This document shows, one piece after another, positions 1 through 64,000 of a stretch of 64,000 bases of DNA. Below the pieces are notes generated by a model, which saw only the letters and a list, made by a program, of their open reading frames with translations, ran no database searches and was not told the origin of the DNA. How positions within the stretch are numbered: position 1 is the stretch's first letter; the number at the start of each line of letters is the position of its first letter. Source of the stretch: Escherichia phage KIT01. Made by a program: the position numbers and the translations under genes. The stretch lies in the sequence record AP019521.1; one strand, 5' to 3'.

Positions 1-103
1 TTACTGAACGAGTTAGAATAGTGTTACCAGGTTTAAGCATGATACCTGGGTTAATACTGGAGAAGTTTTTCAGAATGTTCAGAGTTTCTTTAGAGAATTT
101 CAT
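1..103 (-). CDS. 45: sliding clamp gp45, N-terminal 34 codons only (gene continues beyond window start)
   Basis: ATG at 101-103 (minus); translation MKFSKETLNILKNFSSINPGIMLKPG resembles the T4 gp45 N-terminus; lies downstream of 46 as in T4. Confidence 0.6.
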   Translation of the reverse strand, partial: MKFSKETLNILKNFSSINPGIMLKPGNTILTRSV

Positions 104-131
104 AATGTTTCCTTATCAAGTCAAAAATTAA

Positions 132-545
132 TTAAGCAATAACGATCATTTGTTTACGAATGGATTCAGGCAGAGATTCAATATACTCTGGAATCTGGGA
201 AGCAACAATAGCACCAGCTTCAAGCAGTTGTTCGTCAAAATCTACGCAATAATCATCTTCGAGACGTTCAGAACCATCACGGTCGATAACCAGTTTAGCA
301 CCTGCGGCCAGTGAATCATTATAGTGGCGACGCATAATTTCTACCCACTTATCGGATACGTCGTTATCAATGATACCGTAGAGCATGAACTTAGTTTCTT
401 GTGGAAGAGACTGCAGACGACGTGCAGAGTTGGTATCAATATTCAGTACCCATGATTTACGGATACGGTTTTGATTATGTGGGTTGGAATCAGTACGAAT
501 GGTTTTAACTTGGATATCTTTAACAGTAATAGCGTTAGCAAACAT
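132..545 (-). CDS. hypothetical protein at the position of T4 rpbA
   Basis: ORF track 132..587 begins at a TTG; internal ATG at 545 preceded by GAGAGAAA chosen as start; synteny only. Confidence 0.4.
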   Translation of the reverse strand: MFANAITVKDIQVKTIRTDSNPHNQNRIRKSWVLNIDTNSARRLQSLPQETKFMLYGIIDNDVSDKWVEIMRRHYNDSLAAGAKLVIDRDGSERLEDDYCVDFDEQLLEAGAIVASQIPEYIESLPESIRKQMIVIA

Positions 546-607
546 AATATTTTCTCTCATTTGGTTGGTAGATGTATTATAAATCAATATTTTAAAGCAC
601 TTAACGT

Positions 608-802
608 TTAATCAAAGTATTCATAAACGAACCAGGCAGGGTTCCTGTTCGACATGATTCTATCATACTCTGACTTAAAAGCATTTCGGAGATAATCTTC
701 AGTAACAAGATGTTCGTCTCCAGAGAAGTTATTAACTAAAACATACCGCTTTAGTTCAGGAACGGCCAACAAATGCTGGCCTGTTATAAAATTGGAAGCC
801 AT
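608..802 (-). CDS. hypothetical small protein (position of T4 45.2)
   Basis: 64-aa ORF on the early strand between rpbA-like ORF and gene 46. Confidence 0.4.
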   Translation of the reverse strand: MASNFITGQHLLAVPELKRYVLVNNFSGDEHLVTEDYLRNAFKSEYDRIMSNRNPAWFVYEYFD

Positions 803-839
803 ATAAATATCTTTATCAGTCGCTGTATCAAATAAGGAT

Positions 840-1562
840 TTGATAATGAATTATAAATCAATATACGAAAAGCTTATTCAACGAGCAGTTAATAGAAATT
901 TAACTACCTATAAAGAACGTCATCACATTATACCACAATGCATGGGTGGGACGGATGACGCTTTAAACTTGGTAGACTTAACACCTGAAGAACATTACTT
1001 GGCTCATCAGTTGTTAGTTAAAATCCATCCAGATAACGCATCGTTAGTCTACGCAGCAAGAATGATGACAGTTAGCTCACCAAAAGCTGATAGGTCTAAA
1101 AATAAATTATTTGGATGGCTTCGTCGTAAGAATTCAGAAGCCCAAAAGGATAAAGAATTCTCTGAAGAAACCAGAAAGAAAATGTCAATTTCTGCTTTAA
1201 AAAAGCCTAGAGTTACCTGTCCACACTGCGGCAAAACTGGATTGGTAGGCAATATGAACAGATGGCATTTCGATAACTGCCCTAAAGGCCCTAATAAAGT
1301 GGACCGCTCTATATCTGAAGAGCAAAAATTAAAAATAAAGAAAGGCCTAGAAAACATGGTCTATAAAATTGTGGAATGTGAATTCTGCGGCCTTTCAGGA
1401 AAATCCTGTGTTATTGCCTCTCATAAAGTTTTTTGTAAGAAAAATCCTAACGGGCGCAAAAAAACAGAAAAGAAGGTAGAATGCCCTCATTGTGGTAAAC
1501 AAGGGAATTCCGGTAATATGAATCGTTGGCATTTCGATAACTGTAAAATGAAGCCTCAATAA
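840..1562 (+). CDS. HNH homing endonuclease (Mob-like) with C-terminal Cys/His zinc-ribbon repeats
   Basis: HHIIPQCMGG...N...EEHYLAHQ HNH motif; two CPHCGK...NRWHFDNC repeats; only plus-strand gene inside a minus-strand early block. Confidence 0.75.
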   Translation: MIMNYKSIYEKLIQRAVNRNLTTYKERHHIIPQCMGGTDDALNLVDLTPEEHYLAHQLLVKIHPDNASLVYAARMMTVSSPKADRSKNKLFGWLRRKNSEAQKDKEFSEETRKKMSISALKKPRVTCPHCGKTGLVGNMNRWHFDNCPKGPNKVDRSISEEQKLKIKKGLENMVYKIVECEFCGLSGKSCVIASHKVFCKKNPNGRKKTEKKVECPHCGKQGNSGNMNRWHFDNCKMKPQ

Positions 1563-1567
1563 GAGGC

Positions 1568-3250
1568 TTATTCCATAATTGTAAATCGACCAACCTTTTT
1601 CATTTGTAAATGCTGACCGTACGCTTGAGGGTCATGGTCCCTGTGGCTGATTATAAAAACATTACTGTCTTCAAGACTATTAAGAATACTTGCAATCGCC
1701 TTAACAGCCTCAGCGTCAACTGCTCCGTCAAAAACTTCATCCAACACTAATGTACTGATGTGGACTCCACTGACTTTTTCAGCAATATCACGCCATGTAA
1801 AAAGTAGTGCGATATCAATACGTGCTTTCTCACCCTGTGAAAATGAAGCATAACTAAAGTCTTCACGTCCACGTGATTTAATCGTCTCATTGAATTCTTC
1901 GTCTAGGGTAAAGACGTAGTCGGCTTCCATAATCTTCAAATAAGAATTTATCTGCTTATTAAAGATAGGAATGTATTTCTTAATAATGGAACCTTTAATA
2001 CCGGTATCCTTCAACATTTCTGTTAGAATTCCACGATGATATTTTTCCATTACCAATGTGGATTTGGTAGAGACGATTTTATCAAGTTCTGCTTGAAGCG
2101 CTGCAATCTCTTCGGCGTTACTTACGAACTCAGCAGCGGCCTGGTCAATTAATACTTTAACCTTTTTAGCTTTCTCTACGGCAGTAATGGCTTGTTGCTT
2201 ATGAGTAGCTATCTGGGATTTAATAGCCAGAGCTTTATTACGTTGTTCGGTTACTTGGTCCTTAATGAGCTTGAGTTCTTGATACTGCTCATTAATCTTA
2301 TCCAAAGATTTTTGAAGCTCAAAGTTCTTATCCTTAATTTTAGTAAGGATATTTCCGTGCTCTTCCAATCCTTGCATACACGTAGGACAGCTGCCGCCAG
2401 TTTCGTATAATTTCACGACCTTAGTAAAGGTTGCCATATCATTCTTGATTGCAAACCCTTTATTGCTCAGGTCACTCATGGAGTTGCTAGGGTCATCATC
2501 GACGATAACATTGAGTAATTCATCAGTTAGTTTTTCTATATTGCCCTTCGCAGTCCTGGCTTCTTTAACGAGCTCGTCATACATTACTTGTAGACGTGCT
2601 GCGTTCTCGCCAGATAATTTACGTTGACGTTCTTCGTTGTCATTATAAATTTTAATCTGTTGGGTAATAGAATCCTGTTTAACGTCGATTACTTGGATTT
2701 GGCTATTAGTCTCACGAATCAAAGATTTGTTCAACTTATCCATATCCGCTAATACAGAAACCTCTAAGAGGTCTTCGACGAGTTTTCTTCTTGCAGGAGT
2801 GGATAGGCCCATAAAAGGGGTATATCCAGCTGTCCCGAGTACGACAATCTGTTTGAAGCTTGTGTAGGACATTCCGATAAGCTGTTCAAATTCTGCTTGG
2901 AAGTCCTTACTGCTGGCAGATTCATCAAGACGTTCACCGCCACAAGAGATTTCAAAAACGTTGGGTTTTTGCCCACGTTTGATGTAGTATTCTTTGCCAT
3001 CATATTCCATCCACAGTTCGACCAAAAGGTCTTTCTTATTACTTGAGTTAATCAACTGCCCTTTCTTAACATCACGAAAAGGCTTACCAAACAGAGCAAA
3101 TGTAACAGCTTCAAGGAACGTAGATTTCCCAGCGCCATTTTTACCGGTGACTAAGGTCTTTTGGACCTTATCAAGTTGGATTGTAATAGGTTGCTGGCCT
3201 ACCGACATAATATTTTTATACGTTACTTTCTTTAACTTAAAAGTCTTCAT
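1568..3250 (-). CDS. 46: recombination endonuclease subunit gp46 (Rad50/SbcC-like ATPase)
   Basis: MKTFKLKKVTYKNIMSVGQ...GKNGAGKST Walker A and overall match to T4 gp46; ATG at 3250 chosen (track start 3262). Confidence 0.9.
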   Translation of the reverse strand: MKTFKLKKVTYKNIMSVGQQPITIQLDKVQKTLVTGKNGAGKSTFLEAVTFALFGKPFRDVKKGQLINSSNKKDLLVELWMEYDGKEYYIKRGQKPNVFEISCGGERLDESASSKDFQAEFEQLIGMSYTSFKQIVVLGTAGYTPFMGLSTPARRKLVEDLLEVSVLADMDKLNKSLIRETNSQIQVIDVKQDSITQQIKIYNDNEERQRKLSGENAARLQVMYDELVKEARTAKGNIEKLTDELLNVIVDDDPSNSMSDLSNKGFAIKNDMATFTKVVKLYETGGSCPTCMQGLEEHGNILTKIKDKNFELQKSLDKINEQYQELKLIKDQVTEQRNKALAIKSQIATHKQQAITAVEKAKKVKVLIDQAAAEFVSNAEEIAALQAELDKIVSTKSTLVMEKYHRGILTEMLKDTGIKGSIIKKYIPIFNKQINSYLKIMEADYVFTLDEEFNETIKSRGREDFSYASFSQGEKARIDIALLFTWRDIAEKVSGVHISTLVLDEVFDGAVDAEAVKAIASILNSLEDSNVFIISHRDHDPQAYGQHLQMKKVGRFTIME

Positions 3251-3500
3251 CGTTATAAGCATCCTTGATGCATGATTCAGCCATATGAATTAATGTTTCT
3301 GGAGTATCATCTACCATTACATTAAAGCTAAATTCCACAGCCCAATCGGTAGCAACATAAACTTTAATAAGCTCGTTGGTATCGCGAGTGCTCACGGCTT
3401 CAAACCAGAACTTAATTGTATTAGGTTGTCCGTCGTCATCAATAACGATACAGTCGTGTTCTAGTTCAAGGCCTGATTTTTTGAATTCATCTAAAGTCAT
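3237..3500 (-). CDS. hypothetical protein (46.1-like)
   Basis: 87-aa ORF coupled between 47 and 46 with ATGA overlap to gp47 stop. Confidence 0.5.
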   Translation of the reverse strand: MTLDEFKKSGLELEHDCIVIDDDGQPNTIKFWFEAVSTRDTNELIKVYVATDWAVEFSFNVMVDDTPETLIHMAESCIKDAYNDEDF

Positions 3501-4519
3501 CGTGTAACCTCATTATAAAGTTGCGCGGCCATAGTCTTAAGGGCTTTAACATCATCTTCAGTGTGGCCGTCAGGAAGGGCATCGATATAATCATACATCA
3601 TATCCAAGAGGGACTTAACTTCATCTTCCTCTTCAGAATCATCGATATCAACACTGTTATCTACCTTAGACACAATACGTAAAGAATGGACAACCTTTTC
3701 AAGCTCTGATTCGAACTTAGTAAGTCCATCATCGATTTTATCGACTATAACACGAACTGCGATATTTGTAAAATCTTTGTAATCGATAGTCGCATTTGGA
3801 TAATGAATCTTACGGTGCCAACAGGTTTCATTGATGATGAAATCCATCTTATGAGTTTCTGTATCGAAAATCCAGAAGCCGCGAGGGTCATTCTCATCAC
3901 CTGCAGTTAGGGTCCAGGGCGTACCAATATACTTAACGTTTGCTGCATCAGAAATAGTGTGGAAGTGGCCTGACCAAACCTGCTTATATCTCTTAAGGAA
4001 ATCAGGTTCTAAACCATGGGATTTCATTCCTTTATAGAAATAGAAACCATTTAATTCCCAGTGACCTATACAGAAATCTGCCGTGGTATTTTTGATATGG
4101 TCCATGATATCAGTCGTGTTTTCTTCACACATCCATGGAATCAAATCAATTTCGGTGCCATCAAAATTAACAGTAGTAGGTTTCTCGTAAACAGTAAAAT
4201 TTTCATACTGAGTAAGAAGTTCAGAAACTGCATTAGGAGTTATGCTATTTTTAAACGTTGCATCATGGTTACCAATTATAACATGGACTTTAATACCTGC
4301 ATCGCTGATAATTTCCACCAGACCACGATTAAATTCCATACATTTATGGGTGATAGCCTTGCGTACATCGAACCAATCACCATATTGAATCCATGTATCA
4401 ATATTGTTTGCTTTAGAATATTCTACAGCCTGTTTAATACCGTTAAGCTGGATTTTCTGAATCCAAGGGTCATCGGCTTTTACTCCGATATGCAAATCAC
4501 CTATATTCAAAATTTTCAT
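3497..4519 (-). CDS. 47: recombination endonuclease subunit gp47 (Mre11/SbcD-like phosphoesterase)
   Basis: MKILNIGDLHIG...GNHD metallophosphatase motifs; upstream partner of gp46. Confidence 0.9.
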   Translation of the reverse strand: MKILNIGDLHIGVKADDPWIQKIQLNGIKQAVEYSKANNIDTWIQYGDWFDVRKAITHKCMEFNRGLVEIISDAGIKVHVIIGNHDATFKNSITPNAVSELLTQYENFTVYEKPTTVNFDGTEIDLIPWMCEENTTDIMDHIKNTTADFCIGHWELNGFYFYKGMKSHGLEPDFLKRYKQVWSGHFHTISDAANVKYIGTPWTLTAGDENDPRGFWIFDTETHKMDFIINETCWHRKIHYPNATIDYKDFTNIAVRVIVDKIDDGLTKFESELEKVVHSLRIVSKVDNSVDIDDSEEEDEVKSLLDMMYDYIDALPDGHTEDDVKALKTMAAQLYNEVTR

Positions 4520-5370
4520 AATCTACCTTTATAATGTATTTCACTATTAAATTCTATCTCAGAAATCATAAAGCTTTTTATGCCGTCATTAGCCCAGATT
4601 TTCTTAGGTCTAGTAATTGTAACTGTAGGCTTAAAAATTTTATAAACCAAATTGTGATAATTACCATCCATAAAACCTTTAGCTAAAGCTATTTCTCTAA
4701 ATTTATACGGTGGCAAAAATCCAGTAGAAATCCAAAGCTCTTTTAATTCTTTTTGAATATCAGGGTCATATATCCCATCGGTCTTTTTCAAGTTTTTCTT
4801 ATGTTCATCGGTTAGAAAACTGCCAAGGACCCAAGATTCAGGTTGTTTTCCTTCTACAAATAATCCTTTATCAACGCCATTGTTATACCACTTCTTACCC
4901 TTATTATGACTAGATGCTTTATAATTAGGAGAACGACCTTCTACGTATCCTTCGGGGACTGTAGGTGCAAAGGTTTGTTCTAATGTAACAGGATTATAGG
5001 AATGAATATATCCTTTGGCATTATGAGAGCCATAAAGAGGGTGTTGCTCTTTAGGTAGCGAAAGCCCAAAGAATCCTTTAGGAGCGGCGACAGCCCTATT
5101 AAAGAATAGAGGATTTTGGGCTGCGTCAGTTCTTAACTGGTACATTCTTTCAGCTTCTAAAGCCTCTTCTCTTGTAGGGTGTTCGCTTACAATACACGAG
5201 TCGAATAATTCAGGATGCTCTAAAAGCTCATTTTTATATATTTCTTTATATGCTTTAGAAAGGACACTCCCGTGATACCCTTTCAAATGCTTCTCCAAAG
5301 TGGTAGACCCTATATAAAACGGTGGAAGCTTAGTCCCGGAATATATTGTCAGGTATGTGATGTATTTCAT
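4516..5370 (-). CDS. putative GIY-YIG-like endonuclease (Seg-like)
   Basis: N-terminal YLTIYSGTKLPPFYIGST...LEKHLKGYH resembles a degenerate GIY-(10)-YIG module; occupies the position of T4 a-gt; weak RBS. Confidence 0.4.
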   Translation of the reverse strand: MKYITYLTIYSGTKLPPFYIGSTTLEKHLKGYHGSVLSKAYKEIYKNELLEHPELFDSCIVSEHPTREEALEAERMYQLRTDAAQNPLFFNRAVAAPKGFFGLSLPKEQHPLYGSHNAKGYIHSYNPVTLEQTFAPTVPEGYVEGRSPNYKASSHNKGKKWYNNGVDKGLFVEGKQPESWVLGSFLTDEHKKNLKKTDGIYDPDIQKELKELWISTGFLPPYKFREIALAKGFMDGNYHNLVYKIFKPTVTITRPKKIWANDGIKSFMISEIEFNSEIHYKGRL

Positions 5371-5396
5371 AGATTTATTTTATCATCCATTCAGAA

Positions 5397-5421
5397 AGCA
5401 AAAAAGGAGCCTAAGCTCCTT
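5397..5421 (-). terminator. rho-independent terminator (hairpin AAGGAGC-CTAA-GCTCCTT plus T-run on minus strand)
   Basis: perfect 7-bp stem at 5404-5421 followed on the minus strand by TTTTGC. Confidence 0.5.
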
Positions 5422-5584
5422 TACCAACTAATACACCATACAGAGGTTCATGAGAAGACCTGAACTTGATTTTCTTATAGGTAATAGTACCTTCGTTTTC
5501 TGCTTTAATACGAGCGGCTTCAAATTGAAGAATCATCTCGTTTTTGTCAGATTTAATCTTATCAAAATCCATCGAATTCGTCAT
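5411..5584 (-). CDS. hypothetical small protein (57 aa)
   Basis: ATG at 5584 preceded by AAGAGG; below ORF-track size cut-off; stop inside terminator hairpin. Confidence 0.35.
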   Translation of the reverse strand: MTNSMDFDKIKSDKNEMILQFEAARIKAENEGTITYKKIKFRSSHEPLYGVLVGKGA

Positions 5585-5642
5585 TCATACGACCTCTTAA
5601 ACTTTTTCGTATTCGTCTTTCATTAGCCACCTGTCCACGTTA

Positions 5643-5843
5643 TCATCGTTGCCACCATTTCTTAAGTTGATGAGAATCTACCCAAACCTTGGCTACGGGC
5701 TCAATCTTAAAAATACCATCAGAATATTGGCCCATCATTTTGTATTCGGTTTCGGACTGCTTAATACAGATATTACCGTATGAGCGAAGTCTAAAGGCGG
5801 CTCCAATAAGAAGCCGTTTAAAGGGTTTATTTACTAGAGCCAT
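5643..5843 (-). CDS. hypothetical protein
   Basis: 66-aa ORF on early strand. Confidence 0.35.
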   Translation of the reverse strand: MALVNKPFKRLLIGAAFRLRSYGNICIKQSETEYKMMGQYSDGIFKIEPVAKVWVDSHQLKKWWQR

Positions 5844-6138
5844 TGACGATTTCCCAAATTTGTTTGCGGGTAGATTCCCACATCAATTGAACAAGTTCAT
5901 CAGTAACAGGTTGACGGTAAATACCACGTAATTTAATTAAAGCGTACTTATATGCTTCAAAGTTGTTTTCAAGTACAGCGCCTTGGGCATGGAGATTTAA
6001 ACGACGGATTTCACGAGCGTTCTTCTTAAGAATCTTAGCCGCTTGCGAATTAGCTTCTTTAATATTGTGCTCTTCTAAACGTTGCTGGGCTTCTTCAATT
6101 TGCTCATCAGTCAATTGAGAAATGACATGGCTTTGCAT
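5827..6138 (-). CDS. hypothetical protein
   Basis: 103-aa ORF; AAGGA 8 nt upstream of ATG at 6138. Confidence 0.45.
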   Translation of the reverse strand: MQSHVISQLTDEQIEEAQQRLEEHNIKEANSQAAKILKKNAREIRRLNLHAQGAVLENNFEAYKYALIKLRGIYRQPVTDELVQLMWESTRKQIWEIVNGSSK

Positions 6139-6139
6139 A

Positions 6140-6370
6140 TTAATCCTTTGGAGTCAATTCAATAGTGAAGTAGAAATTAGCGTTCTCAACATGATAACGA
6201 TAATCTACGTTATTGTCAGGAGAAGTGAATTCAATATTCCTGACGTTAAGTGGGTCAATATCAATAGGAAGGCCTTTAACATCCCGTAATATCAATTTAA
6301 TAAAATAAGGGAGTGCTTCGAAGTCTTCCATTCCATCTAAAAGTGGAGTGATATTAATCTGATGTTCCAT
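6140..6370 (-). CDS. hypothetical small protein
   Basis: ORF track 6140..6406 starts at GTG and overlaps gene 55; ATG at 6370 used; no clear RBS. Confidence 0.3.
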
Positions 6371-6911
6371 ATAAAAAATCCAGTTCACCAACTTTAGGTT
6401 CGGCACTCTTATCAGACCCTGGTGCTTTAGTTAAAGAGGTTTCATACTGAGTCATTTTGTCGTAGATATCTTGGATAAAGGTTTCATCTGCAATACCTAC
6501 CATGTCGTCATCATTACTGTCATAGACATTATGGACGAAGTAGCTATATTTCTTTGCCATTTCTTTACGTTCTTTTTTGATACGCTGAACGAAGGCATTA
6601 AAACAAGCCATAGTGATATATGCATGTGGGTTGTCGTATTTTGTTTCGTCGAAGTTGTGAAGACCTTTAATCGAAGCTTCGATTCCATCAGCAATCATTT
6701 CTTGCTTCCAAGATTGGGTATATCCTGAGAAGTTGAAACGTTTACTTAGTCCTTCAGCAATGAGCATAATAGCCAAGCCAATAACGTCGTTCTGGCGAAC
6801 TATTTTATTAGGATCGGTATTTTCTCTGAGCTCTGTTTTCCATTGGGTGATAGCTTTCAGAAGCTCCTTATTATTTACATAGTTATTTTTAGTCAGTTTA
6901 ATTTCGGTCAT
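6354..6911 (-). CDS. 55: late-transcription sigma factor gp55
   Basis: 185 aa; NYVNNKELL...[41 protein letters not shown] matches T4 gp55 closely. Confidence 0.9.
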
Positions 6912-6977
6912 TGTTACCTCGGATAACTCAAATCATAGGTCTATTATATCATGGTATTTGAAGACCCTTTTAAAGCA

Positions 6978-7241
6978 TCAACGGAGTAAGCAATAAGCCT
7001 GAAATACTGTTTCAAGGATTTGTGTGAACTCGGAATAAGAAATTGTATCAGTACATCCATGTTCAGACATATATCCACAAAATTCTTTAAAAAGACCTGG
7101 ATATTCACGATGGTTGTATTTGGAAATATGAGACTTCCATACTAAAGAAGTCTCACCACAAACAAACTCAACATCCATACGGTTATCTATTAAGAAAAAT
7201 CCGAGACCTTCGTAGGCGAGGGTGGTGGATATGGGTTTCAT
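6978..7241 (-). CDS. hypothetical protein
   Basis: 87-aa ORF, coupled to neighbours. Confidence 0.4.
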   Translation of the reverse strand: MKPISTTLAYEGLGFFLIDNRMDVEFVCGETSLVWKSHISKYNHREYPGLFKEFCGYMSEHGCTDTISYSEFTQILETVFQAYCLLR

Positions 7242-7504
7242 TGTAGGAATCGGGCTCCTTCCAAGGCATCATCTAGGTTATCGAACTCGTCGACATAATC
7301 AACACCGCCAACTTCGTCCTTCGCATAAAGCCAATACTGTTTAAATTCATATTCAATAATAAAGTGGTCGCCTTCAATTTGAAGAGCCCCATCACCATTA
7401 AATTGAACTGCATAACCTGTAAAGCGGACATCATTCAAGAGTTCTTCTTTCATAGCAATCATTTCCAAGTTTTTATCGTAATTAGAGAGTTTTATTTTAA
7501 TCAT
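7238..7504 (-). CDS. hypothetical protein
   Basis: 88-aa ORF, ATGA overlap with downstream gene. Confidence 0.45.
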   Translation of the reverse strand: MIKIKLSNYDKNLEMIAMKEELLNDVRFTGYAVQFNGDGALQIEGDHFIIEYEFKQYWLYAKDEVGGVDYVDEFDNLDDALEGARFLQ

Positions 7505-7830
7505 TTCGCTGCCTTAACAATTTTCAGGTCAACGAATTTTTTCTTACGTTGGTTTTTCATACGACGGATAGTTTTATCCGTGATTTCACCAGGGGCCCAA
7601 GCTTTAGATTCAACACCAAATGCAGCGACATCGAATTCATCAAGGATATATTGAACCAGGATTTCACGAATACCGTTCTTACCAATTTTCTGGTCTTTAG
7701 AGTGCATGATTGGTAATAGTTCAGCAACCCATTGGTCAAGAACCTGAGGAGTTACAAAACCGGTTTTCATCAGTTCGTTTACTTTATCGAAAGCGAAAGA
7801 GTTCAGTACGTTTTTAATAGCTTGTGACAT
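7501..7830 (-). CDS. hypothetical protein
   Basis: ATG at 7830 preceded by GAGGAAA; track ORF 7501..7926 has an N-terminal extension. Confidence 0.5.
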   Translation of the reverse strand: MSQAIKNVLNSFAFDKVNELMKTGFVTPQVLDQWVAELLPIMHSKDQKIGKNGIREILVQYILDEFDVAAFGVESKAWAPGEITDKTIRRMKNQRKKKFVDLKIVKAAK

Positions 7831-7864
7831 AATAATTTCCTCAGTTTTAAAGTTATAATCCGTA

Positions 7865-7899
7865 GGACCATTATACTCTGGTCCCAAGAGTTTGTAAAC
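7865..7899 (-). promoter_or_regulatory. early sigma70-type promoter with inverted repeat flanking the -10 (PeSL-like)
   Basis: minus strand GTTTAC(7894-7899)-17 nt-GTATAA(7871-7876); GGACCA/TGGTCC arms. Confidence 0.5.
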
Positions 7900-8099
7900 T
7901 ATTTTTGTGCTTTGGCGCCTTTCCAACCTTCATACATCATTCCGGCGGAAATTAACAAAGCACCCGAGCAACTTGAATACTTGTGATTCCAAAACCAGTT
8001 TAGAAAAACTTCGTCATCAATACCTTGAGCTATCATATTTTCAAAGAACTGACGACGAGCTTCAGCAATTCGCTGTGATAATTTAGATTCAGGATTCAT
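7899..8099 (-). CDS. hypothetical protein
   Basis: 66-aa ORF. Confidence 0.4.
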   Translation of the reverse strand: MNPESKLSQRIAEARRQFFENMIAQGIDDEVFLNWFWNHKYSSCSGALLISAGMMYEGWKGAKAQK

Positions 8100-8231
8100 T
8101 TAAATTTTCCAATTGCCATTTTCATCAATGAATTTAACCCAGTCATTTACTGACCACTTGGTTGTATCGCCTTTTGGACTAACATTTAAAGTGTATAGTC
8201 CTTGCTTAAAAAGCATTCGTTTGATATTCAT
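8100..8231 (-). CDS. hypothetical small protein
   Basis: ATG at 8231 preceded by GAGGAAAA; track ORF 8100..8324 overlaps neighbour out of frame. Confidence 0.3.
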   Translation of the reverse strand: MNIKRMLFKQGLYTLNVSPKGDTTKWSVNDWVKFIDENGNWKI

Positions 8232-8238
8232 ATTTTCC

Positions 8239-8532
8239 TCAGCTGTAACGATAACACTCGTTTGATTTACGTTTTGCAACTTGATGAGAAGTATTGTAAT
8301 CAGGTTCATCGTCGTTGTAAACATCTTTTTTCAGCTTTCTCACTTCTTTACGAAGTTGGCGATTCATTTCATTCTTAACTTCAGAGTCAACGCCTCTCAT
8401 ACGTTTCCACTTGTCGGAACGGAAGATATTTTCTTCAACCAAATCCTGACTTACGCCGACCGGTGCTTTACGACGTCCGGAATAATAAAAATCTTTTACA
8501 GACAATTCTTTACGACGAATAGTTTTACCCAT
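8239..8532 (-). CDS. hypothetical basic protein
   Basis: 97-aa Lys/Arg-rich ORF. Confidence 0.45.
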   Translation of the reverse strand: MGKTIRRKELSVKDFYYSGRRKAPVGVSQDLVEENIFRSDKWKRMRGVDSEVKNEMNRQLRKEVRKLKKDVYNDDEPDYNTSHQVAKRKSNECYRYS

Positions 8533-8534
8533 AG

Positions 8535-8789
8535 TTACCTCAGCAGTTTGTATCCAATAAGATTTTTAATGTATTGGACATCTTTGACATCCAAATCTAA
8601 CTTAATATCTTTCAGGCGTTCAGCCAGAGTAAGAAATGTTACACGTTTCCAATTCTTAACAGGGCAGCAATAAGTTTTCGGGCCGTTAGCGATTTCAATA
8701 TTTTTATCAGTGATGGTGAGAAAAATCAGGCGCTCATCATCCAGATTAAGTGTGACGATATTTTTCATTGAATGTAATTTCAGGCTCAT
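8535..8789 (-). CDS. hypothetical protein
   Basis: 84-aa ORF. Confidence 0.45.
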   Translation of the reverse strand: MSLKLHSMKNIVTLNLDDERLIFLTITDKNIEIANGPKTYCCPVKNWKRVTFLTLAERLKDIKLDLDVKDVQYIKNLIGYKLLR

Positions 8790-8968
8790 AATTTGATTTC
8801 CTTAGCTATTGAACAAAACACGCTACGGTCACATACCATCATTGGAATATTTCTATGGTCTAGTACACGATACCATACGTCTGAATCGCTAGCAGCAATT
8901 ACACGAACCGCACGCCCATTTACCAAATAATACTGGTCGGCTTTAATTTCTTTATCTTGGATAGTCAT
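8786..8968 (-). CDS. hypothetical protein
   Basis: 60-aa ORF with GAGGAGAA RBS; first gene after a PeSL-like promoter. Confidence 0.45.
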   Translation of the reverse strand: MTIQDKEIKADQYYLVNGRAVRVIAASDSDVWYRVLDHRNIPMMVCDRSVFCSIAKEIKL

Positions 8969-8974
8969 AATGTT

Positions 8975-9026
8975 CTCCTCATGTGTTGGTAGGATAGACT
9001 ATAACACGTGAGGAGAGGAAGTAAAC
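8975..9026 (-). promoter_or_regulatory. early promoter with SD-pairing inverted repeat (PeSL-like)
   Basis: GTTTAC(9021-9026)-17 nt-TATAGT(8998-9003); arms CTCCTCATGTG(8975-8985)/CACGTGAGGAG(9005-9015). Confidence 0.5.
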
Positions 9027-9027
9027 A

Positions 9028-9345
9028 CTAATCTTCAATTAAATCTCGGTCATAACCAAGTTCAATCAAAAGTGATTTGAAGGTAGGAATATTTTCTATT
9101 TTCTTATTATCGACAAATATGACAGGATAGCGTATCGCTAAGCTCTTGAAGCCGGCACGTTTGGCCAATGATACTATAAGAGGCTTGTCATATACTGCGC
9201 CTGACGGCGTCTGGTTAATCACGGGATAGAAAGTATGTGGGATAGAAAGGGAATTTAGGAGCGATAGAACTGCAATGCACCCTGGACAGCGCATGACTGT
9301 CTCAGGGATGCCGTAGATTTCGATTTTAGTTAACTTTTGGTCCAC
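9028..9345 (-). CDS. thioredoxin-fold protein (glutaredoxin/NrdH-like)
   Basis: IEIYG...RCPGC active-site-like CxxC and YPVIFVDNKKI motif typical of glutaredoxins. Confidence 0.5.
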   Translation of the reverse strand: MDQKLTKIEIYGIPETVMRCPGCIAVLSLLNSLSIPHTFYPVINQTPSGAVYDKPLIVSLAKRAGFKSLAIRYPVIFVDNKKIENIPTFKSLLIELGYDRDLIED

Positions 9346-9622
9346 AGGAAATAACTCCTTGGTAGTCCCATGTTTTTAGAACTTCGTCTTCATTAGTTCC
9401 GTATGGGACGTAAACCTGTACAAGAAAACCTGTGTCATCGAAAGAGAAATAAACTGTCGGTTTGATTCCGTGAATCTCTGATAGAGCATAGATGTCTTTA
9501 AGGTCTTCTTCCTTACCGACAAAGAATTCCGGGTTCAGGTCACAGTCATGGAAGTACCAATCATCACCGAACTTGTCCCATGCGGTCCAATTCAAAGCTA
9601 CATATTCTTCAAAACGTTTCAT
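9326..9622 (-). CDS. hypothetical protein
   Basis: 98-aa ORF. Confidence 0.45.
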   Translation of the reverse strand: MKRFEEYVALNWTAWDKFGDDWYFHDCDLNPEFFVGKEEDLKDIYALSEIHGIKPTVYFSFDDTGFLVQVYVPYGTNEDEVLKTWDYQGVISCGPKVN

Positions 9623-9846
9623 TCTTTCACCTTCATCATTTTAGAAATAACACTATGAACAGACTGGATTCGTTTTTCGAACTCAGACGCTTCAAGACCT
9701 TTTTCAGTACTCAGGGCGCCAATAATCACAAACAGCAATCCAAATGGGATGACCAGGATTAAAAGGCACACGATAAACAGGACAAATGTAATATTGGCCA
9801 GGATATCAGAAACAGCATTACGAAATTTGTTCATTAAAGAACCCAC
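9619..9846 (-). CDS. small membrane protein
   Basis: 75 aa with hydrophobic stretch FVLFIVCLLILVIPFGLLFVIIGAL. Confidence 0.45.
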   Translation of the reverse strand: MGSLMNKFRNAVSDILANITFVLFIVCLLILVIPFGLLFVIIGALSTEKGLEASEFEKRIQSVHSVISKMMKVKE

Positions 9847-9955
9847 ATGTTAGTTACAACAAATAACCATTGAGCAGGATACTCAACACCCATAATACGT
9901 ACCACATCGTTCAGAGATTCGGCTAAAGCATAAAATGTGTAGCCATAAAAATTAA

Positions 9956-10429
9956 TCATTTAAGCGATTTCCTCAGTTGTTTTTTGAATGAATCCACCAT
10001 TTGTTTCTTAGTGGCAGATTCATTATAAGTCATTCCATGTGAAAGCATTTCAGCAATCATTTCTTCCTTACCCAACCTGCTGAACTCTTTGGTTTTATCA
10101 GGAACGAAATTAGGATGAATATTGTTTTCAGTATAATCAGCTTTCAGATAGACCAGCAAATTCTCTAACCATTCGAGGTAGTCAACGTTTTGACCTTTAA
10201 GACCAGAACGGTTGAACTTATGCTTCATTTGTCCTTCTGCAGCATTGCACAGGTTACATAGTAAACCACGAACCTTACCGGCTTTTGGCCCGTTCAATTC
10301 ATGGTCGTGGTCAAGGTGGTTACTTTGAACATCAGGGTTTAATTCACGTTTACAAATCAAACACTTACCACATTGTACATCATAAAGTTTTTGTTTTTCT
10401 TCTTTGTATAATTTGCCGGTCAACAACAT
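9956..10429 (-). CDS. 49: endonuclease VII (Holliday junction resolvase) gp49
   Basis: 157 aa; MLLTGKLYKEEKQK...HLDHDHELNGPKAGKVRGLLCNLCN nearly identical in pattern to T4 endo VII. Confidence 0.9.
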   Translation of the reverse strand: MLLTGKLYKEEKQKLYDVQCGKCLICKRELNPDVQSNHLDHDHELNGPKAGKVRGLLCNLCNAAEGQMKHKFNRSGLKGQNVDYLEWLENLLVYLKADYTENNIHPNFVPDKTKEFSRLGKEEMIAEMLSHGMTYNESATKKQMVDSFKKQLRKSLK

Positions 10430-10464
10430 AATAAACCCTTACCATTATTAGATAAGGGTATTTA

Positions 10465-10650
10465 TTATTTTTCAAATGTACTATAAAACGAGCGATGCAA
10501 CCGTTTAAATTGACGAATCATCTTTTTAGTAGGACGGGTGTATAATCCTACACAAGTGGCCATAAACTGGTCAGTTGGACTTCCTTTGATAAGAAGTTTC
10601 CAGACCTTGTCACCGTTTAACTTTTCGGTATAGACTAATACAGTTTTCAT
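10465..10650 (-). CDS. hypothetical protein
   Basis: 61-aa ORF. Confidence 0.35.
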   Translation of the reverse strand: MKTVLVYTEKLNGDKVWKLLIKGSPTDQFMATCVGLYTRPTKKMIRQFKRLHRSFYSTFEK

Positions 10651-10949
10651 GCGACCTCAAATTCATTATCATCGTTAGTCCAAAAACACCAGAATGCAGA
10701 TTTGGTGCCTTCATACATTTCTTTGGTGTATTCATATACCTTACCATTGAACTCAATAGCAGTCACACCAATGATTTCAGGATTACCCCAGGGAGAAATC
10801 TCCACCTTCAAGATTTTAACTTCAGCACCTTCACAGAGCTTACCGGATTCAAAGCCGCGATTGCCGTTTAATTCAGGCCAGTCAACATAATGGTCAACGG
10901 TTTCTTCAGTAATACGAACAGTTTTACCTTCAAATTCAAATAAATTCAT
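10647..10949 (-). CDS. hypothetical protein
   Basis: 100-aa ORF. Confidence 0.45.
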   Translation of the reverse strand: MNLFEFEGKTVRITEETVDHYVDWPELNGNRGFESGKLCEGAEVKILKVEISPWGNPEIIGVTAIEFNGKVYEYTKEMYEGTKSAFWCFWTNDDNEFEVA

Positions 10950-11238
10950 CAGAATACCTCATCAGAAAAGCGAAGTTGAGCTTCAAGCCAATGGATATAG
11001 TCAGCGGCAGCTTTAATCAAATCGGATTCTAGGTCAGGTAAAGAACCTGAATCCGACAACTCGTAAAGCGAATGTTCAATCAGACGGCCCTTATGACGGC
11101 CAACTTCAATTTTGGTACTCATATCCAAACTCCATATCGATTAAATCATTGTTTGAAGGTTCATTATACTCTATTTCGGAATCATTGTAAACCGGTTCCT
11201 CTGGCTCGGTAGTTTCCCACCGAGCGACATACCATGGC

Positions 11239-11547
11239 TTAACGGTCACACCACCAACTCGATACTTCAAAATCGGGTTCGCCGTGTTCCCAGTACCAAG
11301 GGCCGACTGGGTGCCAATCACCGTGTTCATCTTCTTCAAATTCTTCGGATTCAAGCCCAACGTATTGCCATTGAACTTCATAAGCGGTGCCACCTATTAC
11401 AACGGTGTTCTCGCCATATGGGTGAGCTACAGCAAAGTCTATACCTTCTGCTTTAGCCAGCCAAACCATATATTCATATAGTTTATATTCCAGGTCATCT
11501 TCGGTACCATCACCTAGAAAAATGGTTTGTTCGTTTAATTCAATCAT
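11239..11547 (-). CDS. hypothetical acidic protein
   Basis: 102 aa; ATG at 11547 preceded by GGTGGAG; ATGA coupling to upstream gene. Confidence 0.45.
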   Translation of the reverse strand: MIELNEQTIFLGDGTEDDLEYKLYEYMVWLAKAEGIDFAVAHPYGENTVVIGGTAYEVQWQYVGLESEEFEEDEHGDWHPVGPWYWEHGEPDFEVSSWWCDR

Positions 11548-11732
11548 AACTCCACCATAAATTCAAATAGCTGGTCACGTACACAGGTATCAGTCCAACC
11601 CCATTCGTTGGCTTCTTCTTTTAACCAATCAGGGAGACTTGCCAATACGGTTTCTTTACTAGGGGCAGGAGTATAAAACTCACTTGCAAAATCTCTTGCG
11701 CAGGTTTCATAAGCCGTATCAAATTCAGTCAT
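11544..11732 (-). CDS. hypothetical protein
   Basis: 62-aa ORF. Confidence 0.45.
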   Translation of the reverse strand: MTEFDTAYETCARDFASEFYTPAPSKETVLASLPDWLKEEANEWGWTDTCVRDQLFEFMVEL

Positions 11733-11892
11733 TTAAAGTTCCAGAATGAAGCACCAACCAGAAATAAAGGCCAACAAATCATAGACGTCAGCCACCAACA
11801 AAAGTCACCTATACCAGAATCATCTAATTTAGCTAGGGTCTTAGCATAACCAATACCGATGATAAGATACAAAATACCCAACAATAATTCAA

Positions 11893-12156
11893 TCATTTGA
11901 AGTATGCTCGCAGTTGGTCAAAGCCGCCAATATGACTTCCATCCGGAGCAAATACTTGAGGCATAGTCAAACCCACCTGAGATTCACGTCCAAGGGCAGC
12001 CAGGAGTTCGGCAATCTTCTCATCATCAAATACACCTTTTTCCGGCATCACGTTAATGAATTCGTAAGGTTGTTTCTTAACATCAAGCAGACGTTTGGCA
12101 TTATCACAGAAAACACAACGGTGAATATTTGAATCATAACCATAAACTTTAAACAT
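11893..12156 (-). CDS. nrdC: thioredoxin/glutaredoxin NrdC
   Basis: 87 aa; MFKVYGYDSNIHRCVFCDNAKRLL...GLTMPQVFAPDGSHIGGFDQL matches T4 NrdC. Confidence 0.85.
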   Translation of the reverse strand: MFKVYGYDSNIHRCVFCDNAKRLLDVKKQPYEFINVMPEKGVFDDEKIAELLAALGRESQVGLTMPQVFAPDGSHIGGFDQLRAYFK

Positions 12157-12157
12157 T

Positions 12158-12394
12158 TTAAATTCCTAATATTTGTTTGAATGCTTCAGAACGGTCGAGT
12201 TCTGTTCCATATTTTTCCATGTGCTCATATTTTAAATTATACACATCAGATAGTATATTATTATACGAACGAGTTAAAGCAGATTTTAAAACTGAATAAC
12301 TGTCTGGGAATTTACCATGCTCTTTATAATAAGCTAGGGTAAGTTCGCGGACTGCCTTATCGGCAGCCTCTACATATTCTTTACGCTTTGCCAT
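12158..12394 (-). CDS. hypothetical protein
   Basis: ATG at 12394 (MAKRKEY...); track ORF 12158..12508 overlaps upstream gene. Confidence 0.4.
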
Positions 12395-12689
12395 TTTCGT
12401 CTCGCTCAAATCGGTGTTTGCAATGGCGGCATTTGTAACGAAGATTACTAGTCTGCCAATGGACCAATTGGACCTGTTCTGTACCGCACTCAGGACAGTT
12501 AGGAACATTCTTAGAAGATTGTTCTCGTCGTGCGACCATAGCCATTACGGCATCCCAATTAACAGGGCTATAATCATCACAGCCATGAATCTTACCAACC
12601 AATTCAGCTTCAACATCCTCGGCTTTAATAAATTTCAATAAACCGGTATTAGATGCCGAAGCAATATCTTCAGCTAAACGTTGTTTCAT
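12381..12689 (-). CDS. zinc-ribbon protein
   Basis: 102 aa with CPECG...CRHCKH Cys pairs. Confidence 0.45.
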
Positions 12690-13696
12690 TTCAGCAGCTC
12701 CAGAGCCTGTTCAAGACGGTCTAAACGATTGGTAGACTCTTCCCAAAGTTTCTTGGCAGCAGTATATTGCCCGGTCAGTTTTTTGTTGATAGCAAGGGCA
12801 TCTTTATACGCTTTTTCTAAGGCAACGACTTCTGGTAACTTGGATTTAGTAATTGGTGTAGGGGCCATGATAGGGCTGTTCAAGTCGTTAATCAAGTCTT
12901 CTAATGTAGCAGGCTCTTTATCAGTGTTCACAATTTCCTCACATTTTTCTTGGTAAATTTCAGCATCAGTTTTTGGAACGGTATATTTGATTTCACGGAC
13001 TGTTACTAAAACTTCATATCCTTTCCAGCCTAAGTGGTGTTTAACTTCTTGGGTCTCATATTTCTCTACGGTATCCATCAGAGCTAAAGCTTGTTCGATA
13101 GTATTCAAGGTATCGTAAGCAATATCTTGATACTTTACAACTTCCGCATCATCTTTAGGTTTCCTATTAGGTGACCAAATAACAGAAATAATAGCTTTTC
13201 CTTTATAACTATTTGTTTTAATCATGCAATTAGCCAGCGGGTGAATAGTACGACAATCACCGGAAACTATAGTTTTAGAGGCCGCTTTGAGAATTAATGC
13301 AGAGTTAGCCTTGAATTCGCTAACCCAACGTTGCGGAAATAAACTACTAGGGTCCATACCTTTAATTTTGACATAATCTTTTATGGTATCACCAAACCAT
13401 TTGTAGCTAACAACATGGCTAGAACCCGGATATTTCTCTTTACCGAACTCAGAAAGGATGTCCTTATTGACCAGACGCGAAAGAAGTCGAGAACCTTTAA
13501 ATGTATCTACGATATCAGAAATAAACAAACGGCCTGCGATCTTTTCGATTTCAGCTTTGAAACAGCGCGATAATGCATCATCAATTTGGTCGACCCATTT
13601 ATTGATATTAGAAACTATTACCACATATGGGGTTAATGGAGGGGTGTTGGCAGTGATATACGTAGTAAAGGCATTGATGTATTCAGTACGAGTCAT
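12686..13696 (-). CDS. hypothetical protein with C-terminal coiled coil
   Basis: 336 aa; GAGGAGAA RBS; C-terminal [13 protein letters not shown]. Confidence 0.55.
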   Translation of the reverse strand: MTRTEYINAFTTYITANTPPLTPYVVIVSNINKWVDQIDDALSRCFKAEIEKIAGRLFISDIVDTFKGSRLLSRLVNKDILSEFGKEKYPGSSHVVSYKWFGDTIKDYVKIKGMDPSSLFPQRWVSEFKANSALILKAASKTIVSGDCRTIHPLANCMIKTNSYKGKAIISVIWSPNRKPKDDAEVVKYQDIAYDTLNTIEQALALMDTVEKYETQEVKHHLGWKGYEVLVTVREIKYTVPKTDAEIYQEKCEEIVNTDKEPATLEDLINDLNSPIMAPTPITKSKLPEVVALEKAYKDALAINKKLTGQYTAAKKLWEESTNRLDRLEQALELLK

Positions 13697-13723
13697 GATA
13701 TTCTCCTCAAGTTGATAGAAAGA

Positions 13724-13752
13724 TTATACTCCATCCATCCTTGGATGTAAAC
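13724..13752 (-). promoter_or_regulatory. early sigma70-type promoter
   Basis: GTTTAC(13747-13752)-17 nt-GTATAA(13724-13729) upstream of 12686..13696. Confidence 0.5.
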
Positions 13753-13753
13753 A

Positions 13754-14659
13754 TTATTTTAGAGCTAATACTGCCGCGCGGAGCTTGTCACGCTGGAGTT
13801 CCATGTTCTTGATGCGAATCAATACGTCTTGGATACTCTTTTTCTCATCTTCGATTTGACCGTTTAAACGGTGGATTGATTCCTGGAGGTGGTCCTCATG
13901 ATACTTCTCGATAGGTTTCATCGTAGGGTTAGTAACAACCAAAGAATTATCAGGTTTAATTTTCCAATGATACGGTTCGGAATTGAATGGGCTTGGTACA
14001 GCCGTGGTTTTGAATTTGTCATAGGCTGCATACTGGCCTACGCTATCACATGATACGGCAGAGGTAGAGATAGATATACGACGTTCCATTTGTGCGTCCT
14101 TTTGTTGGGATTGATAAGGGGCATAAGACAAAAGATATTCACTAGTTAGTTTAACGTTGATATACACTGCATCAGCCCGTCCAGAACAATCAGCGTATTC
14201 ATCGGTTGTAACTTTATATGATTCTACAGCCTTAATACGGGTCATTGCTTCCCTGAATAAGGTTTCAAATGCTTCACGAAGAGCCTTATTACCTTTTGAG
14301 GTAGGACGGAAACGAACTTGAATGCCGTCATTCAGAATATTAATGACTAGGTTACGAGCCGTAAAATTAATATTTTTGATATTGACAGGAACCGTAGAAA
14401 TACGTCCTGCGGTAGCCAAGAGGTCTTTGATATTAGCTCGCAATGTTGCACCGAACAGGTGGGCCGGGCAACGGCAATAATCGTTCAAAGAACCAATATA
14501 AGTTCCTTTACGGCCTACACCATAAGTATAATTACCATTACAAATATGGCCAAAGTCTGCCAGCCGATCGATAGCGATACGACGAGTCGTGTCATGGTCA
14601 TAGATGGAATATTCTTTACGTGTTTTAATGTTCATATCAGAGTCCAAATAATTTTTCAT
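13754..14659 (-). CDS. hypothetical protein with C-terminal coiled coil
   Basis: 301 aa; C-terminal LQRDKLRAAVLALK; start uncertain (ATG 14659 or 14635). Confidence 0.5.
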   Translation of the reverse strand: MKNYLDSDMNIKTRKEYSIYDHDTTRRIAIDRLADFGHICNGNYTYGVGRKGTYIGSLNDYCRCPAHLFGATLRANIKDLLATAGRISTVPVNIKNINFTARNLVINILNDGIQVRFRPTSKGNKALREAFETLFREAMTRIKAVESYKVTTDEYADCSGRADAVYINVKLTSEYLLSYAPYQSQQKDAQMERRISISTSAVSCDSVGQYAAYDKFKTTAVPSPFNSEPYHWKIKPDNSLVVTNPTMKPIEKYHEDHLQESIHRLNGQIEDEKKSIQDVLIRIKNMELQRDKLRAAVLALK

Positions 14660-14852
14660 AGAATTTAGCGATAGGCCACAGAATTAGCATACATAACCAA
14701 GCAAAGCAAAATACTGGCCATACAAATGTAATGAATACTGCATCATAGCTTGATTCAATTTTAACCGGGTTCCATGCGCCTGTTTTATGCGCAATCAAAG
14801 CAGTAATAAATCCTATCACAAGATATCCAAGAATAAAACTAATAATTTCCAT
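14637..14852 (-). CDS. small membrane protein
   Basis: 71 aa, two hydrophobic helices. Confidence 0.45.
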   Translation of the reverse strand: MEIISFILGYLVIGFITALIAHKTGAWNPVKIESSYDAVFITFVWPVFCFAWLCMLILWPIAKFYEKLFGL

Positions 14853-14854
14853 GA

Positions 14855-15697
14855 TTAATCCTTAAGAAGATTTAGGATATCGATATATTTTTGTCGTTCA
14901 GCCTTAGCTTTAGCGTTCAGACTAGAGAGTCGGAAAATCTCATCATCTTGTTGCTGAATTGTAACATTCAAGCAAGTAAGCAAATTGCTAAAATACTCGA
15001 TTTGAGATTGATGCTTCTCATTGCTGCGCACTGGTACAGGTTCCGGTTTAGGAGCTTCTGGGTGCTCTTCAGCCAGGTCTTTAATTTTATAAAGTTTAAT
15101 ACGCTGACCCGCGCCAGTTTCGGCATCACCAAAACTAAGAACACCGTGCTGTTCTAATTCAGACAAGGCCAGTCGGAGATGGAACTTCCAGTTGTCGTAT
15201 TGACAACCACTGTAATGGGAAATGGTATACTCATTTTCATTTCTGGGGTGGTTAACAATACTAAAGATAATCCAATCACCTGAACCATTGGTCTTAAAGG
15301 TCATTTGTTTATCAAGACCTTTTGCAAGGCGAGCGCCAAGAGCCAGTAGACGTCGTTGGTTGGCATGAAGGTCTTGAACAACTTCGTCAAATGACATCGC
15401 CGGGATTAAACGACCATAAAGGTCGTAGCCTTTGTTATAATTTTTAAGAATAATTTTGGCATTAGCACGAGACAACATACCTGTTTTACGAAGAGTTTTC
15501 ATGACCCGGTCTTCTAAGGTAAAAGACCCTTTGGTCTTGTCAAAGATTTTAGTGAAGTCATCTTTAACAGTACAAACATTGAACTTGTCCCACATCATAT
15601 ATAGAACCTTTTCAACCACTTCTTTAGTACTCGGAATACGACCAAATTTAATAACTTTTTTAACTTCAGAACGAATTTGATTAATTGCCTGTGACAT
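14855..15697 (-). CDS. hypothetical protein with C-terminal coiled coil
   Basis: 280 aa; C-terminal RQKYIDILNLLKD. Confidence 0.5.
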   Translation of the reverse strand: MSQAINQIRSEVKKVIKFGRIPSTKEVVEKVLYMMWDKFNVCTVKDDFTKIFDKTKGSFTLEDRVMKTLRKTGMLSRANAKIILKNYNKGYDLYGRLIPAMSFDEVVQDLHANQRRLLALGARLAKGLDKQMTFKTNGSGDWIIFSIVNHPRNENEYTISHYSGCQYDNWKFHLRLALSELEQHGVLSFGDAETGAGQRIKLYKIKDLAEEHPEAPKPEPVPVRSNEKHQSQIEYFSNLLTCLNVTIQQQDDEIFRLSSLNAKAKAERQKYIDILNLLKD

Positions 15698-15763
15698 AAT
15701 AATAATTTCCTCAGTAAGTAATTAAGAACCTAGAACCATTATACCATCCTTGGTATAAAGCGT

Positions 15764-16288
15764 TTATGCGAGAACCGTCTTTAAACGCTCTTCAAATTTC
15801 TGAAGCAGAGCTTGGCGTTCAGCTCGTTGTGATTTGTACTGCTCGATACGACCTGAAGTGAGGGCGTACTGTTCGTTTACTGATTCCCGCATGAATTCAG
15901 GAATCTCTTTACAAGCTTTGATTTCGTCAAACTTATCAATAACAGCTTGTTGTTCAGCAATCAGATTATCGAAATAAGCGATATCAGATTTAACGTTTGC
16001 CAGGTCGGATTCGGTAGGCATTAAACGTTTGTTACGTTCAGCTTGATAAGCCTGATTGGTTTCACGACTCCAGTGAAGAGTACGTTTTTTGTTAGTGTTT
16101 TTATAGAGCTCTACAATACCAACTGAATCGATGACTGCAATCCAGTTCCAACGGCTTTTGTAAATCTCTCCTCCGGATACGGTAATCTCATTACCACAAG
16201 CAACATCGTTAAAGAACTTGCTTTGTTTTTCAGATTTGAAATTACCGTTGTTGAAATTAATCAGTGAAAAAATATCTTTAGCGTTCAT
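15764..16288 (-). CDS. hypothetical protein with C-terminal coiled coil
   Basis: 174 aa; GGAGG RBS; C-terminal RQALLQKFEERLKTVLA. Confidence 0.5.
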   Translation of the reverse strand: MNAKDIFSLINFNNGNFKSEKQSKFFNDVACGNEITVSGGEIYKSRWNWIAVIDSVGIVELYKNTNKKRTLHWSRETNQAYQAERNKRLMPTESDLANVKSDIAYFDNLIAEQQAVIDKFDEIKACKEIPEFMRESVNEQYALTSGRIEQYKSQRAERQALLQKFEERLKTVLA

Positions 16289-16294
16289 GATAAC

Positions 16295-16343
16295 CTCCAG
16301 TAGTTGATAGGTCTATAGTATCATTTCTACTGGAGATGTAAAC
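16295..16343 (-). promoter_or_regulatory. early promoter with SD-pairing inverted repeat (PeSL-like)
   Basis: GTTTAC(16338-16343)-17 nt-TACTAT(16315-16320); arms CTCCAGTAG(16295-16303)/CTACTGGAG(16327-16335). Confidence 0.55.
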
Positions 16344-16345
16344 AA

Positions 16346-16687
16346 CTAATAGAAACTTTTTTCACCTGATTGTCCACTAAACCATGCGGATTGGGTATTC
16401 TCTTTCCGTTGGTGTTCGATACGAATGCGATATTCATTCCTGATGGCGCAGAGTTCACCTCGGAAGTCGCCTACCAACTTTACCTGCTTATGGTCTAGAT
16501 TTATTAAGGCTTGGGTCTTCGCTGCCAAGAGCAGTCTCCTGTAGTCTCCTTCTTCACAATCAGTTTTATAAACTCTATTAGTATATCCGTCGACAACTTC
16601 TTTATCATAGTCCTCGACAGACTGTTTCATGGCTTTAGAAAAAGTCTGACCTGCGTTAAAAAGATTGTAAATAAATTGTTCAAACAT
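16346..16687 (-). CDS. hypothetical protein
   Basis: 113-aa ORF. Confidence 0.45.
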   Translation of the reverse strand: MFEQFIYNLFNAGQTFSKAMKQSVEDYDKEVVDGYTNRVYKTDCEEGDYRRLLLAAKTQALINLDHKQVKLVGDFRGELCAIRNEYRIRIEHQRKENTQSAWFSGQSGEKSFY

Positions 16688-16696
16688 AATTCACCT

Positions 16697-17677
16697 TTAT
16701 TTCAGAAGGGTAACTTCAGCGATTTCGCTCCAGTCATTTTTATCGGTGGCAATGAAGTCCGCCAGATAAAGAGCTGTACGTAATGATACGTTACGAAGAC
16801 GAGATACATTAGCCTTCATCCATGCTAAAGCTTGATAAGTCTCAGCATCAGTCAGACCTCGATTTTGCATCATATCAGTGGACAGGATAACGTCTTCAAC
16901 ACGAACCATAATCTCTTCGTTAGAGTGAACTCCGAGGTCTAAGTAAACTGAACGAGATACTAAAGCCTGGAGGTGTGGAGCAAGTTTAGTTCCACGCTCT
17001 AATTCACGGTCGATATCAACGTTGGTGATGAACACGATGGTGCCTTCGTATTCAAATTCTTTATCGATATTTTTATCATCGAGGTAAGAACTTGAAGTGC
17101 TCCAGCACACCTTACGTTTTTCACCTGTATCCAATGCCGCTTTTAACAGGTTCAGGATATCCATATCAGAGAATACATCAACATCATCAATAAGAAGAAC
17201 ACTATTAGGGCCGCGGTTATTCCAAAGCTGCTCGTAAAGACCGATTCCACTAATCTTTCCGTTGATTGATTTATATTCGATAGTTTCATTTTCGTGGGCA
17301 TTTTGTAATGCTTTATCCAAAGAATACGTTTTACCAATACCTGCGGCACCAGAGATGATAAGGGAACGAATTTTACCATCGATGATTCCGTTGGTCATCA
17401 TGTTCATTACTTTAAAACGTTTGTTAATGCGATGTTTCATTTCTTCAGCGGATTCAGTAACCATTGCAGGAGCTTCAGCACCTTCCATTTCAACGTCACA
17501 TTTGAACACCCATACACCACGTTCAACACCATCAATCTGTACGAATACCTTGCCATCACCGAGGTGAGCTTCGGATTCATGAATTTTGTTAGGGAACCAG
17601 GTTTTACCTGAACTCATGAACGTACCAGAGATTTCATTACCGCGATAGATGCCTTTGTTGATTTTGATAGTTAACAT
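16697..17677 (-). CDS. AAA+ ATPase of unknown function
   Basis: Walker A ISGAAGIGKTYSL, Walker B VLLIDDVD, sensor FITNVD; ATG at 17677 after GGAGAA (track ORF starts further upstream). Confidence 0.65.
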   Translation of the reverse strand: MLTIKINKGIYRGNEISGTFMSSGKTWFPNKIHESEAHLGDGKVFVQIDGVERGVWVFKCDVEMEGAEAPAMVTESAEEMKHRINKRFKVMNMMTNGIIDGKIRSLIISGAAGIGKTYSLDKALQNAHENETIEYKSINGKISGIGLYEQLWNNRGPNSVLLIDDVDVFSDMDILNLLKAALDTGEKRKVCWSTSSSYLDDKNIDKEFEYEGTIVFITNVDIDRELERGTKLAPHLQALVSRSVYLDLGVHSNEEIMVRVEDVILSTDMMQNRGLTDAETYQALAWMKANVSRLRNVSLRTALYLADFIATDKNDWSEIAEVTLLK

Positions 17678-17714
17678 TATATTCTCCATTTCACTCAGTA
17701 GATTTGATAGGTCC

Positions 17715-17743
17715 ATAATAACATGCTCTACGAGAGTGTAAAC
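17715..17743 (-). promoter_or_regulatory. early sigma70-type promoter
   Basis: GTTTAC(17738-17743)-17 nt-TATTAT(17715-17720) upstream of the AAA+ ATPase gene. Confidence 0.5.
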
Positions 17744-17762
17744 TCTTTTTTGCACTAAACCC

Positions 17763-17784
17763 AAAAAGGCCCGAAGGCCTTTTA
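17763..17784 (-). terminator. rho-independent terminator (structurally bidirectional)
   Basis: AAAGGCC-CGAA-GGCCTTT hairpin flanked by A/T runs immediately after the nucleotidyltransferase stop. Confidence 0.55.
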
Positions 17785-18795
17785 TCATTTATAATACGAG
17801 TTGTGGTTGTCGAGGTATACCTCTTCAACGAACTTGTCCCAGAACTTCATGTCTACCTTCTCAGGCATACCGTTCTTAGCGGCCCAGATAGCATTAGTTT
17901 CGACTTCATCAACGATGGCTTCAAGTTCGGCCTGCACATCTTTAAAAGCATGAAGCCCTTGTTTGATTTCAAGGATAAACGGTGCCGTACGTAAAGGATA
18001 TTGGAGGTCACCTGTTTGATAGATTTCCTTCAACTGATAACCAGCACGATAAGCATGGCTCAGAGCTTTCCAGTCAATACCTTCGTTAGCTTCAGCCTTA
18101 CGAGCACGTTCACCATATTCCGCATCGAGCTTATTCAGAGATTGCTTGAGCTCGATTAATGACAGGGTGGTTTGGTATTTACGCCCGAGAACAGTATAGA
18201 ACGTTTGAGGGCCTGTTTTCTCATGGTTATGGAATACCCATTCACAGAATTCGTTTTCAGGGAGTCGATGTTTGATATCTTCTACCTTAGTACGACGTTG
18301 CTTAGTCGAACCATCTTCTTGATAATCGACCCACTGTTCAGGAATCTGGTTAACAATAGCCAGTACACCACGCAGAGCAGCCAGTCGAGAACCCTTAACA
18401 CCATATTTAGAAGCTTGCTTACGGACATACCCTAAATAGGCTTTCATGTTAGTTGTATAGAACCGAGAACGGTTATCTTGGATAAATTTCCATACATCAG
18501 GTAAATCAGATTTAACCACCAGTTCAGGTGGGGTGTGGAGCATATCCAGAGCAACGGTTTCGCCTTCAGCCGCTAGTTTAAAGAAATATTTCAGGCTGTA
18601 AAGCTCATGGTCAACATCATCTTTAGTGTTTTTGGAAGCAGTGTTATTCGTATTCAGGTTGGTATGGTTCATAGCCGTACCTAACAGAATATCACGCGGA
18701 TGTGGAACAAAGATTTCTTTAAAATCGACATCAGATTCCGGAGTACTTGTTCCATAAAGGTGGCTACCGAAGTAGCCTTTCATAACTGTTCTCAT
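17785..18795 (-). CDS. Pol-beta-superfamily nucleotidyltransferase of unknown specificity
   Basis: N-terminal GSHLYGTSTPESDVDF (GS-x9-DxD) motif; ATG at 18795 overlaps upstream stop (ATGA); track ORF begins at GTG 18825. Confidence 0.6.
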   Translation of the reverse strand: MRTVMKGYFGSHLYGTSTPESDVDFKEIFVPHPRDILLGTAMNHTNLNTNNTASKNTKDDVDHELYSLKYFFKLAAEGETVALDMLHTPPELVVKSDLPDVWKFIQDNRSRFYTTNMKAYLGYVRKQASKYGVKGSRLAALRGVLAIVNQIPEQWVDYQEDGSTKQRRTKVEDIKHRLPENEFCEWVFHNHEKTGPQTFYTVLGRKYQTTLSLIELKQSLNKLDAEYGERARKAEANEGIDWKALSHAYRAGYQLKEIYQTGDLQYPLRTAPFILEIKQGLHAFKDVQAELEAIVDEVETNAIWAAKNGMPEKVDMKFWDKFVEEVYLDNHNSYYK

Positions 18796-19244
18796 TCTTT
18801 GTTCTCGAAGTGGATTACAGGACACATCTTAGATTTACGAGCTTTAATGTATTGAATAACGATATTTTCTTTAGTTTCTCGGCCTTCACGCTCAGCTTGA
18901 ATACGTTGCCATTCCTTTTCTTCTCTACGGGCATCATACCATGCGTGTAAATTCATCGCACCGAATGCCAAACCAATGGATAGCGCAATAATAAGAGCTA
19001 TTGCAACCAACCCTAAAACAAACCCAAGGCTCAACAGAACAGGAGTACTTAATACAAAGAAATGCTCTAATACGCCAGCGCCCGCGACAGTTAATCCAAA
19101 AAGCGTACTACCTGCAACAACAGCACAAGCAAAACAAGCCCAAATCATTTTCCAGAAATAAGCGCACAGAGAGTGTGGTCGAGAATGACGGTCGTAAAAA
19201 CGGTCATGTAGTTTAACGTGCCAAGAGTTCGCATTGATAATCAT
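18792..19244 (-). CDS. membrane protein
   Basis: 150 aa; AAGGAAA RBS; two long hydrophobic helices. Confidence 0.5.
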   Translation of the reverse strand: MIINANSWHVKLHDRFYDRHSRPHSLCAYFWKMIWACFACAVVAGSTLFGLTVAGAGVLEHFFVLSTPVLLSLGFVLGLVAIALIIALSIGLAFGAMNLHAWYDARREEKEWQRIQAEREGRETKENIVIQYIKARKSKMCPVIHFENKE

Positions 19245-19254
19245 AATATTTTCC

Positions 19255-19815
19255 TTAAGAGTTCATAGTTGGGATAACAGAGTTCAGATAAGAGACTAAA
19301 ACTTTTAGCTCGTCTTTAGTAAATACCACTTCATTTTCACCGTCGTGTCTTTGGGTCAAGGATAGTAAATCACGGCCCTGATATTGATACACGGTTAATT
19401 CGGTATCATAATCCAGTTCTTCTTCATCACCTTCAAATGTTTCACTAGAACGAATCACCGCATCTTGACCTGGGACTTTCCATTCAACTTCCGGATGGCA
19501 TTCTTCCTGGAACAGTTTAAAAATACATTTAAAGAAATTAGCAGAATCACTAATGCTTAGGCATTCTTTGTCAGTTTCGATATTAAACCCAACTTCATGT
19601 TTATAAATTTTGGCCCATACATCGCTGTTAATATCAATCGAGGCACTATGGCGTCCATCAAGATAATCCTGTTTGTCCAAAACCTTTAAATCGTAAAGTG
19701 GTTTGATATCTTGGATAGTCAGTACGATTTTATCGTCTTCTTGTGAAAGCACAATTGCATTATCAACTACTTCAGCGGTCAGTTCGCCAAACAATTCAGT
19801 TGTTTCAATAATCAT
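19255..19815 (-). CDS. hypothetical acidic protein
   Basis: 186-aa ORF. Confidence 0.5.
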   Translation of the reverse strand: MIIETTELFGELTAEVVDNAIVLSQEDDKIVLTIQDIKPLYDLKVLDKQDYLDGRHSASIDINSDVWAKIYKHEVGFNIETDKECLSISDSANFFKCIFKLFQEECHPEVEWKVPGQDAVIRSSETFEGDEEELDYDTELTVYQYQGRDLLSLTQRHDGENEVVFTKDELKVLVSYLNSVIPTMNS

Positions 19816-19825
19816 TTTCTGTTCC

Positions 19826-20098
19826 TCAACGGTTATGTTTTAAAATACTATAAAGCTCTTCAACTTGGCTTGCGTTCAGACAAATCATATCATTTTCTTG
19901 TTGGAGCGTAATTCCACCTTTTTCTTCCCAATCTTTAACAAAGACATCATCGTCAGATTCTTCAACATCTGCCAAAAGGACAATAATACCATCTTCAGAA
20001 TTACCACTCGGATCATATAACATTACAGTTTCCTCGCTAACCGTGAAAAGAATAAACCAATTAAAACAGGCCCTACAACCATTGTTAACCAAGCCCAA
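19826..20098 (-). CDS. hypothetical protein
   Basis: 90-aa ORF. Confidence 0.4.
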   Translation of the reverse strand: MGLVNNGCRACFNWFILFTVSEETVMLYDPSGNSEDGIIVLLADVEESDDDVFVKDWEEKGGITLQQENDMICLNASQVEELYSILKHNR

Positions 20099-20143
20099 GG
20101 TTCAAGATAGTAAATCATCTTCAGGCTCCTGTGCCATCAGCCA

Positions 20144-20326
20144 TTATGCTTTCAACTCATTAAGATACTCAACCAAGGCCGCTTTAGAGTTAGCCAAATC
20201 TCGTTTACACTGCTCTATTCCGGAATATGAATAACCTTCGCAATATTCAACAGCCAGGTCATTGGATGCGTTTTCAATGTGCCGGGCGAGTTTGATAATT
20301 TTCTCAATCTGTTCAGTAGTTAACAT
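20144..20326 (-). CDS. hypothetical protein
   Basis: 60-aa ORF. Confidence 0.35.
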   Translation of the reverse strand: MLTTEQIEKIIKLARHIENASNDLAVEYCEGYSYSGIEQCKRDLANSKAALVEYLNELKA

Positions 20327-20330
20327 AATA

Positions 20331-20567
20331 TCACCAGTATTTGTTGATAGTAGAAATTAATTCTTGGGCTTGGGTAGTCTTCAGTTTACATCCACAACCC
20401 TTTAATGTGTCTTTAAGGAGCCACGGTTCCTTGAGCTCGTCCTTTTCTAGACGAATTCTGTATCCTCGATAATCGGCGAAGATACTTCGGTCGTCGAATA
20501 TCTTAATCTCAAGGATACGGCCATTGATTTCGTATTCTAATGAAACCGTAGTACTCGTAAGTTTCAT
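20331..20567 (-). CDS. hypothetical protein
   Basis: 78 aa; GAGGAGAA RBS; first gene after PeSL-like promoter. Confidence 0.45.
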   Translation of the reverse strand: MKLTSTTVSLEYEINGRILEIKIFDDRSIFADYRGYRIRLEKDELKEPWLLKDTLKGCGCKLKTTQAQELISTINKYW

Positions 20568-20595
20568 ATTGTTCTCCTCATTAGTTGATAGGTCT

Positions 20596-20624
20596 ATAGT
20601 ATCATGTTCCTAGAGGATGTAAAC
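20596..20624 (-). promoter_or_regulatory. early promoter (PeSL-like)
   Basis: GTTTAC(20619-20624)-17 nt-TACTAT(20596-20601); TCCTC/GAGGA arms pairing SD region. Confidence 0.5.
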
Positions 20625-20664
20625 ACCTAAACGAAAAAAGGTCCCACCGAAGTGAGACCTTTGA

Positions 20665-21048
20665 TTATTCTAACGTTAGCAAATACTTAGTCTGGTAAAA
20701 GACACCAGTGATATCGTCCAAAGTCGACTGGATGGCCTTAGGAAGGGTATCATAGATTTTATCAGATGCTTTAAGAAGCTCGTCAAGAAAATCTACCGGG
20801 TCCTTAGGCAAGTCTGAAGCAGACGGTAATGATGCTTTATATTCTTTGCCACTGAATCCAAGATATTGCTCACTAAATTGGTCCAGAGGTCCTTGAACTT
20901 CTACATAATAGAAGTCATACGCTTTGTGTCTTGCATAGCTTTTGGTTTCTAAATGGGCTGACTTAAAATAGGCTAAAGAAACCAGTAGCCAACCAATATA
21001 AGAATCCACTTCAGACCCTCGACCGGGTACGAAATCATTGAACTTCAT
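20665..21048 (-). CDS. hypothetical protein
   Basis: 127-aa ORF. Confidence 0.45.
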   Translation of the reverse strand: MKFNDFVPGRGSEVDSYIGWLLVSLAYFKSAHLETKSYARHKAYDFYYVEVQGPLDQFSEQYLGFSGKEYKASLPSASDLPKDPVDFLDELLKASDKIYDTLPKAIQSTLDDITGVFYQTKYLLTLE

Positions 21049-21328
21049 CTTCCACCTTCATTAGTTTTACATAACGCTCTCCGATGGCACGACCTTCAAT
21101 TGAGCATGTTTCTACAGTCTGACAACTTGAAATCTTCCAGGAAGCCGTAACATAAGCCCAATAGTCTTCGGAGGCCTTTACGCTAGGTCTACTCATTTGC
21201 GCATAAACAGGCATCGCACTACTAGCAAATGCATCCATCAATTTACCATTGGTATCATTTGCTAGTGAAACTGTAGGGCTTAAACATCCCGCCATAAGGA
21301 TACAAGCCGCTGTACGGAAAATATCCAT
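21035..21328 (-). CDS. secreted/periplasmic protein (rI-region family)
   Basis: 97 aa with signal-peptide-like N-terminus and Cys pairs; position just below tk. Confidence 0.4.
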   Translation of the reverse strand: MDIFRTAACILMAGCLSPTVSLANDTNGKLMDAFASSAMPVYAQMSRPSVKASEDYWAYVTASWKISSCQTVETCSIEGRAIGERYVKLMKVEDEVQ

Positions 21329-21352
21329 ACAAAAGTCCTTTGTTGTTTTATA

Positions 21353-21700
21353 CTATTTGCCTTTCGGCCTTAACCGATAGCGATTACCAAAAGCTAAAGC
21401 TCTACGGTTAGTATTATTATTTATAGCTTTTTTAAGCTTACGACAATAAGAATAGAACACGTCGTTAAAATTATGCTCAACCCAATTCCTCTGTATAGGC
21501 GAGGTAATGGAAAGCATATAATGCGCTTTAATTAAATCCATCCCATTTTTATTAGGACATTCTTTATTATTAGCATTATATGTCGCTGCTACAACCTCTA
21601 TCTCTCTTTTGTAAGCCACATCATCCATGATAGGCGAAAGAACAATATAAGAAATGGCCACAGCGAACGCTAGAATTAAAATCTTTGAATTTAGGTCCAT
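21353..21700 (-). CDS. putative lysis-inhibition regulator rI-like membrane-anchored protein
   Basis: N-terminal anchor ILILAFAVAISYIVLSPIM and position adjacent to tk resemble T4 rI; from memory only. Confidence 0.35.
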   Translation of the reverse strand: MDLNSKILILAFAVAISYIVLSPIMDDVAYKREIEVVAATYNANNKECPNKNGMDLIKAHYMLSITSPIQRNWVEHNFNDVFYSYCRKLKKAINNNTNRRALAFGNRYRLRPKGK

Positions 21701-21707
21701 AGTACCC

Positions 21708-22280
21708 TCAACTCGTTATTTCTATCCAGTGCTTCCTGCACAATGACACGTAAGAATCGTTGCCACCTATAGAAACTTGGGCGCCGTCCTTAATTGCGAT
21801 ACCATCCTGGACCCTAGCAGTCATAGTAGCTTTACGGCCACAATGGCACACACCTTTGTACTCAACGAGTTTATCTGCTGTAGCGAGTAATTCAGCAGAG
21901 CCAGGAAACAGTTTACCCTGAAAATCAGTTCTTAGCCCGTAGCACATAACCGGGACATTATAATTGTCTACTATCTTTGCCAGTTGTTTTATCTGTGCAG
22001 GTTCTAAGAACTGTGCTTCATCCACAAATACACAGTGGATATCTTTTTGAGATTCAGCCCAACGATAGAACTCGTATAGGTCCATATCCGGAGTCACGGC
22101 ATTAGCCTCTTGACTAATCCCTATACGAGACGAAATGGTATGGCTTGATTCTCTATTGTCTATCGCAGGCTTTAAAAGGAGTACGCCCATACCGCGTTCT
22201 TTGTAGTTATGAGCGGCCGTTAGCAATGAAGCAGTTTTCCCGGAATTCATTGCCGCATAGTGAAAATAAAGTTGAGCCAT
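21708..22280 (-). CDS. tk: thymidine kinase
   Basis: 190 aa; P-loop AAMNSGKTASLL and C-terminal Cys cluster characteristic of type II thymidine kinase. Confidence 0.85.
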   Translation of the reverse strand: MAQLYFHYAAMNSGKTASLLTAAHNYKERGMGVLLLKPAIDNRESSHTISSRIGISQEANAVTPDMDLYEFYRWAESQKDIHCVFVDEAQFLEPAQIKQLAKIVDNYNVPVMCYGLRTDFQGKLFPGSAELLATADKLVEYKGVCHCGRKATMTARVQDGIAIKDGAQVSIGGNDSYVSLCRKHWIEITS

Positions 22281-22289
22281 ATTACCTTC

Positions 22290-22496
22290 TTAAAGACTAT
22301 TTACATAAGCAATTAATTCGTTTTCTTTCTCATCAAATCGATTAGCAAATTCTTCCAAATGGTCGGCATCTATCGGGCCATATTCATCATAAAAGGCATT
22401 TGCTTCCGTATGCTCATCCAAAAGCTCATGGATAAGCTCAAACAATTTATCTTTCTGTTCTTTACTCAGACTCATAACCATTGTACCTTTAAGCAA
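22290..22496 (-). CDS. hypothetical protein
   Basis: 68-aa ORF. Confidence 0.4.
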   Translation of the reverse strand: MLKGTMVMSLSKEQKDKLFELIHELLDEHTEANAFYDEYGPIDADHLEEFANRFDEKENELIAYVNSL

Positions 22497-22684
22497 TATT
22501 CTTCTACGTGCTGTTTACGTTTATTTTTATCTATAAAAGTATATTCAACATATTCGCCAATATACCATTTATCGGTGTTGTGTTGACTTTTTATAGGACA
22601 TTTAGTTACTCGAGTTTCGGTCCAGCGTCGAATAATTTCCGCTTTGTTTTTAGGGTCAAACGGATGTGGGTAATGGGCTTTCAT
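22472..22684 (-). CDS. hypothetical protein
   Basis: 70-aa ORF. Confidence 0.4.
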   Translation of the reverse strand: MKAHYPHPFDPKNKAEIIRRWTETRVTKCPIKSQHNTDKWYIGEYVEYTFIDKNKRKQHVEEYCLKVQWL

Positions 22685-23123
22685 AATCTACCACCACTAA
22701 ATTAATATCAGGAGTAAACAAATTAATCAATTGGTAAACCTTGTCCCAATCACCACCAGCAATACCACAACCAATGCGAGGGATATAAATTCTTGGTTTA
22801 AACAAAAGACCTTTTGCTTGTTGATTTAATTCTATCATACAGTTTACTAAAGCGCCGTAATCAAGATTAGGGCCTGGTTCGTATTGGGTATATAAATTAT
22901 AGCAAATTTGGCCATTATTACCTGTAGCTTGAGTAAACGTGCCAAGTTTTGCCAAATTACCTAAATAAGTAGTTTTATCGATAGCGAGAATAGGCGGATA
23001 AGCCTTAGCCAATTGCCCAGCTACACCTGAACCCATCGTGTGGAAACAGTTACACCCGTGTGCAACATTATTACCTTGAAGAAACAGGGCGACGATATCG
23101 CCCTTAATATAATCAATAATCAT
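22656..23123 (-). CDS. Macro-domain protein (ADP-ribose binding/processing)
   Basis: YIKGDI...NNVAHGCNCFHTMGSGVAGQ and IGCGIAGGDW resemble the Macro-domain diphosphate-binding loops (compare E. coli YmdB). Confidence 0.55.
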   Translation of the reverse strand: MIIDYIKGDIVALFLQGNNVAHGCNCFHTMGSGVAGQLAKAYPPILAIDKTTYLGNLAKLGTFTQATGNNGQICYNLYTQYEPGPNLDYGALVNCMIELNQQAKGLLFKPRIYIPRIGCGIAGGDWDKVYQLINLFTPDINLVVVDYESPLPTSV

Positions 23124-23476
23124 TTAGAGTTTAATCCTCGATTGTATGAGTCAACGAGTCTGTCTACCATAGACGCGCACATTTCTTTGTACTTTTTATC
23201 AGATGGAATACATTCAGTAACGTTTAGACGTTGCTCGTATCTTTTAGAAAGGGTTTTCTCTTTCATTCGGCGATGCTCTACGTCGTTCTGGCCATCTTTA
23301 AAAGCAGCTGTGATTTTTGAACTGAATTCGATAATGCATTCAGTATTACTCGGATGACAATAATCTTTTGCTGTACGGGTAGCATACTCGACAATTGAAT
23401 TATTACTATCATCAACTTGTGACGCTAATACTCCCGGAGCAATCAACATAAGCGCTATAGTCATCTGCTTAATCAT
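23120..23476 (-). CDS. secreted hypothetical protein
   Basis: 118 aa with N-terminal signal peptide MIKQMTIALMLIAPGVLAS. Confidence 0.45.
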   Translation of the reverse strand: MIKQMTIALMLIAPGVLASQVDDSNNSIVEYATRTAKDYCHPSNTECIIEFSSKITAAFKDGQNDVEHRRMKEKTLSKRYEQRLNVTECIPSDKKYKEMCASMVDRLVDSYNRGLNSK

Positions 23477-24016
23477 TTAATACACCGCCTCAAACATCTT
23501 TTTAGATTTTAGGTAATTGGCCTTTTCTAGAACTTCAGAAGCATATTTACTGCCTGCTTTGACGTTCCAGCCTGCATTATAAGAAGCAATCGCTTTTCTC
23601 AGGTCACCTTTGTGAACATCAATCCAATAAGACAGTTCAATGTAGGCCCAAGAGGCACTGTTCTGTCGTTTTTGGACCATACGAATTATTTCTTTGTCTG
23701 ACATCTTCCAACCTACCTGTTGAACACGACTTCTTAACGTAGGCAAGTAATTTTGGAACATGCCATAAGCATGGTGCTTATCTTTATTTAAACCCTGATT
23801 AATTCCGGCGGATGATTCCTGCCATAGTAATCCGGCCATAATATATCCTAATCCTTTTTGATTAGGGTTTTCTTTGAACTTTCCCGACTTTTGGTATTGT
23901 TCACCGAAAGCATACGCATAATGTAAATTATCGAGTTGTTCATTACTGAAAGTAGGCTCTACGCTATAGGCAGACATACTAACTGTCAATAGTAAAGTGG
24001 CTAATACTTTTTTCAT
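23477..24016 (-). CDS. periplasmic lytic transglycosylase-like protein (SLT domain)
   Basis: signal peptide; LLWQESSAGIN...AYGMFQ...ASYNAG resemble SLT catalytic motifs. Confidence 0.55.
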   Translation of the reverse strand: MKKVLATLLLTVSMSAYSVEPTFSNEQLDNLHYAYAFGEQYQKSGKFKENPNQKGLGYIMAGLLWQESSAGINQGLNKDKHHAYGMFQNYLPTLRSRVQQVGWKMSDKEIIRMVQKRQNSASWAYIELSYWIDVHKGDLRKAIASYNAGWNVKAGSKYASEVLEKANYLKSKKMFEAVY

Positions 24017-24028
24017 GAGACCTCATTA

Positions 24029-24487
24029 TTAAAGATAGATTACTTTCGTGCTGGTTTTACCTTCTAAACGTTTAGAGTTAACAAATGCCATACGACATTT
24101 AAGGGAATATCCTTTATCAGGATGTTTACGGTCTACGGTCATACCCAACCATAAGGTTTTATCGGTAATTTCGAGACGCAACGGGCGATACACTTTACCA
24201 GGGACAATTTCGGATTCAACATCAGGCAGAGGTTCCTGGATTAAGAATTCATGAATTTCTTTAACATGGATATGGAGTTGCTTGAATAAAGCAAAAACGT
24301 ATTTTTCGTCGATTTCACGTTGGATAGCACGGTCCAACAAGTGATTAGAGTACTTAATAAAGAAGGCTGGGACTCCGCTCTTAATGGCGGCTTTTTTGAT
24401 GGACGCATTCAGTTCACGGAATTCGGTTTCGAACTGACGACGTAATTTGTTGCGGCGGATGAATACTTCTGAATTAATTTCTGACAT
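24029..24487 (-). CDS. regB: site-specific endoribonuclease RegB
   Basis: 152 aa; EVFIRRNKLRR...KYSNHLLDRAIQREIDEKYVF...LRLEITD matches T4 RegB. Confidence 0.85.
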   Translation of the reverse strand: MSEINSEVFIRRNKLRRQFETEFRELNASIKKAAIKSGVPAFFIKYSNHLLDRAIQREIDEKYVFALFKQLHIHVKEIHEFLIQEPLPDVESEIVPGKVYRPLRLEITDKTLWLGMTVDRKHPDKGYSLKCRMAFVNSKRLEGKTSTKVIYL

Positions 24488-24494
24488 TTTGTAA

Positions 24495-24544
24495 TCTCCT
24501 GTAGATGATAGGTCTATAGTACCACGTCTACAGGAGATGTAAAC
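24495..24544 (-). promoter_or_regulatory. early promoter with 11-bp perfect inverted repeat pairing the regB SD (PeSL-like)
   Basis: GTTTAC(24539-24544)-17 nt-TACTAT(24516-24521); arms TCTCCTGTAGA(24495-24505)/TCTACAGGAGA(24527-24537). Confidence 0.6.
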
Positions 24545-24550
24545 TGCTTT

Positions 24551-24832
24551 TTAGTATTTCTCTTCAGGTCGGAAAACACCGCGACAAGCCCACATAGAAG
24601 CTTCTTTCAAACGGTCTTTGGCCTTAGACAGACAATCAGATGCAAAGAGTACCGGGTCCAACTCTTCTTCTGGGGTGGAAGAGCTGTTGGCTAGTCGATT
24701 ATATTCTTCGATAATCTCGTCTTCAAGCGCTTTAAAGATTAAACCCAATCGAACTTCAGCGTCTTTGATAGCATTCACTTTACTGATTTTATCGTCGGTA
24801 TGTGGTTTATAACCCTTGATATCTTCAATCAT
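24551..24832 (-). CDS. hypothetical protein (vs.3/vs.4 region)
   Basis: 93-aa ORF between regB and denV. Confidence 0.45.
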   Translation of the reverse strand: MIEDIKGYKPHTDDKISKVNAIKDAEVRLGLIFKALEDEIIEEYNRLANSSSTPEEELDPVLFASDCLSKAKDRLKEASMWACRGVFRPEEKY

Positions 24833-25047
24833 TTCACTTCCTCATCAGATGCAATATCATATTCAACTAAATGAAGCCCATCATATCCACCACGAACAGA
24901 GATATATGTGTTTGGATAAACGGTTTCTTTACCATTCCATTGACCACTGTCCCAGCATTCCAGAAAGTCTTGTTCACCTTGGCCATGGAACCAATCAACA
25001 AACACCTTCAAAGCCTCATCAGAACCTTCAATAGTCAATTTAGACAT
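24829..25047 (-). CDS. hypothetical protein
   Basis: 72-aa acidic ORF. Confidence 0.4.
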   Translation of the reverse strand: MSKLTIEGSDEALKVFVDWFHGQGEQDFLECWDSGQWNGKETVYPNTYISVRGGYDGLHLVEYDIASDEEVK

Positions 25048-25336
25048 ATTTTTTCCAGTCAGAAATCATATGAATCTCTTGGTCATAAGTCAAGAGACTG
25101 CGAGTAATAATACCCTTACAAGGCCCTGAGATGAACTCGAGGGTGAAGTAAGGAACCTGTTTCATTAATCGGATGCTTGGGGCATGGCATCTAAAACGAG
25201 AGCCCTTAAAGGGTCCTGTCATGAACACGTATTCTAGTGGATAGAAATAAGCATATTCGAAATTTTTAGTAAGGTCCTCTCTTCGAACCTTACGTGAGAA
25301 ATAACAGAACTCAAAAAGTTCTTCATCAGTCATCAT
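25040..25336 (-). CDS. hypothetical protein
   Basis: start moved to MMTDEELFE (ATG 25336) to remove overlap. Confidence 0.4.
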   Translation of the reverse strand: MMTDEELFEFCYFSRKVRREDLTKNFEYAYFYPLEYVFMTGPFKGSRFRCHAPSIRLMKQVPYFTLEFISGPCKGIITRSLLTYDQEIHMISDWKKYV

Positions 25337-25860
25337 TGCATTCCTATCACAAAGAACAGAGGCAAAGGCTTGTCGCCTTGGCACATAAATTTATTAATCA
25401 TTATCTGGTAAGCTTCGTAGAACTTATCCATCGCTGGAAGGCGCATCGGCTCTTCGATAATAATCAATAATCTAGTAACAGATAGTCCACGATACTTATG
25501 GAAATTGTCTTCATCAAGGAAACTGCGCACAGTATCATAGACAACAAAACCGGGACCTTCGACTTGGAGATGTGGGTGTGCCTTAGAAACCTGTTTTATT
25601 ATATTACAAATTTCTCGCGAGCGATGCGAACTACTTGACATAACAATCACATCATTACCTTTGGAAACCCAATCGGCTGCGAACTGAGCAAGGGCACTTG
25701 TTTTACCTGTTTGTCGACCACCATCAAGACGAAGAGTACCAAACTCTTGCATTCTTGAAGCAGGTTCATACCAGGTATATTGGTCTGAGTCTAAACGTTC
25801 AATGGCGCGTTCAGCGAAGGCGTGCATTAAGGTTAGATAAATAGGGGTTAAAAATTTCAT
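25333..25860 (-). CDS. P-loop NTPase-like protein
   Basis: 175 aa with GGRQTGKTSA Walker A-like motif. Confidence 0.45.
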   Translation of the reverse strand: MKFLTPIYLTLMHAFAERAIERLDSDQYTWYEPASRMQEFGTLRLDGGRQTGKTSALAQFAADWVSKGNDVIVMSSSSHRSREICNIIKQVSKAHPHLQVEGPGFVVYDTVRSFLDEDNFHKYRGLSVTRLLIIIEEPMRLPAMDKFYEAYQIMINKFMCQGDKPLPLFFVIGMQ

Positions 25861-26021
25861 AGGTGTCTCTTAGTTGGTGGGGCCGTTCCTTGGCACATAA
25901 TTCATCCATGTATCCGTATGTAAACCCTTTACCGCACTTGGGCTCGACCTTATTACAGGTAGGGAAAGGTCCATCACTCAGAGGACGCGACGTTCATGAG
26001 GAGAGGGCCGGCTTGCCTTTA

Positions 26022-26321
26022 TTAGAAAGAACCAGAACCTTTAATTGTGTTCTGACGACCTTTATTTTCCAATTCGGAGTGGTCGATTTCATATGCTTGT
26101 GCTACGCCAAAGGCCTTTTTAACTTTAGCTAAAGAACCTTTAGATGTAACAATATTAAAAGTATTACCTTTGGTAAAATCAACCAAATCCACTTGTACAC
26201 CCTGCTTGCCGAGGCTTGCTACAATAGCATCAACATATTGTTGGTCTAAAGTACCTTGGACGCCAATTTGAAATGCTTTAGGAGCTTTGGCTTCTGTAAT
26301 AAATTCTTGATAAGTTTTCAT
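26022..26321 (-). CDS. capsid-targeted internal protein (CTS leader)
   Basis: N-terminus MKTYQEFITE matches the T4 internal-protein capsid-targeting leader ending at Glu10. Confidence 0.55.
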   Translation of the reverse strand: MKTYQEFITEAKAPKAFQIGVQGTLDQQYVDAIVASLGKQGVQVDLVDFTKGNTFNIVTSKGSLAKVKKAFGVAQAYEIDHSELENKGRQNTIKGSGSF

Positions 26322-26329
26322 ATTAAGCC

Positions 26330-26689
26330 TTAAAGATGGTCTAGTGCTGGGTTATGAGGTTTTTCTGCTTTAGTAGTGTTTTTATGCCAATCTGATTTAG
26401 AAACACGGATGGCATCAGCGCCATAAGAACTCTTAAGGAGACCTTTTTTATTGTACACGCTTATTGAAGTAAGAGAATCACCATTCCATGTAGCATGAAT
26501 GAAGTTAGATTTAGATTTAAGTTCTTTAGCCAAGCTCTGGTTAGTGGCCATGGAAGCAAAGTCTTTACCTGTAACTTTAAAAACTTCAGATGGGTTCAGC
26601 CCTTCTTTAGCCTTAGCCAATTGTTCAGGAGACATAGCTTCGTTAATGCGCTGAGTAGATTCAGTAATAAATTGTTGGTAAGTTTTCAT
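26330..26689 (-). CDS. capsid-targeted internal protein (CTS leader)
   Basis: N-terminus MKTYQQFITE; AAGGAA RBS; cotranscribed with the next CTS gene. Confidence 0.55.
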   Translation of the reverse strand: MKTYQQFITESTQRINEAMSPEQLAKAKEGLNPSEVFKVTGKDFASMATNQSLAKELKSKSNFIHATWNGDSLTSISVYNKKGLLKSSYGADAIRVSKSDWHKNTTKAEKPHNPALDHL

Positions 26690-26731
26690 ATTATTCCTTA
26701 AGTTGATAGAAGTATTCTATCACGGATTTAA

Positions 26732-27148
26732 TTAAGCGTAAATAGCCTTGCCGTAATGTTTGTACCAGGTAGGACGCTGTGCAATTTTTTCGTCCAAACG
26801 GGCTTGTGAAATGGCGATAGAAGCTTCGTGTGGAGTATAATCACCACGGAATTCCTGAGGAATATCACTAATGTCCTGGACCGTAGTATCCTTGATATTA
26901 AAACCACGTTTTAAACATTCCGCTATAAGCTCGATTTGACGTTTACGTAAAAACTCAAGCTTATCATAAAAGAAAGTAACATGGCCTGTACCAAGGATAA
27001 AAGTAGAGCTAATTTTAAAATCACGAACACGTTTACCATTAGCAACATGCTTACGAACTGCACCGAAAACACGTGGCAATTCACGATATTCAGCCATTAA
27101 GTGTTGGTCAGCCAATTCAGATACTAAGGTAAGGTTGATACGAGTCAT
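26732..27148 (-). CDS. denV: endonuclease V (pyrimidine-dimer DNA glycosylase) DenV
   Basis: [29 protein letters not shown]... matches T4 DenV; ATG 27148 after GGAG. Confidence 0.85.
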
Positions 27149-27177
27149 TTTAGTGTTCTCCATGTTTGTATGAGAAC

Positions 27178-27206
27178 ACTATATCACAGCTATTGTAAAA
27201 GTAAAC
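27178..27206 (-). promoter_or_regulatory. early promoter upstream of denV
   Basis: GTTTAC(27201-27206)-17 nt-TATAGT(27178-27183); GTGTTCTC/GAGAACAC inverted repeat in leader. Confidence 0.5.
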
Positions 27207-27208
27207 TG

Positions 27209-27511
27209 TTATTTAGCTTTAATTGCTTTAGCTGCTTCGGTAGCCGCTTGCTGAAGGTCATCCATAGACATACCGAACTTAGAAGCAAAGTTATCAATTT
27301 TCTTTTCGACAGAATTCAAAGGCTTGGCCTGTTTACCTTCATTAGCGCCCGGGAGAGCGAGAATACGCTCTTTGTCAATATAAAGGCTTACAAGTTTCTT
27401 ACGGTCTTTATCCGACAAATCATGAAATGAATGGGCCTTTTTATTTACAGCGGCTTCTAATTTACCTGCGGTTACGCGGGCTTCAGTGATAAATTCTTGA
27501 TAGGTTTTCAT
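27209..27511 (-). CDS. ipII: internal protein II-like (CTS leader)
   Basis: 100 aa; MKTYQEFITEARVTAGKLEAAVNKKAHSFHDL... resembles T4 IPII; position between denV and e. Confidence 0.6.
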   Translation of the reverse strand: MKTYQEFITEARVTAGKLEAAVNKKAHSFHDLSDKDRKKLVSLYIDKERILALPGANEGKQAKPLNSVEKKIDNFASKFGMSMDDLQQAATEAAKAIKAK

Positions 27512-27563
27512 ATGTTTCCTTAAAGGTAAATATTTTAATTGGTATGTTCAAGTAACTGTAGAT

Positions 27564-27592
27564 ATACTATCACAATTCTAGGAGATGTAAAC
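27564..27592 (-). promoter_or_regulatory. early promoter upstream of ipII-like gene
   Basis: GTTTAC(27587-27592)-17 nt-TAGTAT(27564-27569). Confidence 0.45.
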
Positions 27593-27991
27593 TTATTTGT
27601 AGGTTTTCATCCAATTCTTGAACAAAGCCGCGACGTCTTTCTCTTTAACGTTCAGTTTAACGTCCAACATTTTACCACCCGCTGCTCTCGTTTGGCGAAT
27701 CTTAGCAGTACCGGTTTCACCATTCCACTCAACATAATACTGTCCAGTGTTCATTGCAATACCATCACCATAGTCTTCATTTTTAGAAGTGGTGAATGCC
27801 AGCTTCATAGTCTTAGATACACGAGCCTGCATGCCTGTCTGAAGGGCATTACGAACTCGAATAACCTGAGGAGTGGCCTGGGTCAGGTTCTCATTCAGTT
27901 CTTCAGTGAACTCTTCGGATTCGAACATCGCCAAAAGTTCTTTAGATGCAGGAATTACATTCTCTGCGATAAATTCATTATAAGTTTTCAT
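27593..27991 (-). CDS. capsid-targeted internal protein (CTS leader; IPIII position)
   Basis: 132 aa; N-terminus [10 protein letters not shown]; directly downstream of e. Confidence 0.55.
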
Positions 27992-28472
27992 ATGCTTTCC
28001 AAGTACCTGTTTTAAATGTAGAAATCACGCGCTTAGCACGATTAGGAGTTTGTTTATACCAACGGGATTGAGCCAGGTTAACTGCCGCATCGTTCCAACG
28101 TTTCTGTCGGAGCATACGTAAAGAGTTAGTGAACCCTGCTACACCTGCTTCACCCATTTGGAAGACCATGTTAATTAAAGCACAACGACGAACTTCGTCC
28201 AATACATCGTAAACAGGTTTCAATTTAGGATTACGCAGAATAGCTCTACGAGCATTTTCAACCGATCGGTTAAAGAGTTGTTCAGCTTCAGCCATAGTAA
28301 TACGTCCATTGCAAACTCGACCCATAAGCTTATCAAGTTCAGCCCGAGCAACATCTTTAGAAGGATTCTTAGTAATCAATTGGCCAATACCAATAGTCCA
28401 ATAACCTTCGGTGTCTTTATAAAGATTTAAATCAAGACCTTCGTCTTGACGTAACATATCAAAAATATCCAT
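27978..28472 (-). CDS. e: lysozyme (endolysin) gp e
   Basis: 164 aa; [35 protein letters not shown]... matches T4 lysozyme. Confidence 0.9.
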
Positions 28473-28474
28473 AA

Positions 28475-28502
28475 TACCTCCTGAGTATAGGAGGTATTTA
28501 TA
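28475..28502 (-). promoter_or_regulatory. SD-sequestering hairpin plus late promoter TATAAATA for gene e
   Basis: palindrome TACCTCCT-GAGTAT-AGGAGGTA (28475-28496) contains the e RBS; minus-strand TATAAATA at 28495-28502. Confidence 0.55.
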
Positions 28503-28952
28503 TCAAAAGAGCGAATCTAAAACCTTAAACATCGACGGGCCCATGACATATTCCCATTGCGGACGTTTAATCAAAGCAAAAGCATCGAATTCAGGAATCG
28601 TGCGACCATCAGGGAACGTATGGTAAGCTGTACATTTGCAATCCTTGAACTGCTCGTGTTCCACAGGCACCGTATATAAGAACAGGTGTAGATTCTTATT
28701 GCTTGAATATTTGAACTCACCTAGGTCTTTCAGGAACGCAGGATCGTATGCTGTGAATCCAATCTCTTCTTCGGTTTCACGCATTGCCGCTTGAATAGGC
28801 TCTTCGCCTGGTTCGACATGACCTTTAGGAATGTCCCATTTATGACGCATATTCTCTGGATTACGAGAGCCTGTTACACGACCCATAACTAGTTCTTTAT
28901 CAACGGTCATGAACAAAATACCTGCCGATAATTCCTTAGCTTTCTTACTCAT
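28503..28952 (-). CDS. nudE: Nudix hydrolase NudE (e.1)
   Basis: 149 aa; Nudix box GHVEPGEEPIQAAMRETEEEIG. Confidence 0.75.
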   Translation of the reverse strand: MSKKAKELSAGILFMTVDKELVMGRVTGSRNPENMRHKWDIPKGHVEPGEEPIQAAMRETEEEIGFTAYDPAFLKDLGEFKYSSNKNLHLFLYTVPVEHEQFKDCKCTAYHTFPDGRTIPEFDAFALIKRPQWEYVMGPSMFKVLDSLF

Positions 28953-28972
28953 CGTCTCGTTCCCATGATTGT

Positions 28973-29182
28973 TTAAAAAATATCTCGTATAATAATTTCA
29001 ACACATGTTTCTGTTGACGGACTTTCACTATCAGATATTTGGACCATATAATCAGAAATAGGTCGGAACATATCCAAGTCGCTTTCTAAATCTTCTTTGA
29101 TTTTCTCTTCTGATGTTCCGGTATCATAGGAATACAGGTAAGAATCACATGACTCAGATTTAATATAAATTGCAATACTCAT
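28973..29182 (-). CDS. hypothetical acidic protein
   Basis: 69-aa ORF. Confidence 0.4.
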   Translation of the reverse strand: MSIAIYIKSESCDSYLYSYDTGTSEEKIKEDLESDLDMFRPISDYMVQISDSESPSTETCVEIIIRDIF

Positions 29183-29766
29183 TTACGGCATTCCTTAATA
29201 AAAGAGTTTAATGTATTTTTCTTGGTGATATCATCATATACCTTTTTAACTTTAGAAATACGAAAAGGTACTTCAATAACGGAGGTCCATAAAAATGATG
29301 CGATAAGACCTAAGATAGCAGCAGACATCGCTGAAGCGAATACACAAATAGGCAGGTCATTATCTGTTGTCAGGAAAAACCCTAGGAGTAGGAAAAATAA
29401 TATACCCATCCAAACATAGAATCTAGAACTCACCAATTTGTCGTATTCATCACTCCAGGCACGGAAGCCGTATTTTTTGCTATAACAAATCAATGGGTCT
29501 GGAGTCTGTTCTTTATGTGGTTCTGGTTGCCAGCCGTTTACGATATAGCCCATTTTATATTCCTCAATTAAAAGCCGTTTCATTTCGGCAGTACAACCTG
29601 ACCAATCTATTGTACTGGCTGAAATTCCTTCATCACCGTCATCGATATTTCGCCAGGACTTTTTAATAATCATAGTCTCACCACTTGGGATAATAATTCC
29701 GGCATTTTCCGACCGACGGATGAAGTTTGCATCAATACCCATACACCCAGGTTCATAAAGGGCCAT
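29179..29766 (-). CDS. membrane protein
   Basis: 195 aa; two C-terminal hydrophobic helices. Confidence 0.5.
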   Translation of the reverse strand: MALYEPGCMGIDANFIRRSENAGIIIPSGETMIIKKSWRNIDDGDEGISASTIDWSGCTAEMKRLLIEEYKMGYIVNGWQPEPHKEQTPDPLICYSKKYGFRAWSDEYDKLVSSRFYVWMGILFFLLLGFFLTTDNDLPICVFASAMSAAILGLIASFLWTSVIEVPFRISKVKKVYDDITKKNTLNSFIKECRK

Positions 29767-30455
29767 TACCAGCCCTCCATAGGGAATTCCAGATATACTT
29801 GAGCATTAACACGGATTTCATTAGTAATCTTTTTAACACGGTCTGTATTACGAGACACACGACCAAACCAGCGCCAACCGTTACTTACTGCACGAGAACC
29901 TGTATGCCATGTCTGCCAATCAAACTGGAGCAACGTGCGGTCAGGAGCATCCCACTTGGTTAATTCATTGGACTCAATTTTTTCCAGAACTTCTTTATGC
30001 CACTGGCGATAGATAAGTTCGCCTTCAGGAATCTGACTGAACTGTGCAGTTCCGGTTGCAAAATGAGTAGGACACACATCAGCGTTAACAAGACCAAGAA
30101 TATGTTCAGAATGGTATCGAGGATTATCATAATCAGGTTGCCCTGCGGTAATAAAGTGTTGACCAACCGGAATATCCGGACGTGGTACATCATCATGGTG
30201 GAAGCCTGGAATTGCAGGGTACCAGCCAGGCATTAACATGTGTACACGGGAATCAAATACAATATCAGGGCCACATTGCCAATCTTCAGGCAGGTTTTCA
30301 ATAAAGCTACGAGTAATAGGACCACCGTGTTTATGAGCAAAATAAGCATCGCAATTAAAGAACATAGGCTCATTTTTAATCATACCATTACTGATATCTT
30401 GAGCAAAATTACCTACTATAGAAGCTTTAGAATTAAAAGTTTTCGGACCGTTCAT
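29766..30455 (-). CDS. 2OG-Fe(II) oxygenase superfamily-like protein (PhyH-like)
   Basis: HxD-like FHHDD and distal WHTGSRAVSNGWRWFGRVS resembling the H-x-G-x-x-N-x-S...R 2-oxoglutarate-binding motif. Confidence 0.4.
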   Translation of the reverse strand: MNGPKTFNSKASIVGNFAQDISNGMIKNEPMFFNCDAYFAHKHGGPITRSFIENLPEDWQCGPDIVFDSRVHMLMPGWYPAIPGFHHDDVPRPDIPVGQHFITAGQPDYDNPRYHSEHILGLVNADVCPTHFATGTAQFSQIPEGELIYRQWHKEVLEKIESNELTKWDAPDRTLLQFDWQTWHTGSRAVSNGWRWFGRVSRNTDRVKKITNEIRVNAQVYLEFPMEGW

Positions 30456-30469
30456 AATATTTTCCTCAC

Positions 30470-30682
30470 TTACTTTTTGTTGAAAAAGTACATTTTACCT
30501 TTAGGAGATAAGGATACACGAAGTGCGTTACCAATACCAACTGAACATTTAACCAGGTCAGCAGATTTCAATTCACCAAATGCTTGACGAAGGTCACCAT
30601 CACGAGTGTTAACCATCAGGCATTTAGCACCAGCTGCACGAACTTCGTTTAACATGTTGATTGCTTGGTTAGAAAGTTTCAT
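30470..30682 (-). CDS. hypothetical protein
   Basis: ATG 30682 (MKLSNQ...) after GGAGAATAAA; the upstream in-frame ATG is part of the SD. Confidence 0.45.
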   Translation of the reverse strand: MKLSNQAINMLNEVRAAGAKCLMVNTRDGDLRQAFGELKSADLVKCSVGIGNALRVSLSPKGKMYFFNKK

Positions 30683-30713
30683 TTTATTCTCCATTTCACT
30701 CTGTTGTTTTGAT

Positions 30714-30748
30714 AGGTCTATAGTATCACACCTATAGACCTTGTACAC
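30714..30748 (-). promoter_or_regulatory. early promoter with 10-bp perfect inverted repeat (PeSL-like)
   Basis: GTGTAC(30743-30748)-17 nt-TACTAT(30720-30725); arms AGGTCTATAG(30714-30723)/CTATAGACCT(30732-30741). Confidence 0.5.
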
Positions 30749-30760
30749 TGTTTTGTGCAA

Positions 30761-31720
30761 TTATTTTTCGAAAGGACGAATTAAATGATGGTTATCTTGG
30801 AAACGCTTGATGTAGTCGTTTTCACCTAAAGTCTTGTACATATTAACCACAGCTTGGTAGTTTTCCCAGGCGTACTCACGGAACCAACCTGAAGTGATTG
30901 AGGTACACACTTTCTCAAGGGCCATATAGAAACTTAATGATGGTGAAATATTGAAGTCATTAGGAACCTGTGAACGTTCTAGGGCAAGGACACAAGTTTC
31001 TTCATACACGCCAGCCAATTTAATAGCTTCAGGCAAAGCCTCGAACTTCTCACGAGAGGTCATGACTTCAGAACCTTCCTTCATATAAAAGGTATATGCA
31101 GGGCGCCCTGCCAATGCTACTGCTTCATGAATAGAGTCATGGTCCAGCGTATAAATGGTATCATTAAAGAATGATGATTTGTTTACGTCCAATTTAGGGT
31201 GGGAATAGCTCAACGTTTCTTTTTGACGCTGCAGCATAATTTCCTGGAGTTCTTCGTTCAGGGTGATACCTTTATTACGAAGGTATTTGATGTGGGACAT
31301 AGTTTTCAGGAAGAACGGAGTATTCTTCAGGAAACGATGAGAGGTTTTGATAGCCAGACAGATATCAGGCGTAGCCCAATAGAAACCTGTAAGACGGTCC
31401 TTTTTAATATGATTTTCGGCATATTTCAAAAGACGATAACTTGAGGTGAAATCTTCGTCTTGAAGCTCACCGGTGATTTCGCGTACATTAGTCAGAGCAC
31501 GAACGATATAAGCTTCAAAATAGGTTTCTTTACCATTATGCATACATTTGAAAGCCTGGACATCAGGATTGTCAACGTGTACATGGGCACCGAACATCCG
31601 AGCTTTAAAGTGATTCCATGAGCCTTGGTCGGCAATGAAATCCCAATCAGAATTTTCGATTTGCTTACTTTCAATCAGGCCAGCGTGGTGCAGTGCACGA
31701 GAACCAATAACTAACATCAT
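30761..31720 (-). CDS. hypothetical protein (319 aa)
   Basis: ATG 31720 after GAGGAAAA; N-terminal VIGSRALHHAGL...NSDWDFIA could be a divergent nucleotidyltransferase-like motif (uncertain). Confidence 0.5.
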   Translation of the reverse strand: MMLVIGSRALHHAGLIESKQIENSDWDFIADQGSWNHFKARMFGAHVHVDNPDVQAFKCMHNGKETYFEAYIVRALTNVREITGELQDEDFTSSYRLLKYAENHIKKDRLTGFYWATPDICLAIKTSHRFLKNTPFFLKTMSHIKYLRNKGITLNEELQEIMLQRQKETLSYSHPKLDVNKSSFFNDTIYTLDHDSIHEAVALAGRPAYTFYMKEGSEVMTSREKFEALPEAIKLAGVYEETCVLALERSQVPNDFNISPSLSFYMALEKVCTSITSGWFREYAWENYQAVVNMYKTLGENDYIKRFQDNHHLIRPFEK

Positions 31721-31739
31721 AATATTTTCCTCATTAAAC

Positions 31740-31979
31740 TTAAATTTCAGCAACGTAATCGTTATGCAATTCCCACATATCATCAGAATTATTCTTAATG
31801 ATAGGAATTATCTCATTAGAGATTTCTTCTGCATAAGGGTCATTGATACAGTGAGCATCTTCAAAACGAACACCGTAATCAGACTTCTTATAGGCAAAGC
31901 CATAAATCTTTTTAAACTTGGCACGGGTAATGCGTACCGGTTCATTAGACTTATCAGACAACGGAGAGTAATACCACAT
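31740..31979 (-). CDS. hypothetical protein
   Basis: 79-aa ORF. Confidence 0.4.
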   Translation of the reverse strand: MWYYSPLSDKSNEPVRITRAKFKKIYGFAYKKSDYGVRFEDAHCINDPYAEEISNEIIPIIKNNSDDMWELHNDYVAEI

Positions 31980-32022
31980 ATGTTCTCCTCATGTTTGTGT
32001 ATGGTAATAGTAACACGATTTT

Positions 32023-32352
32023 CTAGAGTTGTACATCACTTCTGCAATATTCTAAAAATAATTTATCATTGTCTACAGTATCCCAACGACGCCAAGATGG
32101 ATTCCAGACCAGAGCGTTGTCACCACAATCATTGAGCTTAAAATGGTCGTAGTACATAGCTATATGTCTAGTTTCGTCACCAGAGAACCCTAGTATAGGC
32201 TCACCGTGGGTGTGATACATATGATGGTGCATTGAGAGGTCGCATTTGTAAAACATCTCACGTTTACCACGAACGAACAAGAAAGCTTGCCCATTCATAT
32301 AGAATTCTTTATCTGTTTTCAAAAGATATTTGAATACTGAATCTTTGTGCAT
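32023..32352 (-). CDS. His-rich hypothetical protein (possible metal-binding)
   Basis: ATG 32352 after AGGAGG; contains MHHHMYHTHGE cluster. Confidence 0.45.
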   Translation of the reverse strand: MHKDSVFKYLLKTDKEFYMNGQAFLFVRGKREMFYKCDLSMHHHMYHTHGEPILGFSGDETRHIAMYYDHFKLNDCGDNALVWNPSWRRWDTVDNDKLFLEYCRSDVQL

Positions 32353-32382
32353 AAGTCCTCCTACCACATCCGTGTGGTTAAA

Positions 32383-32610
32383 TTATTTTCCTAACGAAAC
32401 ACGAGTAGGTTTTTTACCAAAATAGTCTTCATAAGAACCATCTAAACGTCCCGCTTTAGACCGACAATATGAATCGTACTTTTTATAATAAGTCATCTCA
32501 GTATTATAACGTGGGTGTCTATCAGCCATAATAATACTTAGTGGCCAACCTTTGGCATAATCGCGAAGACCATTTATTTTACGAATGTATCGTTTTTTCA
32601 ATTTTAGCAT
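32383..32610 (-). CDS. hypothetical basic protein
   Basis: 75-aa ORF. Confidence 0.4.
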   Translation of the reverse strand: MLKLKKRYIRKINGLRDYAKGWPLSIIMADRHPRYNTEMTYYKKYDSYCRSKAGRLDGSYEDYFGKKPTRVSLGK

Positions 32611-32828
32611 GAGCTTGGGTACCAGATTTTACCATCGGCCTGAGCAACGAAGGTGCGACCAGCTTCTTCACCATAACAAGAGCTATTCAGCCAATCTTCG
32701 AGACGAACTTCACCGTCATAATCGTCTAGCTCAACACCAAAATCCTGAGCAGAAGCCATATCTTTTACTTTCTTATACAGTGCGGCCAGTTCAAGTGCCG
32801 CTTTTTCTAATTCATTAATATCAGACAT
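32604..32828 (-). CDS. W-x-SS-C-tail paralog family member D
   Basis: 74 aa; helical N-terminus, C-terminus KIWYPSSC. Confidence 0.5.
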   Translation of the reverse strand: MSDINELEKAALELAALYKKVKDMASAQDFGVELDDYDGEVRLEDWLNSSCYGEEAGRTFVAQADGKIWYPSSC

Positions 32829-32839
32829 TTTTTATCACC

Positions 32840-33049
32840 TTAGCAAGACATAGAGGAGCTAAACCAGAAACCTTCACCTTCAGGAATACCGTAGTCATCA
32901 CGGGCCCATTCATAATCATCATATTCCGGACTAGAAGCTGGAATATATTCTTCGCCACCAGCGTGGAAGTGCTGACCTGTTTCGTCAGCCACGGCCTGGC
33001 CTTTACGTACTAATTCGCGGATTTGTTTTTCAATTTCATCAATAGTCAT
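32840..33049 (-). CDS. W-x-SSS-x-x-C-tail paralog family member C
   Basis: 69 aa; C-terminus FWFSSSMSC. Confidence 0.5.
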   Translation of the reverse strand: MTIDEIEKQIRELVRKGQAVADETGQHFHAGGEEYIPASSPEYDDYEWARDDYGIPEGEGFWFSSSMSC

Positions 33050-33058
33050 TTTATTTCC

Positions 33059-33340
33059 TTAGCATTCAGAAGAAGAGGACACCCAACCACCATTTTCTAG
33101 GCTGGTAGTGTAATCATGCTGGTTTACAATAGCGTACTGAGCTTCACCGTATTCTTCCCAGTGGGCAAGGTCGGCTTTCAGGGCGCCAGGAGAATAATAG
33201 TCACCGCCCATACCGCGAGCAGGGTATATATTAAAATGAGTCTCATATTTGTTTGCAATTTCCTCGGCACGACGAATAGCTTTATGGATATCATTTACTG
33301 CATCAGCCAGTTCTTTATTTTTACGGTAATCATTCATCAT
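33059..33340 (-). CDS. W-x-SSS-x-x-C-tail paralog family member B
   Basis: 93 aa; C-terminus GWVSSSSEC. Confidence 0.5.
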   Translation of the reverse strand: MMNDYRKNKELADAVNDIHKAIRRAEEIANKYETHFNIYPARGMGGDYYSPGALKADLAHWEEYGEAQYAIVNQHDYTTSLENGGWVSSSSEC

Positions 33341-33349
33341 AGCGTTTCC

Positions 33350-33640
33350 TTAGCACAATGCCGAAGAGGAGACCCAAGCACCAACGGTAACGACACCGTT
33401 TTCAACTTCACCACCGTTGTTTTCAATTTCATCTTTAAACCACTGGGAGCATTCGTAACCGACAGGATAATATGTACGACCCGAACCATAATCACCAGTG
33501 CCGAATTCAATACCATACTTATCGGCAATAGCTTCACATTCATGTTCGATGGTATTCACTTTATTCAGAAGAGCATAGATAGCCTTTTCTGCAGATTTCT
33601 CGTCGTTGTGTTCCGGGATTTCGATTTCAATTTTATTCAT
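33350..33640 (-). CDS. W-x-SSS-x-x-C-tail paralog family member A
   Basis: 96 aa; C-terminus AWVSSSALC; ATG overlaps upstream stop. Confidence 0.5.
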   Translation of the reverse strand: MNKIEIEIPEHNDEKSAEKAIYALLNKVNTIEHECEAIADKYGIEFGTGDYGSGRTYYPVGYECSQWFKDEIENNGGEVENGVVTVGAWVSSSALC

Positions 33641-33987
33641 GATTTACATTCCTTAATAAAGGTTTCAAGGTCATTACGTTTAGTTTGTTTTACATACTCA
33701 TTATAATTAGCCATCTCTAAAGCATATCTCTTTTTGCTTGGCTTGTTTATCCTATTGGTGTTGATAATATCCAAGACAAGAGGGATAAAGTATCCTATTA
33801 AAGCTGGAACCCAAATCCAGGCAGGGTTCAATTCAAATAGATTTTGTGTCGTATCATTAACGACTCCGCCAGCAATTAGTCCAACAAGCCCGGCAATCAT
33901 ACCAGTGACAAGTCCAGCGAATAAAGAAATAGCGATATCATAATCTGCTAATGCGTAACCAGGGTCGGTTTTACTAGGCTTATACAT
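33637..33987 (-). CDS. membrane protein
   Basis: ATG 33987 after AAGAGG; hydrophobic GLVTGMIAGLVGLIAGG and a second helix. Confidence 0.45.
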   Translation of the reverse strand: MYKPSKTDPGYALADYDIAISLFAGLVTGMIAGLVGLIAGGVVNDTTQNLFELNPAWIWVPALIGYFIPLVLDIINTNRINKPSKKRYALEMANYNEYVKQTKRNDLETFIKECKS

Positions 33988-34516
33988 TACGAACCTCTTT
34001 AGCGTATTCGCGGCATTCAGCAATAAAACGATTAAGCTTCCGTTGCTGTTTTCGAATCTCTGATGTATACTCATTGGCCAAAATAATAAGCTCATCTTTA
34101 TCGTAATTTTTAATATCAGAGTAAGATGGGCGGCGGTCGACCATACCAAAATGGTCACCATTTTCTAACATCAAATAGCATACTAAATGGTAATCATCGT
34201 CGGCATTAGTAAGCTGTTTATAATCGCTTGGTTCATTTAAAGAGTATACTGAATAGCGTAGCCCAGCGAACTCCACTCGTTGAATATCCAGATTTACGTC
34301 AATAATTTCTAAAGCTTCTGCAAAAGAAAGGTCCTCAGCCAAAGCAAAGATAAAAGGTAATTTGGTAGTATGCCCACGGCTACTTGTTCGACTTAAGAAA
34401 TCATTGGAATAACCTAAGTCTTGGCGAATTCTATAAAGAACTGAATTAGTTTCATGTGAAAGACCACTATGTTTAAACCAATCAATATTTGATATCAGGT
34501 CGTCATATAAACTCAT
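33980..34516 (-). CDS. hypothetical protein
   Basis: 178-aa ORF. Confidence 0.5.
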   Translation of the reverse strand: MSLYDDLISNIDWFKHSGLSHETNSVLYRIRQDLGYSNDFLSRTSSRGHTTKLPFIFALAEDLSFAEALEIIDVNLDIQRVEFAGLRYSVYSLNEPSDYKQLTNADDDYHLVCYLMLENGDHFGMVDRRPSYSDIKNYDKDELIILANEYTSEIRKQQRKLNRFIAECREYAKEVRNV

Positions 34517-34564
34517 AATATTCTCCTCTCCTCCAAATAGGGAGACCGAAGTCTCCCAGTAACA

Positions 34565-35158
34565 TTACTTAAGTGAATTAATGTAGTCGTCGATATCGGC
34601 AGAAGTCGTATCCATTCCAACTTGCGGGCCTTTAAACGTTTCTACACGCAGTAGGGTGTCTTCAATATCAATCTTAGTCAGTGCAGCGATTTCAACAACA
34701 TCATCGGCAGTAGCAATACCAAGGGCAGCCATATTACGAGTTTCACGGATATACTCGAGCTTAACGGCCAGTTCCTGACGAGAGTCATCAAGTTCCTTAA
34801 CCTTCAGTTTAATTTCATTACGCATTTCGATATAATCATCAGCTTTCTTACGAAGCTGAGTAGCTGTACGACGATAAAGGAGGCCAAGTTTAGCATGTAC
34901 CTGGACATCAGCGCCTTCGGCAATCAGTTTACGAATTTCACGTTCTTTAGAAGCAGCGAGCTGGTCCTTTTCATTAGCCAATGCACGAATACGTTTTTCT
35001 TCATTCACGGACTTAACATGAGCAGTCTGGAGTTCAGTAATTTTATCAATCAGGGTAGAAGCAGCTTTGGTGTATTGGTCTTCGATTGACAGGTTCTGAG
35101 TCATCGCGGTGCCCAGTTTAGAACGAATGAATTCAACGATTTTCTTTAAAGTGTTCAT
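34565..35158 (-). CDS. coiled-coil protein (PspA/IM30-like architecture, tentative)
   Basis: 197 aa almost entirely heptad-like charged helix; GAAGGAAA RBS; first gene after a PeSL-like promoter. Confidence 0.45.
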
Positions 35159-35195
35159 AGTATTTCCTTCAGTTGGTTAACGTTTTGTAATCCAT

Positions 35196-35231
35196 GAGGA
35201 CATTATACCCTGTCCTCTGAGGGTTGTAAAC
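35196..35231 (-). promoter_or_regulatory. early promoter (PeSL-like)
   Basis: GTTTAC(35226-35231)-17 nt-GTATAA(35203-35208); GAGGACA/TGTCCTC arms. Confidence 0.5.
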
Positions 35232-35234
35232 ATT

Positions 35235-35636
35235 TTATTTCATTTTTGCTAGGCAGATTTCATTGGCTTCCCATTGAGCTTGCTTAATAATAGCTTTGGA
35301 TACAGGAACCCTTTGGCCATAAATTTTTGACGTTGAGAGAACAATATATTTGTTTGCCTCATTATGCCATCCTACTGATTTTTCGCCATGAGTACCTTTA
35401 ACTACAGCAGACACCTCAACAGAGCAGCCATCAGAACTAATCTTGGTGTCTACAATCCATTCATTTCTCTCGGCAGCTTCAATTTCCGATCTCATTTTTT
35501 CTTCATACATGGCTGCCCAATCAGTTTTCGCCAAGTTGAAAGTAAGAGCTTTCTCTAATTCTTTGGCGGCTTTTTGTTGTTCAGGTGTTAATGAATTATA
35601 CAACTCTTGCATTTCTTTATCTTCGATATTCATCAT
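35235..35636 (-). CDS. hypothetical protein
   Basis: 133 aa; GAGGAGA RBS. Confidence 0.5.
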   Translation of the reverse strand: MMNIEDKEMQELYNSLTPEQQKAAKELEKALTFNLAKTDWAAMYEEKMRSEIEAAERNEWIVDTKISSDGCSVEVSAVVKGTHGEKSVGWHNEANKYIVLSTSKIYGQRVPVSKAIIKQAQWEANEICLAKMK

Positions 35637-35653
35637 GCTCTCCTCAAATTATA

Positions 35654-35689
35654 GGGCTCATAATATCTTAATCATGAGCCCATGTAAAC
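35654..35689 (-). promoter_or_regulatory. early promoter (PeSL-like)
   Basis: GTTTAC(35684-35689), -10 near 35660-35666; GGGCTCAT/ATGAGCCC arms. Confidence 0.45.
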
Positions 35690-35692
35690 ATT

Positions 35693-35956
35693 TTATTTCA
35701 TATTATTGAAATAATCTTCTGCATCAAAATCGTTATCATGATAAACTTTGGTAGACGATTTGGCGTAGCCTTCAGCTGAGAACATATTAATCACAACTTT
35801 AATTGTATACCACTGTCCATCTTCATTACCCATTACTGCATAGGTTTCATACACTGGGTGTTCAGGACCGATAACTTTAATATCGTTAACAGTAGCACCA
35901 AATTCTTCAGGAACGCATTTCATAAAGAAATTAAACAATTCACCATAATTATCCAT
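35693..35956 (-). CDS. hypothetical protein
   Basis: ATG 35956 (MDNYGELF...) after AAGGAGAG; track ORF begins at an upstream GTG. Confidence 0.5.
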   Translation of the reverse strand: MDNYGELFNFFMKCVPEEFGATVNDIKVIGPEHPVYETYAVMGNEDGQWYTIKVVINMFSAEGYAKSSTKVYHDNDFDAEDYFNNMK

Positions 35957-35962
35957 TTTACT

Positions 35963-36020
35963 CTCCTTCACACTGTTGTTTTGATAGGTCTATAGTATCA
36001 TGTTTAAAGGAGGTGTAAAC
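35963..36020 (-). promoter_or_regulatory. early promoter (PeSL-like)
   Basis: GTTTAC(36015-36020)-17 nt-TACTAT(35992-35997); CTCCTT/AAGGAG arms. Confidence 0.5.
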
Positions 36021-36079
36021 AACTTTGTGAAATTATTTTTAGTTTAAACCCCCAAAAAGGAGACCGAAGTCTCCTTTCA

Positions 36080-36688
36080 TTATTTACGAGTCTTTTCGAA
36101 CTGTGCTGCGTCACCTGCAAGGCGGCCCGCTTGGCGAAGTTTGTTATTGATTTCTTCGCGCATAGGCTGGGTATACTTAAGGCCTTCAACCGTCAGATAG
36201 AGACGATACAGGTCTGGGGTATCCAGGTTGTTAATGTGTTGACCATTACGAAGAGCGTTGAATTCACGAACAAGGTGTTTAGTTTCAGATTCGATTTCAG
36301 AAACTAAAGAAGCCAGTTGGTTATATTTTTTAACTATAGTGCTGGTGTCAAACTTGATTTTAGATTTAGGAGCTTCTTTTACAGGTTCTGGTTTAGGCGT
36401 CGGTTTCGGTGTTGCAACTTTGGGCTGAGCCGCAGGTTTAGCAACAGGAGCTTTAGCAGGTTTAGCAGCGCCACCAGCTACTATATCTTTAAAAGCTTTG
36501 GAAGCTTTGTAATATTCTTTCTGGCTGCTAGTATCAAAACCATACATATCATAGACGTTTTTAAAGAATTCGGTGGTGGTTTTAGTCCCAGAAATTTTAT
36601 CATAAGCTGCTTGCCACATATCTTTAGTCATGCGGATGCCGGCTTCACTCAGAACGCTTTCGTTCAAAAATTCATTGTAAGTTTTCAT
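36080..36688 (-). CDS. capsid-targeted internal protein with Ala/Pro-rich linker
   Basis: 202 aa; N-terminus MKTYNEFLNE; central AKPAKAPVAKPAAQPKVATPKPTPKPEP; late promoter upstream. Confidence 0.55.
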   Translation of the reverse strand: MKTYNEFLNESVLSEAGIRMTKDMWQAAYDKISGTKTTTEFFKNVYDMYGFDTSSQKEYYKASKAFKDIVAGGAAKPAKAPVAKPAAQPKVATPKPTPKPEPVKEAPKSKIKFDTSTIVKKYNQLASLVSEIESETKHLVREFNALRNGQHINNLDTPDLYRLYLTVEGLKYTQPMREEINNKLRQAGRLAGDAAQFEKTRK

Positions 36689-36716
36689 TGGTATTTCCTA
36701 AGTTAATTAACTTATC

Positions 36717-36752
36717 TATTTATACAAAAAGCCCAACCTTTCGGAAGGGCCG
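36717..36752 (-). promoter_or_regulatory. terminator hairpin fused to late promoter TATAAATA (module copy 1)
   Basis: minus strand: hairpin (36726-36752) then T-run overlapping TATAAATA (36717-36724), 29 nt upstream of ATG 36688. Confidence 0.55.
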
Positions 36753-36756
36753 TGAA

Positions 36757-37311
36757 TCAATTCTTATAGAATCGGAACGGGTTTACGTGGAAGGCTAACA
36801 TAGCCTTAGGGATTTTACGAGACAAAAGACTCTTAAGTTTCCAACCGCAGTATACTCGTAGGTAAAAGGTAATCCCACCAACCTTAAGATATGGAACCGA
36901 AGCAAAGACTCCCCAGGCGTCGTCATTCCACATCCATAGCCACCCATGATGAGCTTTATCAGGAGAACCTGATTCCACATCGGGATTACCACGATAATGG
37001 AATTCTGAGCTACAATCACGGCCGAGTTTATGGTAAGCAAAGTTATAAGCTTTATTTCGCCACAACCAGGCTACTCGTTGAAGGTATATGCCTAAAGGTA
37101 GTTTTCTTATTTTAGCCCAACGTTTAATGTGACCTTTATCACCGTCAATTGGATTATCGTATGTCATCATCCAATCAAAGCCGTACGGCAATTTACCAGT
37201 CTTTTTATTGTGGAAAGGAACTACAAAAGGTGCAAGGATAACAGCCAGAACCATAGAGATAAAATCTAGTGGGACCAACAGAACCCAACTCAAATATTTT
37301 AAAAGTTTCAT
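36757..37311 (-). CDS. late-expressed membrane-anchored protein of unknown function
   Basis: 184 aa; N-terminal TM MKLLKYLSWVLLVPLDFISMVLAVILAPFVVPF; AGGAAATAAT RBS; flanked by the two module copies. Confidence 0.5.
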   Translation of the reverse strand: MKLLKYLSWVLLVPLDFISMVLAVILAPFVVPFHNKKTGKLPYGFDWMMTYDNPIDGDKGHIKRWAKIRKLPLGIYLQRVAWLWRNKAYNFAYHKLGRDCSSEFHYRGNPDVESGSPDKAHHGWLWMWNDDAWGVFASVPYLKVGGITFYLRVYCGWKLKSLLSRKIPKAMLAFHVNPFRFYKN

Positions 37312-37337
37312 ATTATTTCCTAAGTTAGTTTACTACA

Positions 37338-37376
37338 TATTTATACAAAAAAGGCCCAACCTTTCGGAAGGGCCTT
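37338..37376 (-). promoter_or_regulatory. terminator hairpin fused to late promoter TATAAATA (module copy 2)
   Basis: near-identical to copy 1: hairpin 37351-37376, TATAAATA at 37338-37345. Confidence 0.55.
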
Positions 37377-37383
37377 TAACCTA

Positions 37384-37756
37384 GGGTAACCTTGTCGGGG
37401 TTCCACCTGCTAGGCAAGTGTTTGTACGAAACGCCAGGATTCGAACCCGGTTATTAAGTAGTTGACGCTACTCAATATTTTTAAAAGGCCATATCTCGAC
37501 CATATCCGAACGTTCCGTCAAAAACGCTACTCGGCTTACGGCAAAGATATTTCCTCGAATCGATAATTAGGTGCGCCGTTTCTGCTGTGATGTAAGGGGA
37601 CGTTAACAGATCGTAAAGATTTGTTAATGCCAGTCCTTACTCAGGGAACATCAGTCCGACGACTTACCGGTAGCGACCCGGTTTCTTGTTTGTTGCGCCG
37701 GTGAATGCTGGTAATCAGTCTTCATACGACGGCTTGACTATATAATAGTCTTCATT
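37384..37756 (-). ncRNA. structured non-coding RNA region downstream of the tRNAs (possible small stable RNAs, includes a tRNA-like T-arm)
   Basis: no ORF; GGTTCGAATCC T-loop-like element near 37432-37447 with acceptor-like pairing but no standard anticodon arm; bounded by terminator at 37351-37376. Confidence 0.3.
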
Positions 37757-37831
37757 TGGTATCCCGCCCTGGGATCGAACCAGGACCGCAAACTTAGAAG
37801 GATCGTATGCTATCCATTACACCAGCGGGAC
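37757..37831 (-). tRNA. tRNA-Arg (anticodon UCU)
   Basis: hand-folded cloverleaf: acceptor GTCCCGC/GCGGGAT, T-arm CCTGG-TTCGATC-CCAGG, anticodon loop CTTCTAA, encoded ACCA 3' end. Confidence 0.7.
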
Positions 37832-37836
37832 GTAGT

Positions 37837-37913
37837 TGGTGACCCAGACCAGATTTGAACTGGTAACCTTTCCCTTATGAGGGGACTGCTGCTAACCATT
37901 GAGCTACAGGGCC
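37837..37913 (-). tRNA. tRNA with CAU anticodon (Met, or Ile if lysidine-modified)
   Basis: hand-folded: T-arm ACCAG-TTCAAAT-CTGGT, anticodon loop CTCATAA, encoded CCA; 5 nt from tRNA-Arg. Confidence 0.65.
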
Positions 37914-37918
37914 TTAAA

Positions 37919-38185
37919 TCAAACTACAAATCCAGCAGGAGCATTATCATCTTTAGCCATGTGCTGAATTGTATGATAAGTCATTTCTTCAGGAGCAACC
38001 AGATAAGCCGCAGCGTTAACTAGTGGAATTATTTTTGGTTTAGCGAATGTGCTATCGGCAATTGCCATAAAGGGCTCGCCATCAGTCTCAACTTCGCCAA
38101 ATTGACATTCATATGAAATAGAACAACGTTTGGTAGTTGTTGTCTTGGTTTCTGGGTCGTAAAAAGCTAATTTTAATACTAACAT
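37919..38185 (-). CDS. hypothetical protein
   Basis: ATG 38185 after GAGGTG; immediately upstream of the tRNAs. Confidence 0.45.
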   Translation of the reverse strand: MLVLKLAFYDPETKTTTTKRCSISYECQFGEVETDGEPFMAIADSTFAKPKIIPLVNAAAYLVAPEEMTYHTIQHMAKDDNAPAGFVV

Positions 38186-38297
38186 AAACACCTCAAATAA
38201 AATTAAGTAAAGTAAGTTTGATTAATAGACTTTGTCTATTATGAAAGGTTCTTTGAGGGAAGAACCTTTGGTAATAGAGGGTATTAATGATAGAGTA

Positions 38298-38322
38298 ATA
38301 ATAACACATTACTCTTAAAGCA
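38298..38322 (-). promoter_or_regulatory. candidate MotA-dependent middle promoter
   Basis: minus strand TGCTTTA (38316-38322) 12 nt upstream of TATTAT (38298-38303) in a 170-nt ORF-free region with two hairpins. Confidence 0.3.
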
Positions 38323-38359
38323 TATTACTATTTTTAGGAATAGTCTGGTCAAATTTGAT

Positions 38360-38650
38360 TCATTGTGGCCACATATTAATGTAATCAAGTTTAATAGAAG
38401 CAATCTTCAAAGGATTTTTAAAGATGTCGTATTCGATCAATCCGTTTTCAGTTGCGGTGTAGAAAGTAAAGTTAACAGAATTATAACGGCGACCATTAAC
38501 TTTTAGTTTAACGTCGCTTGAACTACGACCAATATTAACCTGTTGGACATCAAGCACAGCACCTTTGCCAAAGTTGCGAATCAGTAGCTCTGCTGCAACC
38601 TGGTCTGAATTATAGCCATTCTCTGGATTAGTAACCTTAACGTATAGCAT
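38360..38650 (-). CDS. hypothetical protein
   Basis: 96-aa ORF. Confidence 0.45.
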   Translation of the reverse strand: MLYVKVTNPENGYNSDQVAAELLIRNFGKGAVLDVQQVNIGRSSSDVKLKVNGRRYNSVNFTFYTATENGLIEYDIFKNPLKIASIKLDYINMWPQ

Positions 38651-39058
38651 TTAACCCTCGTCTACAATAGTATGGGTATTAGCATTAACAATCTGCCACC
38701 AGTCACAGTCAAAACGATTAGAACCGTAACGAGGCTTTTTCTCATTTTCGTTAATAATATCACGTAGTTCGTCTTCAGAAAATGCTTTAGCGATTAAATC
38801 GGTATAGCCGCCACGTGGATAATAGTTATCACCTGCGAACAGAAGGAAATTTACTTTACCAGAAGGAACATATGCTTCCTTAGAGTACTTGTTTCCTGCA
38901 TGGTCTACCACTTCAATATAACGATAAGGGATATCGGTACTTTCAACCCATTGCCAAGCTGCAGCAGGGGATTCAAAAGCATCTACACCTAAACGGTTAT
39001 CTTCATCTTTAGACGGATTATTTTCATAATCCGCATATACATAATATTCAACGTTCAT
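38651..39058 (-). CDS. hypothetical protein
   Basis: 135-aa ORF. Confidence 0.5.
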   Translation of the reverse strand: MNVEYYVYADYENNPSKDEDNRLGVDAFESPAAAWQWVESTDIPYRYIEVVDHAGNKYSKEAYVPSGKVNFLLFAGDNYYPRGGYTDLIAKAFSEDELRDIINENEKKPRYGSNRFDCDWWQIVNANTHTIVDEG

Positions 39059-39243
39059 TATTCACCTTTAGAGATTTTATCCATAACGAAAGAAATTGAA
39101 CCAATTAAGAATGCCACTACTAAAGAGATTATATTCTCTGAAGTTGAAAGCATATCGAGCATGAATCCTGCAAACATACTAAAGCCAAAAGCAGTAACAG
39201 CGGCCAGTGCAGTAACATTTCTAATTAATTCACAACGTTTCAT
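39058..39243 (-). CDS. small membrane protein
   Basis: ATG 39243 (MKRCELIR...) after GGAGAATAAA; hydrophobic helices. Confidence 0.4.
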   Translation of the reverse strand: MKRCELIRNVTALAAVTAFGFSMFAGFMLDMLSTSENIISLVVAFLIGSISFVMDKISKGE

Positions 39244-39279
39244 TTTATTCTCCAATCACTCATTTGTTTTGATAGGGCT

Positions 39280-39309
39280 ATAGTACCATCACTAAAGCCC
39301 GTTGTAAAC
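39280..39309 (-). promoter_or_regulatory. early promoter (PeSL-like)
   Basis: GTTTAC(39304-39309), -10 near 39280-39286; GGGCT/AGCCC arms. Confidence 0.45.
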
Positions 39310-39311
39310 AA

Positions 39312-39584
39312 TTATTTTAAATAAATTGCATATTTTTTATAACCAGCCGTCTCGTGACGCAGTCCTTTTTCATTAGCAAAACGTTCAATATTGTTAATTT
39401 GATTCTGGTCGAGTTCTGAAGTATCAAAAACAAAAAAGTTTCGCTTATTGCCTAAAGTTACGTGATTAGTCAAATCGATGTTATAGAGATGATTTATATC
39501 ATCAATCATAGTCTTAACAGATTTGTTAATTTTTACTTCTTCATTAAGAAGAGATTCAGCGATAAATTCTTGGTATGATTTCAT
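39312..39584 (-). CDS. capsid-targeted internal protein (IPI position)
   Basis: 90 aa; N-terminus MKSYQEFIAE; adjacent to 57B as T4 ipI. Confidence 0.55.
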   Translation of the reverse strand: MKSYQEFIAESLLNEEVKINKSVKTMIDDINHLYNIDLTNHVTLGNKRNFFVFDTSELDQNQINNIERFANEKGLRHETAGYKKYAIYLK

Positions 39585-39585
39585 T

Positions 39586-39810
39586 TTATTCAGCGCCAGC
39601 GGCTTTCAAAAGTTTTTTAAGGTTGGCTATGCCGCCAGCAGAAAACGTGACCTTGCCACCTTTTTCATTGATAGAGCCAGTCAATTTAGCAAGCTTATCA
39701 CTAGGGACTTTTTTAAAATCAGCCAGTGTGCCATCAAAGGTTTTTGTAACAATTGGCAGTTCATCTTCATGTCTTTTAGCTTCGGTGATAAATTCTTGAT
39801 AAGTTTTCAT
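39586..39810 (-). CDS. capsid-targeted internal protein (CTS leader)
   Basis: ATG 39810 gives MKTYQEFITEAKR...; GGAGAATAAA RBS. Confidence 0.55.
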   Translation of the reverse strand: MKTYQEFITEAKRHEDELPIVTKTFDGTLADFKKVPSDKLAKLTGSINEKGGKVTFSAGGIANLKKLLKAAGAE

Positions 39811-39841
39811 TTTATTCTCCATTTCACTCTGTTGTTTTGAT

Positions 39842-39876
39842 AGGTCTATAGTATCATGCCTATAGACCTTGTAAAC
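39842..39876 (-). promoter_or_regulatory. early promoter with 10-bp perfect inverted repeat (PeSL-like)
   Basis: GTTTAC(39871-39876)-17 nt-TACTAT(39848-39853); arms AGGTCTATAG(39842-39851)/CTATAGACCT(39860-39869). Confidence 0.55.
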
Positions 39877-39888
39877 ACCTTTTTTAAA

Positions 39889-40581
<693 letters not shown>

Positions 40582-40589
<8 letters not shown>

Positions 40590-41343
40590 TTTTATTTCCT
40601 AATAATTTATCAATAGTGGTGTATAGTTCAGAAAGAGTGCCGTTATTTTCAACAACAACGTCACCAGGTAAAATTGGTAGACCCGCTTCAGTGATGTGCG
40701 AGTCTTGTACTTGACCGGTTTCAGCGCGAACTACATGAATAATCGTAGCACCCATCGCTCTGAGCGAATCAATTTCGTGTGTTTGACGAACATCAGGTAC
40801 GACATAGTATTTCGCATCAGAGTATATTTTATCAAAATAGTCTAAAGCGAACAACTTAACCCAATACATCTTATCAAATTGGTTAACAATAATATCAGTC
40901 CCAAGGGTCTGCATGAGACGACGTACTGACCAATTGTTATTTTTATTTATTACTTCAAACAGTTGGTCTTTTGTTTCTTCAGACAGATACTGAACTGGGG
41001 TAAGACCATAATGATATGCGGTACGAACGTCCATTCCTGGAATAGGAAGGATATTATTCAGTTTGACAATAGCATTTTCAAAGATATCAATCACATCATA
41101 TGGTTTTAAAGGAAGGATTTCTTCACGGTCGTAACCTATACCTTCAAAACAGTTGAAATCCAGTTTAGGCATATAACTACGGTCGAATACAGGGTCATCA
41201 GAGATGTATTCATAGGCTTCAGCCAGATACTTTTTAATAGGACCTGCGAGCTGAAATTTTACCGAATCCATATTTTCGATTACATAGTTAGCAACGGTAT
41301 CCTTACCGCTACGTTTGATTCCTACAATTGATATTAGTTTCAT
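40582..41343 (-). CDS. 1: deoxynucleoside monophosphate kinase gp1
   Basis: 253 aa; GIKRSGKDT P-loop and WSVRRLMQTLGTDIIVNQFDKMYWVKLFALDY match T4 gp1. Confidence 0.9.
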
Positions 41344-41933
41344 TATTTTCTCATAGATGGATGCATAGACATACGAGCCACACGTTGTTCGGCATACGAA
41401 TCAATTTGTGGACGACCTGTAACTATTGTACCATCTATTTCTACAGCAAACGATTTGAAGTTGAATGTCGCTGTAGCGATAATCGCCGGGTCAGAATCCT
41501 CTTTATAAGAGTACTGGATTTCCGAGAGGTCGGATGGCCAACCACCGTAGTAATGAATGCTCATTACTATTTTCTGTTTGTTGTTATCAAGGATGTGGAG
41601 GGTGATAGCTTCCGGCTGTCCTTTAGGATGCCAGGCTTCTGAATCATGGGTTACGTAGTTGTTTAATGACAACATCCACTTATAAACGTCAAGCCACGAC
41701 TTCAATTCACGGTCTACAAGAAAGTTCACAATCAATGGGTCGAATTCTACCGTAGAACCTGGCAGCTTAGCACGATGTATGCCCTGGGTCGATCCTGGGA
41801 CGTCTGAGACCGGAATATGGATACCCGGTAGTGTTACATCTTGTACGTTCAATTTGAATGCCTGCGTCATTCCTGCGTCACTAACCTCTAAGATAAAGTT
41901 AGTAGTGTTAGTTTGGTTAAATAAACCGTTCAT
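41343..41933 (-). CDS. 3: tail tube terminator / tail completion protein gp3
   Basis: ATG 41933 after AGGAA; track ORF extends upstream into gene 2; synteny 1-3-2-4. Confidence 0.75.
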   Translation of the reverse strand: MNGLFNQTNTTNFILEVSDAGMTQAFKLNVQDVTLPGIHIPVSDVPGSTQGIHRAKLPGSTVEFDPLIVNFLVDRELKSWLDVYKWMLSLNNYVTHDSEAWHPKGQPEAITLHILDNNKQKIVMSIHYYGGWPSDLSEIQYSYKEDSDPAIIATATFNFKSFAVEIDGTIVTGRPQIDSYAEQRVARMSMHPSMRK

Positions 41934-42015
41934 AGGGTTCCTATATTGCTTAAGTCCCAGCCAGTGTATAATGGTCCTAGGTCTGTTCCATTCAATAACT
42001 GGCCGGGATAATAGA

Positions 42016-42852
42016 TTATGAATTCTTCCATACTTTCTGAGCTGAGTAACGCTTACCTTTAGACATGAACTGTTGGAGCGGCAGCATGACCACATTAGCC
42101 CAATCAGATGGTTTTATCTCTACTAAAGGTCCCTTAATATTTCCAGGGATATAAGCCTTAATCATCACGTCGGCTCCGGCGAATCCTTTTACCTTACTCC
42201 AATCGATTTTTAATTTAGTCGAGTTCGTAATGGTAGGCGTACTCGCATATTGCTTCAGCAATTCTTCCAGAAATTGTTGTCGTGCTTTAGGTGGGATATA
42301 GTGTAAGTTCAGCCCGTACATTAAATTATGCTTACCTAACCCAAGATAAATGATTAAAGGATATTTGTCCCAGTACGGTAGGGTATCCTTATGTTTGGCA
42401 TCATAGATATAAGCATAAAGCTTACCAGGAGATGGTTTAGATACCTGGTGTCCACGAATTCCTTTCTTTAATGTTTCTGTAAACCATTTAGCTGATTTAT
42501 TGTTTACAGCAGCGCCTTCGTTAGCAATCTTATCACGAATACTCTTTCTAAAACTATTCACCAAAATTAATTGTCGTTCGGCTTTGGTTAATTTATTGCC
42601 AGGTTTATTCTGAAGTTTTTCAACCTGTACAGCAGTTTTAATTCGACTCGAGTATCGAGACATTGCAGATGTAAAGCTAGAATACTTGATGCCTTTATCT
42701 TCAGCGAATTTCTTAGCCGAGACACCTTTAGCCTTGGCATTGGCATATTCAACGCCTAAAGCTATCCATTGTTGTTCTGAACGAGTAGGCTTAGAACCTT
42801 TTGTAGTTTCAGTAGCCTCGTTTATGTAAGAAAATATACTCATCCTTTCCAT
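42016..42852 (-). CDS. 2: DNA end-protector protein gp2
   Basis: 278 aa, size and position of T4 gp2. Confidence 0.8.
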
Positions 42853-43289
42853 CCTAATTTTTTCAGTGAGTTTTCGGTAATCAATCTGAAATTAATTCCC
42901 ATTTTATCTGCTGTAGCTTTAGCAGCTTTCCATTTATCTTTATTTACACTCCATGTATAATGTTCGTTGATATATCTCTTTTTAGCAGCTGTAGTCATTT
43001 TAGCAGGTGCCGCTGGAGGATGGGTTTCTTTAAAAGGTTTGACTTCGAAAAAGAATTGTTGACCATTATCGAACTTCACCCAGAAGTCCATAAAATACCG
43101 ACGTTTCTTTCCATCAGCGTTACTAAAATATGGAATCACAACCTCTTCCGAGTTCCACTGGACGACATTAGGGTGGTTGTCAAGCCAACGCATAAGCCAT
43201 GCTTCCCAAGAGGAACGATATTGGATTTTCTTCCAGTCACCTTTATATTTTTGTAAGTTTGTAGGTTTAAATTTCCCTGAGTAGGCCAT
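42840..43289 (-). CDS. 4: head completion protein gp4
   Basis: 149 aa; late promoter 26 nt upstream; divergent from gene 53. Confidence 0.8.
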
Positions 43290-43299
43290 AGTGCCTCCT

Positions 43300-43322
43300 T
43301 ATAAATATTAATATTATTTATA
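43300..43322. promoter_or_regulatory. divergent late promoters for genes 53 (plus) and 4 (minus)
   Basis: TATAAATA at 43300-43307 on plus strand and at 43315-43322 on minus strand. Confidence 0.6.
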
Positions 43323-43334
43323 CTCGGAGGCCCT

Positions 43335-43937
43335 ATGCTCTTCTCATTTTTCGATCCTATCGAATACGAATCAAAAACAGTCAAGCCGGATTCGGGCTCA
43401 TTAACCAATACCGATGTACTGAGCGTGCCGATGACTGATATATTTAGAAATTATAAAGAATATTTTGATAAAGTGGCTAAAAATTATACACTAAAGACTT
43501 ATTACATCAACGGGGCCCCTCGTCCAGAAGAATTGGCCAATCAACTTTATGGCAACGTCCAATTATATTGGGTTTTATTGATGTGTAATAATATATACGA
43601 CCCTTATTACGGGTGGATTACAGGTCAAGAAGTTGCATATCAAGCTGCAATCCAAAGATATTCTACCGCAGGCGGTAATCAAGTTCTTTATCATGTTAAT
43701 GAAAAGGGTGAGAAATTCTGGAATCTAGTAAATACTCCGGAAAATCCTTATACTTGGTATGATAAGGGCGATACCGAAAAACGTTATCCTCAATATGAAG
43801 GTCCTTTGGCTGCAGTAGATATTTACGAGGACGCCATTCGTAAAAATGAATATAAGCGCGAAATAAAGATTATAGACCCTAATGACATCGAGTCCTTTGT
43901 TTCGGCATTAATCCGTGAAATGGAAAAGGCACTCTAA
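43335..43937 (+). CDS. 53: baseplate wedge protein gp53
   Basis: 200 aa, position and size of T4 gp53. Confidence 0.8.
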   Translation: MLFSFFDPIEYESKTVKPDSGSLTNTDVLSVPMTDIFRNYKEYFDKVAKNYTLKTYYINGAPRPEELANQLYGNVQLYWVLLMCNNIYDPYYGWITGQEVAYQAAIQRYSTAGGNQVLYHVNEKGEKFWNLVNTPENPYTWYDKGDTEKRYPQYEGPLAAVDIYEDAIRKNEYKREIKIIDPNDIESFVSALIREMEKAL

Positions 43938-44572
43938 TGTTTTATTATGTATATAAAATAACCAATAATATTAACGGCAAATTTTATATCGGGGCGCATA
44001 GTACATCAAATATGGATGATGGATATATGGGCTCAGGTAAATTAATTAAACGTGCCATACTAAAATATGGCATTGAAAATTTCAAAAAAGAAATATTAAA
44101 ATTTGTTGATTCCAAACAAGAAATGTATGAACTTGAAAAGGAACTTGTTGTTCTTAATGAAAACTCATACAATTTAAAACCAGGCGGCTCCGGTGGATTT
44201 TTAAAACATGATAACTTTAAAGGTCGAAAACATAGCCAGAAAACTAAAGATATTATGAGTGCAAATAACTCAGGTAAAAATAATCCCATGTATGGAAAAA
44301 AGCGAGACCAGCATGGAGTAAATGCACCAAATTATGGCAAAAAATGTTCAGAAGAGAAAAAGAAGATTCTTTCTGATAAGCTTAAAAAGCATTTTGAAAA
44401 TGAGCAGACAATAACTAAGAACATGGGGTTTATACCAACGTCGGTTGAAACCCGTTATGTGTCTCGACATATTAAAAAGTTAGGATTTGATTTTTACCAA
44501 TTCAATCGAAATATATGTGAGCATAATATTTCCATAGTTAAAAATATTTTAAAACAGAGGAAAGCGCTATGA
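43937..44572 (+). CDS. GIY-YIG homing endonuclease (Seg-like) inserted between genes 53 and 5
   Basis: YYVYKITNNINGKFYIGAH GIY-YIG module plus DGYMGSGK motif and Lys-rich C-terminal domain. Confidence 0.75.
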   Translation: MFYYVYKITNNINGKFYIGAHSTSNMDDGYMGSGKLIKRAILKYGIENFKKEILKFVDSKQEMYELEKELVVLNENSYNLKPGGSGGFLKHDNFKGRKHSQKTKDIMSANNSGKNNPMYGKKRDQHGVNAPNYGKKCSEEKKKILSDKLKKHFENEQTITKNMGFIPTSVETRYVSRHIKKLGFDFYQFNRNICEHNISIVKNILKQRKAL

Positions 44573-46311
44573 TTAACATGTCTGATAATGTCAGTTGGTT
44601 CGTCGGCGTAGTTGAAGACCGTATGGACCCACTCAAACAAGGCCGAGTACGCGTGCGAGTATGGGGTATGCATCCATATGAAAAAGTGCAAGGTCCAGTA
44701 AAAGGCCTTCGTACAGAAGATTTACCATGGATGTCCGTATTAATGCCTACATCTTCTGCCTCTGTTTCAGGTATTCAAACCGCTATGACTGGTATGGTTC
44801 CTGGTACTCAGGTTTATGGGCACTTTCTTGATAAGTGGAAATTAAACGGACTTGTCCTTGGTACATACGGTTCCGCTTCAAGACAGAAGGCTAATCCTAA
44901 TGAAGGTTTTAGCGACCCGACAGGTCAATATCCGCTTTATTTAGGTAATGATGCTGCAGCACTAAACCGAGGCGGTGAAGTTGGATATGACGCCACTTCT
45001 AACGTAATACAAGATGCAAACACCGATGTAGGTATTAATCCTGACGGGTTAGATTTAAGTCAAGTCAAGCCTGACGATAATCCTAATTTCACAATAGAAA
45101 ACATGCTTCACCGTGATGAAGGGCTTAGACTGAAGGTATATTGGGACACCGAAGGTTATCCTACTATAGGTATAGGCCACCTTATTACGCCACAACCTAT
45201 TAGAGATATGAATCGAATAAACAAAATATTATCTAATCAGGTAGGACGAGAAGTTAAAGGTAACCCAGGTGCAATATCAATGGACGAGGCTTCTAAATTA
45301 TTCCAAGAAGACCTTAAAAAAGTCCAAAACGATATAGGTCGGCATAGTGTTGTAGGTCCTGTTTACAATAAAGAAAACCGTTCAAGACAAATGGCTCTTG
45401 AAAACATGGCTTTCCAAATGGGATTAGGTGGCTTGGCTAAATTCCGTGGAATGCTTAGTGCAATGTTAATAGGCGATTATAAAAAGGCATTTGAGGAAGC
45501 TCGTAATTCAGTATGGTTTAACCAAACTAAAGGCCGTGCATCAAGGGTATCAATGATTATCCTCACAGGTAACATGGAATCATATGGTATTATGGCCCCT
45601 AAAGAAAGGTCATTTAAAGGGCGTTCGTATAGAATGATTCAAACCTTTGCCGCACCTGCAAATTCAGACCCTGCCGATCCGTGGACCCCAGAAGATACAA
45701 GGATTTTGTTTAAAGAACCTGATTCTAGTTATAAAGGTGAATACCCATATGTCCAGACCATGCAAACTGAAGGTGGACACGTCCAAGAATTTGATAACAC
45801 CCCAGGGCAAGAACGTTATCGTTTAATCCATCCTACAGGTAGTTATGAAGAAGTTGCTCCTGATGGTCGCAAAACTTCTAAGACGGTAGCCGATGGGTAT
45901 TATATGACCCAAGGCGATTCTAATACTTATGTTGGTGGTAATAATAAAGTCAACATAGGTGGCGATGAAACCTATTATAATATGGCAAACGTCCGCCGTC
46001 AAACTGACGGGTCTGAAAGCATCCATATTCGTGGTAATGAAACCAAAACAGTAGAAGGTGATGGGACCCTTATTGTTAAAGGAAACGTCACAGTTCTTGT
46101 TGAGGGTAATGCTGATATAACTGTTAAAGGCGATGCCAAAACATTAGTTGAAGGCAACCATGACTATACAGTAAATGGAAACGTTAAATGGTCTGTAAAT
46201 GGAAACGTTGATATGACTGTTGCAGGTAATTGGTCTGAAACTATGTCGACTATGAGTTCAATTGCATCCGGTCAATATACTATTGATGGTTCGAGGATTG
46301 ACATTGGCTAA
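44569..46311 (+). CDS. 5: baseplate hub and tail lysozyme gp5
   Basis: 580 aa; NWFVGVVEDRMDPLKQGRVRVRVWG N-terminus, central lysozyme domain similar to gene e, C-terminal beta-helix VxGNxxV repeats. Confidence 0.9.
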   Translation: MINMSDNVSWFVGVVEDRMDPLKQGRVRVRVWGMHPYEKVQGPVKGLRTEDLPWMSVLMPTSSASVSGIQTAMTGMVPGTQVYGHFLDKWKLNGLVLGTYGSASRQKANPNEGFSDPTGQYPLYLGNDAAALNRGGEVGYDATSNVIQDANTDVGINPDGLDLSQVKPDDNPNFTIENMLHRDEGLRLKVYWDTEGYPTIGIGHLITPQPIRDMNRINKILSNQVGREVKGNPGAISMDEASKLFQEDLKKVQNDIGRHSVVGPVYNKENRSRQMALENMAFQMGLGGLAKFRGMLSAMLIGDYKKAFEEARNSVWFNQTKGRASRVSMIILTGNMESYGIMAPKERSFKGRSYRMIQTFAAPANSDPADPWTPEDTRILFKEPDSSYKGEYPYVQTMQTEGGHVQEFDNTPGQERYRLIHPTGSYEEVAPDGRKTSKTVADGYYMTQGDSNTYVGGNNKVNIGGDETYYNMANVRRQTDGSESIHIRGNETKTVEGDGTLIVKGNVTVLVEGNADITVKGDAKTLVEGNHDYTVNGNVKWSVNGNVDMTVAGNWSETMSTMSSIASGQYTIDGSRIDIG

Positions 46312-46345
46312 TATTTTACCTATGAGCACAGATTTAGGAGACTCC

Positions 46346-46843
46346 ATGGAAGGGGCCTCAATCGATGTTACGTTTACTGCTCAATTAGAAACAAACGAAA
46401 CATTAGTTGAAATAAATATAACAGAATATGAGCCTACAGAAGGCATTATTGTCGATGGAGCTCATTTATATGGAACCTACGAATCGGTATTTGGATTCTC
46501 TGAAGATGCCTTGAAATATCGATTAAACGATGAATTTAAAACAGCCGGTTCATGGAAAGACCTACCGGCCGACAGTAACACTCAATTATACCTCTGGAAA
46601 GCTCCTAGTAATCTTCAGAAGACGTTTTCTTACACAGTCACATTAACCTATGACTTTCAAGAAGAGTCATCAGGAGGTGATACAGGGAACTCAGGCGGTA
46701 GTAACTCTAGAGCTGGCGCAGAAACCGATCCACCTCCGGCTCCTGTAAGAAAAACCCTTACTAAGGTTTATACCAAGGTTATTGTCGGTAATTGGAGCAA
46801 GTGGGCTTCACAATTAAGAGAATACGTATACGCGAGGTCATAA
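46346..46843 (+). CDS. gp5.1-like protein
   Basis: ATG 46346 after AGGAG; between 5 and 5.4. Confidence 0.55.
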   Translation: MEGASIDVTFTAQLETNETLVEINITEYEPTEGIIVDGAHLYGTYESVFGFSEDALKYRLNDEFKTAGSWKDLPADSNTQLYLWKAPSNLQKTFSYTVTLTYDFQEESSGGDTGNSGGSNSRAGAETDPPPAPVRKTLTKVYTKVIVGNWSKWASQLREYVYARS

Positions 46844-47137
46844 ATGTCAGGCTTAAGTTATAACCAATGTGTAACGGCAGGTCATGAAGCATGGCCTCCT
46901 ACAGTAATAAACGCCACCCAAGGTAAAGTATTTACGGGTGGTATTCCTGTATTAGTAGATGGTGACCCTATTACAGAACATACAGAAATTAAAAAACCAT
47001 ATGAAACCCATGGTGGGGTAACCCAACCTAGAACATCAAAGGTATATGTTACAGGCAAAAAGGCTGTCCAGATGGCAGACCCTATTTCGTGCGGAGATAC
47101 AGTCGCACAAGCCTCATCTAAAGTATTCATAAAATAG
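46844..47137 (+). CDS. 5.4: PAAR-repeat spike tip protein gp5.4
   Basis: 97 aa; [26 protein letters not shown]... matches T4 gp5.4. Confidence 0.85.
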
Positions 47138-47145
47138 GAATTAAA

Positions 47146-49104
47146 ATGGCTACTCCTACGAATTACCAATTAACAAGAACCGTTAACGCTATCCCAAAAG
47201 TATTTGTGGGAGCTACGTTTGAAGAGATTAAAAAGAATATTATCGATTGGCTTTCTAGCCAGGATGAATTTAAGGATTATGATTTCGTAGGTTCGCGAAT
47301 GAATATCCTGATTGACATGTTAGCTTACAATACCCTTTATATGCAGCAGTTTGCTAATACTGCGGTATATGAATCTTTCATCGGCACTGCTAACTTGCGT
47401 TCCTCCGTCGTCCAGGCTGCACAGGATAACGGCTATTTGCCAAGTTCTAAATCAGCAGCCAAAACAAGTATCATGTTGACCTGTACTCAAGCCCTGAATG
47501 AAAAGAATATTCGTATCCCACGTGGTACTAAATTCTTGGCCTATGCCCGTGATACTTCAGCGGACCCGTATGCTTTTGTTACCACGGAAAACGTTATTGC
47601 CGTACGTGATGTCAATAACCAATATCTTCCTATTGTATCTTTAGCACAGGGCCGTATTATTCGTACCGAACTTAAGTATGACCCTAAAACCCCTATTCTT
47701 ATTCGTGACCCGGATATCGATAGACAAGAAGTTAAACTTTATGTCGATGGAGCAGAATGGACTAACTGGACTAATAAATCCATGGTTCACGCTGGTAGCA
47801 CATCTACCATTTATTATATGCGCGAAACCGTAGATGGTAATACCGAATTCTTCTTTGGTGAAGGTGTTGCTGAAAAATCAGTTGCGGGTGGTGTATTAGA
47901 AGCCAATTATATCGGTGGTTTAAAACCTGTTAAAGATGCCACTATTGTTATAGAATATCTTCGTACTGATGGCGAAGTTGCTAACGGGGCGGTGGACTTT
48001 AGTTATGCGGATTCTTTGGCATATATTACGGTTGAAAAAATTACAGAAAACTACGATGAAAACCCGGATTATGTAGGTGCTGACGGTGGTGGTGACCCAG
48101 AAGATATTGAACGTATTCGTGAACTTGCCGTAGTTAAACGTGAAGCCCAGATGCGTGCTGTAACCGGTACAGATTACGATACATTCGTTTCAGAGCGATT
48201 TGGTTCTATTGTACAAGCAGTACAAACCTTTACAGACCCAAATAAACCAGGTTATGCCTTTGTTACCATTAAACCTAAATCAGGATTATATTTAACTGCG
48301 GTTCAACGCGAAGATATCCAAAATTATCTTTCAGAATTTAACTTGGCTCCTATTACTCCTTCGGTTATTTCTCCTGACTACTTGTTCTTGAAGCATAAAA
48401 TTAAGGTTTCATATGCACTGAACAAATTACAGGAATCCGAACAATGGCTAACGGCTCAAATCCTTTCCCAAATAGACCGTTATTATATTAACGAAGTTGA
48501 AATATTCAACCACGGATTTGCCAAGTCTAAAATGTTGACTTATATTGATAATGCGGACCACAGTATCCTTGGCTCTTCGGCTACGGTAACAATGGTTCGC
48601 GAGGTATTAAACTTCTTCAAAACACCTGAAGCAGGTATTAAATACTATAATCAATACACCAACCGTTCTGTAACTTCTAGTGAATTTGAGTTCGTCCCAA
48701 CAAACGTATCGGATGTTGTTAAATCTTACAACGTGCGTATTGTTGCTACAGATAAAGACGAACGAGGCGATGGTAAAATGGTTATAGGTCCTTTCCGACC
48801 TGGCGATGTAATTGAAAACCAATACATCCAACCTTATACCGGAGATGACTTTGATAAAATGGTAGCGCCTGCAGACCAATCAGTCTACTATGTTATTGGC
48901 GAAATTGATTATTACTCAGACTTTATTTTCTGGGATATCGCCGCAATAGGCCTTACTTCCGACCGTTTTGAAGTCCAGTCTATTGAACTTTATGCAGGGC
49001 CAGACCAAGACAACATCTTTACCAAAGACGGTTCTTTAATCGTATTTGAAGATGACCTTCGTCCTCAGTACACAACTATAGAGTTGGAACCAATTACAAT
49101 ATAA
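47146..49104 (+). CDS. 6: baseplate wedge protein gp6
   Basis: 652 aa; NYQLTRTVNAIPKVFVG...DYDFVGSRMN resembles T4 gp6. Confidence 0.85.
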   Translation: MATPTNYQLTRTVNAIPKVFVGATFEEIKKNIIDWLSSQDEFKDYDFVGSRMNILIDMLAYNTLYMQQFANTAVYESFIGTANLRSSVVQAAQDNGYLPSSKSAAKTSIMLTCTQALNEKNIRIPRGTKFLAYARDTSADPYAFVTTENVIAVRDVNNQYLPIVSLAQGRIIRTELKYDPKTPILIRDPDIDRQEVKLYVDGAEWTNWTNKSMVHAGSTSTIYYMRETVDGNTEFFFGEGVAEKSVAGGVLEANYIGGLKPVKDATIVIEYLRTDGEVANGAVDFSYADSLAYITVEKITENYDENPDYVGADGGGDPEDIERIRELAVVKREAQMRAVTGTDYDTFVSERFGSIVQAVQTFTDPNKPGYAFVTIKPKSGLYLTAVQREDIQNYLSEFNLAPITPSVISPDYLFLKHKIKVSYALNKLQESEQWLTAQILSQIDRYYINEVEIFNHGFAKSKMLTYIDNADHSILGSSATVTMVREVLNFFKTPEAGIKYYNQYTNRSVTSSEFEFVPTNVSDVVKSYNVRIVATDKDERGDGKMVIGPFRPGDVIENQYIQPYTGDDFDKMVAPADQSVYYVIGEIDYYSDFIFWDIAAIGLTSDRFEVQSIELYAGPDQDNIFTKDGSLIVFEDDLRPQYTTIELEPITI

Positions 49105-49131
49105 GCCTCTTCGGAGGTTTAAGGAGATTTA

Positions 49132-52100
49132 ATGTCTGTACAAGCGCCTTATGTTACTAGTCTGAGAATTGATAAACTCTCGGCTAACCATGTGAGCATT
49201 CTTTGGGATGACGTAGGCGCCAACTTCTATTATTTCGTAGAACTGGCCCAAACGAAGGATGCGGGTGTAGAAATTCCCGACGATAGATTATTTTGGAGAA
49301 ATTTAGGTTACACCCCTAATAACGAATGGTTTGAAGAGGCATTCATTTCTCCTAATTCATTTTATAAAATGCGAGTTGCGGTGGCCGCCCAGGGGTTTGA
49401 GCAGTCTGAATGGGTTTACACTGAAGAATTTGAAACTTTCTCTACCAACGCATATACATTTGAGCATATGCGCGAATTCGCTTTGTCTAGTAAATTTATT
49501 GAAGAAAAATTCACAAAAAATAATCAGAATTATGTGAACTTTAATACTGATGCCATTATGGCTTCCTTAATGACGGAAGATTTCAACTTTACACCAGCGT
49601 ATTCGCATTTGTCATCTATATCAAATTATGTTTTAAAAGCCGACCGATTCCATGAAATCCAAGGAAGCATTCAAGCAGTTTGTAAAGACCCTAAACGTTC
49701 TATTTTAATGGAACTTGGTGGCGTACTTTACCTTTTAGAAAGATTCCAAAGCACTGCTAAGGTTTCTAATGATAAAGGACAGAACTGGCATTATATCCGT
49801 TTGTTTAATGACCGGGTAGGTAACCCTGTTTCACGTACGGTACATTACCAAACTGAAACGACTACTTATGTTCTAGGTTACGACCAAATATTTTACGGAC
49901 GTAAATCAAGTGATATTCGTTGGTCTGCTGATGATGTTAGATTTAGTTCCCAAGATGTAACTTTTGCTAAAATAGGTAGTGATATCGACCTTCCATTTGA
50001 AATCGAGATATTTGGTTCATACGCAAAGCTTCCTTTACCTATTTCTACTATCGCTGAGGCCATGTGCGCATCTGACGATTTCATTTATGTTGCAGGTAGA
50101 GACCGAGTTTATAAAGCAAAAACATCCGAGGCCCCTATAGACACTGACCCTAGTTCTCCGACTTATGGAGAGAAGATATTTGAAAGCGGATATTCGACTA
50201 TCACAGGGAACCCTAAAGCCGTTTGTTATAAATTAGATTCTATCCAAGGCCATACGTTTGCTTTAATTACAGGCGAAGTTAAAGAAGAAAAAATGGACCC
50301 TACAGTCGAATCTAATGTGGTCGATTCTGAATCCAAAGGTGTTTATTGGTTAGACACTTCAACCGATACATGGACCCGTGTATTTGGAAACACCGAAGAA
50401 GAACGTCGTCGTATAGAGCATGGATATACCAGCATGTCCACCGACGGAGAGGAATTATTTTTCAGTTCAAGCAACTTTAGATATGAAGTAGAGGTTGATT
50501 CTGAACTTCCTTTGGAATATCCTGAAATTGTCACTTCAGCCGTTAAATATGTTAAAGATGAACAATGGATTCATGATAAGCATTATTTGATGATGAGTTT
50601 TAGGTCTAACTCTAAATCTGATTTCAAAGAATTTAAACCTGGTCGTATGGCTTATTATGCCGAACCATTCTTTAGTTGGTCTCGACGTGATGGAACCCGT
50701 TCATGGATTACTACTAGCGACCACGCGATGGTTGTTTATAACGATGCTTTATACCAGAAAATTATCGACCTGAACAGTGGTTCTTCACCTGAACGTATTG
50801 TTCATGAGATTTGGAATAAAGGTTTTTGTAAAGTCACGTCTCCTAATATAGAATTTAATGGCTTTAAGAAATATTCTTCCGGAATGATGATTCACAAATC
50901 TACAGGTGAATTGGTTGGATATTTTGAATTTGACTATCGCGTGCGTGATGAAGTCCGTGTTATTTGGAAGCCTAAAGAAGTTATGTTTACGGCTGAATTG
51001 CAAAACCAAGAACATGAAATACCGTGGAAGCCCAAAGAAGAAGTTGGTGAGCAAGACCCGGACCTCCAACCTTTACTGGTTAAAATGATTCCAGATAGTT
51101 ATTTGCTTCAAGATACCAATTTTGAAAAATTCTGCGAATACTATCTCCAATTTATTAGTGATGGCTCAGGTACACACTATAATAATTTGTTGAATCTTAT
51201 TCGTAACCAATACCCACGTGAAGAAGATTCATGGGAATATTTGTGGTCGGAAATCTATAAGCGTAATATCTATTTGTCGAAAGAAAAACGCGATGAAGTT
51301 GTTCGTTTTTTCCAGGCGCGCCAAACTGATTTTTGGTCTACAAAAGGTACTGAAGCTTCATATAAATTCCTGTTTAAATTGCTTTACAACGAAGATGTCG
51401 AAATTGATATCGAGTCCAAGAACTCTATCGAATATGATATCATCGTAGAATCCGATAATATCAGTGAAGATATCGTAGGCCAAACGATTTATACTCCTAC
51501 GGGTCGTAGTAATGTTACTTATATAGAACGAAATTACAAAGATGGTAAACTGCAATGGCGTTTAACCATTCATAATCTTTTAGGTCGTTTTATAGTCGGA
51601 CAGGAAATTAAATCTGAACGTACTTCGTTCAAGGGTATGATTGTTCAGGGCGTACGCGGTAAAGAGCTTTTGAGTAACAATATCGACTATATCAACCGTA
51701 ACCGTTCTTATTATGTGATGACCATTAAGTCTAATCTCCCTACCTCTCGTTATCGCAACGATGTTTTGAGATTTGTCCATCCGGTAGGTTTCGGCTTTGT
51801 AGGTATAACTTTGCTTTCTATGTTTGTTAACGTAGGTTTAACGCTAAAACATACAGAAACTATTATTAATATCCTTAAGAACTATAAATGGGACTCAGGT
51901 TTGCCATCTGAATGGTATGATAGAGTTGCTGTAATAGGTTTTGATGGTAATATAGAACGAGACCCTAGAACAGGACTTCCGGTTTATAACGTAGGACCTA
52001 AAGCAGGAGAACCGTTTGATATTCCTGCTGATTATGATGCAGAAAATGATTTCTCTGTATTCCAAGGTCAATTACCACACGAACGTATTAAAAAGCATAG

Positions 52101-52227
52101 TCCATTGTTTGACCAAAGTGCTGTGACCTTTGCCAATTGGCGTGCACTGGTTGATAAGCGTCTTAAAGACGATATTGGAAATCCTAGAGACCCTAAAGTT
52201 CCAACTCAGGTAAAAATTAATGATTAA
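49132..52227 (+). CDS. 7: baseplate wedge protein gp7
   Basis: 1031 aa, size and position of T4 gp7. Confidence 0.8.
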   Translation: MSVQAPYVTSLRIDKLSANHVSILWDDVGANFYYFVELAQTKDAGVEIPDDRLFWRNLGYTPNNEWFEEAFISPNSFYKMRVAVAAQGFEQSEWVYTEEFETFSTNAYTFEHMREFALSSKFIEEKFTKNNQNYVNFNTDAIMASLMTEDFNFTPAYSHLSSISNYVLKADRFHEIQGSIQAVCKDPKRSILMELGGVLYLLERFQSTAKVSNDKGQNWHYIRLFNDRVGNPVSRTVHYQTETTTYVLGYDQIFYGRKSSDIRWSADDVRFSSQDVTFAKIGSDIDLPFEIEIFGSYAKLPLPISTIAEAMCASDDFIYVAGRDRVYKAKTSEAPIDTDPSSPTYGEKIFESGYSTITGNPKAVCYKLDSIQGHTFALITGEVKEEKMDPTVESNVVDSESKGVYWLDTSTDTWTRVFGNTEEERRRIEHGYTSMSTDGEELFFSSSNFRYEVEVDSELPLEYPEIVTSAVKYVKDEQWIHDKHYLMMSFRSNSKSDFKEFKPGRMAYYAEPFFSWSRRDGTRSWITTSDHAMVVYNDALYQKIIDLNSGSSPERIVHEIWNKGFCKVTSPNIEFNGFKKYSSGMMIHKSTGELVGYFEFDYRVRDEVRVIWKPKEVMFTAELQNQEHEIPWKPKEEVGEQDPDLQPLLVKMIPDSYLLQDTNFEKFCEYYLQFISDGSGTHYNNLLNLIRNQYPREEDSWEYLWSEIYKRNIYLSKEKRDEVVRFFQARQTDFWSTKGTEASYKFLFKLLYNEDVEIDIESKNSIEYDIIVESDNISEDIVGQTIYTPTGRSNVTYIERNYKDGKLQWRLTIHNLLGRFIVGQEIKSERTSFKGMIVQGVRGKELLSNNIDYINRNRSYYVMTIKSNLPTSRYRNDVLRFVHPVGFGFVGITLLSMFVNVGLTLKHTETIINILKNYKWDSGLPSEWYDRVAVIGFDGNIERDPRTGLPVYNVGPKAGEPFDIPADYDAENDFSVFQGQLPHERIKKHSPLFDQSAVTFANWRALVDKRLKDDIGNPRDPKVPTQVKIND

Positions 52228-53224
52228 TTCTACAGTAGTTTATCGTTCTATTGTTACTTCAAAATTTAGAACGGAAAAAATGTACAACTTTTACAGAACA
52301 ATAGGTGATGGTGAAGACCAGAACACTATGTATGTATCTTTCGGAAGGGCCCGACCATGGGCCGATAACGAAAACGACCCAGGTTTTGCCCCGCCATATC
52401 CTGTAGATGATTCTGAGGGCGTAGAAGACGTCTGGACCAACATGATGGGATGCGTTAAGGTTTATAAGAGCATGTTGGATTGTGTTGTTCCTCGCAAAGA
52501 CTGGGGCGATACCTCTTATCCTAATCCGTTTACTTTCCAGATTGGTGAAATTGTAGTGGCGAACAGCCAGCCGCAAAACCGTACTGATGTCGGTGCCGGG
52601 TGGATGGTTTATCGTTGTGTAGATATCCCAGAATCAGGTACATGTTCTATTTTGTCCCTTGATAATAAAACTGAGTGTATTAAACTTGGTGGTAAATGGA
52701 CCTCAAATGTACAGTCGGTTAAAGCCCCTGCAGGACAAGGCGATACGGAAGGTATGGTTGATACAGGTGATGGATATCTCTGGGAATATTTGTATGAGAT
52801 TCCACCTGATGTAAGTATAAACCGTTGCACTAATGAGTATATTGTGGTTCCATGGCCGGAAGAAATTGCCGAAGACCCGGAACGTTGGGGATACGAGAAT
52901 AACCTTACTTGGCAGCAAGACGATTATGGATTGATTTATCGTATTAAAGGCAATACCATTCGTTTTAAAGCATTCTTAGATTCAGTTTACTTCCCTGAAT
53001 TTAGTCTGCCTGGTAACAAAGGGTTTAGACAGCTTTCGATAATTTCTAACCCGTTAGAAGCTAAAGCTCACCCGTCCGATCCGATCATTAAAGCCGAAAA
53101 AGAGTACTATGATGTTATAGACCTCTCCCGCCATTCAGGTGAAATGATTTATATGGAAAACCGTCCTCCGGTTATTCGTTCCATGGACCAAACAGAAGAA
53201 ATTAACATTATCTTCGAATTCTAA
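52220..53224 (+). CDS. 8: baseplate wedge protein gp8
   Basis: 334 aa, same length as T4 gp8; overlaps gene 7 stop. Confidence 0.8.
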   Translation: MINSTVVYRSIVTSKFRTEKMYNFYRTIGDGEDQNTMYVSFGRARPWADNENDPGFAPPYPVDDSEGVEDVWTNMMGCVKVYKSMLDCVVPRKDWGDTSYPNPFTFQIGEIVVANSQPQNRTDVGAGWMVYRCVDIPESGTCSILSLDNKTECIKLGGKWTSNVQSVKAPAGQGDTEGMVDTGDGYLWEYLYEIPPDVSINRCTNEYIVVPWPEEIAEDPERWGYENNLTWQQDDYGLIYRIKGNTIRFKAFLDSVYFPEFSLPGNKGFRQLSIISNPLEAKAHPSDPIIKAEKEYYDVIDLSRHSGEMIYMENRPPVIRSMDQTEEINIIFEF

Positions 53225-53227
53225 TAA

Positions 53228-53250
53228 GGGCCGCAAGGCCCTTTCGGGTT
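53228..53250 (+). terminator. rho-independent terminator after gene 8
   Basis: GGGCC-GCAA-GGCCC hairpin followed by TTTCGGGTTT. Confidence 0.5.
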
Positions 53251-53285
53251 TAATAAATACAGTATATCAATAATGAGGCATACCT

Positions 53286-54146
53286 ATGATTAAGCAAACT
53301 GGTAAAGAACTAATTGACGTCGGTGAAATTGGTAATGCCAGCACCGGCGACATTCTTTATGATGGTGGTGTTAAACTGAACACTGACTTAAACAACATCT
53401 ATAATACTTTCGGCGACCAACGCAAAACTGCTTTAACTGGCGAATTAACCGGTCAGAAATTACACGCTACAGGTTATTATCAAAAATTTGGTGATATGGA
53501 CCAAGCAAGCTCAGTAGATTTAGGCTCCTTGGTAGATATCGATGCTTCTACCGGTTCTATCGTGTTAACCACTGTAAAAGGTGCGGTCGGTGAAGGTATT
53601 GAAATAATTAACTCTAATGGAAGTATTTCAGCTACCAACTATCTTGAAATCCGTATATTAGATACTTTCGCGAGCCATTCATCTTCGTCTTTGCGTATTG
53701 TGACACCTTATACACGAGTTCTTTTATGGTGTGTATCAGATACAAACGGCATTGCAGTATGGGATTATTCAATTGAAAGTATGTTTGGTGATAAACGAAT
53801 TCCATTAAATAAGACATATAATATATCTTCTGTCGCTCGTGATATTCCGGTGGTTTATTCCGGCCAGTATTCATTGGTCAAACTTTTAGTTACGGCAGTG
53901 AATGCCAACGAAACCATTTACAAAGCTTCAGAATACCTTGTGTTTATCGACAACCAAGCTAGAAAGATTTATTCCACCGAATACGCCGTTATTAAACGTG
54001 GACAAACTTCAGATGATGACGAAATTTATTCCCTAGATTTTAAATTCGATACATCAAACTATATTATCGCGACCGCTTCTTCTGTCAATCCTATGAGGCT
54101 TGCAATTAAGGTCGTAGAAACCCAAACTATTGGAGTTCCAGTATAA
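53286..54146 (+). CDS. 9: baseplate wedge / long-tail-fibre socket protein gp9
   Basis: 286 aa, position and size of T4 gp9. Confidence 0.8.
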   Translation: MIKQTGKELIDVGEIGNASTGDILYDGGVKLNTDLNNIYNTFGDQRKTALTGELTGQKLHATGYYQKFGDMDQASSVDLGSLVDIDASTGSIVLTTVKGAVGEGIEIINSNGSISATNYLEIRILDTFASHSSSSLRIVTPYTRVLLWCVSDTNGIAVWDYSIESMFGDKRIPLNKTYNISSVARDIPVVYSGQYSLVKLLVTAVNANETIYKASEYLVFIDNQARKIYSTEYAVIKRGQTSDDDEIYSLDFKFDTSNYIIATASSVNPMRLAIKVVETQTIGVPV

Positions 54147-55957
54147 TGAAACAAGACTTAAAAGTAGGTTCCGCTGTTGATGACGGGTCCGGTGATTACC
54201 TGCGTGCAGGTGGTCTTAAAATTAATAACAACTTCAATGAGCTTTATTACCAATTAGGTGATGGCAACAACCCACATGCAGCAGGTGCTTGGAAACAGCA
54301 TTCTACTGCAGATGGTGCTTTGTTGAACGCTGTAATGGGTCATAGCTATACCCTTAATACTCAAGGTGGGCGTATTAACGTTCAGCTTCCTAAAGGCTCC
54401 CCTGAAGAATATAACTTTGTTATCCGTGTACGTGACGTGTATTCTTCATGGCAAGCTAACCCGGTAACCCTAATCCCTGCCACAGGTGATACCATTAAGG
54501 GTTCAGCTACTCAAGTAGAAATTGCTCGCAACTTCTCTGACCTTGAATTAGTTTATTGTGCCCCAGGACGTTGGGAATACGTTGAAAATAAGCAAGTAAA
54601 CCGTATTCCAAATAACGACCTCGCTACCGTAGCCACCAAGCAATTTATTGCCACCGAAGGTCAAACAGATTTTTTAGACATTTTCCCAGGGCTTTCTTAT
54701 AACGTGGCGAGTTTAAGCGTTTCACAACGTGGTAACAATTTGTTCTACGGTGTTGATGATATTTTTGACGCTGCTACCGCAGAGTTCGGTTCTCCGGGTG
54801 CTCAACCGGGCGAATTGGTAGCTTTGAATGGTAAGGACATCCGTTTAAAATATCCTTGTGAAGCAGGTGATACTGTTATTATCAAATCATATAATGACGG
54901 ACTTGCCCAATGGCGTAGTTCTTATAACCGCCGTGATATAACAATCCAAAGTTCAGAATTGACTAAAAACGTTTCTGTTCCTGGTTCTTCTTTCGTCGGA
55001 GATTTGAATACTTCGCATGTTATATCAGCCGCTGATTTGAATATTTCTGTTAACAGCCCTATCAACCCAAATGCTTGTCAAGTCATGCTTAATAGCACAT
55101 TACTTCATCAAGCTGGTACAGCTGGACTTCCTTCGTTTTATTGTGAAGGTGCCGATGGTCGTACTGCTACCGAGTGTTTTAATGCTGGCGGCCAATGGAC
55201 CCAATCTAAATCAGACTATATTTTTAATTTGACTCCTGAAGACAAGATTGAATCCATCGAATTTGGACGTAACTTTGAACATGGTGATATTCTTACAGTA
55301 ATTTGGTACAATAATGATATCGGTACCACCATGGAAATTGATGAGATTTTAGATTATACCAACAACATCTATATTTCTAAAGGTCCATCGATTGATATAA
55401 CAGGGCAGGTTCGTATTACTGATGTAGATAATCCTTTTGCACCTAACGTTGAACCTGTTGCCGCGTCCAATATTACAATAGATACAGCAGCAACGTTTTT
55501 TGATTTGGTTTATCCAATAGGAACCATCTATGAGAATACGGTGAACCCTAATAACCCTAAAACATATATGGGCTTTGGTTCATGGAAGCGTTTATCTGAT
55601 GTGTTCTTGGTAGGTTGGTCTCCTGACGCTAGTTCTTTGTTTAATGCAAATAACAACGATCTGGATTCTGCTGGTATTCCGCAGTCAACTGCCGGTGGTA
55701 CTGGTGGCGCTCATGTGGCTAATTTGAAATATGAGAATATCCCTGAACTTAACACCGATGATAAAGTCCTTATTGCTGATAACGATGGCCCTATTTTTGT
55801 AGGTGGATGTTTAGTTGACCCTGATTCACAAGGACCAGCTTATACAAAATATCGTGAAGATAAAGCCAGTATTAATAAGGCTCAAGGAACCACTCCTATC
55901 CCGGTTAATACTCTACCACCATACTTAACTGTTCATCGCTGGATGAGGATTGCATAA
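54146..55957 (+). CDS. 10: baseplate wedge protein gp10
   Basis: 603 aa, position and size of T4 gp10. Confidence 0.8.
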   Translation: MKQDLKVGSAVDDGSGDYLRAGGLKINNNFNELYYQLGDGNNPHAAGAWKQHSTADGALLNAVMGHSYTLNTQGGRINVQLPKGSPEEYNFVIRVRDVYSSWQANPVTLIPATGDTIKGSATQVEIARNFSDLELVYCAPGRWEYVENKQVNRIPNNDLATVATKQFIATEGQTDFLDIFPGLSYNVASLSVSQRGNNLFYGVDDIFDAATAEFGSPGAQPGELVALNGKDIRLKYPCEAGDTVIIKSYNDGLAQWRSSYNRRDITIQSSELTKNVSVPGSSFVGDLNTSHVISAADLNISVNSPINPNACQVMLNSTLLHQAGTAGLPSFYCEGADGRTATECFNAGGQWTQSKSDYIFNLTPEDKIESIEFGRNFEHGDILTVIWYNNDIGTTMEIDEILDYTNNIYISKGPSIDITGQVRITDVDNPFAPNVEPVAASNITIDTAATFFDLVYPIGTIYENTVNPNNPKTYMGFGSWKRLSDVFLVGWSPDASSLFNANNNDLDSAGIPQSTAGGTGGAHVANLKYENIPELNTDDKVLIADNDGPIFVGGCLVDPDSQGPAYTKYREDKASINKAQGTTPIPVNTLPPYLTVHRWMRIA

Positions 55958-56622
55958 TGACTTTAACTGAAATGAAAAGCGGGTTAAAATCCCGCTTAGC
56001 CGATTATTTGGAATTATCTTACACTAGTGACAAGCCTACTGCTGTCGCTGACCAACGTCCTATTGGTGGTCCTTCTGCAAACCAAACCCAGAAGGGTGTT
56101 TATTTTCCTACGGTCCAAAGTGCAATAGATGATATTGCATTTAGAACAGAGCTTCCTGTGAACTCTGTTATTATTACCACAGAAAACAGAGCACCTGGAT
56201 TTATCCAGCAATCTGATAAAATTACATTTACCGGTTCTATTTCTTCAGGCGGTGAACTTGGCGACCCGGTTATTATTAAAGTGTTCGGACTTCCTGTAGA
56301 GGTCTTAGTTGGCGATTCATCTGTATTGGTTGCATCTAAAGTAAATGATGTGTTTTTAGACGCTATTGCTAATAGCTATATTTTGGCCGAAACTGCTATT
56401 GATGCCTTAGACCAATCTACCTTGAATATTAAATACAATGACTATCAGAATCATATTTTTTCACCATATAAACAATCGGGTTGTACAATTTCCCATACTA
56501 TAGTCCAACAGCCAAGGGCTGGATACGGTAAGTGGGAATACTTAGGTAACTCTACCCAATCGTTAGCAGGTGGTACAGTTAACGGCACGATTCCTTTATA
56601 TTACTATAAGAGATTATATTAA
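55957..56622 (+). CDS. 11: baseplate wedge protein gp11
   Basis: 221 aa, position and size of T4 gp11. Confidence 0.8.
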   Translation: MTLTEMKSGLKSRLADYLELSYTSDKPTAVADQRPIGGPSANQTQKGVYFPTVQSAIDDIAFRTELPVNSVIITTENRAPGFIQQSDKITFTGSISSGGELGDPVIIKVFGLPVEVLVGDSSVLVASKVNDVFLDAIANSYILAETAIDALDQSTLNIKYNDYQNHIFSPYKQSGCTISHTIVQQPRAGYGKWEYLGNSTQSLAGGTVNGTIPLYYYKRLY

Positions 56623-58148
56623 TGTCAACAAACACACTAAAACACATTAGTGATAAATCGGAATTCAAATCATTCGACCCTACTGGGTCGAATTTCCCGC
56701 CTGATATTACTAATGTTCAAGAAGCATTGGCAACTATTTCATTAATCGGCGTCACAGGTAATGTTCCTTCAGCCACAGAAACGTCCCAAGGCATTATTCG
56801 TCTTGCCACTACACAAGAAGTAATGGATGGATTGGATGCTTATAGTGCAGTGACACCAGCAACTTTAAAAGCTCGTTTAGATATTCCTACTCAGGCAACA
56901 GAAACTTATGTAGGTATCACCCGTTATGCTACTAACGCTGAAGCCATAGCAGGCACAGAGCCCCAGGCAGCAATCGTAGCAACTTCTTTGAAAGCGGTAA
57001 TGGATTATACATTTGAGAACCGTTTATCAACAGAGAACGCTACAGGCGTTATCAAGATTTCAACTACACCTGCTGCATTAGCTGGTACCGATGATACCAC
57101 AGCAATGACCCCACTTAAAGTATCTCAGGCAATTGGTGCAGCGACGGCCGCGTTACCGGTTTATTCTACAGCAACGACTACAAATGAAGGTTTAGTTCGT
57201 TTAGCGACCAATGCCGAGGTTGGTAATGGAAATCTTTCTGTAGGTATCGCTATTTCTCCGGCAGGATTAGCCACATTAACTTCCACCGAAGCCAGAAGTG
57301 GTATTATTAAACTCGCTGGTTGGGATATGGTATCTAATGGTACCGACCATACCGCCGCAGTTACACCGGCTTCTTTGTTAGCTCGTACAGGTAATACTGG
57401 ACGTATTGGGTTGGTTCGTTTATCTACTACTGTAGGCCAAGGCGATGGTAATACGGCACTGGCTTATAATGCTAACGTTATTTCTACTTCAGGCGGCGAA
57501 ATATGGGGTACTTTAAACGTTAATGGCGCATTACGTCGTAATGGTGTTGATGTTGTTACCCATGACCAATTATCAGATAGCGTTCCGGTAGGTACTATTT
57601 GCATGTGGGGTGGCCATGAAGGTAATATACCTGGTAAATGGCGTGCTTGTGTAGGTGGGACTTACACTGGTGGTGCATATTTAAATGCCGTTGGTGGGCG
57701 TTGGGGATGGTGGGGTGCTATTCCAGATTTCCGTGGATTATATCCTCGCGGCGCTAATATGGTTGGTGGATATTCTGAAGGTGAAGTTAACCCACATATT
57801 GCCGGTAACCGAGGACAAGACGGTAAAGGTAAGGCCCGTTTAGGCAACGGTGTTGGTTCGTTCCCGCAATCTTCCGTTCAAGCCCAAGCATTACGTTATC
57901 ATAAACATGCTGGTGGTTTTGGTGAACATGATAACTATGGCGCTTTTGGTAACACCGCTAACTCCGGATATGTTGGTACTCGTAAAGGACTTGACTGGGA
58001 TAACCGTAGTTATTATACCAACGAAGGTTTTGAGACCACCGATCCTTGGAACCGTGATGGACATACCACATTGAATAGTGAAGGTCTTATTGCCAACGAA
58101 ACACGTCCATGGACAATGTCCGTTCTTTTTATTATTAAAGTAGAATAA
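56622..58148 (+). CDS. 12: short tail fibre protein gp12
   Basis: 508 aa with repetitive (V/I)RLAT...E(A/V)xxG segments typical of gp12. Confidence 0.8.
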   Translation: MSTNTLKHISDKSEFKSFDPTGSNFPPDITNVQEALATISLIGVTGNVPSATETSQGIIRLATTQEVMDGLDAYSAVTPATLKARLDIPTQATETYVGITRYATNAEAIAGTEPQAAIVATSLKAVMDYTFENRLSTENATGVIKISTTPAALAGTDDTTAMTPLKVSQAIGAATAALPVYSTATTTNEGLVRLATNAEVGNGNLSVGIAISPAGLATLTSTEARSGIIKLAGWDMVSNGTDHTAAVTPASLLARTGNTGRIGLVRLSTTVGQGDGNTALAYNANVISTSGGEIWGTLNVNGALRRNGVDVVTHDQLSDSVPVGTICMWGGHEGNIPGKWRACVGGTYTGGAYLNAVGGRWGWWGAIPDFRGLYPRGANMVGGYSEGEVNPHIAGNRGQDGKGKARLGNGVGSFPQSSVQAQALRYHKHAGGFGEHDNYGAFGNTANSGYVGTRKGLDWDNRSYYTNEGFETTDPWNRDGHTTLNSEGLIANETRPWTMSVLFIIKVE

Positions 58149-58157
58149 GGGTAAAAA

Positions 58158-59747
58158 ATGATTAACAAATTGGAACTTAGTGAGTTACCATTTGTTGACG
58201 GCGTACCTGATGCTCCTCAAAAGCGTATCCAATGGATACGCGAGGGTGATTGTATGTCTGCAGCAAAAACAAAATACGGCAATGAAGGTAATTTGAACGC
58301 TGCTGCTTTAGGAGTTCAGAAAAACGTTGAAGCTCTTGATGCGAATGATTTGAAAACCGCAGATAAAGTTAACGAACTGGTAGAAAACGTTAATAATATC
58401 AATGATGCCTTAGAAATGGCTACGGATATTTCCGTCATCCAACAAATTGAGAAAAACCGTGTTGATATCGTAGAGCTTAAGAGAGTAGAAGGCGAAACCA
58501 CTACTGGGCTAAACAATTTAACCATAAATTTAGACCACCTAAAAGAAGACGTTGGTTACCATGACCCTTTACAAGATGGCCCATATTTAACTGTACGTGA
58601 AAATATTGTTCTTCTTAAAACCGAAATAGGTCATTATGAAAACCAGGATATAAATGGCAATCCATTGCCTCCTGGTGAAACCAGCGAAGCCACCGGTATG
58701 AAACGTCGCATCATTGATAATACCACTCAATTGGTCGACCATCGTCTTCGCATTGATACCCTTGAAAGGAATTATGAAGATTCTGACGTCGGGCAACTAG
58801 GTATTAAATTAAATGAAATTCGTGCTGAACTTGGGCCTCATTCTGATACTGTAGGTAAACAACCGGCTTATACCCGAATTTCTGTATTAGAAACGGCTGC
58901 AATTAATTTTAATACATCTATTGACGAAATTAAGGCTGATATTGATTTCTCTGGTATGCCTATAAAGGACCGAGTAACTACTTTAGAAAGCAAAACTCTT
59001 ACCCTAGAAAATTCAGTCAACGTTGATTTAAGCCCTCGTGTAACATCAATTGAAACCCAAATAGGTTCTGAATCAACTCCTACTTCTATTAATGGACGTT
59101 TAAGCGGTCTTCGTACTGATGTAAATGACCTTAAAACCATAGTGGGTGTTAGTTCAAGTGATGGCTTACGTTTCCAAGTTACTGATATCAACCGCCGTTT
59201 AGGTAGTGAAGTATCTCCGGCAGCTGGGACCATTAATAAGCGTTTAAATGACGTTATTATCCAAGCAAACCAATCTACTTCATCTATCCAGGATATTCAA
59301 GTAGAAATTGGAAATAACCAATCCGGTATTAAGGGTACTTTACTTAAACTCACCAATAAGGTTGATGGGACAAACCCTAACGGTGCTACTGTAGAAGAAC
59401 GTGGTCTTATTAACGCGGTTACTTCTTTAGAAACCCAGATGTTAGGTAAGTTGAATGATGCCCCTTCCGATGGTAAGCTTTATGCTCGTCGTAATGCTAC
59501 ATGGACCGAAGTTCCTAACGTTTCTACTGAAATAGGGACCGTTAAAGCTGATTTAGTTGTTACCGATGGTAATGTGGCAGCTTTAACTTCTAGAGTTACT
59601 GCAGCAGAAGATAAAATCACTGCATTAGAAACTGAACTTGCTAAACGTCCACCGGTGGCTCCAGTTGCTGATGGACTTCCGTATGTTCTTGTTGATAATG
59701 CATGGGTGTTATTGTCAGATTTTGTGACTTTAAACCCAGCACCATAA
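58158..59747 (+). CDS. wac: fibritin (whisker antigen control) Wac
   Basis: 529-aa coiled coil ending in a foldon-like DGLPYVLVDNAWVLLSDFV. Confidence 0.85.
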   Translation: MINKLELSELPFVDGVPDAPQKRIQWIREGDCMSAAKTKYGNEGNLNAAALGVQKNVEALDANDLKTADKVNELVENVNNINDALEMATDISVIQQIEKNRVDIVELKRVEGETTTGLNNLTINLDHLKEDVGYHDPLQDGPYLTVRENIVLLKTEIGHYENQDINGNPLPPGETSEATGMKRRIIDNTTQLVDHRLRIDTLERNYEDSDVGQLGIKLNEIRAELGPHSDTVGKQPAYTRISVLETAAINFNTSIDEIKADIDFSGMPIKDRVTTLESKTLTLENSVNVDLSPRVTSIETQIGSESTPTSINGRLSGLRTDVNDLKTIVGVSSSDGLRFQVTDINRRLGSEVSPAAGTINKRLNDVIIQANQSTSSIQDIQVEIGNNQSGIKGTLLKLTNKVDGTNPNGATVEERGLINAVTSLETQMLGKLNDAPSDGKLYARRNATWTEVPNVSTEIGTVKADLVVTDGNVAALTSRVTAAEDKITALETELAKRPPVAPVADGLPYVLVDNAWVLLSDFVTLNPAP

Positions 59748-59750
59748 TAA

Positions 59751-59770
59751 AAGGGCTTCGGCCCTTTTTT
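59751..59770 (+). terminator. rho-independent terminator after wac
   Basis: AAGGGC-TTCG-GCCCTT hairpin followed by TTTTTT. Confidence 0.6.
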
Positions 59771-59772
59771 GC

Positions 59773-59780
59773 TATAAATA
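59773..59780 (+). promoter_or_regulatory. late promoter TATAAATA for gene 13
   Basis: exact TATAAATA 22 nt upstream of the gene 13 ATG. Confidence 0.6.
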
Positions 59781-59801
59781 CGGTTATTAGAGGAATAAAC
59801 C

Positions 59802-60737
59802 ATGGCAAGTGAATCATATAACCCTAAGCAACTCAAGGACGCAATCCTGCGCCGCCTGGGTGCACCGATTACGAATATTGAAGTAACTACAGACCAAGTA
59901 TACGATTGCATCCAGCGCGCCCTGGAGCTCTACGGTGAGTATCATTATAACGGCTATAACAAAGGTTATCAGGCTTTTTATATAGGTCATGATGACGAAG
60001 AAAAATTCCGTAACGGCGTATTTGACCTTAAAGGCCGTAATATATTTGCGGTAACACAAATTTTAAGAACTAATGTAGGTTCTTTAACATCTATGGATGG
60101 CCAAGCGACTTATCCATGGTTTACTGATTTTGTATTAGGCCTAGCTGGTATTAATGGTGGTCTTGGAACTTCTTGTAACAGCTTTGGGCCTAATGCCTTC
60201 GGTGCCGACCTTGGGTATTTTACACAATTAATGCAATATCGTTCTATGATGCAAGACCTTTTGGTTCCATTGCCTGATTATTGGTATAACGATGCCACCG
60301 AACAATTGAAGGTAATGGGTAACTTTGTTAAAGGCGATTTTATTGTAATTGAAGTTTATACTCGCTCTTTTAATGGGGTTGATTCTATGGTAGGAAATAC
60401 CGCAGGATATGGATATGCCTCTGGTGGGTGCGACGAAAATGAATGGAGCCCTGGAGCTATTTGGGATAACCCGGCTCGTCGTATTTCAGGTATGAGGGCA
60501 GGTGAAGACCTTGGTTTGCAAGATGGTTCATATAATAACCGCTGGGTCAAAGATTATGCCACGGCATTGGTTAAAGAAGTCAATGGTAATATTTTGGCCA
60601 AACACCAAGGCATGCAACTTGCAGGTGGAACCACCGTAGATGGTATTCGATTGATTGAAGAAGCTCGTTTAGAAAAAGAACGTCTTCGCGAAGAATTAGA
60701 TTTACTCGACCCACCAACACCTATTTTAATTGGATAA
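59802..60737 (+). CDS. 13: neck protein gp13
   Basis: 311 aa, position and size of T4 gp13. Confidence 0.8.
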
Positions 60738-60739
60738 TT

Positions 60740-61513
60740 ATGGCTACTTTCGATTCGAGTTTATTTGCCAAGCTGGAAAATAACACTGGTTATGCTAACA
60801 CGAACGAAACTGAAATAATGAATCCGTTCGTCAACTTCTACAAGCACGAGAATACCCAAACATTGGCTGATGCTTTAGTTGCTGAGTCTATTCAAATGCG
60901 TGGTATTGAGCTTTATTATATACCACGTGAATACGTTAATCCAGACCAGCTATTTGGCGAAGACCTTCAGAACAAATTTACTAAAGCCTGGAAATTTGCA
61001 GGTTATTTGGATTCCTTTGAAGGTTATTCCGGTGACAATACTTATTTCAGTAAGTTCGGTATGATGGTTAATGATGAAGTAACAATCACAATTAACCCTA
61101 ACCTTTTTAAACATCAATGCAATGGCACTGAACCTGTTTCAGGTGATTTGATTTATTTCCCAATGGACAACAGCCTATTCGAAATTAACTGGGTACAACC
61201 TTACGACCCGTTCTATCAAGTAGGAGCTAACGTCCAGCGTCGCATCACCGCTACCAAGTTCATTTACAATGGTGAAGAGCTTCGTCCTGAATTACAGAGA
61301 AATGAAGGTATTAATATTCCTGAGTTTAGTGAGCTTGATTTAATGCCTGTTAAGAATATCGACGGATTGGCTGATATCTCCGACATTCAATATGAAGAGG
61401 TCAATGAGATTAATGCTGAAGCGGCTGAATTCGTACATCCATATGTTGTAATTAATGGGCGAGGAGAGGATGCTCCTCCTACAGCATTTGATGATGCTTT
61501 TTTAGATGATTAA
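60740..61513 (+). CDS. 14: neck protein gp14
   Basis: 257 aa, position and size of T4 gp14. Confidence 0.8.
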
Positions 61514-61522
61514 ATAACTTCT

Positions 61523-62110
61523 ATGATAGAAGAAAAAGTAGGATTATGGCTTGGGGATTTGACAGATGAATATCTGGCGGTGGTCTCCAAGCCACCTAAA
61601 ACAGAATACACCGAAAAACATCATATTCTCCCTAGGTCTTTATTTCCAGAATACGAAAACACGCCGGAAAATATAGTTTCTATAGATGTTTTAGACCATC
61701 TAGAAGCGCATGCAATCTTAGCAAAAACAAAAGACCCTAAAATGATTTTAGCCTTTTGGATTATGTTTAGTAGTTCTGAACGTAGAAATTTAAATTTATC
61801 TGAAGAAGAATTAAAAATAAAATACGAAGAAGCCCGTATAGAAATGAAGAGGGTTAAATCAGCCTGGGGCAAAACTCGTATAGGTGAATTGAATCCATTT
61901 TTTGGTAAACACCACGGAGAGTATGCCAAAAAGAGAGCCAGTGAAACCCACAAAGGCAAAAAGCTTTCAGCAGAACATACCATATCCTTTGGACAAGCCC
62001 AAACAGGTGTACCAAAGAGAAAAGTAGAGTGTCCACATTGCCACAAGATGATAGGATACCATCTTATAAATCGTTGGCATAATGATAATTGTAAAATGAG
62101 AGGTGAGTAA
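61523..62110 (+). CDS. HNH homing endonuclease (Mob-like) inserted between genes 14 and 15
   Basis: EKHHILPRSLF...N...LDHLEAHAIL HNH motif; C-terminal CPHCHK...NRWHNDNC ribbon paralogous to the HNH at 840..1562. Confidence 0.75.
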   Translation: MIEEKVGLWLGDLTDEYLAVVSKPPKTEYTEKHHILPRSLFPEYENTPENIVSIDVLDHLEAHAILAKTKDPKMILAFWIMFSSSERRNLNLSEEELKIKYEEARIEMKRVKSAWGKTRIGELNPFFGKHHGEYAKKRASETHKGKKLSAEHTISFGQAQTGVPKRKVECPHCHKMIGYHLINRWHNDNCKMRGE

Positions 62111-62972
62111 TGTTCGGTCACTTTTATAATAGTTCGCTACGTCGCTATATTGTTTTGATGGGTGATTTATTTTCCCATGTTCAAGTAGCACGTCAAAGAG
62201 AAGATACAGGGCTTAAATTTATTAAGGTTCCTATTACGTATGCTTCTAAAGAAAGATTTATGGCAAATTTAGGTAAATGGACGGCAGTACAGAATATTCC
62301 AAACCCTAATATGTCTCCTAAAGAACGAGCTGAACAAAAGGCTAAAGTGGAAACAGTTCTTCCACGTATGAACCTTCAAATGGTTGATATGCTTTATAAC
62401 TCACAATACAAAACGGCTCTTCAGAACAGAACACAAATTCAATTTGAGAACGGTGACCCGAGAAAACGAGTTAGCCAATATTCTCCTACTCCAGTAAAAA
62501 TGATTTTCGAACTGGGTATTTACACTAGAACCCAAGATGATATGTTCCAAATTGTGGAACAGATTATGCCTTATTTCCAACCTCACTTTAATACAACAAT
62601 CACTGAACTCTATACAAACGAGATTAAATTTGACCGTGATATTCGTATTGTGTTCCAGTCTATTGCAATGGACGAACAATTAGAAGGTGATACCACTTCA
62701 CGTCGTCGCTTAGAATGGTCTATGATGTTTGAGGTTAACGGATGGTTATATCCTCCTGTGAAGGAAATGGAAGGCGAAATTAAAACCATTTATCTTGATT
62801 TCTTTGCTAACTCAAAGGAACTCGCTCCCGAAGGTAATTTTGAATCGGTTGATAGCGAAGTGGTTCCTAGAGGTGTAGAAGAAAAAGAATGGGATGGAAG
62901 TTCCGTTCAAACATATTCACAAGATATTCCAGTGCCTGTCGAGCCAGCGCCTCCAGCACCAAGGAGAAACCC

Positions 62973-62976
<4 letters not shown>
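62110..62976 (+). CDS. 15: tail sheath terminator / tail completion protein gp15
   Basis: 288 aa, synteny 14-15-16-17. Confidence 0.8.

Positions 62977-64000
<1,024 letters not shown>

Follow-up and report, generated by a model that had tools for sequence, protein, structure and literature searches.

Four free-standing Seg- and Mob-family homing endonuclease genes in a Dhakavirus genome segment

Relatives in T4 and four genes in one window

The closest characterised relatives of the genes described here are the Mob and Seg endonucleases of phage T4. The T4 mob genes are free-standing and intercistronic, and mobE, which lies between nrdA and nrdB, has no promoter of its own (PMC2790892). SegG, also free-standing and adjoining a DNA-metabolism gene at the 32/59 junction, is described as an active endonuclease in the passage of PMC2988022 that cites Liu et al. 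(2003), and the same paper links T4 homing endonuclease genes (HEGs) to marker exclusion. SegB, encoded in the tRNA cluster, is tied to the amplification of anti-defence genes in a further report (PMC13096335).

The window analysed here, a 64,000-nucleotide stretch of Escherichia phage KIT01 (AP019521.1), is a segment of a T4-like, Dhakavirus (JS98-like) coliphage genome. The four ORFs that a first-pass annotation had called HEGs were recovered at the same positions and match phage homing-endonuclease families far beyond chance (Table 1), with the neighbours it had named: HEG1 adjoins 45.2 and 46, HEG2 lies directly upstream of 47, HEG3 sits between 53 and 5, and HEG4 between 14 and 15. They are four separate loci and not, as entered there, a single feature spanning 840-62110. 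We also agree that the genes are free-standing, because the only hits of an Rfam search of the window at the gathering threshold were two tRNAs, with none to a group I intron; the flanking ORFs of all four are full length relative to HEG-less alleles. The intron-encoded type (I-TevI/II/III) was rejected for all four, as no intron model was matched and the ORFs are intercistronic.

All four copies are full length, their catalytic motifs are intact, and every family-invariant catalytic residue is kept. Ratios of dN/dS range from 0.02 to 0.19, indicative of purifying selection, and this holds for comparisons with orthologues that are 61-70% identical and with those of other genera. Based on these comparisons, the window very probably holds four independent, functional, free-standing HEGs, two of the Mob-type HNH class (HEG1 and HEG4) and two of the Seg-type GIY-YIG class (HEG2 and HEG3), whose products are predicted to be active. 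They are ordinary members of the Seg and Mob families, whose biology is well known, and do not represent a new type of system; GenBank already contains annotated copies that are nearly identical. Our literature search found no paper characterising these four proteins or close orthologues.

Table 1. Features of the four HEG loci, in window coordinates
Feature	Position	Strand	Basis or remark
HEG1, Mob-type HNH homing endonuclease, 238 aa	846..1562	+	phrog_655 7e-69
HEG1 HH-N-H motif	nt 921-1007	+	
HEG1 three CCHC zinc fingers	1218-1280, 1377-1436, 1482-1544	+	
HEG1 insertion, 774 bp vs HEG-less Dhakaviruses	793..1566	.	junction alignments with QL01, JS98, 005
TATAAATA, T4 late-promoter consensus	802..809	+	37 nt upstream of HEG1 ATG, within inserted cassette
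Hairpin AAGCCTC-AATAA-GAGGCTT	1551..1569	.	overlaps convergent stops of HEG1 and gene 46; read from sequence
Mosaic patch, last ~300 nt of gene 46, co-inherited with HEG1	1567..1866	-	
Mosaic patch, first ~400 nt of gene 47, co-inherited with long-form HEG2	4117..4519	-	
HEG2, SegG-like GIY-YIG homing endonuclease, 284 aa, long form	4516..5370	-	PHROG 8e-83
10-bp direct repeat ATGTATTTCA, first copy	4534..4543	.	
10-bp direct repeat ATGTATTTCA, second copy	5360..5369	.	
Intrinsic-terminator-like hairpin then T-run, between a-gt.2 and HEG2	5403..5422	-	just upstream of HEG2
HEG3 transfer tract, 663 nt, 100% identical to Gaprivervirus P479	43900..44562	+	
HEG3, SegB-like GIY-YIG + NUMOD3 homing endonuclease, 211 aa	43937..44572	+	PHROG 5e-49
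HEG4, Mob-type HNH homing endonuclease, 195 aa	61523..62110	+	phrog_655 8e-39
HEG4 HNH motif	61619-61711	+	
HEG4 single CCHC zinc finger, I-TevIII-like	62030-62092	+	
HEG4-linked substitutions, first five codons of gene 15	62110..62126	+	TTC GGT CAC TTT vs TTT GGA CAT TGG (empty)

Two Mob-type HNH genes

Both HNH proteins retain an intact HH...N...H-x3-H motif (HHIIPQCMGGTDDALNLVDLTPEEHYLAH in HEG1 and HHILPRSLFPEYENTPENIVSIDVLDHLEAH in HEG4) that aligns with T4 MobB-E; Pfam HNH models score the two only below their cut-offs. HEG1 matches MobE (E 2e-29) and MobB (E 1e-28) most clearly in its N-terminal ~120 aa, which are 46-49% identical to those of T4 MobE, MobB and MobD and share with them an MNY start and the motif E-x-HHIIP...NLV-LT-x-EH-x-AH. 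Judging from T4 MobB-E and all annotated orthologues, the ATG at 846 (MNY...) is most likely the HEG1 start, in place of the TTG at 840 given previously. Its C-terminus had been described as a duplicated zinc ribbon and proved to contain three CCHC fingers, a number that sets it apart from its closest T4 Mob and I-TevIII relatives. Finger 1 is a near-duplicate of finger 3, and the I-TevIII finger pair aligns with fingers 2 and 3 (33% over 82 aa). HEG4 is 39% identical to T4 MobE and MobC (E 5e-10 and 3e-9, respectively). The two genes had been termed paralogous, which stands at the level of the family and no closer, given that they are 24% identical (E 1e-8) and each is nearer to T4 Mob proteins than to the other.

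Like the T4 mob genes, HEG1 is intercistronic, at 45.2/46 rather than the nrdA/nrdB site of mobE. In empty alleles, the stop and start codons of genes 46 and 45.2 overlap (ATGA), and the insertion separates them. Unlike the promoterless mobE, HEG1 has a late promoter of its own and runs opposite to its neighbours; the TATAAATA motif is rare, occurring three times on the + strand and five times on the - strand in 64 kb, and the other nearby copies precede genes 53 and 4. The end of gene 46 is 98% identical among phages that carry HEG1 and 77-79% identical in HEG-less phages, whereas the 900 nt before this patch are 93-96% identical in all phages compared. This pattern suggests that the HEG1 target site and the immunity polymorphisms probably lie within the patch. 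Dhakavirus copies differ from HEG1 in essentially nothing: MX01 ORF54 (99.6% protein identity) and Bp7 EpBp7_0078 (98.7%, annotated 'putative homing endonuclease') occupy the identical site and carry the same gene 46 patch. Details of the comparisons in general may suffer from the apparently low quality of some of the genomes used, in which gene 46 of Bp7 is annotated in two pieces and 005 is gapped. A Tequatrovirus orthologue (e.g. SHGT_097 of Shigella phage vb_GEC_SH_GT) is 64% identical and lies at 45.2/46 in the same orientation.

Where the 14/15 intergenic region is empty, it contains a 25-bp hairpin with a T-run, which HEG4 replaces. The 3' end of HEG4 includes the gene 15 Shine-Dalgarno sequence, and neither a Shine-Dalgarno sequence nor a promoter of its own is recognisable for HEG4. 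An ABTNLsp5 protein is 100% identical to it, and orthologues at 14/15 in the same orientation occur outside Dhakavirus, in the Tegunavirus Yersinia phage phiR1-RT (g163, 'MobE mobile endonuclease', 71% identity) and the Pseudotevenvirus RB43 (51%).

Two Seg-type GIY-YIG genes

HEG2 had been called degenerate and GIY-YIG-like, and only the second half of that description stands. Profile-profile comparison matches it to T4 Seg proteins and I-TevI (98% probability, E 1e-13) in an alignment that covers the YIG, GYHGS/GYMGSG, Glu and Asn positions; residues Y6, Y10, Y19, G21, E74 and N91 are invariant in 32 diverse members of the HEG2 family and are all kept in the window copy; and a confident structure model finds the I-TevI catalytic domain as its best match, followed by other GIY-YIG nucleases. 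HEG2 thus has both the catalytic fold and the catalytic residues of GIY-YIG enzymes. The view that it is instead an HNH endonuclease, or else a non-catalytic GIY-YIG remnant, draws on phrog_10820 and several RefSeq records, which label its orthologues 'HNH endonuclease', on a Pfam GIY-YIG hit (E 0.021) under the cut-off, and on the lack of a PDB sequence match by single sequence or family profile. Set against the profile match, the invariant residues and the I-TevI fold, it is scarcely credible: the sequence contains no HH...N...H motif, and the closest T4 relative is SegG, active by the account cited above. The HNH label itself was rejected, as the searches returned no Pfam HNH family and no motif, and the fold search returned only GIY-YIG and HTH.

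HEG2 is accordingly a member of a conserved SegG-like GIY-YIG subfamily. Overall similarity to SegG, its closest characterised relative, is very low, but the two share an atypical first motif (YLTIY...PPFYIGS vs WFTF...PPYYYIGS), are 46% identical around the catalytic Glu/Asn region, and are both free-standing beside a DNA-metabolism gene. The subfamily is nonetheless separate from SegG and large (255 database relatives), HEG2 sits upstream of 47 rather than at 32/59, and the window copy, a long form, joins to its catalytic domain (~aa 1-100) an extra helical, HTH-like C-terminal module.

The HEG2 stop overlaps the gene 47 start, and HEG2 takes the position of 47.1. The gene 47 patch is 96-99% identical in LQ5, 005 and Bp7 and ~69% identical in all other Dhakaviruses, in which it is as divergent as in T4, whereas identity over the remainder of gene 47 is 94-96%. 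In Bp7, precisely the 826 bp separating the two ATGTATTTCA copies are missing; on the alignment this deletion is the scar of one HEG2 loss, and Bp7 still keeps the linked gene 47 patch. In 005, HEG2 has a 96-bp in-frame deletion. The hairpin just upstream of HEG2 is also found in phages without the gene.

HEG3 had been described as a clear GIY-YIG gene, and it scores above the Pfam cut-offs for GIY-YIG (24.3 bits; cut-off 22.6), SegE_GIY-YIG (27.0; 25) and NUMOD3 (47.9; 20.4; E 1e-12). It keeps Y6, Y17, G19, N79 and other columns that are invariant in T4 Seg proteins and I-TevI. Among T4 proteins its closest relative is SegB, which has the same GIY-YIG + NUMOD3 architecture and is 57% identical to it across the N-terminal 113 aa; SegC, SegD and SegE come next. 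The C-terminal ~80 aa are unrelated to SegB, and the 53/5 site differs from the tRNA cluster (SegB) and from 5.1/5.3 (SegC); full-length relatives were found in only eight phage records of the collection searched. The gene overlaps the gene 53 stop at its start (TAATG) and the gene 5 start at its stop (ATGA). The late promoter of gene 53 (TATAAATA at 43300) presumably drives its transcription.

The tract shared with P479 takes in the final 37 nt of gene 53 together with almost the whole of HEG3; on either side of it, identity to P479 drops to 63-86%. At positions 43903-43917 the bases are of Gaprivervirus type and are also present in HEG-less Gaprivervirus DK-13, whereas other Dhakaviruses have a different HEG3 allele (88% aa identity), and the FB copy is frameshifted. 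Only three of ~38 Gaprivervirus records contain the gene. There has thus been one transfer between genera, probably into the lineage of the window.

Mobility and a proposed homing cycle

None of the four sites holds a HEG in T4, which has nothing between 45.2/46, 53/5 or 14/15 and only 47.1 upstream of 47; the nearest T4 homing genes are mobB (a-gt/a-gt.2) and segC. The first-pass annotation was therefore right that the positions differ from the T4 seg and mob sites, yet these are not new sites, as orthologues occupy them in Tequatrovirus, Tegunavirus and Pseudotevenvirus. Among Dhakavirus records, with GenBank and RefSeq duplicates counted separately, HEG1 is carried by 8 of 54, full-length HEG2 by 4 of 95, HEG3 by 5 of 55 and HEG4 by 3 of 61, and no single record has more than two of the four. 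The junctions are clean and fall at translationally coupled gene pairs. Comparison with insert-free alleles, as the annotation had proposed, yielded exact junctions and HEG-linked divergence patches, and placed putative target sites by the clustering of that divergence. Its suggestion of recent mobility is well supported: presence/absence polymorphism, mosaic flanks, the P479-identical tract and the HEG2 loss scar together make a strong comparative case. The annotation had named as counter-evidence relatives with the same genes and conserved flanks, or lost catalytic motifs; relatives do have these genes at matching positions, yet sporadically and between mosaic flanks, and the motifs are intact, so that this counter-evidence is absent.

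A different account is that the genes are inactive relics of a HEG-rich ancestor and that ordinary recombination plus differential loss, with no homing, produced their patchy distribution. Decay and loss are real, as seen in the Bp7 deletion, the FB frameshift and the shortened HEG2 of 005, and T4 has defunct HEGs of its own (mobA and I-TevIII). We nevertheless consider this account improbable: the window copies are intact and under purifying selection even relative to other genera, the Gaprivervirus-identical tract between divergent flanks records a gain rather than the retention of an ancestral state, and the oldest sequenced Dhakaviruses, JS98 and JS10, have no HEG (Petrov et al. 2010, PMC2993671, Table 5).

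For functional, mobile HEGs, we propose a cycle modelled on the characterised T4 enzymes SegB, SegG and MobE (PMC2988022, PMC2790892, PMC2330249). During co-infection with a HEG-less relative, the enzyme would cut or nick the empty allele near the insertion point, and the recipient would repair the break by homologous recombination templated by the genome that carries the HEG. Repair would thereby copy the HEG, with flanking DNA of variable extent, into the recipient, a co-conversion also seen as marker exclusion. The linked sequences would be, for HEG1, the final 300 nt of gene 46; for long HEG2, the opening 400 nt of gene 47; for HEG3, the final ~20-37 nt of gene 53; and for HEG4, the 14/15 hairpin with the first codons of gene 15. 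We propose that the insertion and the linked substitutions together abolish the target in the carrier genome and thereby protect that genome. Expression would be late, HEG1 from its own TATAAATA promoter against its early-gene neighbours, and HEG3 and HEG4 on late structural-gene transcripts, with the translational signals of the downstream genes preserved. Since SegG cuts at a distance from its insertion site, the patches may overstate or misplace the targets, and they could also come from ordinary homologous recombination independent of HEG cleavage.

Rather than being purely selfish, the HEGs may be kept mainly for the phage's benefit, as domesticated tools of competition or recombination. 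In a mixed infection they could keep out the markers of rival phages, or they could promote recombination or amplification nearby, as reported for SegB and anti-defence loci. Strong purifying selection that persists across genera fits such a role, as do the neighbouring recombination/repair genes (46/47) and structural genes, whose alleles the HEGs drag along, and the ties of T4 HEGs to marker exclusion and of SegB to gene amplification noted above. We regard this as possible though unlikely, because few of these otherwise very similar phages carry any given HEG and loss occurs easily. A cycle of gain and loss accounts for this pattern better than fixation of a beneficial gene does. Benefit and selfish drive are both compatible with the sequences, and one does not exclude the other.

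Two comparisons bear on how a gain-and-loss cycle might operate within a site. For HEG1, FB and the window differ jointly in the zinc-finger region and in the final 300 nt of gene 46; for HEG2, the short and long forms differ jointly in the C-terminal module and in the opening 400 nt of gene 47. The N-terminal nuclease domain is 95-99% identical in both cases. We speculate, with more doubt still, that the variable unit at these two sites is a single block made of the C-terminal DNA-binding module and the adjacent target-gene patch, such that allelic variants of different specificity would compete at one locus, exchanging specificity module and matching immunity patch as a pair. If true, then together with the HEG3 tract that is identical between Gaprivervirus and this Dhakavirus, the window would be a natural snapshot of ongoing cross-genus turnover of HEG against HEG.

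Four free-standing endonuclease genes and their families

The first 20 kb of the window are ~94% identical, over ~93% of their length, to Dhakavirus (JS98-like, T4-type) coliphages, among which Bp7, MX01 and IME08 are the closest matches, and a T4-like gene order runs through rpbA, 45.2, 46, 47, 55, nrdC, tk, e, tRNAs, 57, 1, 3, 2 and 4 on the minus strand and continues on the plus strand with 53, 5, 6-12, wac and 13-16. The first-pass annotation had placed four free-standing homing endonuclease genes (HEGs) within this order, and we found all four ORFs as described, which confirms the observation: the Mob-type HNH genes HEG1 and HEG4, the SegG-like GIY-YIG gene HEG2 and the SegB-like GIY-YIG/NUMOD3 gene HEG3. 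PHROG assigns each of them to a homing endonuclease family (E 7e-69 to 8e-39), and introns are absent from the Rfam matches in the window, which makes all four indeed free-standing. HEG3 alone passes curated Pfam thresholds, through NUMOD3, SegE_GIY-YIG and GIY-YIG, in keeping with its reading as a clear GIY-YIG gene; every Pfam catalytic-domain match for HEG1, HEG2 and HEG4 lies below the cut-off. When the whole window was aligned to MX01, no further endonuclease gene was present among the remaining indels, which consist of small ORFs and of genes for internal head proteins whose leaders are of the MKTYQEF type.

We compared the four proteins by BLASTP with all 15 seg, mob and I-Tev proteins of the T4 record. 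HEG1 resembles MobE, MobB and MobD in their N-terminal parts (46-49% identity) and I-TevIII at its own C-terminus (E 3e-8). For HEG4, identity to both MobE and MobC is 39%. HEG3 is 57% identical to the N-terminus of SegB, and none of the columns invariant across the aligned T4 Seg proteins (SegA-SegE) and I-TevI is altered in it. HEG1 most likely starts at ATG 846 (MNY...), as in T4 MobB-E and annotated orthologues, with AAGGA ~9 nt upstream; a single-sequence PDB search with HEG1 gave no meaningful match. HEG1 and HEG4, previously described as paralogous, do belong to a common family, but with a mutual identity of only 24% they are distant relatives and not recent paralogues. The zinc ribbon is likewise shared, yet it is not simply duplicated in HEG1: a regular-expression scan for C-x2-C-x(11-12)-H-x3-C fingers returned three in HEG1 but a single one in HEG4. 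In HEG1 the first and third fingers nearly duplicate each other (CPHCGK.G..GNMNRWHFDNC), and fingers 2 and 3 align with both fingers of the T4 I-TevIII remnant.

HEG2 had been called degenerate, which our data do not bear out. It matches T4 proteins weakly (SegG, 5e-6; SegE, 2e-4) and has 255 database relatives, and in an alignment of 32 diverse relatives it retains all 14 invariant residues (Y6, T8, Y10, G12, P16, Y19, G21, G34, S38, E48, F56, A70, E74 and N91), of which Y6, Y19, E74 and N91 mirror in position Y6, Y17, E75 and N90 of I-TevI. Because PDB searches with the single sequence and with the family profile gave nothing meaningful, the assignment needed profile-profile comparison, which matched the HEG2 family to a Seg/I-TevI alignment at 98% probability (E 1e-13), and a fold search, in which the I-TevI catalytic domain was the top match. 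The AlphaFold2 model has a mean pLDDT of 85.5, exceeding 90 across most of the first 90 residues, and its C-terminal helices match Myb/homeodomain-type helix-turn-helix (HTH) domains. Together, residues, profile and fold identify HEG2 as a SegG-like GIY-YIG enzyme, so the widespread 'HNH endonuclease' label of its RefSeq and PHROG relatives is wrong and is corrected here. What sets long HEG2 (284 aa) apart from short HEG2 (205 aa) is a helical module of ~100 aa at the C-terminus (window 4516-4876 against 9516-9625 of comparison segment L006), which is predicted to be HTH-like and bears a weak similarity to the C-terminal end of SegA. It is the short form that is widespread, occurring in Tequatrovirus and matching the PHROG profile length.

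Features of the window, with junction anatomy and dN/dS (NG86) of the four HEGs; other-genus orthologues are 61-70% identical
Feature	Coordinates (strand)	Site	Junction anatomy	dN/dS, close carriers	dN/dS, other-genus orthologues
HEG1	846-1562 (+)	45.2/46	774-bp insert, 793-1566, between gene 46 stop and 45.2 start; ATGA overlap in empty alleles	0.02-0.08	0.16
HEG2	4516-5370 (-)	upstream of 47	replaces 47.1; overlaps gene 47 start by ATGA; just downstream of native terminator	0.04	0.14
HEG3	43937-44572 (+)	53/5	seamless insert at TAATG overlap of 53 and 5	0.09 (vs IME540)	
HEG4	61523-62110 (+)	14/15	in spacer, replaces 25-bp hairpin with T-run; holds gene 15 Shine-Dalgarno in own 3' end	0.05 (vs 005)	0.09
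ORF, MKTYQQF... start	26330-26689 (-)				
ORF, MKTYNEF... start	36080-36688 (-)				
tRNA genes Arg-TCT, Met-CAT	37757-37913				

Insertion sites, distribution and other variable segments

Comparison of the junctions with relatives that lack the inserts, a check proposed in the first-pass annotation, resolved the insertion boundaries for the four genes (Table). The HEG1 insert gives both neighboring genes new terminal codons (TVME to TIME; MSDF to MASNF) and brings a TATAAATA box at 802 as well as a hairpin over two convergent stop codons. TATAAATA occurs only three times on the plus strand and five times on the minus strand of the 64 kb, with other copies serving genes 53 and 4. Very likely, HEG1 is driven by a late promoter of its own, in the direction opposite to the early genes on either side. 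A scan for sigma-70 promoters and terminators showed no excess over shuffled sequence and added a single element, a terminator upstream of HEG2. The end of HEG3 (..RKAL*) mimics that of gp53 (..EKAL*) and thereby recreates the ribosome-binding context of gene 5.

To score presence and absence, each HEG with 400 bp of flank per side was compared by megablast, counting GenBank and RefSeq duplicates separately. HEG1 was found in 8 of 54 matching records (MX01, Bp7, 04086, IME281 and, as a divergent allele, FB), full-length HEG2 in 4 of 95 (LQ5, SHP1 and vB_EcoM_005, hereafter 005), HEG3 in 5 of 55 and HEG4 in 3 of 61 (ABTNLsp5 and 005), and no record among these matches held more than two of the four. 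The short form of HEG2 occurs in QL01, IME08, IME540 and NC-G, and 47.1 fills the slot in most other records. HEG3 is the rarest, with a full-length relative in only 8 phage records. JS98 and JS10 are listed as lacking HEGs (Petrov et al. 2010, Table 5; PMC2993671).

As had been claimed, the sites differ from those of T4, whose record has none of the four occupied: a 55-bp spacer without any gene lies between 45.2 and 46; after gene 47 come 47.1, a-gt, mobB and a-gt.2; gene 53 overlaps gene 5, and segC is located between 5.1 and 5.3; and 41 bp separate genes 14 and 15. The sites are nonetheless not new. A HEG1 orthologue (64% identical) lies at 45.2/46 in a Tequatrovirus in the same orientation, HEG4 orthologues occupy 14/15 in phiR1-RT (Tegunavirus; 71%) and RB43 (51%), and a short HEG2 (64%) sits directly upstream of gene 47 in Tequatrovirus ECO4. 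Judging from these same-site orthologues, each lineage is tied to its own site across genera.

Other segments also vary. At the 13/14 junction, MX01 and 005 have a different ~208-aa 'putative endonuclease' ORF (L002 10888-11514; L016 3076-3702) that the window lacks (site ~60737-60740), so 13-14-15 has two neighboring HEG sites, each filled independently of the other. Two further ORFs are annotated as mobile or homing endonucleases in the Gaprivervirus P479 (segment L013), 142-801 and 1622-2269, one between 3 and 2 and the other between 2 and 4, at sites that are empty in the Dhakaviruses examined; one of them weakly resembles the start of HEG3 (DNA, 74% over 168 nt). In FB (segment L005), an unannotated 231-aa ORF (11954-12649) that may be another mobile gene overlaps the gene 55 start, where the window and other Dhakaviruses have small 55.x ORFs. 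The starts of the two MKTY-leader ORFs look like the leader that targets T4 internal head proteins to the capsid. Both ORFs lie in segments missing from MX01, and internal-protein genes thus form another presence/absence class in the window. A ~209-bp segment with gene 46.1 (window ~3250, between 46 and 46.2) is present in Bp7, FB, QL01, JS98 and LQ5 and missing in the window, MX01, IME281, IME540 and 005. The window has two tRNA genes, compared with eight in T4, and no segB-like gene in its tRNA region. The whisker (fibritin) gene wac shows a length polymorphism, being 573 bp longer in MX01 than in the window (at 59597/59598) and also shorter in IME281. Gene 46 of Bp7 is annotated in two pieces (L003 7304-8804), and genes 46, 13 and 14 of 005 have ~100-bp gaps or are fragments (L009, L016); these breaks may be sequencing or assembly errors, and fine details from both records need caution.

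Linked patches, transfer, loss and selection

Two HEGs are accompanied by divergent stretches, or patches, in the adjacent gene. Over the final 300 nt of gene 46, HEG1 carriers are 98% identical to one another and 77-79% identical to HEG-less Dhakaviruses (protein 89-90%), and the 900 nt before this stretch show 93-96% identity throughout. In FB the patch is of a third allele, and the C-terminus of HEG1 is divergent there as well. For long HEG2, the linked stretch is the initial 400 nt of gene 47, with 96-99% identity in LQ5, 005 and Bp7 and ~69% (68% protein) in all other Dhakaviruses, as distant as T4; the remainder of the gene is 94-96% identical. Short and long HEG2 are 97% identical in the N-terminal domain and diverge from codon ~165 on into gene 47. 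In gene 15, only the first five codons consistently differ between HEG4-filled and empty alleles. We rejected the idea that the patches in genes 46 and 47 arrived from Tequatrovirus along with their HEGs, as the patches are no closer to T4, GT and ECO4 (66-72%) than the native alleles are.

HEG3 provides a case of gain. Window positions 43900-44562 are 100% identical to P479, and identity falls to 63-86% in the parts of 53 and 5 on either side. FB and IME540, Dhakaviruses with near-identical flanks, carry a different HEG3 allele (74-96% nucleotide), which is intact in IME540 (88% protein identity to the window copy) and frameshifted in FB. Within the identical tract, 43903-43917 holds bases common to the HEG-less Gaprivervirus DK-13 and not to Dhakaviruses, so a Gaprivervirus-type donor was probably the source of the cassette, ~37 nt of gene 53 being co-converted with it; the cassette occurs in only 3 of ~38 Gaprivervirus records.

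Loss is seen at HEG2. Bp7 lacks exactly 826 bp, bounded by ATGTATTTCA repeats at 4534-4543 and 5360-5369, and retains the HEG2 3' end and the linked gene 47 patch, a footprint of HEG2 loss. The 10-bp repeat could be taken for a target-site duplication, a reading we rejected: both copies fall within the HEG2 ORF, whose stop-codon end persists in Bp7, and the scar is therefore that of a deletion. The window copies of all four HEGs are intact, and together with their low dN/dS (Table) this indicates that selection maintains the proteins and argues for activity.

Predicted homing and significance

The comparisons display gene anatomy, distribution, patch linkage, one gain and one loss; for the homing steps, we reason by analogy with characterized T4 enzymes. 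In T4, SegB and SegG cut the allele that lacks the HEG, and the flanks are co-converted during repair; MobE nicks T2 nrdB strand-specifically and is inherited at high frequency (PMC2330249, PMC2790892, PMC2988022). By this analogy, each enzyme would cleave or nick the empty allele of a relative infecting the same cell, repair by recombination would bring in the HEG with its flank, and carriers would be immune through linked substitutions and disruption of the target site by the insertion. The predicted targets are the gene 46 3' end for HEG1, the gene 47 5' end for long HEG2, the junction of 53 and 5 for HEG3 and, for HEG4, the 14/15 spacer plus the beginning of gene 15.

The interpretation as mobile free-standing HEGs is supported. 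The biology is textbook for T-even phages and represents no new kind of system, near-identical genes are already in GenBank as putative homing endonucleases, and the practical value is modest; the four precisely bounded natural pairs of filled and empty alleles nonetheless make target-site mapping of four Seg/Mob lineages straightforward. A 2010 review of T4 genomes found convincing evidence for HEG movement between phage clusters lacking, a remark about intron-encoded HEGs (PMC2993671). HEG3 is a clean case, at the level of sequence, of a free-standing HEG that moved between two coliphage genera with ~37 nt of flank, and this very clean tract is among the most interesting by-products of the analysis, as is the finding that, at two sites, the C-terminal module of the HEG and the patch in the target gene vary together. 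The essential recombination genes 46 and 47 are mosaics, with foreign segments travelling with HEGs.

Follow-up and report, generated by a model that had tools for sequence, protein, structure and literature searches.

The interval between genes 47 and 49 of Escherichia phage KIT01: inherited absence of a-gt and nrdG/nrdD and a predicted RB69-type modification pathway

In T4 (NC_000866), this region is arranged in the order 47-47.1-a-gt-mobB-a-gt.2..5-55-55.1..6-nrdH-55.8-nrdG-mobC-nrdD-49, and the T4 positions that a preliminary description of the present DNA gave for a-gt and nrdH/nrdG/nrdD match this record. In RB69, the DNA contains arabinosylated 5-hydroxycytosine; gp48 was shown experimentally to be the 5-hydroxy-dCMP synthase, the role of the first arabinosyltransferase is a hypothesis backed by structure modelling and synteny, and UDP-arabinose is made by AfhE/AfhF in HY126 (PMC13326640). 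The same 2026 paper already lists the dhakaviruses as predicted arabinosyl-5-hydroxycytosine phages (PMC13326640), and IME08 gp43 had been noted earlier as a homolog of RB69 ORF53_52c (PMC6024577). Our literature search turned up no Dhakavirus whose nucleosides had been analyzed; the phages HY126, Bas46/47, NP and RB69 all belong to the Mosigvirus type.

The DNA analyzed here (the window) comprises 64 kb of the roughly 170 kb KIT01 genome. Over stretches of 8 kb and 24 kb, it is 95-97% identical to QL01, IME08, Bp7, PSD9, MX01 and others, and by sequence it belongs to Dhakavirus, the JS98-like T4-type coliphages. For comparisons across whole genomes, two complete Dhakavirus sequences were used: JS98, which is the type species, and QL01, whose identity to the window is 95-97%. 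Homology levels, synteny and gene content were computed here, and the enzymology of RB69 and HY126 is taken from the literature.

Gene content of the interval

All genes between positions 3497 and 10429 are on the minus strand:

3497..4519, minus: gene 47, SbcD/Mre11-like recombination nuclease subunit, left anchor (70% identity to T4 gp47, full length; tblastn 3500-4519)
4516..5370, minus: free-standing homing endonuclease ORF, 284 aa, in the place of T4 47.1, a-gt and mobB (phrog_10820, 8e-83; phrog_314, 1e-17)
5411..5584, minus: a-gt.2 ortholog (58% identity to T4; phrog_2140)
5643..5843, minus: a-gt.3 ortholog (45% identity to T4; phrog_1648)
5827..6138, minus: a-gt.4 ortholog, DUF2654 (41% identity to T4; PF10849, 4.5e-23)
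6140..6406, minus: a-gt.5 ortholog (41% identity to T4 at 6158-6370; phrog_1169), real start probably near 6370
6354..6911, minus: gene 55, late-transcription sigma factor (79% identity to T4 gp55; tblastn 6357-6911)
6978..7241, minus: RB69 ORF072c-like, DUF7200, lacking in T4 (PF23830, 1.8e-31; 35% identity to RB69p072)
7238..7504, minus: 55.1 ortholog (48% identity to T4)
7501..7926, minus: 55.2 ortholog, DUF7570 (65% identity to T4 at 7513-7830; PF24454), the listed TTG start probably being too far upstream
7899..8099, minus: 55.3 ortholog (75% identity to T4)
8103..8231, minus: 55.4 ortholog (93% identity to T4)
8239..8532, minus: 55.5 ortholog, DUF5499 (73% identity to T4; PF17603)
8535..8789, minus: RB69 ORF079c-like, DUF7290, lacking in T4 (PF23962, 1.2e-43; 47% identity to RB69p079)
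8786..8968, minus: 55.6 ortholog (56% identity to T4)
9028..9345, minus: nrdH, glutaredoxin-like (61% identity to T4 NrdH, tblastn 9031-9336; phrog_22 thioredoxin domain, 1.5e-13)
9326..9622, minus: RB69 ORF082c-like, lacking in T4 (51% identity to RB69p082; phrog_2749, 2.4e-48)
9619..9846, minus: 55.8 ortholog, predicted membrane protein (42% identity to T4; phrog_1930)
9834..9959, minus: 41-aa ORF in the place of nrdG(-mobC)-nrdD of T4 and RB69 (phrog_3350, 1.7e-22)
9956..10429, minus: gene 49, endonuclease VII, right anchor (87% identity to T4 gp49; tblastn 9959-10429)

The gap from 47 to 55 measures 1834 bp versus 3152 bp in T4, and the gap from 55 to 49 measures 3044 bp versus 6224 bp. 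The preliminary description mentioned small ORFs here; small they are, but they are not anonymous filler, since tblastn with T4 proteins identified orthologs of all small T4 ORFs of the interval in T4 order (a-gt.2-.5, 55.1-55.6 and 55.8), and the others include three ORFs shared with RB69. The glutaredoxin-like protein reported between 55 and 49 is the NrdH ortholog; nrdH is thus kept in the window despite the missing nrdG and nrdD.

The ORF at the a-gt position had been called GIY-YIG-like. Its PHROG matches place it among homing-endonuclease families; a Pfam search gave no match, and an alignment with SegA across the YIG/GYxGS/AER/NPxxxN motifs was weak (z=3.5). It is probably a Seg-type GIY-YIG enzyme, with the class assignment being tentative. 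Its homologs are patchily distributed (173 phage records, many host genera), and the only full-length copy (99%) is in LQ5. At this site between 47 and a-gt.2, QL01 has a truncated version of 205 aa and IME08 an unannotated truncated copy, whereas JS98 carries just 47.1 and no gene is annotated there in Bp7. The junction varies from isolate to isolate because of homing endonuclease turnover.

Absence of a-gt, nrdG and nrdD

The preliminary claim that a-gt, nrdG and nrdD are missing from their T4 positions was borne out. The largest ORFs strictly within the interval have 284 aa (4516-5370) and 185 aa (gp55), so that, as had been stated, no ORF of a-gt or NrdD size is present. Throughout the 64 kb window, tblastn (E≤0.01) yielded no match for T4 a-gt (400 aa), b-gt, gp42, NrdG or the three NrdD exon/intron reading frames, nor for RB69 NrdD and NrdG, and ten larger uncharacterized ORFs of the window had no Pfam domain of the glycosyltransferase, radical-SAM or glycyl-radical kind. 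Whole-genome tblastn likewise found no a-gt, b-gt, NrdD or NrdG in QL01 or JS98, while the aerobic reductase genes nrdA/nrdB are present in both. These results support the earlier suggestion that the phage has no glucosylated hydroxymethylcytosine (hmC) and differs in its accessory genes.

In principle, the genes could be missing because of a deletion in this isolate or an artefact of assembly, and the variable 47/a-gt.2 junction shows that isolates do differ, but nothing more specific speaks for this. The contiguous junction of 55.8, small ORF and 49 occurs in 47 independent records that include a second genus (Gaprivervirus VR26), and 38 records align colinearly with 80% or more of the 8 kb interval; together, these effectively refute such an event, whose probability is practically nil. 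Remnants of nrdD/nrdG were also searched for, and none was found. The 41-aa ORF was rejected as a remnant: its local alignments with RB69 NrdD/NrdG and T4 NrdG scored within the range of shuffled sequences, and the 55.8-49 junction DNA had no match inside nrdG/nrdD. This ORF is a small conserved gene that is annotated in QL01 and VR26 as well. A gene order without a-gt between 47 and 55 and without nrdG/nrdD between 55.8 and 49 is therefore normal and inherited in the clade of Dhakavirus and Gaprivervirus rather than a peculiarity of this isolate. As such, it is already documented for the whole group and is not novel.

The two absences are independent, because RB69 lacks a-gt but has nrdG-nrdD, and the absence of nrdG/nrdD is a trait separate from the type of modification. 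Dhakaviruses possess only the aerobic class Ia NrdAB with NrdH and NrdC, and presumably rely on the host NrdDG when oxygen is lacking.

Modification cluster of the relatives and predicted DNA chemistry

In complete Dhakavirus genomes, an RB69-type cluster sits between uvsX and gene 43, that is, in the slot of T4 b-gt/42. This slot lies just upstream of the 64 kb window, so that the presence of the cluster in KIT01 is an extrapolation from relatives with 95-97% identity to the window; the rest of the KIT01 genome is expected to match these relatives. The cluster holds close homologs of the RB69 5-hydroxy-dCMP synthase, the first DNA arabinosyltransferase and two enzymes assigned to UDP-arabinose synthesis. 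Identities of the QL01 and JS98 proteins to their RB69 counterparts are 79-80% for gp48, 64-70% for gp46/47, 62% for gp51, 41-44% for gp52/53 and 37-38% for gp45. According to Pfam, QL01 gp042 has a thymidylate-synthase fold, and cluster protein gp045 has an NTP_transferase and an APH-type kinase domain; the arabinosyltransferase homolog had no Pfam match, so its role follows the RB69 assignment. The proposed search for gene 42 thus gave a divided answer: no T4 gp42 match exists in the window, but the relatives encode a homolog at the gene 42 position, which is about 25% identical to the T4 dCMP hydroxymethylase and 79-80% identical to RB69 gp48, i.e., of the hydroxylating and not the hydroxymethylating type.

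Since only 64 kb are visible, and the region corresponding to b-gt and gene 42 of T4 is not among them, a-gt/b-gt and nrdD/nrdG might have been relocated within a phage with ordinary glucosyl-hmC DNA. This is very improbable, given that two complete genomes of the genus contain no detectable homologs and that 51 related records have the RB69-type cluster in the b-gt/42 slot. Judged from sequence, KIT01 DNA most likely does not contain glucosyl-hmC and probably is not hmC-based at all.

With roles predicted by homology, the module consists of the 5-hydroxy-dCMP synthase with its thymidylate-synthase fold, a single DNA arabinosyltransferase of the RB69 gp46:47 type, a nucleotide kinase resembling thymidylate kinase, a small phosphatase of the AfhF/RB69 gp51 type and a bifunctional protein of the AfhE/RB69 gp52:53 type (arabinose-phosphate kinase and UDP-arabinose pyrophosphorylase). 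dCMP would be hydroxylated to 5-hydroxy-dCMP, which would be phosphorylated and built into DNA by the phage polymerase, and UDP-arabinose would then donate arabinose to 5-hydroxycytosine already in the DNA. No counterparts of RB69 gp3 (second transferase), gp49, gp50 or gp55 (isomerase) were found in QL01 or JS98; the lack of gp3 and gp55 suggests a single arabinose per base and a supply of arabinose 5-phosphate by the host. E. coli provides this compound via KdsD/GutQ in KDO biosynthesis. Without the isomerase and gp50, the sugar or its route could differ from RB69, and a second transferase may have escaped recognition in these searches.

Alternatively, the cytosines might carry no sugar (bare hmC, bare 5-hydroxycytosine or unmodified cytosine), with the RB69-like genes being inactive or serving another purpose. 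The missing isomerase, gp50 and second transferase, a literature search that found no chemical analysis of Dhakavirus DNA, and the report that the sister genus Gaprivervirus has no hmC-type synthase gene (PMC12115623) would fit this view. However, in 51 phage records, among them all close relatives of the window, the genes for the synthase, the transferase, the phosphatase and the kinase/pyrophosphorylase are intact and 93-100% identical, a degree of conservation that points to purifying selection on a functioning pathway. In addition, the relatives retain dCTPase, alc, denA and denB, which typically accompany the full replacement of cytosine, and arabinose 5-phosphate is available from the host. 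Sugar-free cytosines thus appear quite unlikely.

Loss of nrdDG could also be linked to O2-dependent cytosine hydroxylation, which would make an anaerobic dNTP supply useless. Homologous 5-hydroxy-dCMP synthases use flavin and an oxygen atom from O2, according to the part of PMC13326640 that cites He et al. on HY126, and dhakaviruses indeed combine the synthase with the absence of nrdDG. Yet RB69 has the same synthase and retains nrdG-nrdD, and VR26 shares the nrdDG-less junction although its genus reportedly lacks the synthase (PMC12115623). In the three genera examined, the two traits thus do not co-vary, and the link is unlikely. Overall, an inherited Dhakavirus and Gaprivervirus gene order, an RB69-type arabinosyl module and a separate absence of nrdDG are likely to be the correct explanation. 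The absence of a-gt would be understandable because dhakaviruses would make no glucosyl-hmC.

Comparison with T4, RB69 and related genera

The dhakaviruses JS98, QL01, IME08 and Bp7 share the annotated order of the window, 46-46.2-47-[variable site]-a-gt.2..5-55-ORF072c-like-55.1..55.6-nrdH-ORF082c-like-55.8-small ORF-49, and likewise lack a-gt, nrdG and nrdD at these positions. The layout of vB_EcoM_VR26, from another genus, is also devoid of a-gt and nrdDG, with a small ORF between 55.8 and 49, and its junction DNA is 80% identical to that of the window. T4 (Tequatrovirus, glucosyl-hydroxymethylcytosine DNA) shares the backbone 46-47 ... 55 ... nrdH-55.8 ... 49-pin-nrdC and the small a-gt.x and 55.x ORFs. 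In T4, gene 47 is followed by 47.1, a-gt and mobB, gene 49 is preceded by nrdG, mobC and an intron-containing nrdD, and upstream of 43 lie b-gt and the gene for a genuine dCMP hydroxymethylase; apart from 47.1 in JS98 and the 25%-identical thymidylate-synthase-fold enzyme, these genes have no counterpart in the window or the Dhakavirus genomes. RB69 (Mosigvirus) likewise lacks a-gt between 47 and a-gt.2 and has the small ORFs 072c, 079c and 082c in common with the window but, in contrast to it, retains nrdG and nrdD between 55.8 and 49. RB69 and the Dhakavirus relatives share the genes for the 5-hydroxy-dCMP synthase, the first arabinosyltransferase, the phosphatase, the kinase/pyrophosphorylase and the TMP-kinase-like protein, whereas the second arabinosyltransferase (gp3), gp49, gp50, the arabinose-5-phosphate isomerase (gp55) and the gene order within the cluster distinguish RB69.

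Gene content between genes 47 and 49

The window is a T4-type segment that begins at rpbA/45.2, continues with gene 46 and extends to about gene 15. By Megablast, it is 95–97% identical, over 8 kb and 24 kb, to QL01, IME08, Bp7, MX01, PSD9 and other phages whose taxonomy lines read Dhakavirus, and identity together with colinearity places it in this genus; no record was at least 99% identical to the window over the full length. After the T4 map had been checked, T4 proteins (NC_000866) were searched against the 64 kb window by tblastn (E ≤ 0.01), and additional genes were assigned by comparison with RB69 (Mosigvirus). In the interval from 3497 to 10429, which in T4 includes a-gt, nrdG and nrdD, every gene is located on the minus strand.

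Genes and ORFs of the 47-to-49 interval (window positions, strand, identity)
3497–4519, minus: gp47, tblastn with the T4 protein
4516–5370, minus: 284-aa ORF after gene 47, overlapping the start of gene 47 by ATGA
5411–5584, minus: a-gt.2, tblastn with the T4 protein
5643–5843, minus: a-gt.3, tblastn with the T4 protein
5827–6138, minus: a-gt.4, tblastn with the T4 protein
about 6158–6370, minus: a-gt.5, tblastn with the T4 protein
6354–6911, minus: gp55, tblastn with the T4 protein
6978–7241, minus: ortholog of RB69 ORF072c, phage DUF or PHROG signature
within 7238–8968, minus: 55.1 to 55.6, tblastn with the T4 proteins
8535–8789, minus: ortholog of RB69 ORF079c, phage DUF or PHROG signature
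9028–9345, minus: NrdH, tblastn with the T4 protein
9326–9622, minus: ortholog of RB69 ORF082c, phage DUF or PHROG signature
9619–9846, minus: 55.8, tblastn with the T4 protein
9834–9959, minus: 41-aa ORF, the only one between 55.8 and 49, conserved small-protein family phrog_3350
9956–10429, minus: gp49, tblastn with the T4 protein

The gap between genes 47 and 55 is 1834 bp long, versus 3152 bp in T4, and that between genes 55 and 49 is 3044 bp long, versus 6224 bp in T4. T4 a-gt, b-gt, gp42 and NrdG and the reading frames of T4 NrdD had no match anywhere in the 64 kb window, nor did RB69 NrdD and NrdG (both searches at E ≤ 0.01), which confirms the claim of the preliminary description that a-gt and the anaerobic reductase genes are absent from their T4 positions. 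A check of ten of the window's larger, uncharacterised ORFs revealed no glycosyltransferase, radical-SAM or glycyl-radical domains.

The missing genes were also sought in two complete genomes, those of QL01, which is among the closest relatives, and of JS98, which is the type species of the genus and ranks among its most divergent members. Homologs of a-gt, b-gt, NrdD and NrdG were not detectable in either genome, and the sole homolog of the gp42-type dCMP hydroxymethylase was of the RB69 gp48 type (about 25% identical to T4 gp42, 79–80% to RB69 gp48). The window, QL01 and JS98 are thus all devoid of the components of T4-type glucosyl-hmC synthesis (a-gt/b-gt and a gp42-type enzyme) and of a class III reductase, that is, a glycyl-radical NrdD with its radical-SAM activase NrdG. 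Both complete genomes encode the aerobic class Ia reductase NrdA/NrdB, NrdH and NrdC, as well as dCTPase (gp56), Alc, DenA and DenB. The ribonucleotide reductase content of JS98 is not addressed in the main text of a phage-RNR survey or in the other literature found.

The RB69-type modification cluster of the relatives

According to the T4 map, the slot from uvsX to imm/43 contains segA, b-gt and gene 42. The same slot in QL01 (21758–26469) and JS98 (22069–26804) contains six genes.

Genes of the modification cluster
QL01 gp041 / JS98 gp038: 64–70% to RB69 gp46 + gp47
QL01 gp042 (QL01 22648–23346, JS98 22959–23657): 79–80% to RB69 gp48, about 25% to T4 gp42
QL01 gp043: 37–38% to RB69 gp45
QL01 gp044: 62% to RB69 gp51 (AfhF-type phosphatase)
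QL01 gp045: 41–44% to RB69 gp52 + gp53 (AfhE-type kinase-pyrophosphorylase)
QL01 gp046, last gene of the cluster (QL01 25969–26469, JS98 26304–26804): 166 aa, lipoprotein-like N-terminus MKKLIIAMSMLLSGC

In RB69, gp46 and gp47 are a single gene divided by a sequencing error; gp041 contains no Pfam domain. Pfam assigns gp042 a thymidylate-synthase fold and gp045 a nucleotidyltransferase domain (NTP_transferase) together with an APH-type kinase domain, and for gp046 neither an RB69 counterpart nor a Pfam family was found. The cluster is 93–100% identical across 51 records, among them those of all close relatives of the window. Extrapolated from these relatives, it would also be present in the phage studied here, upstream of the window.

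The functions of these genes were transferred by homology from RB69 and from HY126, a phage that encodes the enzymes AfhE and AfhF. RB69 gp48 acts as a flavin- and O2-using 5-hydroxy-dCMP synthase, gp46:47 is the proposed first DNA arabinosyltransferase, and gp51 and gp52:53 are the counterparts of AfhF and AfhE, the makers of UDP-arabinose (PMC13326640, NAR 2026). RB69 DNA contains arabinosylated 5-hydroxycytosine (PMC13326640), as opposed to the arabinosyl-hmC first proposed (PMC6024577), and the same chemistry has been reported for another Mosigvirus (PMC13390438). The Dhakaviruses are named among the genera for which this pathway is predicted (PMC13326640). QL01 and JS98 encode a synthase of the RB69 gp48 type at this locus outside the window; judged by homology, the relatives would in addition possess a first DNA arabinosyltransferase of the gp46:47 type and the enzymes for UDP-arabinose synthesis (AfhE/gp52:53 and AfhF/gp51).

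RB69 gp55 (arabinose-5-phosphate isomerase) and gp3 (second arabinosyltransferase) had no match in QL01, JS98 or the window (E ≤ 0.01), and gp49 and gp50 are also absent from QL01 and JS98. Because Thanatos, a mono-arabinosylated phage, encodes a single transferase (PMC13326640), gp3 and gp55 are accessory rather than core features of the RB69-type arabinosyl-5-hydroxycytosine system. From the absence of gp3, gp49, gp50 and gp55 we predict that Dhakavirus DNA is mono-arabinosylated and that these phages use the host isomerases KdsD/GutQ. The searchable literature yielded no published DNA chemistry of any Dhakavirus, and the exact modification is a prediction. HY126 groups with Mosigvirus-like phages. 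The absence of a-gt and b-gt from QL01 and JS98, together with the RB69-type cluster found there, supports the suggestion that the phage lacks glucosyl-hmC and has a different accessory complement.

Both the gene layout and its meaning are already known and carry little weight as a discovery. The public annotation of JS98, which is years old, already names the cluster genes 'RB69 orf045c-052c-like', and what these genes mean biochemically was described in 2018 (PMC6024577) and revised in 2026, with the Dhakaviruses named (PMC13326640). The practical value lies in the annotation of Dhakavirus genomes: the labels 'thymidylate synthase' and 'dCMP hydroxymethylase' should read 5-hydroxy-dCMP synthase, and the product called 'phosphoheptose isomerase' is a small phosphatase of the HAD type that acts on sugar phosphates. 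Judged by PMC13326640, misleading RefSeq product names are found in the cluster at QL01 22648–24235 and RB69 25497–28094.

Mobile endonuclease genes

The ORF at 4516–5370 had no Pfam match but matched PHROG homing-endonuclease families (phrog_10820, 8e-83; phrog_314, 1e-17), and its distribution is sporadic. A full-length copy (99%) was found only in LQ5; the QL01 counterpart, gp060, misleadingly named 'HNH endonuclease', is a truncated Seg-like ORF of 205 aa, the first 115 of which are 99% identical, and the ORF is absent from JS98 and Bp7. It also occurs in Escherichia phages, and distant relatives are present in Klebsiella, Serratia, Aeromonas, Rhizobium and Acinetobacter phages. The family match and the sporadic intergenic presence among close relatives point to a free-standing homing endonuclease, and the ORF beside gene 47 should be annotated as a mobile endonuclease, not as a modification enzyme.

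The earlier label 'GIY-YIG-like' for this ORF is plausible but not established. In its favor, the ORF aligned weakly with T4 SegA via the motifs YIG/GYxGS/AER/NPxxxN (z = 3.5, compared with z = 2.2 for the control SegA versus I-TevII). Profile and structure searches were uninformative: no GIY-YIG match was obtained in Pfam/NCBIfam, no match in the PDB sequence search of solved structures, and the AlphaFold model from single-sequence input (pLDDT 31.7) was unusable. In T4, mobB occupies the same site; mobile endonuclease genes therefore land at the 47/a-gt.2 junction. The IME08 record contains, between gp47 and a-gt.2, an unannotated, truncated copy of 185 codons with 91% identity (37284–37838, about 4779–5333 of the segment examined), and its gp47 CDS, as annotated, exceeds those of the relatives by about 80 codons.

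Altogether, four endonuclease genes of the window differ in presence from its closest relatives, the ORF at 4516–5370 and the following three.

Additional endonuclease genes (window positions, strand, description)
840–1562, plus: 240-aa HNH/zinc-ribbon ORF between 45.2 and gene 46, on the opposite strand
43937–44572, plus: 211-aa SegA-like GIY-YIG endonuclease inserted between genes 53 and 5
61523–62110, plus: 195-aa ORF between genes 14 and 15, MobB/MobC-like HNH similarity

The first (48% to the N-terminus of T4 MobB, 37% to MobC) is another free-standing homing endonuclease; its site also harbors a homing endonuclease in Bp7 and none in QL01, JS98 and IME08. The second is 42% identical to T4 SegA and matched the group I intron endonuclease family TIGR01453 (6.5e-14); in QL01 and JS98, gene 5 directly follows gene 53. 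The similarity of the third amounts to 39–40% identity over about 66 aa, and its site is empty of genes in QL01 and JS98. An Rfam scan of the window revealed nothing beyond two tRNA genes, Arg-TCT and Met-CAT (37757–37913, minus strand), and no group I intron; the JS98 annotation has three tRNAs (Arg, Asn and Met).

Origin of the nrdDG absence and comparison with T4 and RB69

The absences might reflect a deletion in a single isolate or an assembly artefact. We reject both explanations, because the same layout recurs in many genomes: 38 records are colinear with the window across 80% or more of the 8 kb interval, the annotated relatives retain the same gene order, and the junction of 55.8, a small ORF and 49 is present in 47 records, including the Gaprivervirus VR26. 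In VR26 (1–5400) the whole layout from 47 to 49 is the same as in the window, without a-gt, nrdG and nrdD, and a 41-aa ORF precedes gene 49. The arrangement lacking a-gt and nrdDG is therefore a clade trait.

The 41-aa ORF is not a remnant of nrdD or nrdG, as its scores against RB69 NrdD/NrdG and T4 NrdG were within the range of shuffled sequences. Matches of the junction DNA were limited to the flanks of 55.8 and 49, with no pseudogene debris of nrdD/nrdG. RB69 also lacks a-gt between 47 and a-gt.2, yet its nrdG and nrdD are still in place, precisely from 55.8 to 49. Since nrdG-nrdD occupy one and the same site in T4 and RB69 and VR26 shares the layout without them, the parsimonious reading is that nrdDG were deleted in an ancestor common to Dhakavirus and Gaprivervirus, before the two split, although no remnant survives as proof of this direction. 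A functional tie between the loss of nrdDG and the arabinosylation pathway is rejected as a general rule: RB69 keeps nrdDG, and VR26 lacks them although its genus is reported to be without the synthase (PMC12115623). For the same reasons, the absences of a-gt and nrdDG are unlinked.

Many Dhakaviruses come from stool or faeces and have been considered for phage therapy of the gut. That such gut-derived phages combine an O2-dependent base hydroxylase with the lack of a phage anaerobic reductase is the only mildly novel angle, and a speculative one. As the cytosine hydroxylase requires O2 and the phage anaerobic reductase is lost, it is conceivable, albeit quite improbable, that Dhakavirus replication with fully modified DNA needs oxygen, or residual oxygen together with host NrdDG; under strictly anaerobic conditions, the same reading would yield cytosine-containing DNA, open to attack by the phage's own Alc/EndoII/EndoIV-type functions and by host restriction. 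The retention of nrdDG in RB69 weakens this argument. If true, oxygen dependence would be a physiological limit that the T4 paradigm does not foresee.

Follow-up and report, generated by a model that had tools for sequence, protein, structure and literature searches.

Between positions 7,865 and 39,876 of the Escherichia phage KIT01 sequence analyzed here (64,000 nt of AP019521.1, hereafter the window), a short module recurs upstream of minus-strand genes, raising the question of what it is, what its built-in inverted repeat does and whether it shuffles the genes behind it. A sequence-only reading had proposed about 16 early-promoter cassettes within these 32 kb. Reading of the minus strand confirmed 16/16 positions, all presenting GTTTAC(A), a 17-18 nt spacer, a TAnnAT -10, a Shine-Dalgarno sequence and ATG. 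Judged by its sequence, the repeated module combines the strong early promoter typical of T4-like phages with their usual leader.

Identity and placement of the module

A position matrix was built from the -35 heptamer and the 10-mer around the -10. At a threshold score of at least 15, it retrieved 18 minus-strand sites, namely the 16 listed ones and two with -35 starts at 32036 and 11192; on the plus strand of the window no match exceeded 13. Even with the threshold lowered as far as 10, first-order Markov simulations predicted 2.6 matches per strand. All 18 sites are intergenic and situated just upstream of minus-strand genes, showing specificity for strand and position. Leave-one-out scores ranged from 11 to 25.5, the minimum belonging to the -35 start at 26743, which corresponds to a site at 26700-26725 already flagged as weaker. 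The strict pattern GTTTAC-N17-TATAAT with one mismatch was found at only 4 sites and a generic sigma-70 scan remained at chance level (56 found vs 55 expected), showing that the signal is specific to the T4-type consensus. The cassettes were also retrieved independently by a repeat finder, as families D1-D3 and D5.

The module consists of an A/T-rich stretch, GTTTACA, the spacer, usually TGn (12/16 of the originally listed sites), TAYTAT/TATAAT and often AGACCTATCAA, followed by an unstructured leader of 17-46 nt, a GGAG ribosome site and ATG. The spacer, initially given as 17 nt, has this length at 11/18 sites and is 18 nt at 7/18. As had been suggested, the module thereby supplies ribosome site and start codon of the downstream gene, and its description as PeSL-like agrees with that of T4 early promoters (PMC2988021) and with the T4/PST PeSL consensus TTTACW-N17-TAYWAT (PMC4122927). 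Promoter activity is predicted from these elements, with a probable start about 7 nt past the -10, placed by spacing alone. The cassettes are listed below, cited in the text by their -35 start (matrix, matrix score; MFE in kcal/mol for read-through RNA; class A hairpins bracket the -10, class B hairpins involve the ribosome site; "unpaired" compares the ribosome site in read-through RNA with that in RNA from the own promoter).

7828..7899, minus: 55.2 homologue cassette; class A hairpin GGGACCA/TGGTCC around TATAAT; matrix 19.9; MFE -14.7, z -2.1
8966..9026, minus: 55.6 homologue cassette; class B helix CTCCTCACGTGTT/AACACATGAGGAG; matrix 18.3; MFE -18.8, z -5.2; unpaired 0.04 vs 0.65
11120..11192, minus: pin-like gene cassette, newly found; GTTTACA-N17-TATAAT; matrix 19.9; no hairpin on folding
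13694..13752, minus: nrdC.4 homologue cassette; 18-nt spacer, TATAAT, without TGn; weak structure; matrix 20.1
16286..16343, minus: nrdC.8 homologue cassette; class B 11-bp helix TCTCCAGTAGA/CTACTGGAGG; matrix 26.0; MFE -18.3, z -3.7; unpaired 0.02 vs 0.73
17675..17743, minus: nrdC.10 homologue cassette; spacer pairs with leader (CACTC..GTAGA/TCTAC..GAGTG), not ribosome site; matrix 23.3
20565..20624, minus: conserved hypothetical gene cassette; weak class B TCCTC/GAGGA; matrix 26.0
24485..24544, minus: regB cassette; class B 12-bp helix ATCTCCTGTAGA/TCTACAGGAGAT, promoter spacer to ribosome site; matrix 26.0; MFE -20.1, z -3.9
26687..26743, minus: weak cassette of an internal-protein-like gene whose body is unlike all relatives examined; ATTTACG, TAGAAT; leave-one-out score 11.0
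27146..27206, minus: denV cassette; 5' arm AGTGTTCTC at -9..-1 pairs with GAGAACACT including the ribosome site; matrix 20.3; MFE -14.5, z -3.3; unpaired 0.09 vs 0.86
27509..27592, minus: ipII-like internal-protein gene cassette; long 46-nt leader; matrix 24.5; no significant hairpin (fold z +0.6)
30680..30748, minus: conserved hypothetical gene cassette; GTGTACA -35; class A; matrix 23.2; MFE -15.4, z -3.1
31977..32036, minus: newly found cassette, kept in all relatives examined; ATGTACA -35, TGT-TACTAT; weak pairing with ribosome site; matrix 17.0
35156..35231, minus: e.6 homologue cassette; class A hairpin GAGGACA/TGTCCTC around TATAAT; matrix 23.1
35634..35689, minus: conserved hypothetical gene (T4 e.7 position) cassette; class A 11-bp hairpin GGGCTCATGAT/ATTATGAGCCC; matrix 22.1; MFE -17.8, z -4.2
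35954..36020, minus: e.8 homologue cassette; class B, moderate, spacer CCTCCTT pairs with AAGGAGAG at ribosome site; matrix 26.0; MFE -11.4; unpaired 0.29 vs 0.85
39241..39309, minus: trna.4 homologue cassette; class A hairpin GGGCTTTAG/CTATAGCCC, a compensated variant of that at 39876; matrix 25.8; MFE -14.4
39808..39876, minus: ip8-like internal-protein gene (MKTYQEFITE) cassette; class A hairpin AGGTCTATAG/CTATAGACCT brackets -10; ribosome site GGAGAATAAAATG; matrix 26.0; MFE -16.5, z -4.1; RNA from +1 folds at 0.0

With 91-95% identity to JS98, JS10, MX01 and C6, the window belongs to Dhakavirus (the JS98/JS10 group) and not to the group of RB49, phi1 and JSE, which had been named as its relatives. 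MX01, JS98, C6 and VR5 carry 14-19 cassette sites at the same junctions and none on the plus strand. T4 shares the motif 5' of ipI, trna.4, e.8, e.7, e.6, ipIII, denV, regB, nrdC.10, nrdC.8, nrdC.4, pin (matching the site at 11192) and 55.6. A typical early promoter has been reported for T4 regB (PMC3014915), a gene that is itself encoded behind a cassette in the window.

The cassette end had been described as GGAG(A)ATAAA-ATG. Its GGAG core holds, being present in the ribosome-site window of 14/18 cassette genes vs 9/80 others (P = 5e-8), whereas 3 sites have GGAGAATAAAATG and a few others a close variant of it. The RegB site consensus GGAGRAYARAA (PMC3014915), allowing at most one mismatch, was matched in 6/18 cassette genes vs 0/80 others (P = 2e-5). 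This enrichment of GGAG is consistent with RegB targeting.

The inverted repeat and its possible roles

Built into the module is an inverted repeat that resembles a hairpin under selection. Its 5' arm invariably precedes the predicted transcription start, so that only transcripts initiated at a promoter farther upstream could form the hairpin. The partner of this arm is the region past the -10 at 6 sites and the ribosome site at about 6. Folding energies are -11 to -20 kcal/mol for read-through RNA (z down to -5.2) and 0 to -2.2 for RNA from the predicted +1; 80 other gene junctions are less structured than the cassette junctions (-9.8 vs -13.1, P = 0.003). Five or six cassettes show little or no hairpin (27592, 11192, 13752, 26743, 32036).

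Such cassettes without hairpin would be expected if the modules were plain early promoters, the repeats being functionless traces of common descent and copying of a cassette with a palindromic CTATAG core. Many cassettes indeed have TACTATAGACCTATCAA in common, which contains this palindrome, and group-level accessibility tests count as not significant, the gain in ribosome-site accessibility on 5' truncation averaging 0.29 in cassette genes vs 0.19 in others (P = 0.07). Very strong pairing of the ribosome site with sequence upstream of it was seen in only 3/18 cassette genes vs 2/80 others (P = 0.04). However, each arm is complementary specifically to the partner in its own cassette: the spacer duplex with the own downstream part reached a mean of -10.5, where permutation over 62 cassette families gave -7.5 +/- 0.31 (z -9.8, P < 5e-5), and the inverted repeat is thus not a product of chance. 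Compensated arm pairs are numerous, and some arms are wholly different yet complementary, e.g., GGGCTCAT/ATGAGCCC, GAGGACA/TGTCCTC and GATAGGGTA/TACCCTATC. Across nine genera, the regB helix has 6/13 pairs changed on both sides. Its covariation score of 0.34, obtained from arms that we extracted and anchored on CTCC/GGAG, a choice favoring that register, compares with 0.144 +/- 0.033 in shuffles (0/500 reach 0.34) and 0.05-0.14 in slid controls. Functionless repeats are consequently quite improbable.

Alternatively, the stem-loops might be terminators or attenuators insulating units from upstream transcription, as proposed in the original PeSL papers. One RB49/phi1 stem-loop was about as effective as rrnB T1 in lowering lacZ expression (PMC2839356), and the -10-bracketing hairpins are stable (-14 to -18 kcal/mol). 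They lack a U tract, however, which makes any role assigned to them a guess; the terminator scan found a T-rich tail at only one hairpin (35681-35654), and termination leaves the approximately 6 cassettes with the ribosome site as 3' arm unexplained. Moreover, a distinct canonical terminator shortly precedes three of the cassettes, suggesting that termination is supplied separately where needed:

17764..17783, minus: intrinsic terminator AAAAGGCC-TTCG-GGCCTTTT + T run, directly upstream of cassette 17743 (plus-strand palindrome in the scan output, read here on the minus strand)
20637..20662, minus: intrinsic terminator AAAGGTCTCAC-TTCG-GTGGGACCTTT + T run, directly upstream of cassette 20624
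36056..36077, minus: intrinsic terminator GGAGAC-TTCG-GTCTCC then TTTTTGGGGG, upstream of cassette 36020; repeat family D20

As a general explanation, we consider termination rather unlikely. Our preferred reading, with a probability of roughly 0.6, is that the modules are early promoters dependent on sigma-70 in a JS98-like T4-type phage, that each is joined to a short leader of standard type, and that the spacer-arm hairpin is limited to read-through RNA. Host RNA polymerase would recognize the A/T-rich upstream stretch, GTTTACA, TGn and TAYTAT and initiate about 7 nt past the -10, at the A of ATCAA, yielding an essentially unstructured 17-46 nt leader that ends in a GGAG ribosome site and ATG. 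This site, often GGAGAAYAAAA, would be of the type cut by the RegB nuclease to shut off early messages. The promoter spacer, or the stretch just past the -10, may double as 5' arm. At about six sites (regB, nrdC.8, 55.6, denV, e.8 and, weakly, 20624) the predicted 3' arm is the ribosome site, and only transcripts from the gene's own promoter would allow its translation and expose it to RegB. At six others, the -10-bracketing hairpin most probably serves to mark or insulate the end of the preceding unit, by attenuation or as a protected 3' end. Against this reading count the cassettes with little or no hairpin, the accessibility gain that is not significant for cassette genes as a group, and the small number of very strong duplexes at the ribosome site.

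Driven genes and recombination at cassettes

Most driven genes had been thought to have no T4 counterpart. On the contrary, about 12/18 carry T4 names, assigned by synteny with annotated JS98, MX01 and VR5 (55.2, 55.6, pin, nrdC.4, nrdC.8, nrdC.10, regB, denV, ipII-like, e.6, e.8 and trna.4). Among the remaining or hypothetical products, 10/10 tested fall in existing PHROG families, leaving no ORFan among the driven products tested.

The idea of modular shuffling stands in part. Hybrid and duplicated cassettes occur at indel junctions: hybrid cassettes in VR5 and JS10 delete window positions 35179-35977 and 35645-35949, JS98 has the nrdC.10 cassette (17743) duplicated around an inserted gene (at 17705-17758), and a cassette duplication flanks an inserted gene in MX01 (at 39238-39288). 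denV has two alternative cassettes, JS98, JS10 and VR5 carrying a different, regB-like one. Cassettes 30748 and 39876 have 52 nt of exact identity in common; identity of up to this length would make cassettes occasional substrates of homologous recombination that adds, removes or re-heads genes.

A more far-reaching view takes the cassettes primarily as mobile modules whose inverted repeats form cruciforms or hairpins at the DNA level and thereby stimulate breakage and recombination. Besides the hybrids and duplications, 16/46 indel or replacement events touch a cassette, 9 of them with both edges, and by area 19/68 edge clusters fall in cassettes vs 3.4 expected (P = 5e-10). Sense and antisense strands fold about equally (P = 0.07), which makes RNA-level and DNA-level roles inseparable on this ground. 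Yet the enrichment vanishes against other gene junctions (10/18 vs 30/78 with events, odds ratio 2.0, P = 0.14), 30/46 events lie elsewhere, and cassette-adjoining genes are not significantly more variable. Junctions fall in shared -10 box, leader and ribosome-site stretches, as given by ordinary homologous recombination, T4 recombines at 6-10 bp microhomologies regardless (PMC9391042), and the helices include G-U pairs, e.g., in T4 regB. A primary DNA-level role is therefore highly improbable.

Comparison with known systems

T4 early promoters form a UP/-35/TGn/-10 class (Liebig and Ruger 1989; Hinton 2010, PMC2988021). The cassettes, as predicted promoters, share their GTTTAC(A), TGn, TAYTAT/TATAAT and A/T-rich upstream stretch, extra conserved positions near the start site, orientation and gene junctions, but have AGACCTATCAA past the -10 in Dhakavirus where many T4 sites have ACAACTATCAAC. 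Putative RegB sites resemble the RegB/S1 sites GG*AGRAYARAA (Durand 2006, PMC1702504) in having GGAG and an A-rich tract at promoter-proximal early genes including regB, although only 6/18 fit the 11 nt with at most one mismatch.

With PeSLs (Arbiol 2010, PMC2839356; Comeau 2014, PMC4122927), the cassettes have in common the strong early promoter, stem-loop, ribosome site and start codon repeated in the early region, stem-loops between -35 and -10 or overlapping the -10 as in RB49/phi1, and inter-cassette recombination at the -10, leader or ribosome site. They differ by a T4/PST-type sequence instead of the near-perfect TTGACA of RB49, by driving mostly conserved T4 homologues instead of ORFans, and by a link to indels that is weak once gene boundaries are controlled. 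Pairing of spacer and ribosome site lies outside the five published stem-loop placements; these papers mention JS98 only briefly and do not discuss translation (PMC2839356, PMC4122927).

Promoter-inside-hairpin translational gates are known from T4 genes e, soc, 49 and I-TevI (PMC3014915), and the window carries the classical late-promoter gate at gene e and gene 4. In these gates, as predicted for the cassettes, long transcripts sequester the ribosome site and transcripts of the proximal promoter lack the 5' arm. We infer that the spacer/ribosome-site pairing is the early-promoter counterpart of this gate. The known gates use late TATAAATA promoters and the cassettes an early sigma-70 promoter whose spacer is the 5' arm; whereas the former restrict expression to the late period, the cassettes would restrict it to the immediate-early period.

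Predicted early promoters and their counterparts in T4 and relatives

Megablast placed the window in the genus Dhakavirus, with 91-95% identity to JS10, JS98, C6, MX01, Bp7, and IME08 at a coverage of 72-95% of two query blocks, instead of next to RB49, phi1, and JSE, the kinship assumed by the preceding sequence-only reading. On the minus strand, the gene order up to ~43.3 kb runs 46/47, 55, nrdH, 49, nrdC, tk, vs, regB, denV, and internal-protein genes, followed by e, nudE, the e.x genes, tRNAs, 57B/57A, 1, 3, 2, and 4; plus-strand baseplate genes begin past ~43.3 kb. Scanning with Rfam returned two tRNAs and nothing else. A 284-aa minus-strand ORF (5370-4516) without a Pfam match is located in an insertion of ~850 bp (4522-5373) that is missing in MX01, JS98, C6, and VR5, where 155-178 bp are found. 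Embedded in the minus-strand block is a plus-strand ORF (840-1562, 240 aa), present in MX01 (annotated as homing endonuclease) and missing in JS98, C6, and VR5, with Pfam zinc-ribbon and HNH matches that are all below threshold.

All 16 positions of the recurring module listed by the sequence-only reading fall inside the module in minus-strand reading. A matrix composed of the -35 heptamer and the 10-mer around the -10 (cut-off score of at least 15) recovered these and added two, with -35 starts at 32036 and 11192, bringing the set to 18 minus-strand sites; in the following, sites are named by the window coordinate of their -35 start. The same matrix scan yielded nothing above 13 on the plus strand of the window, and Markov simulations gave 2.6 matches per strand even at a threshold of 10. 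An independent repeat finder also picked up the cassettes. Two other searches were dropped: a strict consensus scan was too narrow and was replaced by the matrix, and a generic TTGACA/TATAAT scan gave matches at chance level.

The module is built from an A/T-rich stretch, GTTTAC(A), a spacer of 17 or 18 nt, TAYTAT or TATAAT, often AGACCTATCAA, a short leader, a ribosome site, and ATG. The fixed 17-nt spacer described before is found at some sites, while others have 18 nt. An extended -10 (TGn) occurs in 12 of the 16 initially listed sites, and the four lacking it combine an 18-nt spacer with TATAAT or TATTAT. In the UP region (-36 to -60) the A+T fraction ranges from 0.40 to 0.92, reaching at least 0.68 in 13/18 sites, compared with 0.61 for the whole window. 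Every one of the 18 sites is intergenic, with the -35 anywhere from 14 nt before the upstream gene ends to 59 nt past its stop. The cassette was also correctly described as supplying the ribosome site and start codon of the next gene, since it ends in both at 18/18 window sites, with 17-46 nt from the predicted start to the ATG. Including all fetched loci, a ribosome site and ATG follow 232 of 244 matrix matches, at a median of 24 nt from the predicted +1 to the ATG.

Extension of the motif search to related phages, as proposed in the sequence-only reading, revealed 14-19 sites each in MX01, JS98, C6, and VR5, exclusively on the minus strand and at matching junctions. Within the syntenic 42 kb of T4, the same matrix placed sites upstream of 14 genes (ipI, trna.4, e.8, e.7, e.6, ipIII, denV, regB, mobD.5, nrdC.10, nrdC.8, nrdC.4, pin, and 55.6) and none on the plus strand. 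This agreement in motif and junctions identifies the cassettes, as predicted promoters, as the Dhakavirus counterparts of the early promoters of T4. The 18 sites can thereby serve as an early-transcription map for the annotation of a Dhakavirus.

Other promoter-like elements were observed on the minus strand. At 15698-15765, the nrdC.6 homologue is preceded by a Mot-box-like GCTTTA-N12-TATAAT; in its leader and its MSQAI start, this gene is similar to the 55.2 homologue that follows cassette 7899. Upstream of gene 55 (6912-6978), TGATATAATAGACCTATGA combines an extended -10 with a cassette-like downstream box and is without a -35.

Inverted repeats and ribosome sites of the cassettes

Folding of read-through RNA, i.e., RNA from an upstream promoter that spans the cassette, gave hairpins between -35 and ATG of -11 to -20 kcal/mol (z down to -5.2), and folding of RNA from the predicted start 0 to -2.2 kcal/mol. 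In every case the 5' arm of the hairpin is located upstream of the predicted start site. Hairpins of -11 kcal/mol or stronger occur in 12-13 of the 18 sites, in several arrangements; five sites have little or no structure.

Hairpin arrangements of the cassettes (site, strand, pairing partners)
39876, 39309, 35689, 35231, 30748, 7899; minus; class A, spacer arm with the 6-11 nt after the -10
24544 (regB), 16343 (nrdC.8), 9026 (55.6), 36020 (e.8), 20624 (weak); minus; class B, spacer arm with the ribosome site
27206 (denV); minus; third arrangement, arm at -9 to -1 with the ribosome site
17743; minus; spacer with the leader, not the ribosome site

Compared with 80 other gene junctions, the cassette junctions are more structured (-13.1 vs -9.8 kcal/mol, P = 0.003). 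For a test of the pairing itself, the window, five syntenic loci, and 47 IMG/VR stretches supplied 160 unique cassettes, which were grouped into 62 families. Clustering used the spacer and the final 23 nt, because the shared -10 box otherwise lumps 94 sequences. Spacers form a stronger duplex with their own downstream part than with those of others (-10.5 vs -7.5 +/- 0.31; z -9.8, P < 5e-5). The inverted repeat in or next to the promoter, postulated from the sequence, is thus borne out by 12-13 of the 18 sites and by this permutation. The comparison of junctions and the permutation both speak for selection on the repeat. Many of the paired arms are of unrelated sequence, e.g., AGGTCTATAG/CTATAGACCT, GGGCTTTAG/CTATAGCCC, GATAGGGTA/TACCCTATC, CAGGGTA/TACCCTG, and GGGAACAT/ATGTTCCC; the pair of T4 ipI is CTGATGAGGTA/TACCTCATCA. 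The arms differ in sequence yet stay complementary, which led to the rejection of a protein operator. A T-rich tail after the hairpin is found in one cassette only. Sense and antisense folding of the cassettes are about equal (P = 0.07), so that action at the RNA level is not separable from action at the DNA level; the P = 0.005 obtained for the strong hairpins is biased, these having been picked by sense-strand energy.

At 24544, 16343, 9026, 27206, 36020, and 20624, the predicted unpaired fraction of the ribosome site is 0.02-0.29 in read-through RNA vs 0.60-0.86 in RNA from the cassette's own promoter. Taken as groups, cassette genes and other genes do not differ significantly in the gain of ribosome-site accessibility on 5' truncation (P = 0.07), and a very strong duplex of the ribosome site with upstream sequence occurs in 3/18 cassette genes vs 2/80 others (P = 0.04).

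The regB leader, gathered from 13 T4-like genera, shows pairing of spacer and ribosome site in nine of them. The extensions of the helix differ, e.g., TGTAGA/TCTACA (Dhakavirus), TCTTGACTG/CAGTTAAGA (T4), TTTTAGT/ACTAAAA (Kanagawavirus), and TCTTTATG/CATAAAGA (Gelderlandvirus). With the arms anchored at CTCC and GGAG, two-sided changes are found at 6 of 13 pairs. The covariation score is 0.34, compared with 0.144 +/- 0.033 for shuffles (0/500 reach 0.34) and 0.05-0.14 for slid partners, the arms having been extracted by us, which favours the chosen register. No description of a pairing between early-promoter spacer and ribosome site was found in the accessible literature. This covariation-supported helix may be the one feature of the cassettes that is new.

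The cassette genes are further marked by the target motif of RegB. This nuclease cleaves GGAG in early ribosome sites, also cleaves the regB message, and cannot act where secondary structure blocks it (PMC3014915, PMC1702504). The ribosome-site window contains GGAG in 14/18 cassette genes vs 9/80 others (P = 5e-8), and the strong RegB/S1 consensus GGAGRAYARAA, allowing one mismatch, in 6/18 vs 0/80 (P = 2e-5). The window encodes regB itself (24029-24487), with a product 97-99% identical to other Dhakavirus RegB proteins. RegB targeting of GGAG ribosome sites would explain the conserved 3' end of the cassettes. Considering its block by secondary structure, the predicted masking implies that read-through copies would escape RegB.

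As a less likely reading, with a probability of roughly 0.3, T-even early promoters would hold a gate opened solely by the own promoter, in which the spacer or the stretch just after the -10 would act as anti-ribosome-site arm. For genes like regB, denV, nrdC.8, and 55.6, translation and exposure to RegB would be confined to transcripts from the own immediate-early promoter, with the read-through copies masked. The gate would be a so far undescribed early counterpart of the late gate of gene e, its conservation being seen as covariation in nine or more Tevenvirinae genera. If true, this gate would provide a sequence-level explanation for immediate-early restriction. Should the helix of spacer and ribosome site work as proposed, promoter choice would decide on the translatability of an early message. 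We consider this helix the most useful lead of the analysis, as it bears on the separation of immediate-early and delayed-early expression in T4-like phages.

Two hairpins with late promoters were also observed on the minus strand. Gene e (28470-28512) has the classical T4 layout: its ribosome site is sequestered by a hairpin, ACCTCCT/AGGAGGT (-14.1 kcal/mol, z -4.4), whose 5' arm and the late promoter TATAAATA overlap. In front of the gene 4 homologue (43287-43345), a hairpin GGCCTCC...GGAGGC (-20 kcal/mol, z -5.6) encloses the late promoter TATAAATA and sequesters the ribosome site; it looks like another late-promoter translational gate.

Driven genes and recombination at the cassettes

Most driven genes had been held to be without a T4 counterpart. 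By synteny, about 12 of the 18 have T4-named homologues, and 10/10 of the remaining or hypothetical products tested fall into PHROG families. Calling the region ORFan-rich overstates the case; it is instead rich in conserved hypotheticals. The first gene behind a cassette is not significantly more variable than other genes (5/18 vs 18/78).

Chaining of the window to MX01, JS98, C6, VR5, and part of JS10, with overlapping alignments allowed, defined 46 unique indel or replacement events. Chains that bar overlapping alignments produce false breakpoints, e.g., C6 33086-37290 and JS98 17758-20134, and a junction-controlled P of 0.09 vs the corrected 0.14. An edge in a cassette zone was found for 16/46 events, nine of them having both edges in cassettes. 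By area, edge clusters are enriched in cassettes (19/68 vs 3.4 expected, P = 5e-10). Breakpoints generally fall at gene boundaries, and measured against other gene junctions, the enrichment is 10/18 vs 30/78 (odds ratio 2.0, P = 0.14). Single genes between two cassettes are more variable (3/4 vs 20/92, P = 0.04).

Individual rearrangements include four clear hybrid or duplicated cassettes. In VR5, the 5' half of the e.8 cassette is joined to the e.6 leader, deleting window 35179-35977, and in JS10 e.8 is deleted by a fusion of its cassette, at the ribosome site, with the gene that follows. In JS98, the nrdC.10 cassette is present twice in tandem, on either side of an inserted gene (17765 and 18077 in its sequence L003), and there is also a hybrid cassette of the AGGTCTATAG spacer and the TATAGCCC box. 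In MX01, a duplicated cassette surrounds an extra internal-protein gene (38377 and 38761 in L002), and trna.4 is headed by the GATAGGGTA/TACCCTATC cassette, that of the window by GGGCTTTAG/CTATAGCCC. Likewise, the cassette in front of denV is one of two unrelated ones, depending on the phage. Exact identity between cassettes extends up to 52 nt and is at least 20 nt in 10/153 pairs, and T4 recombination is possible at microhomologies of 6-10 bp (PMC9391042). The cassettes are therefore sufficient but not necessary recombination substrates. Their proposed mediation of shuffling finds support in the hybrid and duplicated cassettes and the events with cassette edges, but no significant support in the junction-controlled comparison; it is probably real but minor.

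Repeats and non-coding stretches outside the cassettes were recorded as well. Seven minus-strand genes (repeat families D4 and D6; ATGs at 39810, 39584, 36688, 27991, 27511, 26689, and 26321) begin with the internal-protein targeting sequence, MKTYQEFI(T/A)E or nearly so. For the gene at 26689, the body has no DNA match among the relatives compared, its product matching a PHROG family. In MX01 and C6, an extra internal-protein gene of 584 bp is flanked by the 53-nt repeat at 27480-27532, so that this coding repeat acts as a recombination site, like the cassettes. In a second repeated module, the late promoter TATAAATA comes immediately after an intrinsic terminator (GGCCCTTCCGAAAGGTTGGGC followed by a T run); its two minus-strand copies (36714-36756 and 37337-37379) lie upstream of the genes starting at 36688 and 37311 and coincide with deletion edges in MX01, JS10, VR5, and C6. 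Between an internal-protein-like gene and the vs.8 homologue, an unusually GC-rich non-coding stretch of ~160 nt (25861-26025, minus) has no Rfam match, folds no better than shuffles (z -0.2), and holds a promoter-like site of low score (10.2). A non-coding stretch of ~440 nt (37312-37756, minus) follows the two tRNA genes, in the place taken by RNA C and RNA D in T4, and contains a T-arm-like GGTTCGAATCC; Rfam and ARAGORN found nothing there, and 37423-37564 is missing in all five relatives.

Relation to known systems

T4 early promoters form a class of UP, -35, TGn, and -10 elements with extra conserved positions (PMC2988021). The cassettes resemble them in the -35, the 17-18 nt spacer, TAnnAT, TGn, the A/T-rich UP region, and the shared gene junctions. 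The T4 early promoter architecture, including RegB-type ribosome sites, is thereby kept junction by junction across genera.

The PeSL consensus of T4 and PST is TTTACW-N17-TAYWAT, with cassettes ending in a ribosome site and start codon (PMC4122927, PMC2839356). The designation of the cassettes as PeSL-like holds in motif, stem-loop, and ending alike. They differ from PeSL cassettes in that a preference for ORFans or variable genes is not seen here. For the PeSL hypothesis this advises caution: the cassettes recombine, yet most differences in gene content among close relatives bypass them.

In T4, the ribosome sites of e, soc, 49, and I-TevI are sequestered in long transcripts, with a late promoter inside the hairpin (PMC3014915). 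Class B cassettes have the same geometry, the 5' arm lying upstream of the proximal start. The proximal promoter of the e-type gate is a late one (TATAAATA), whereas the cassettes carry sigma-70-type elements instead.
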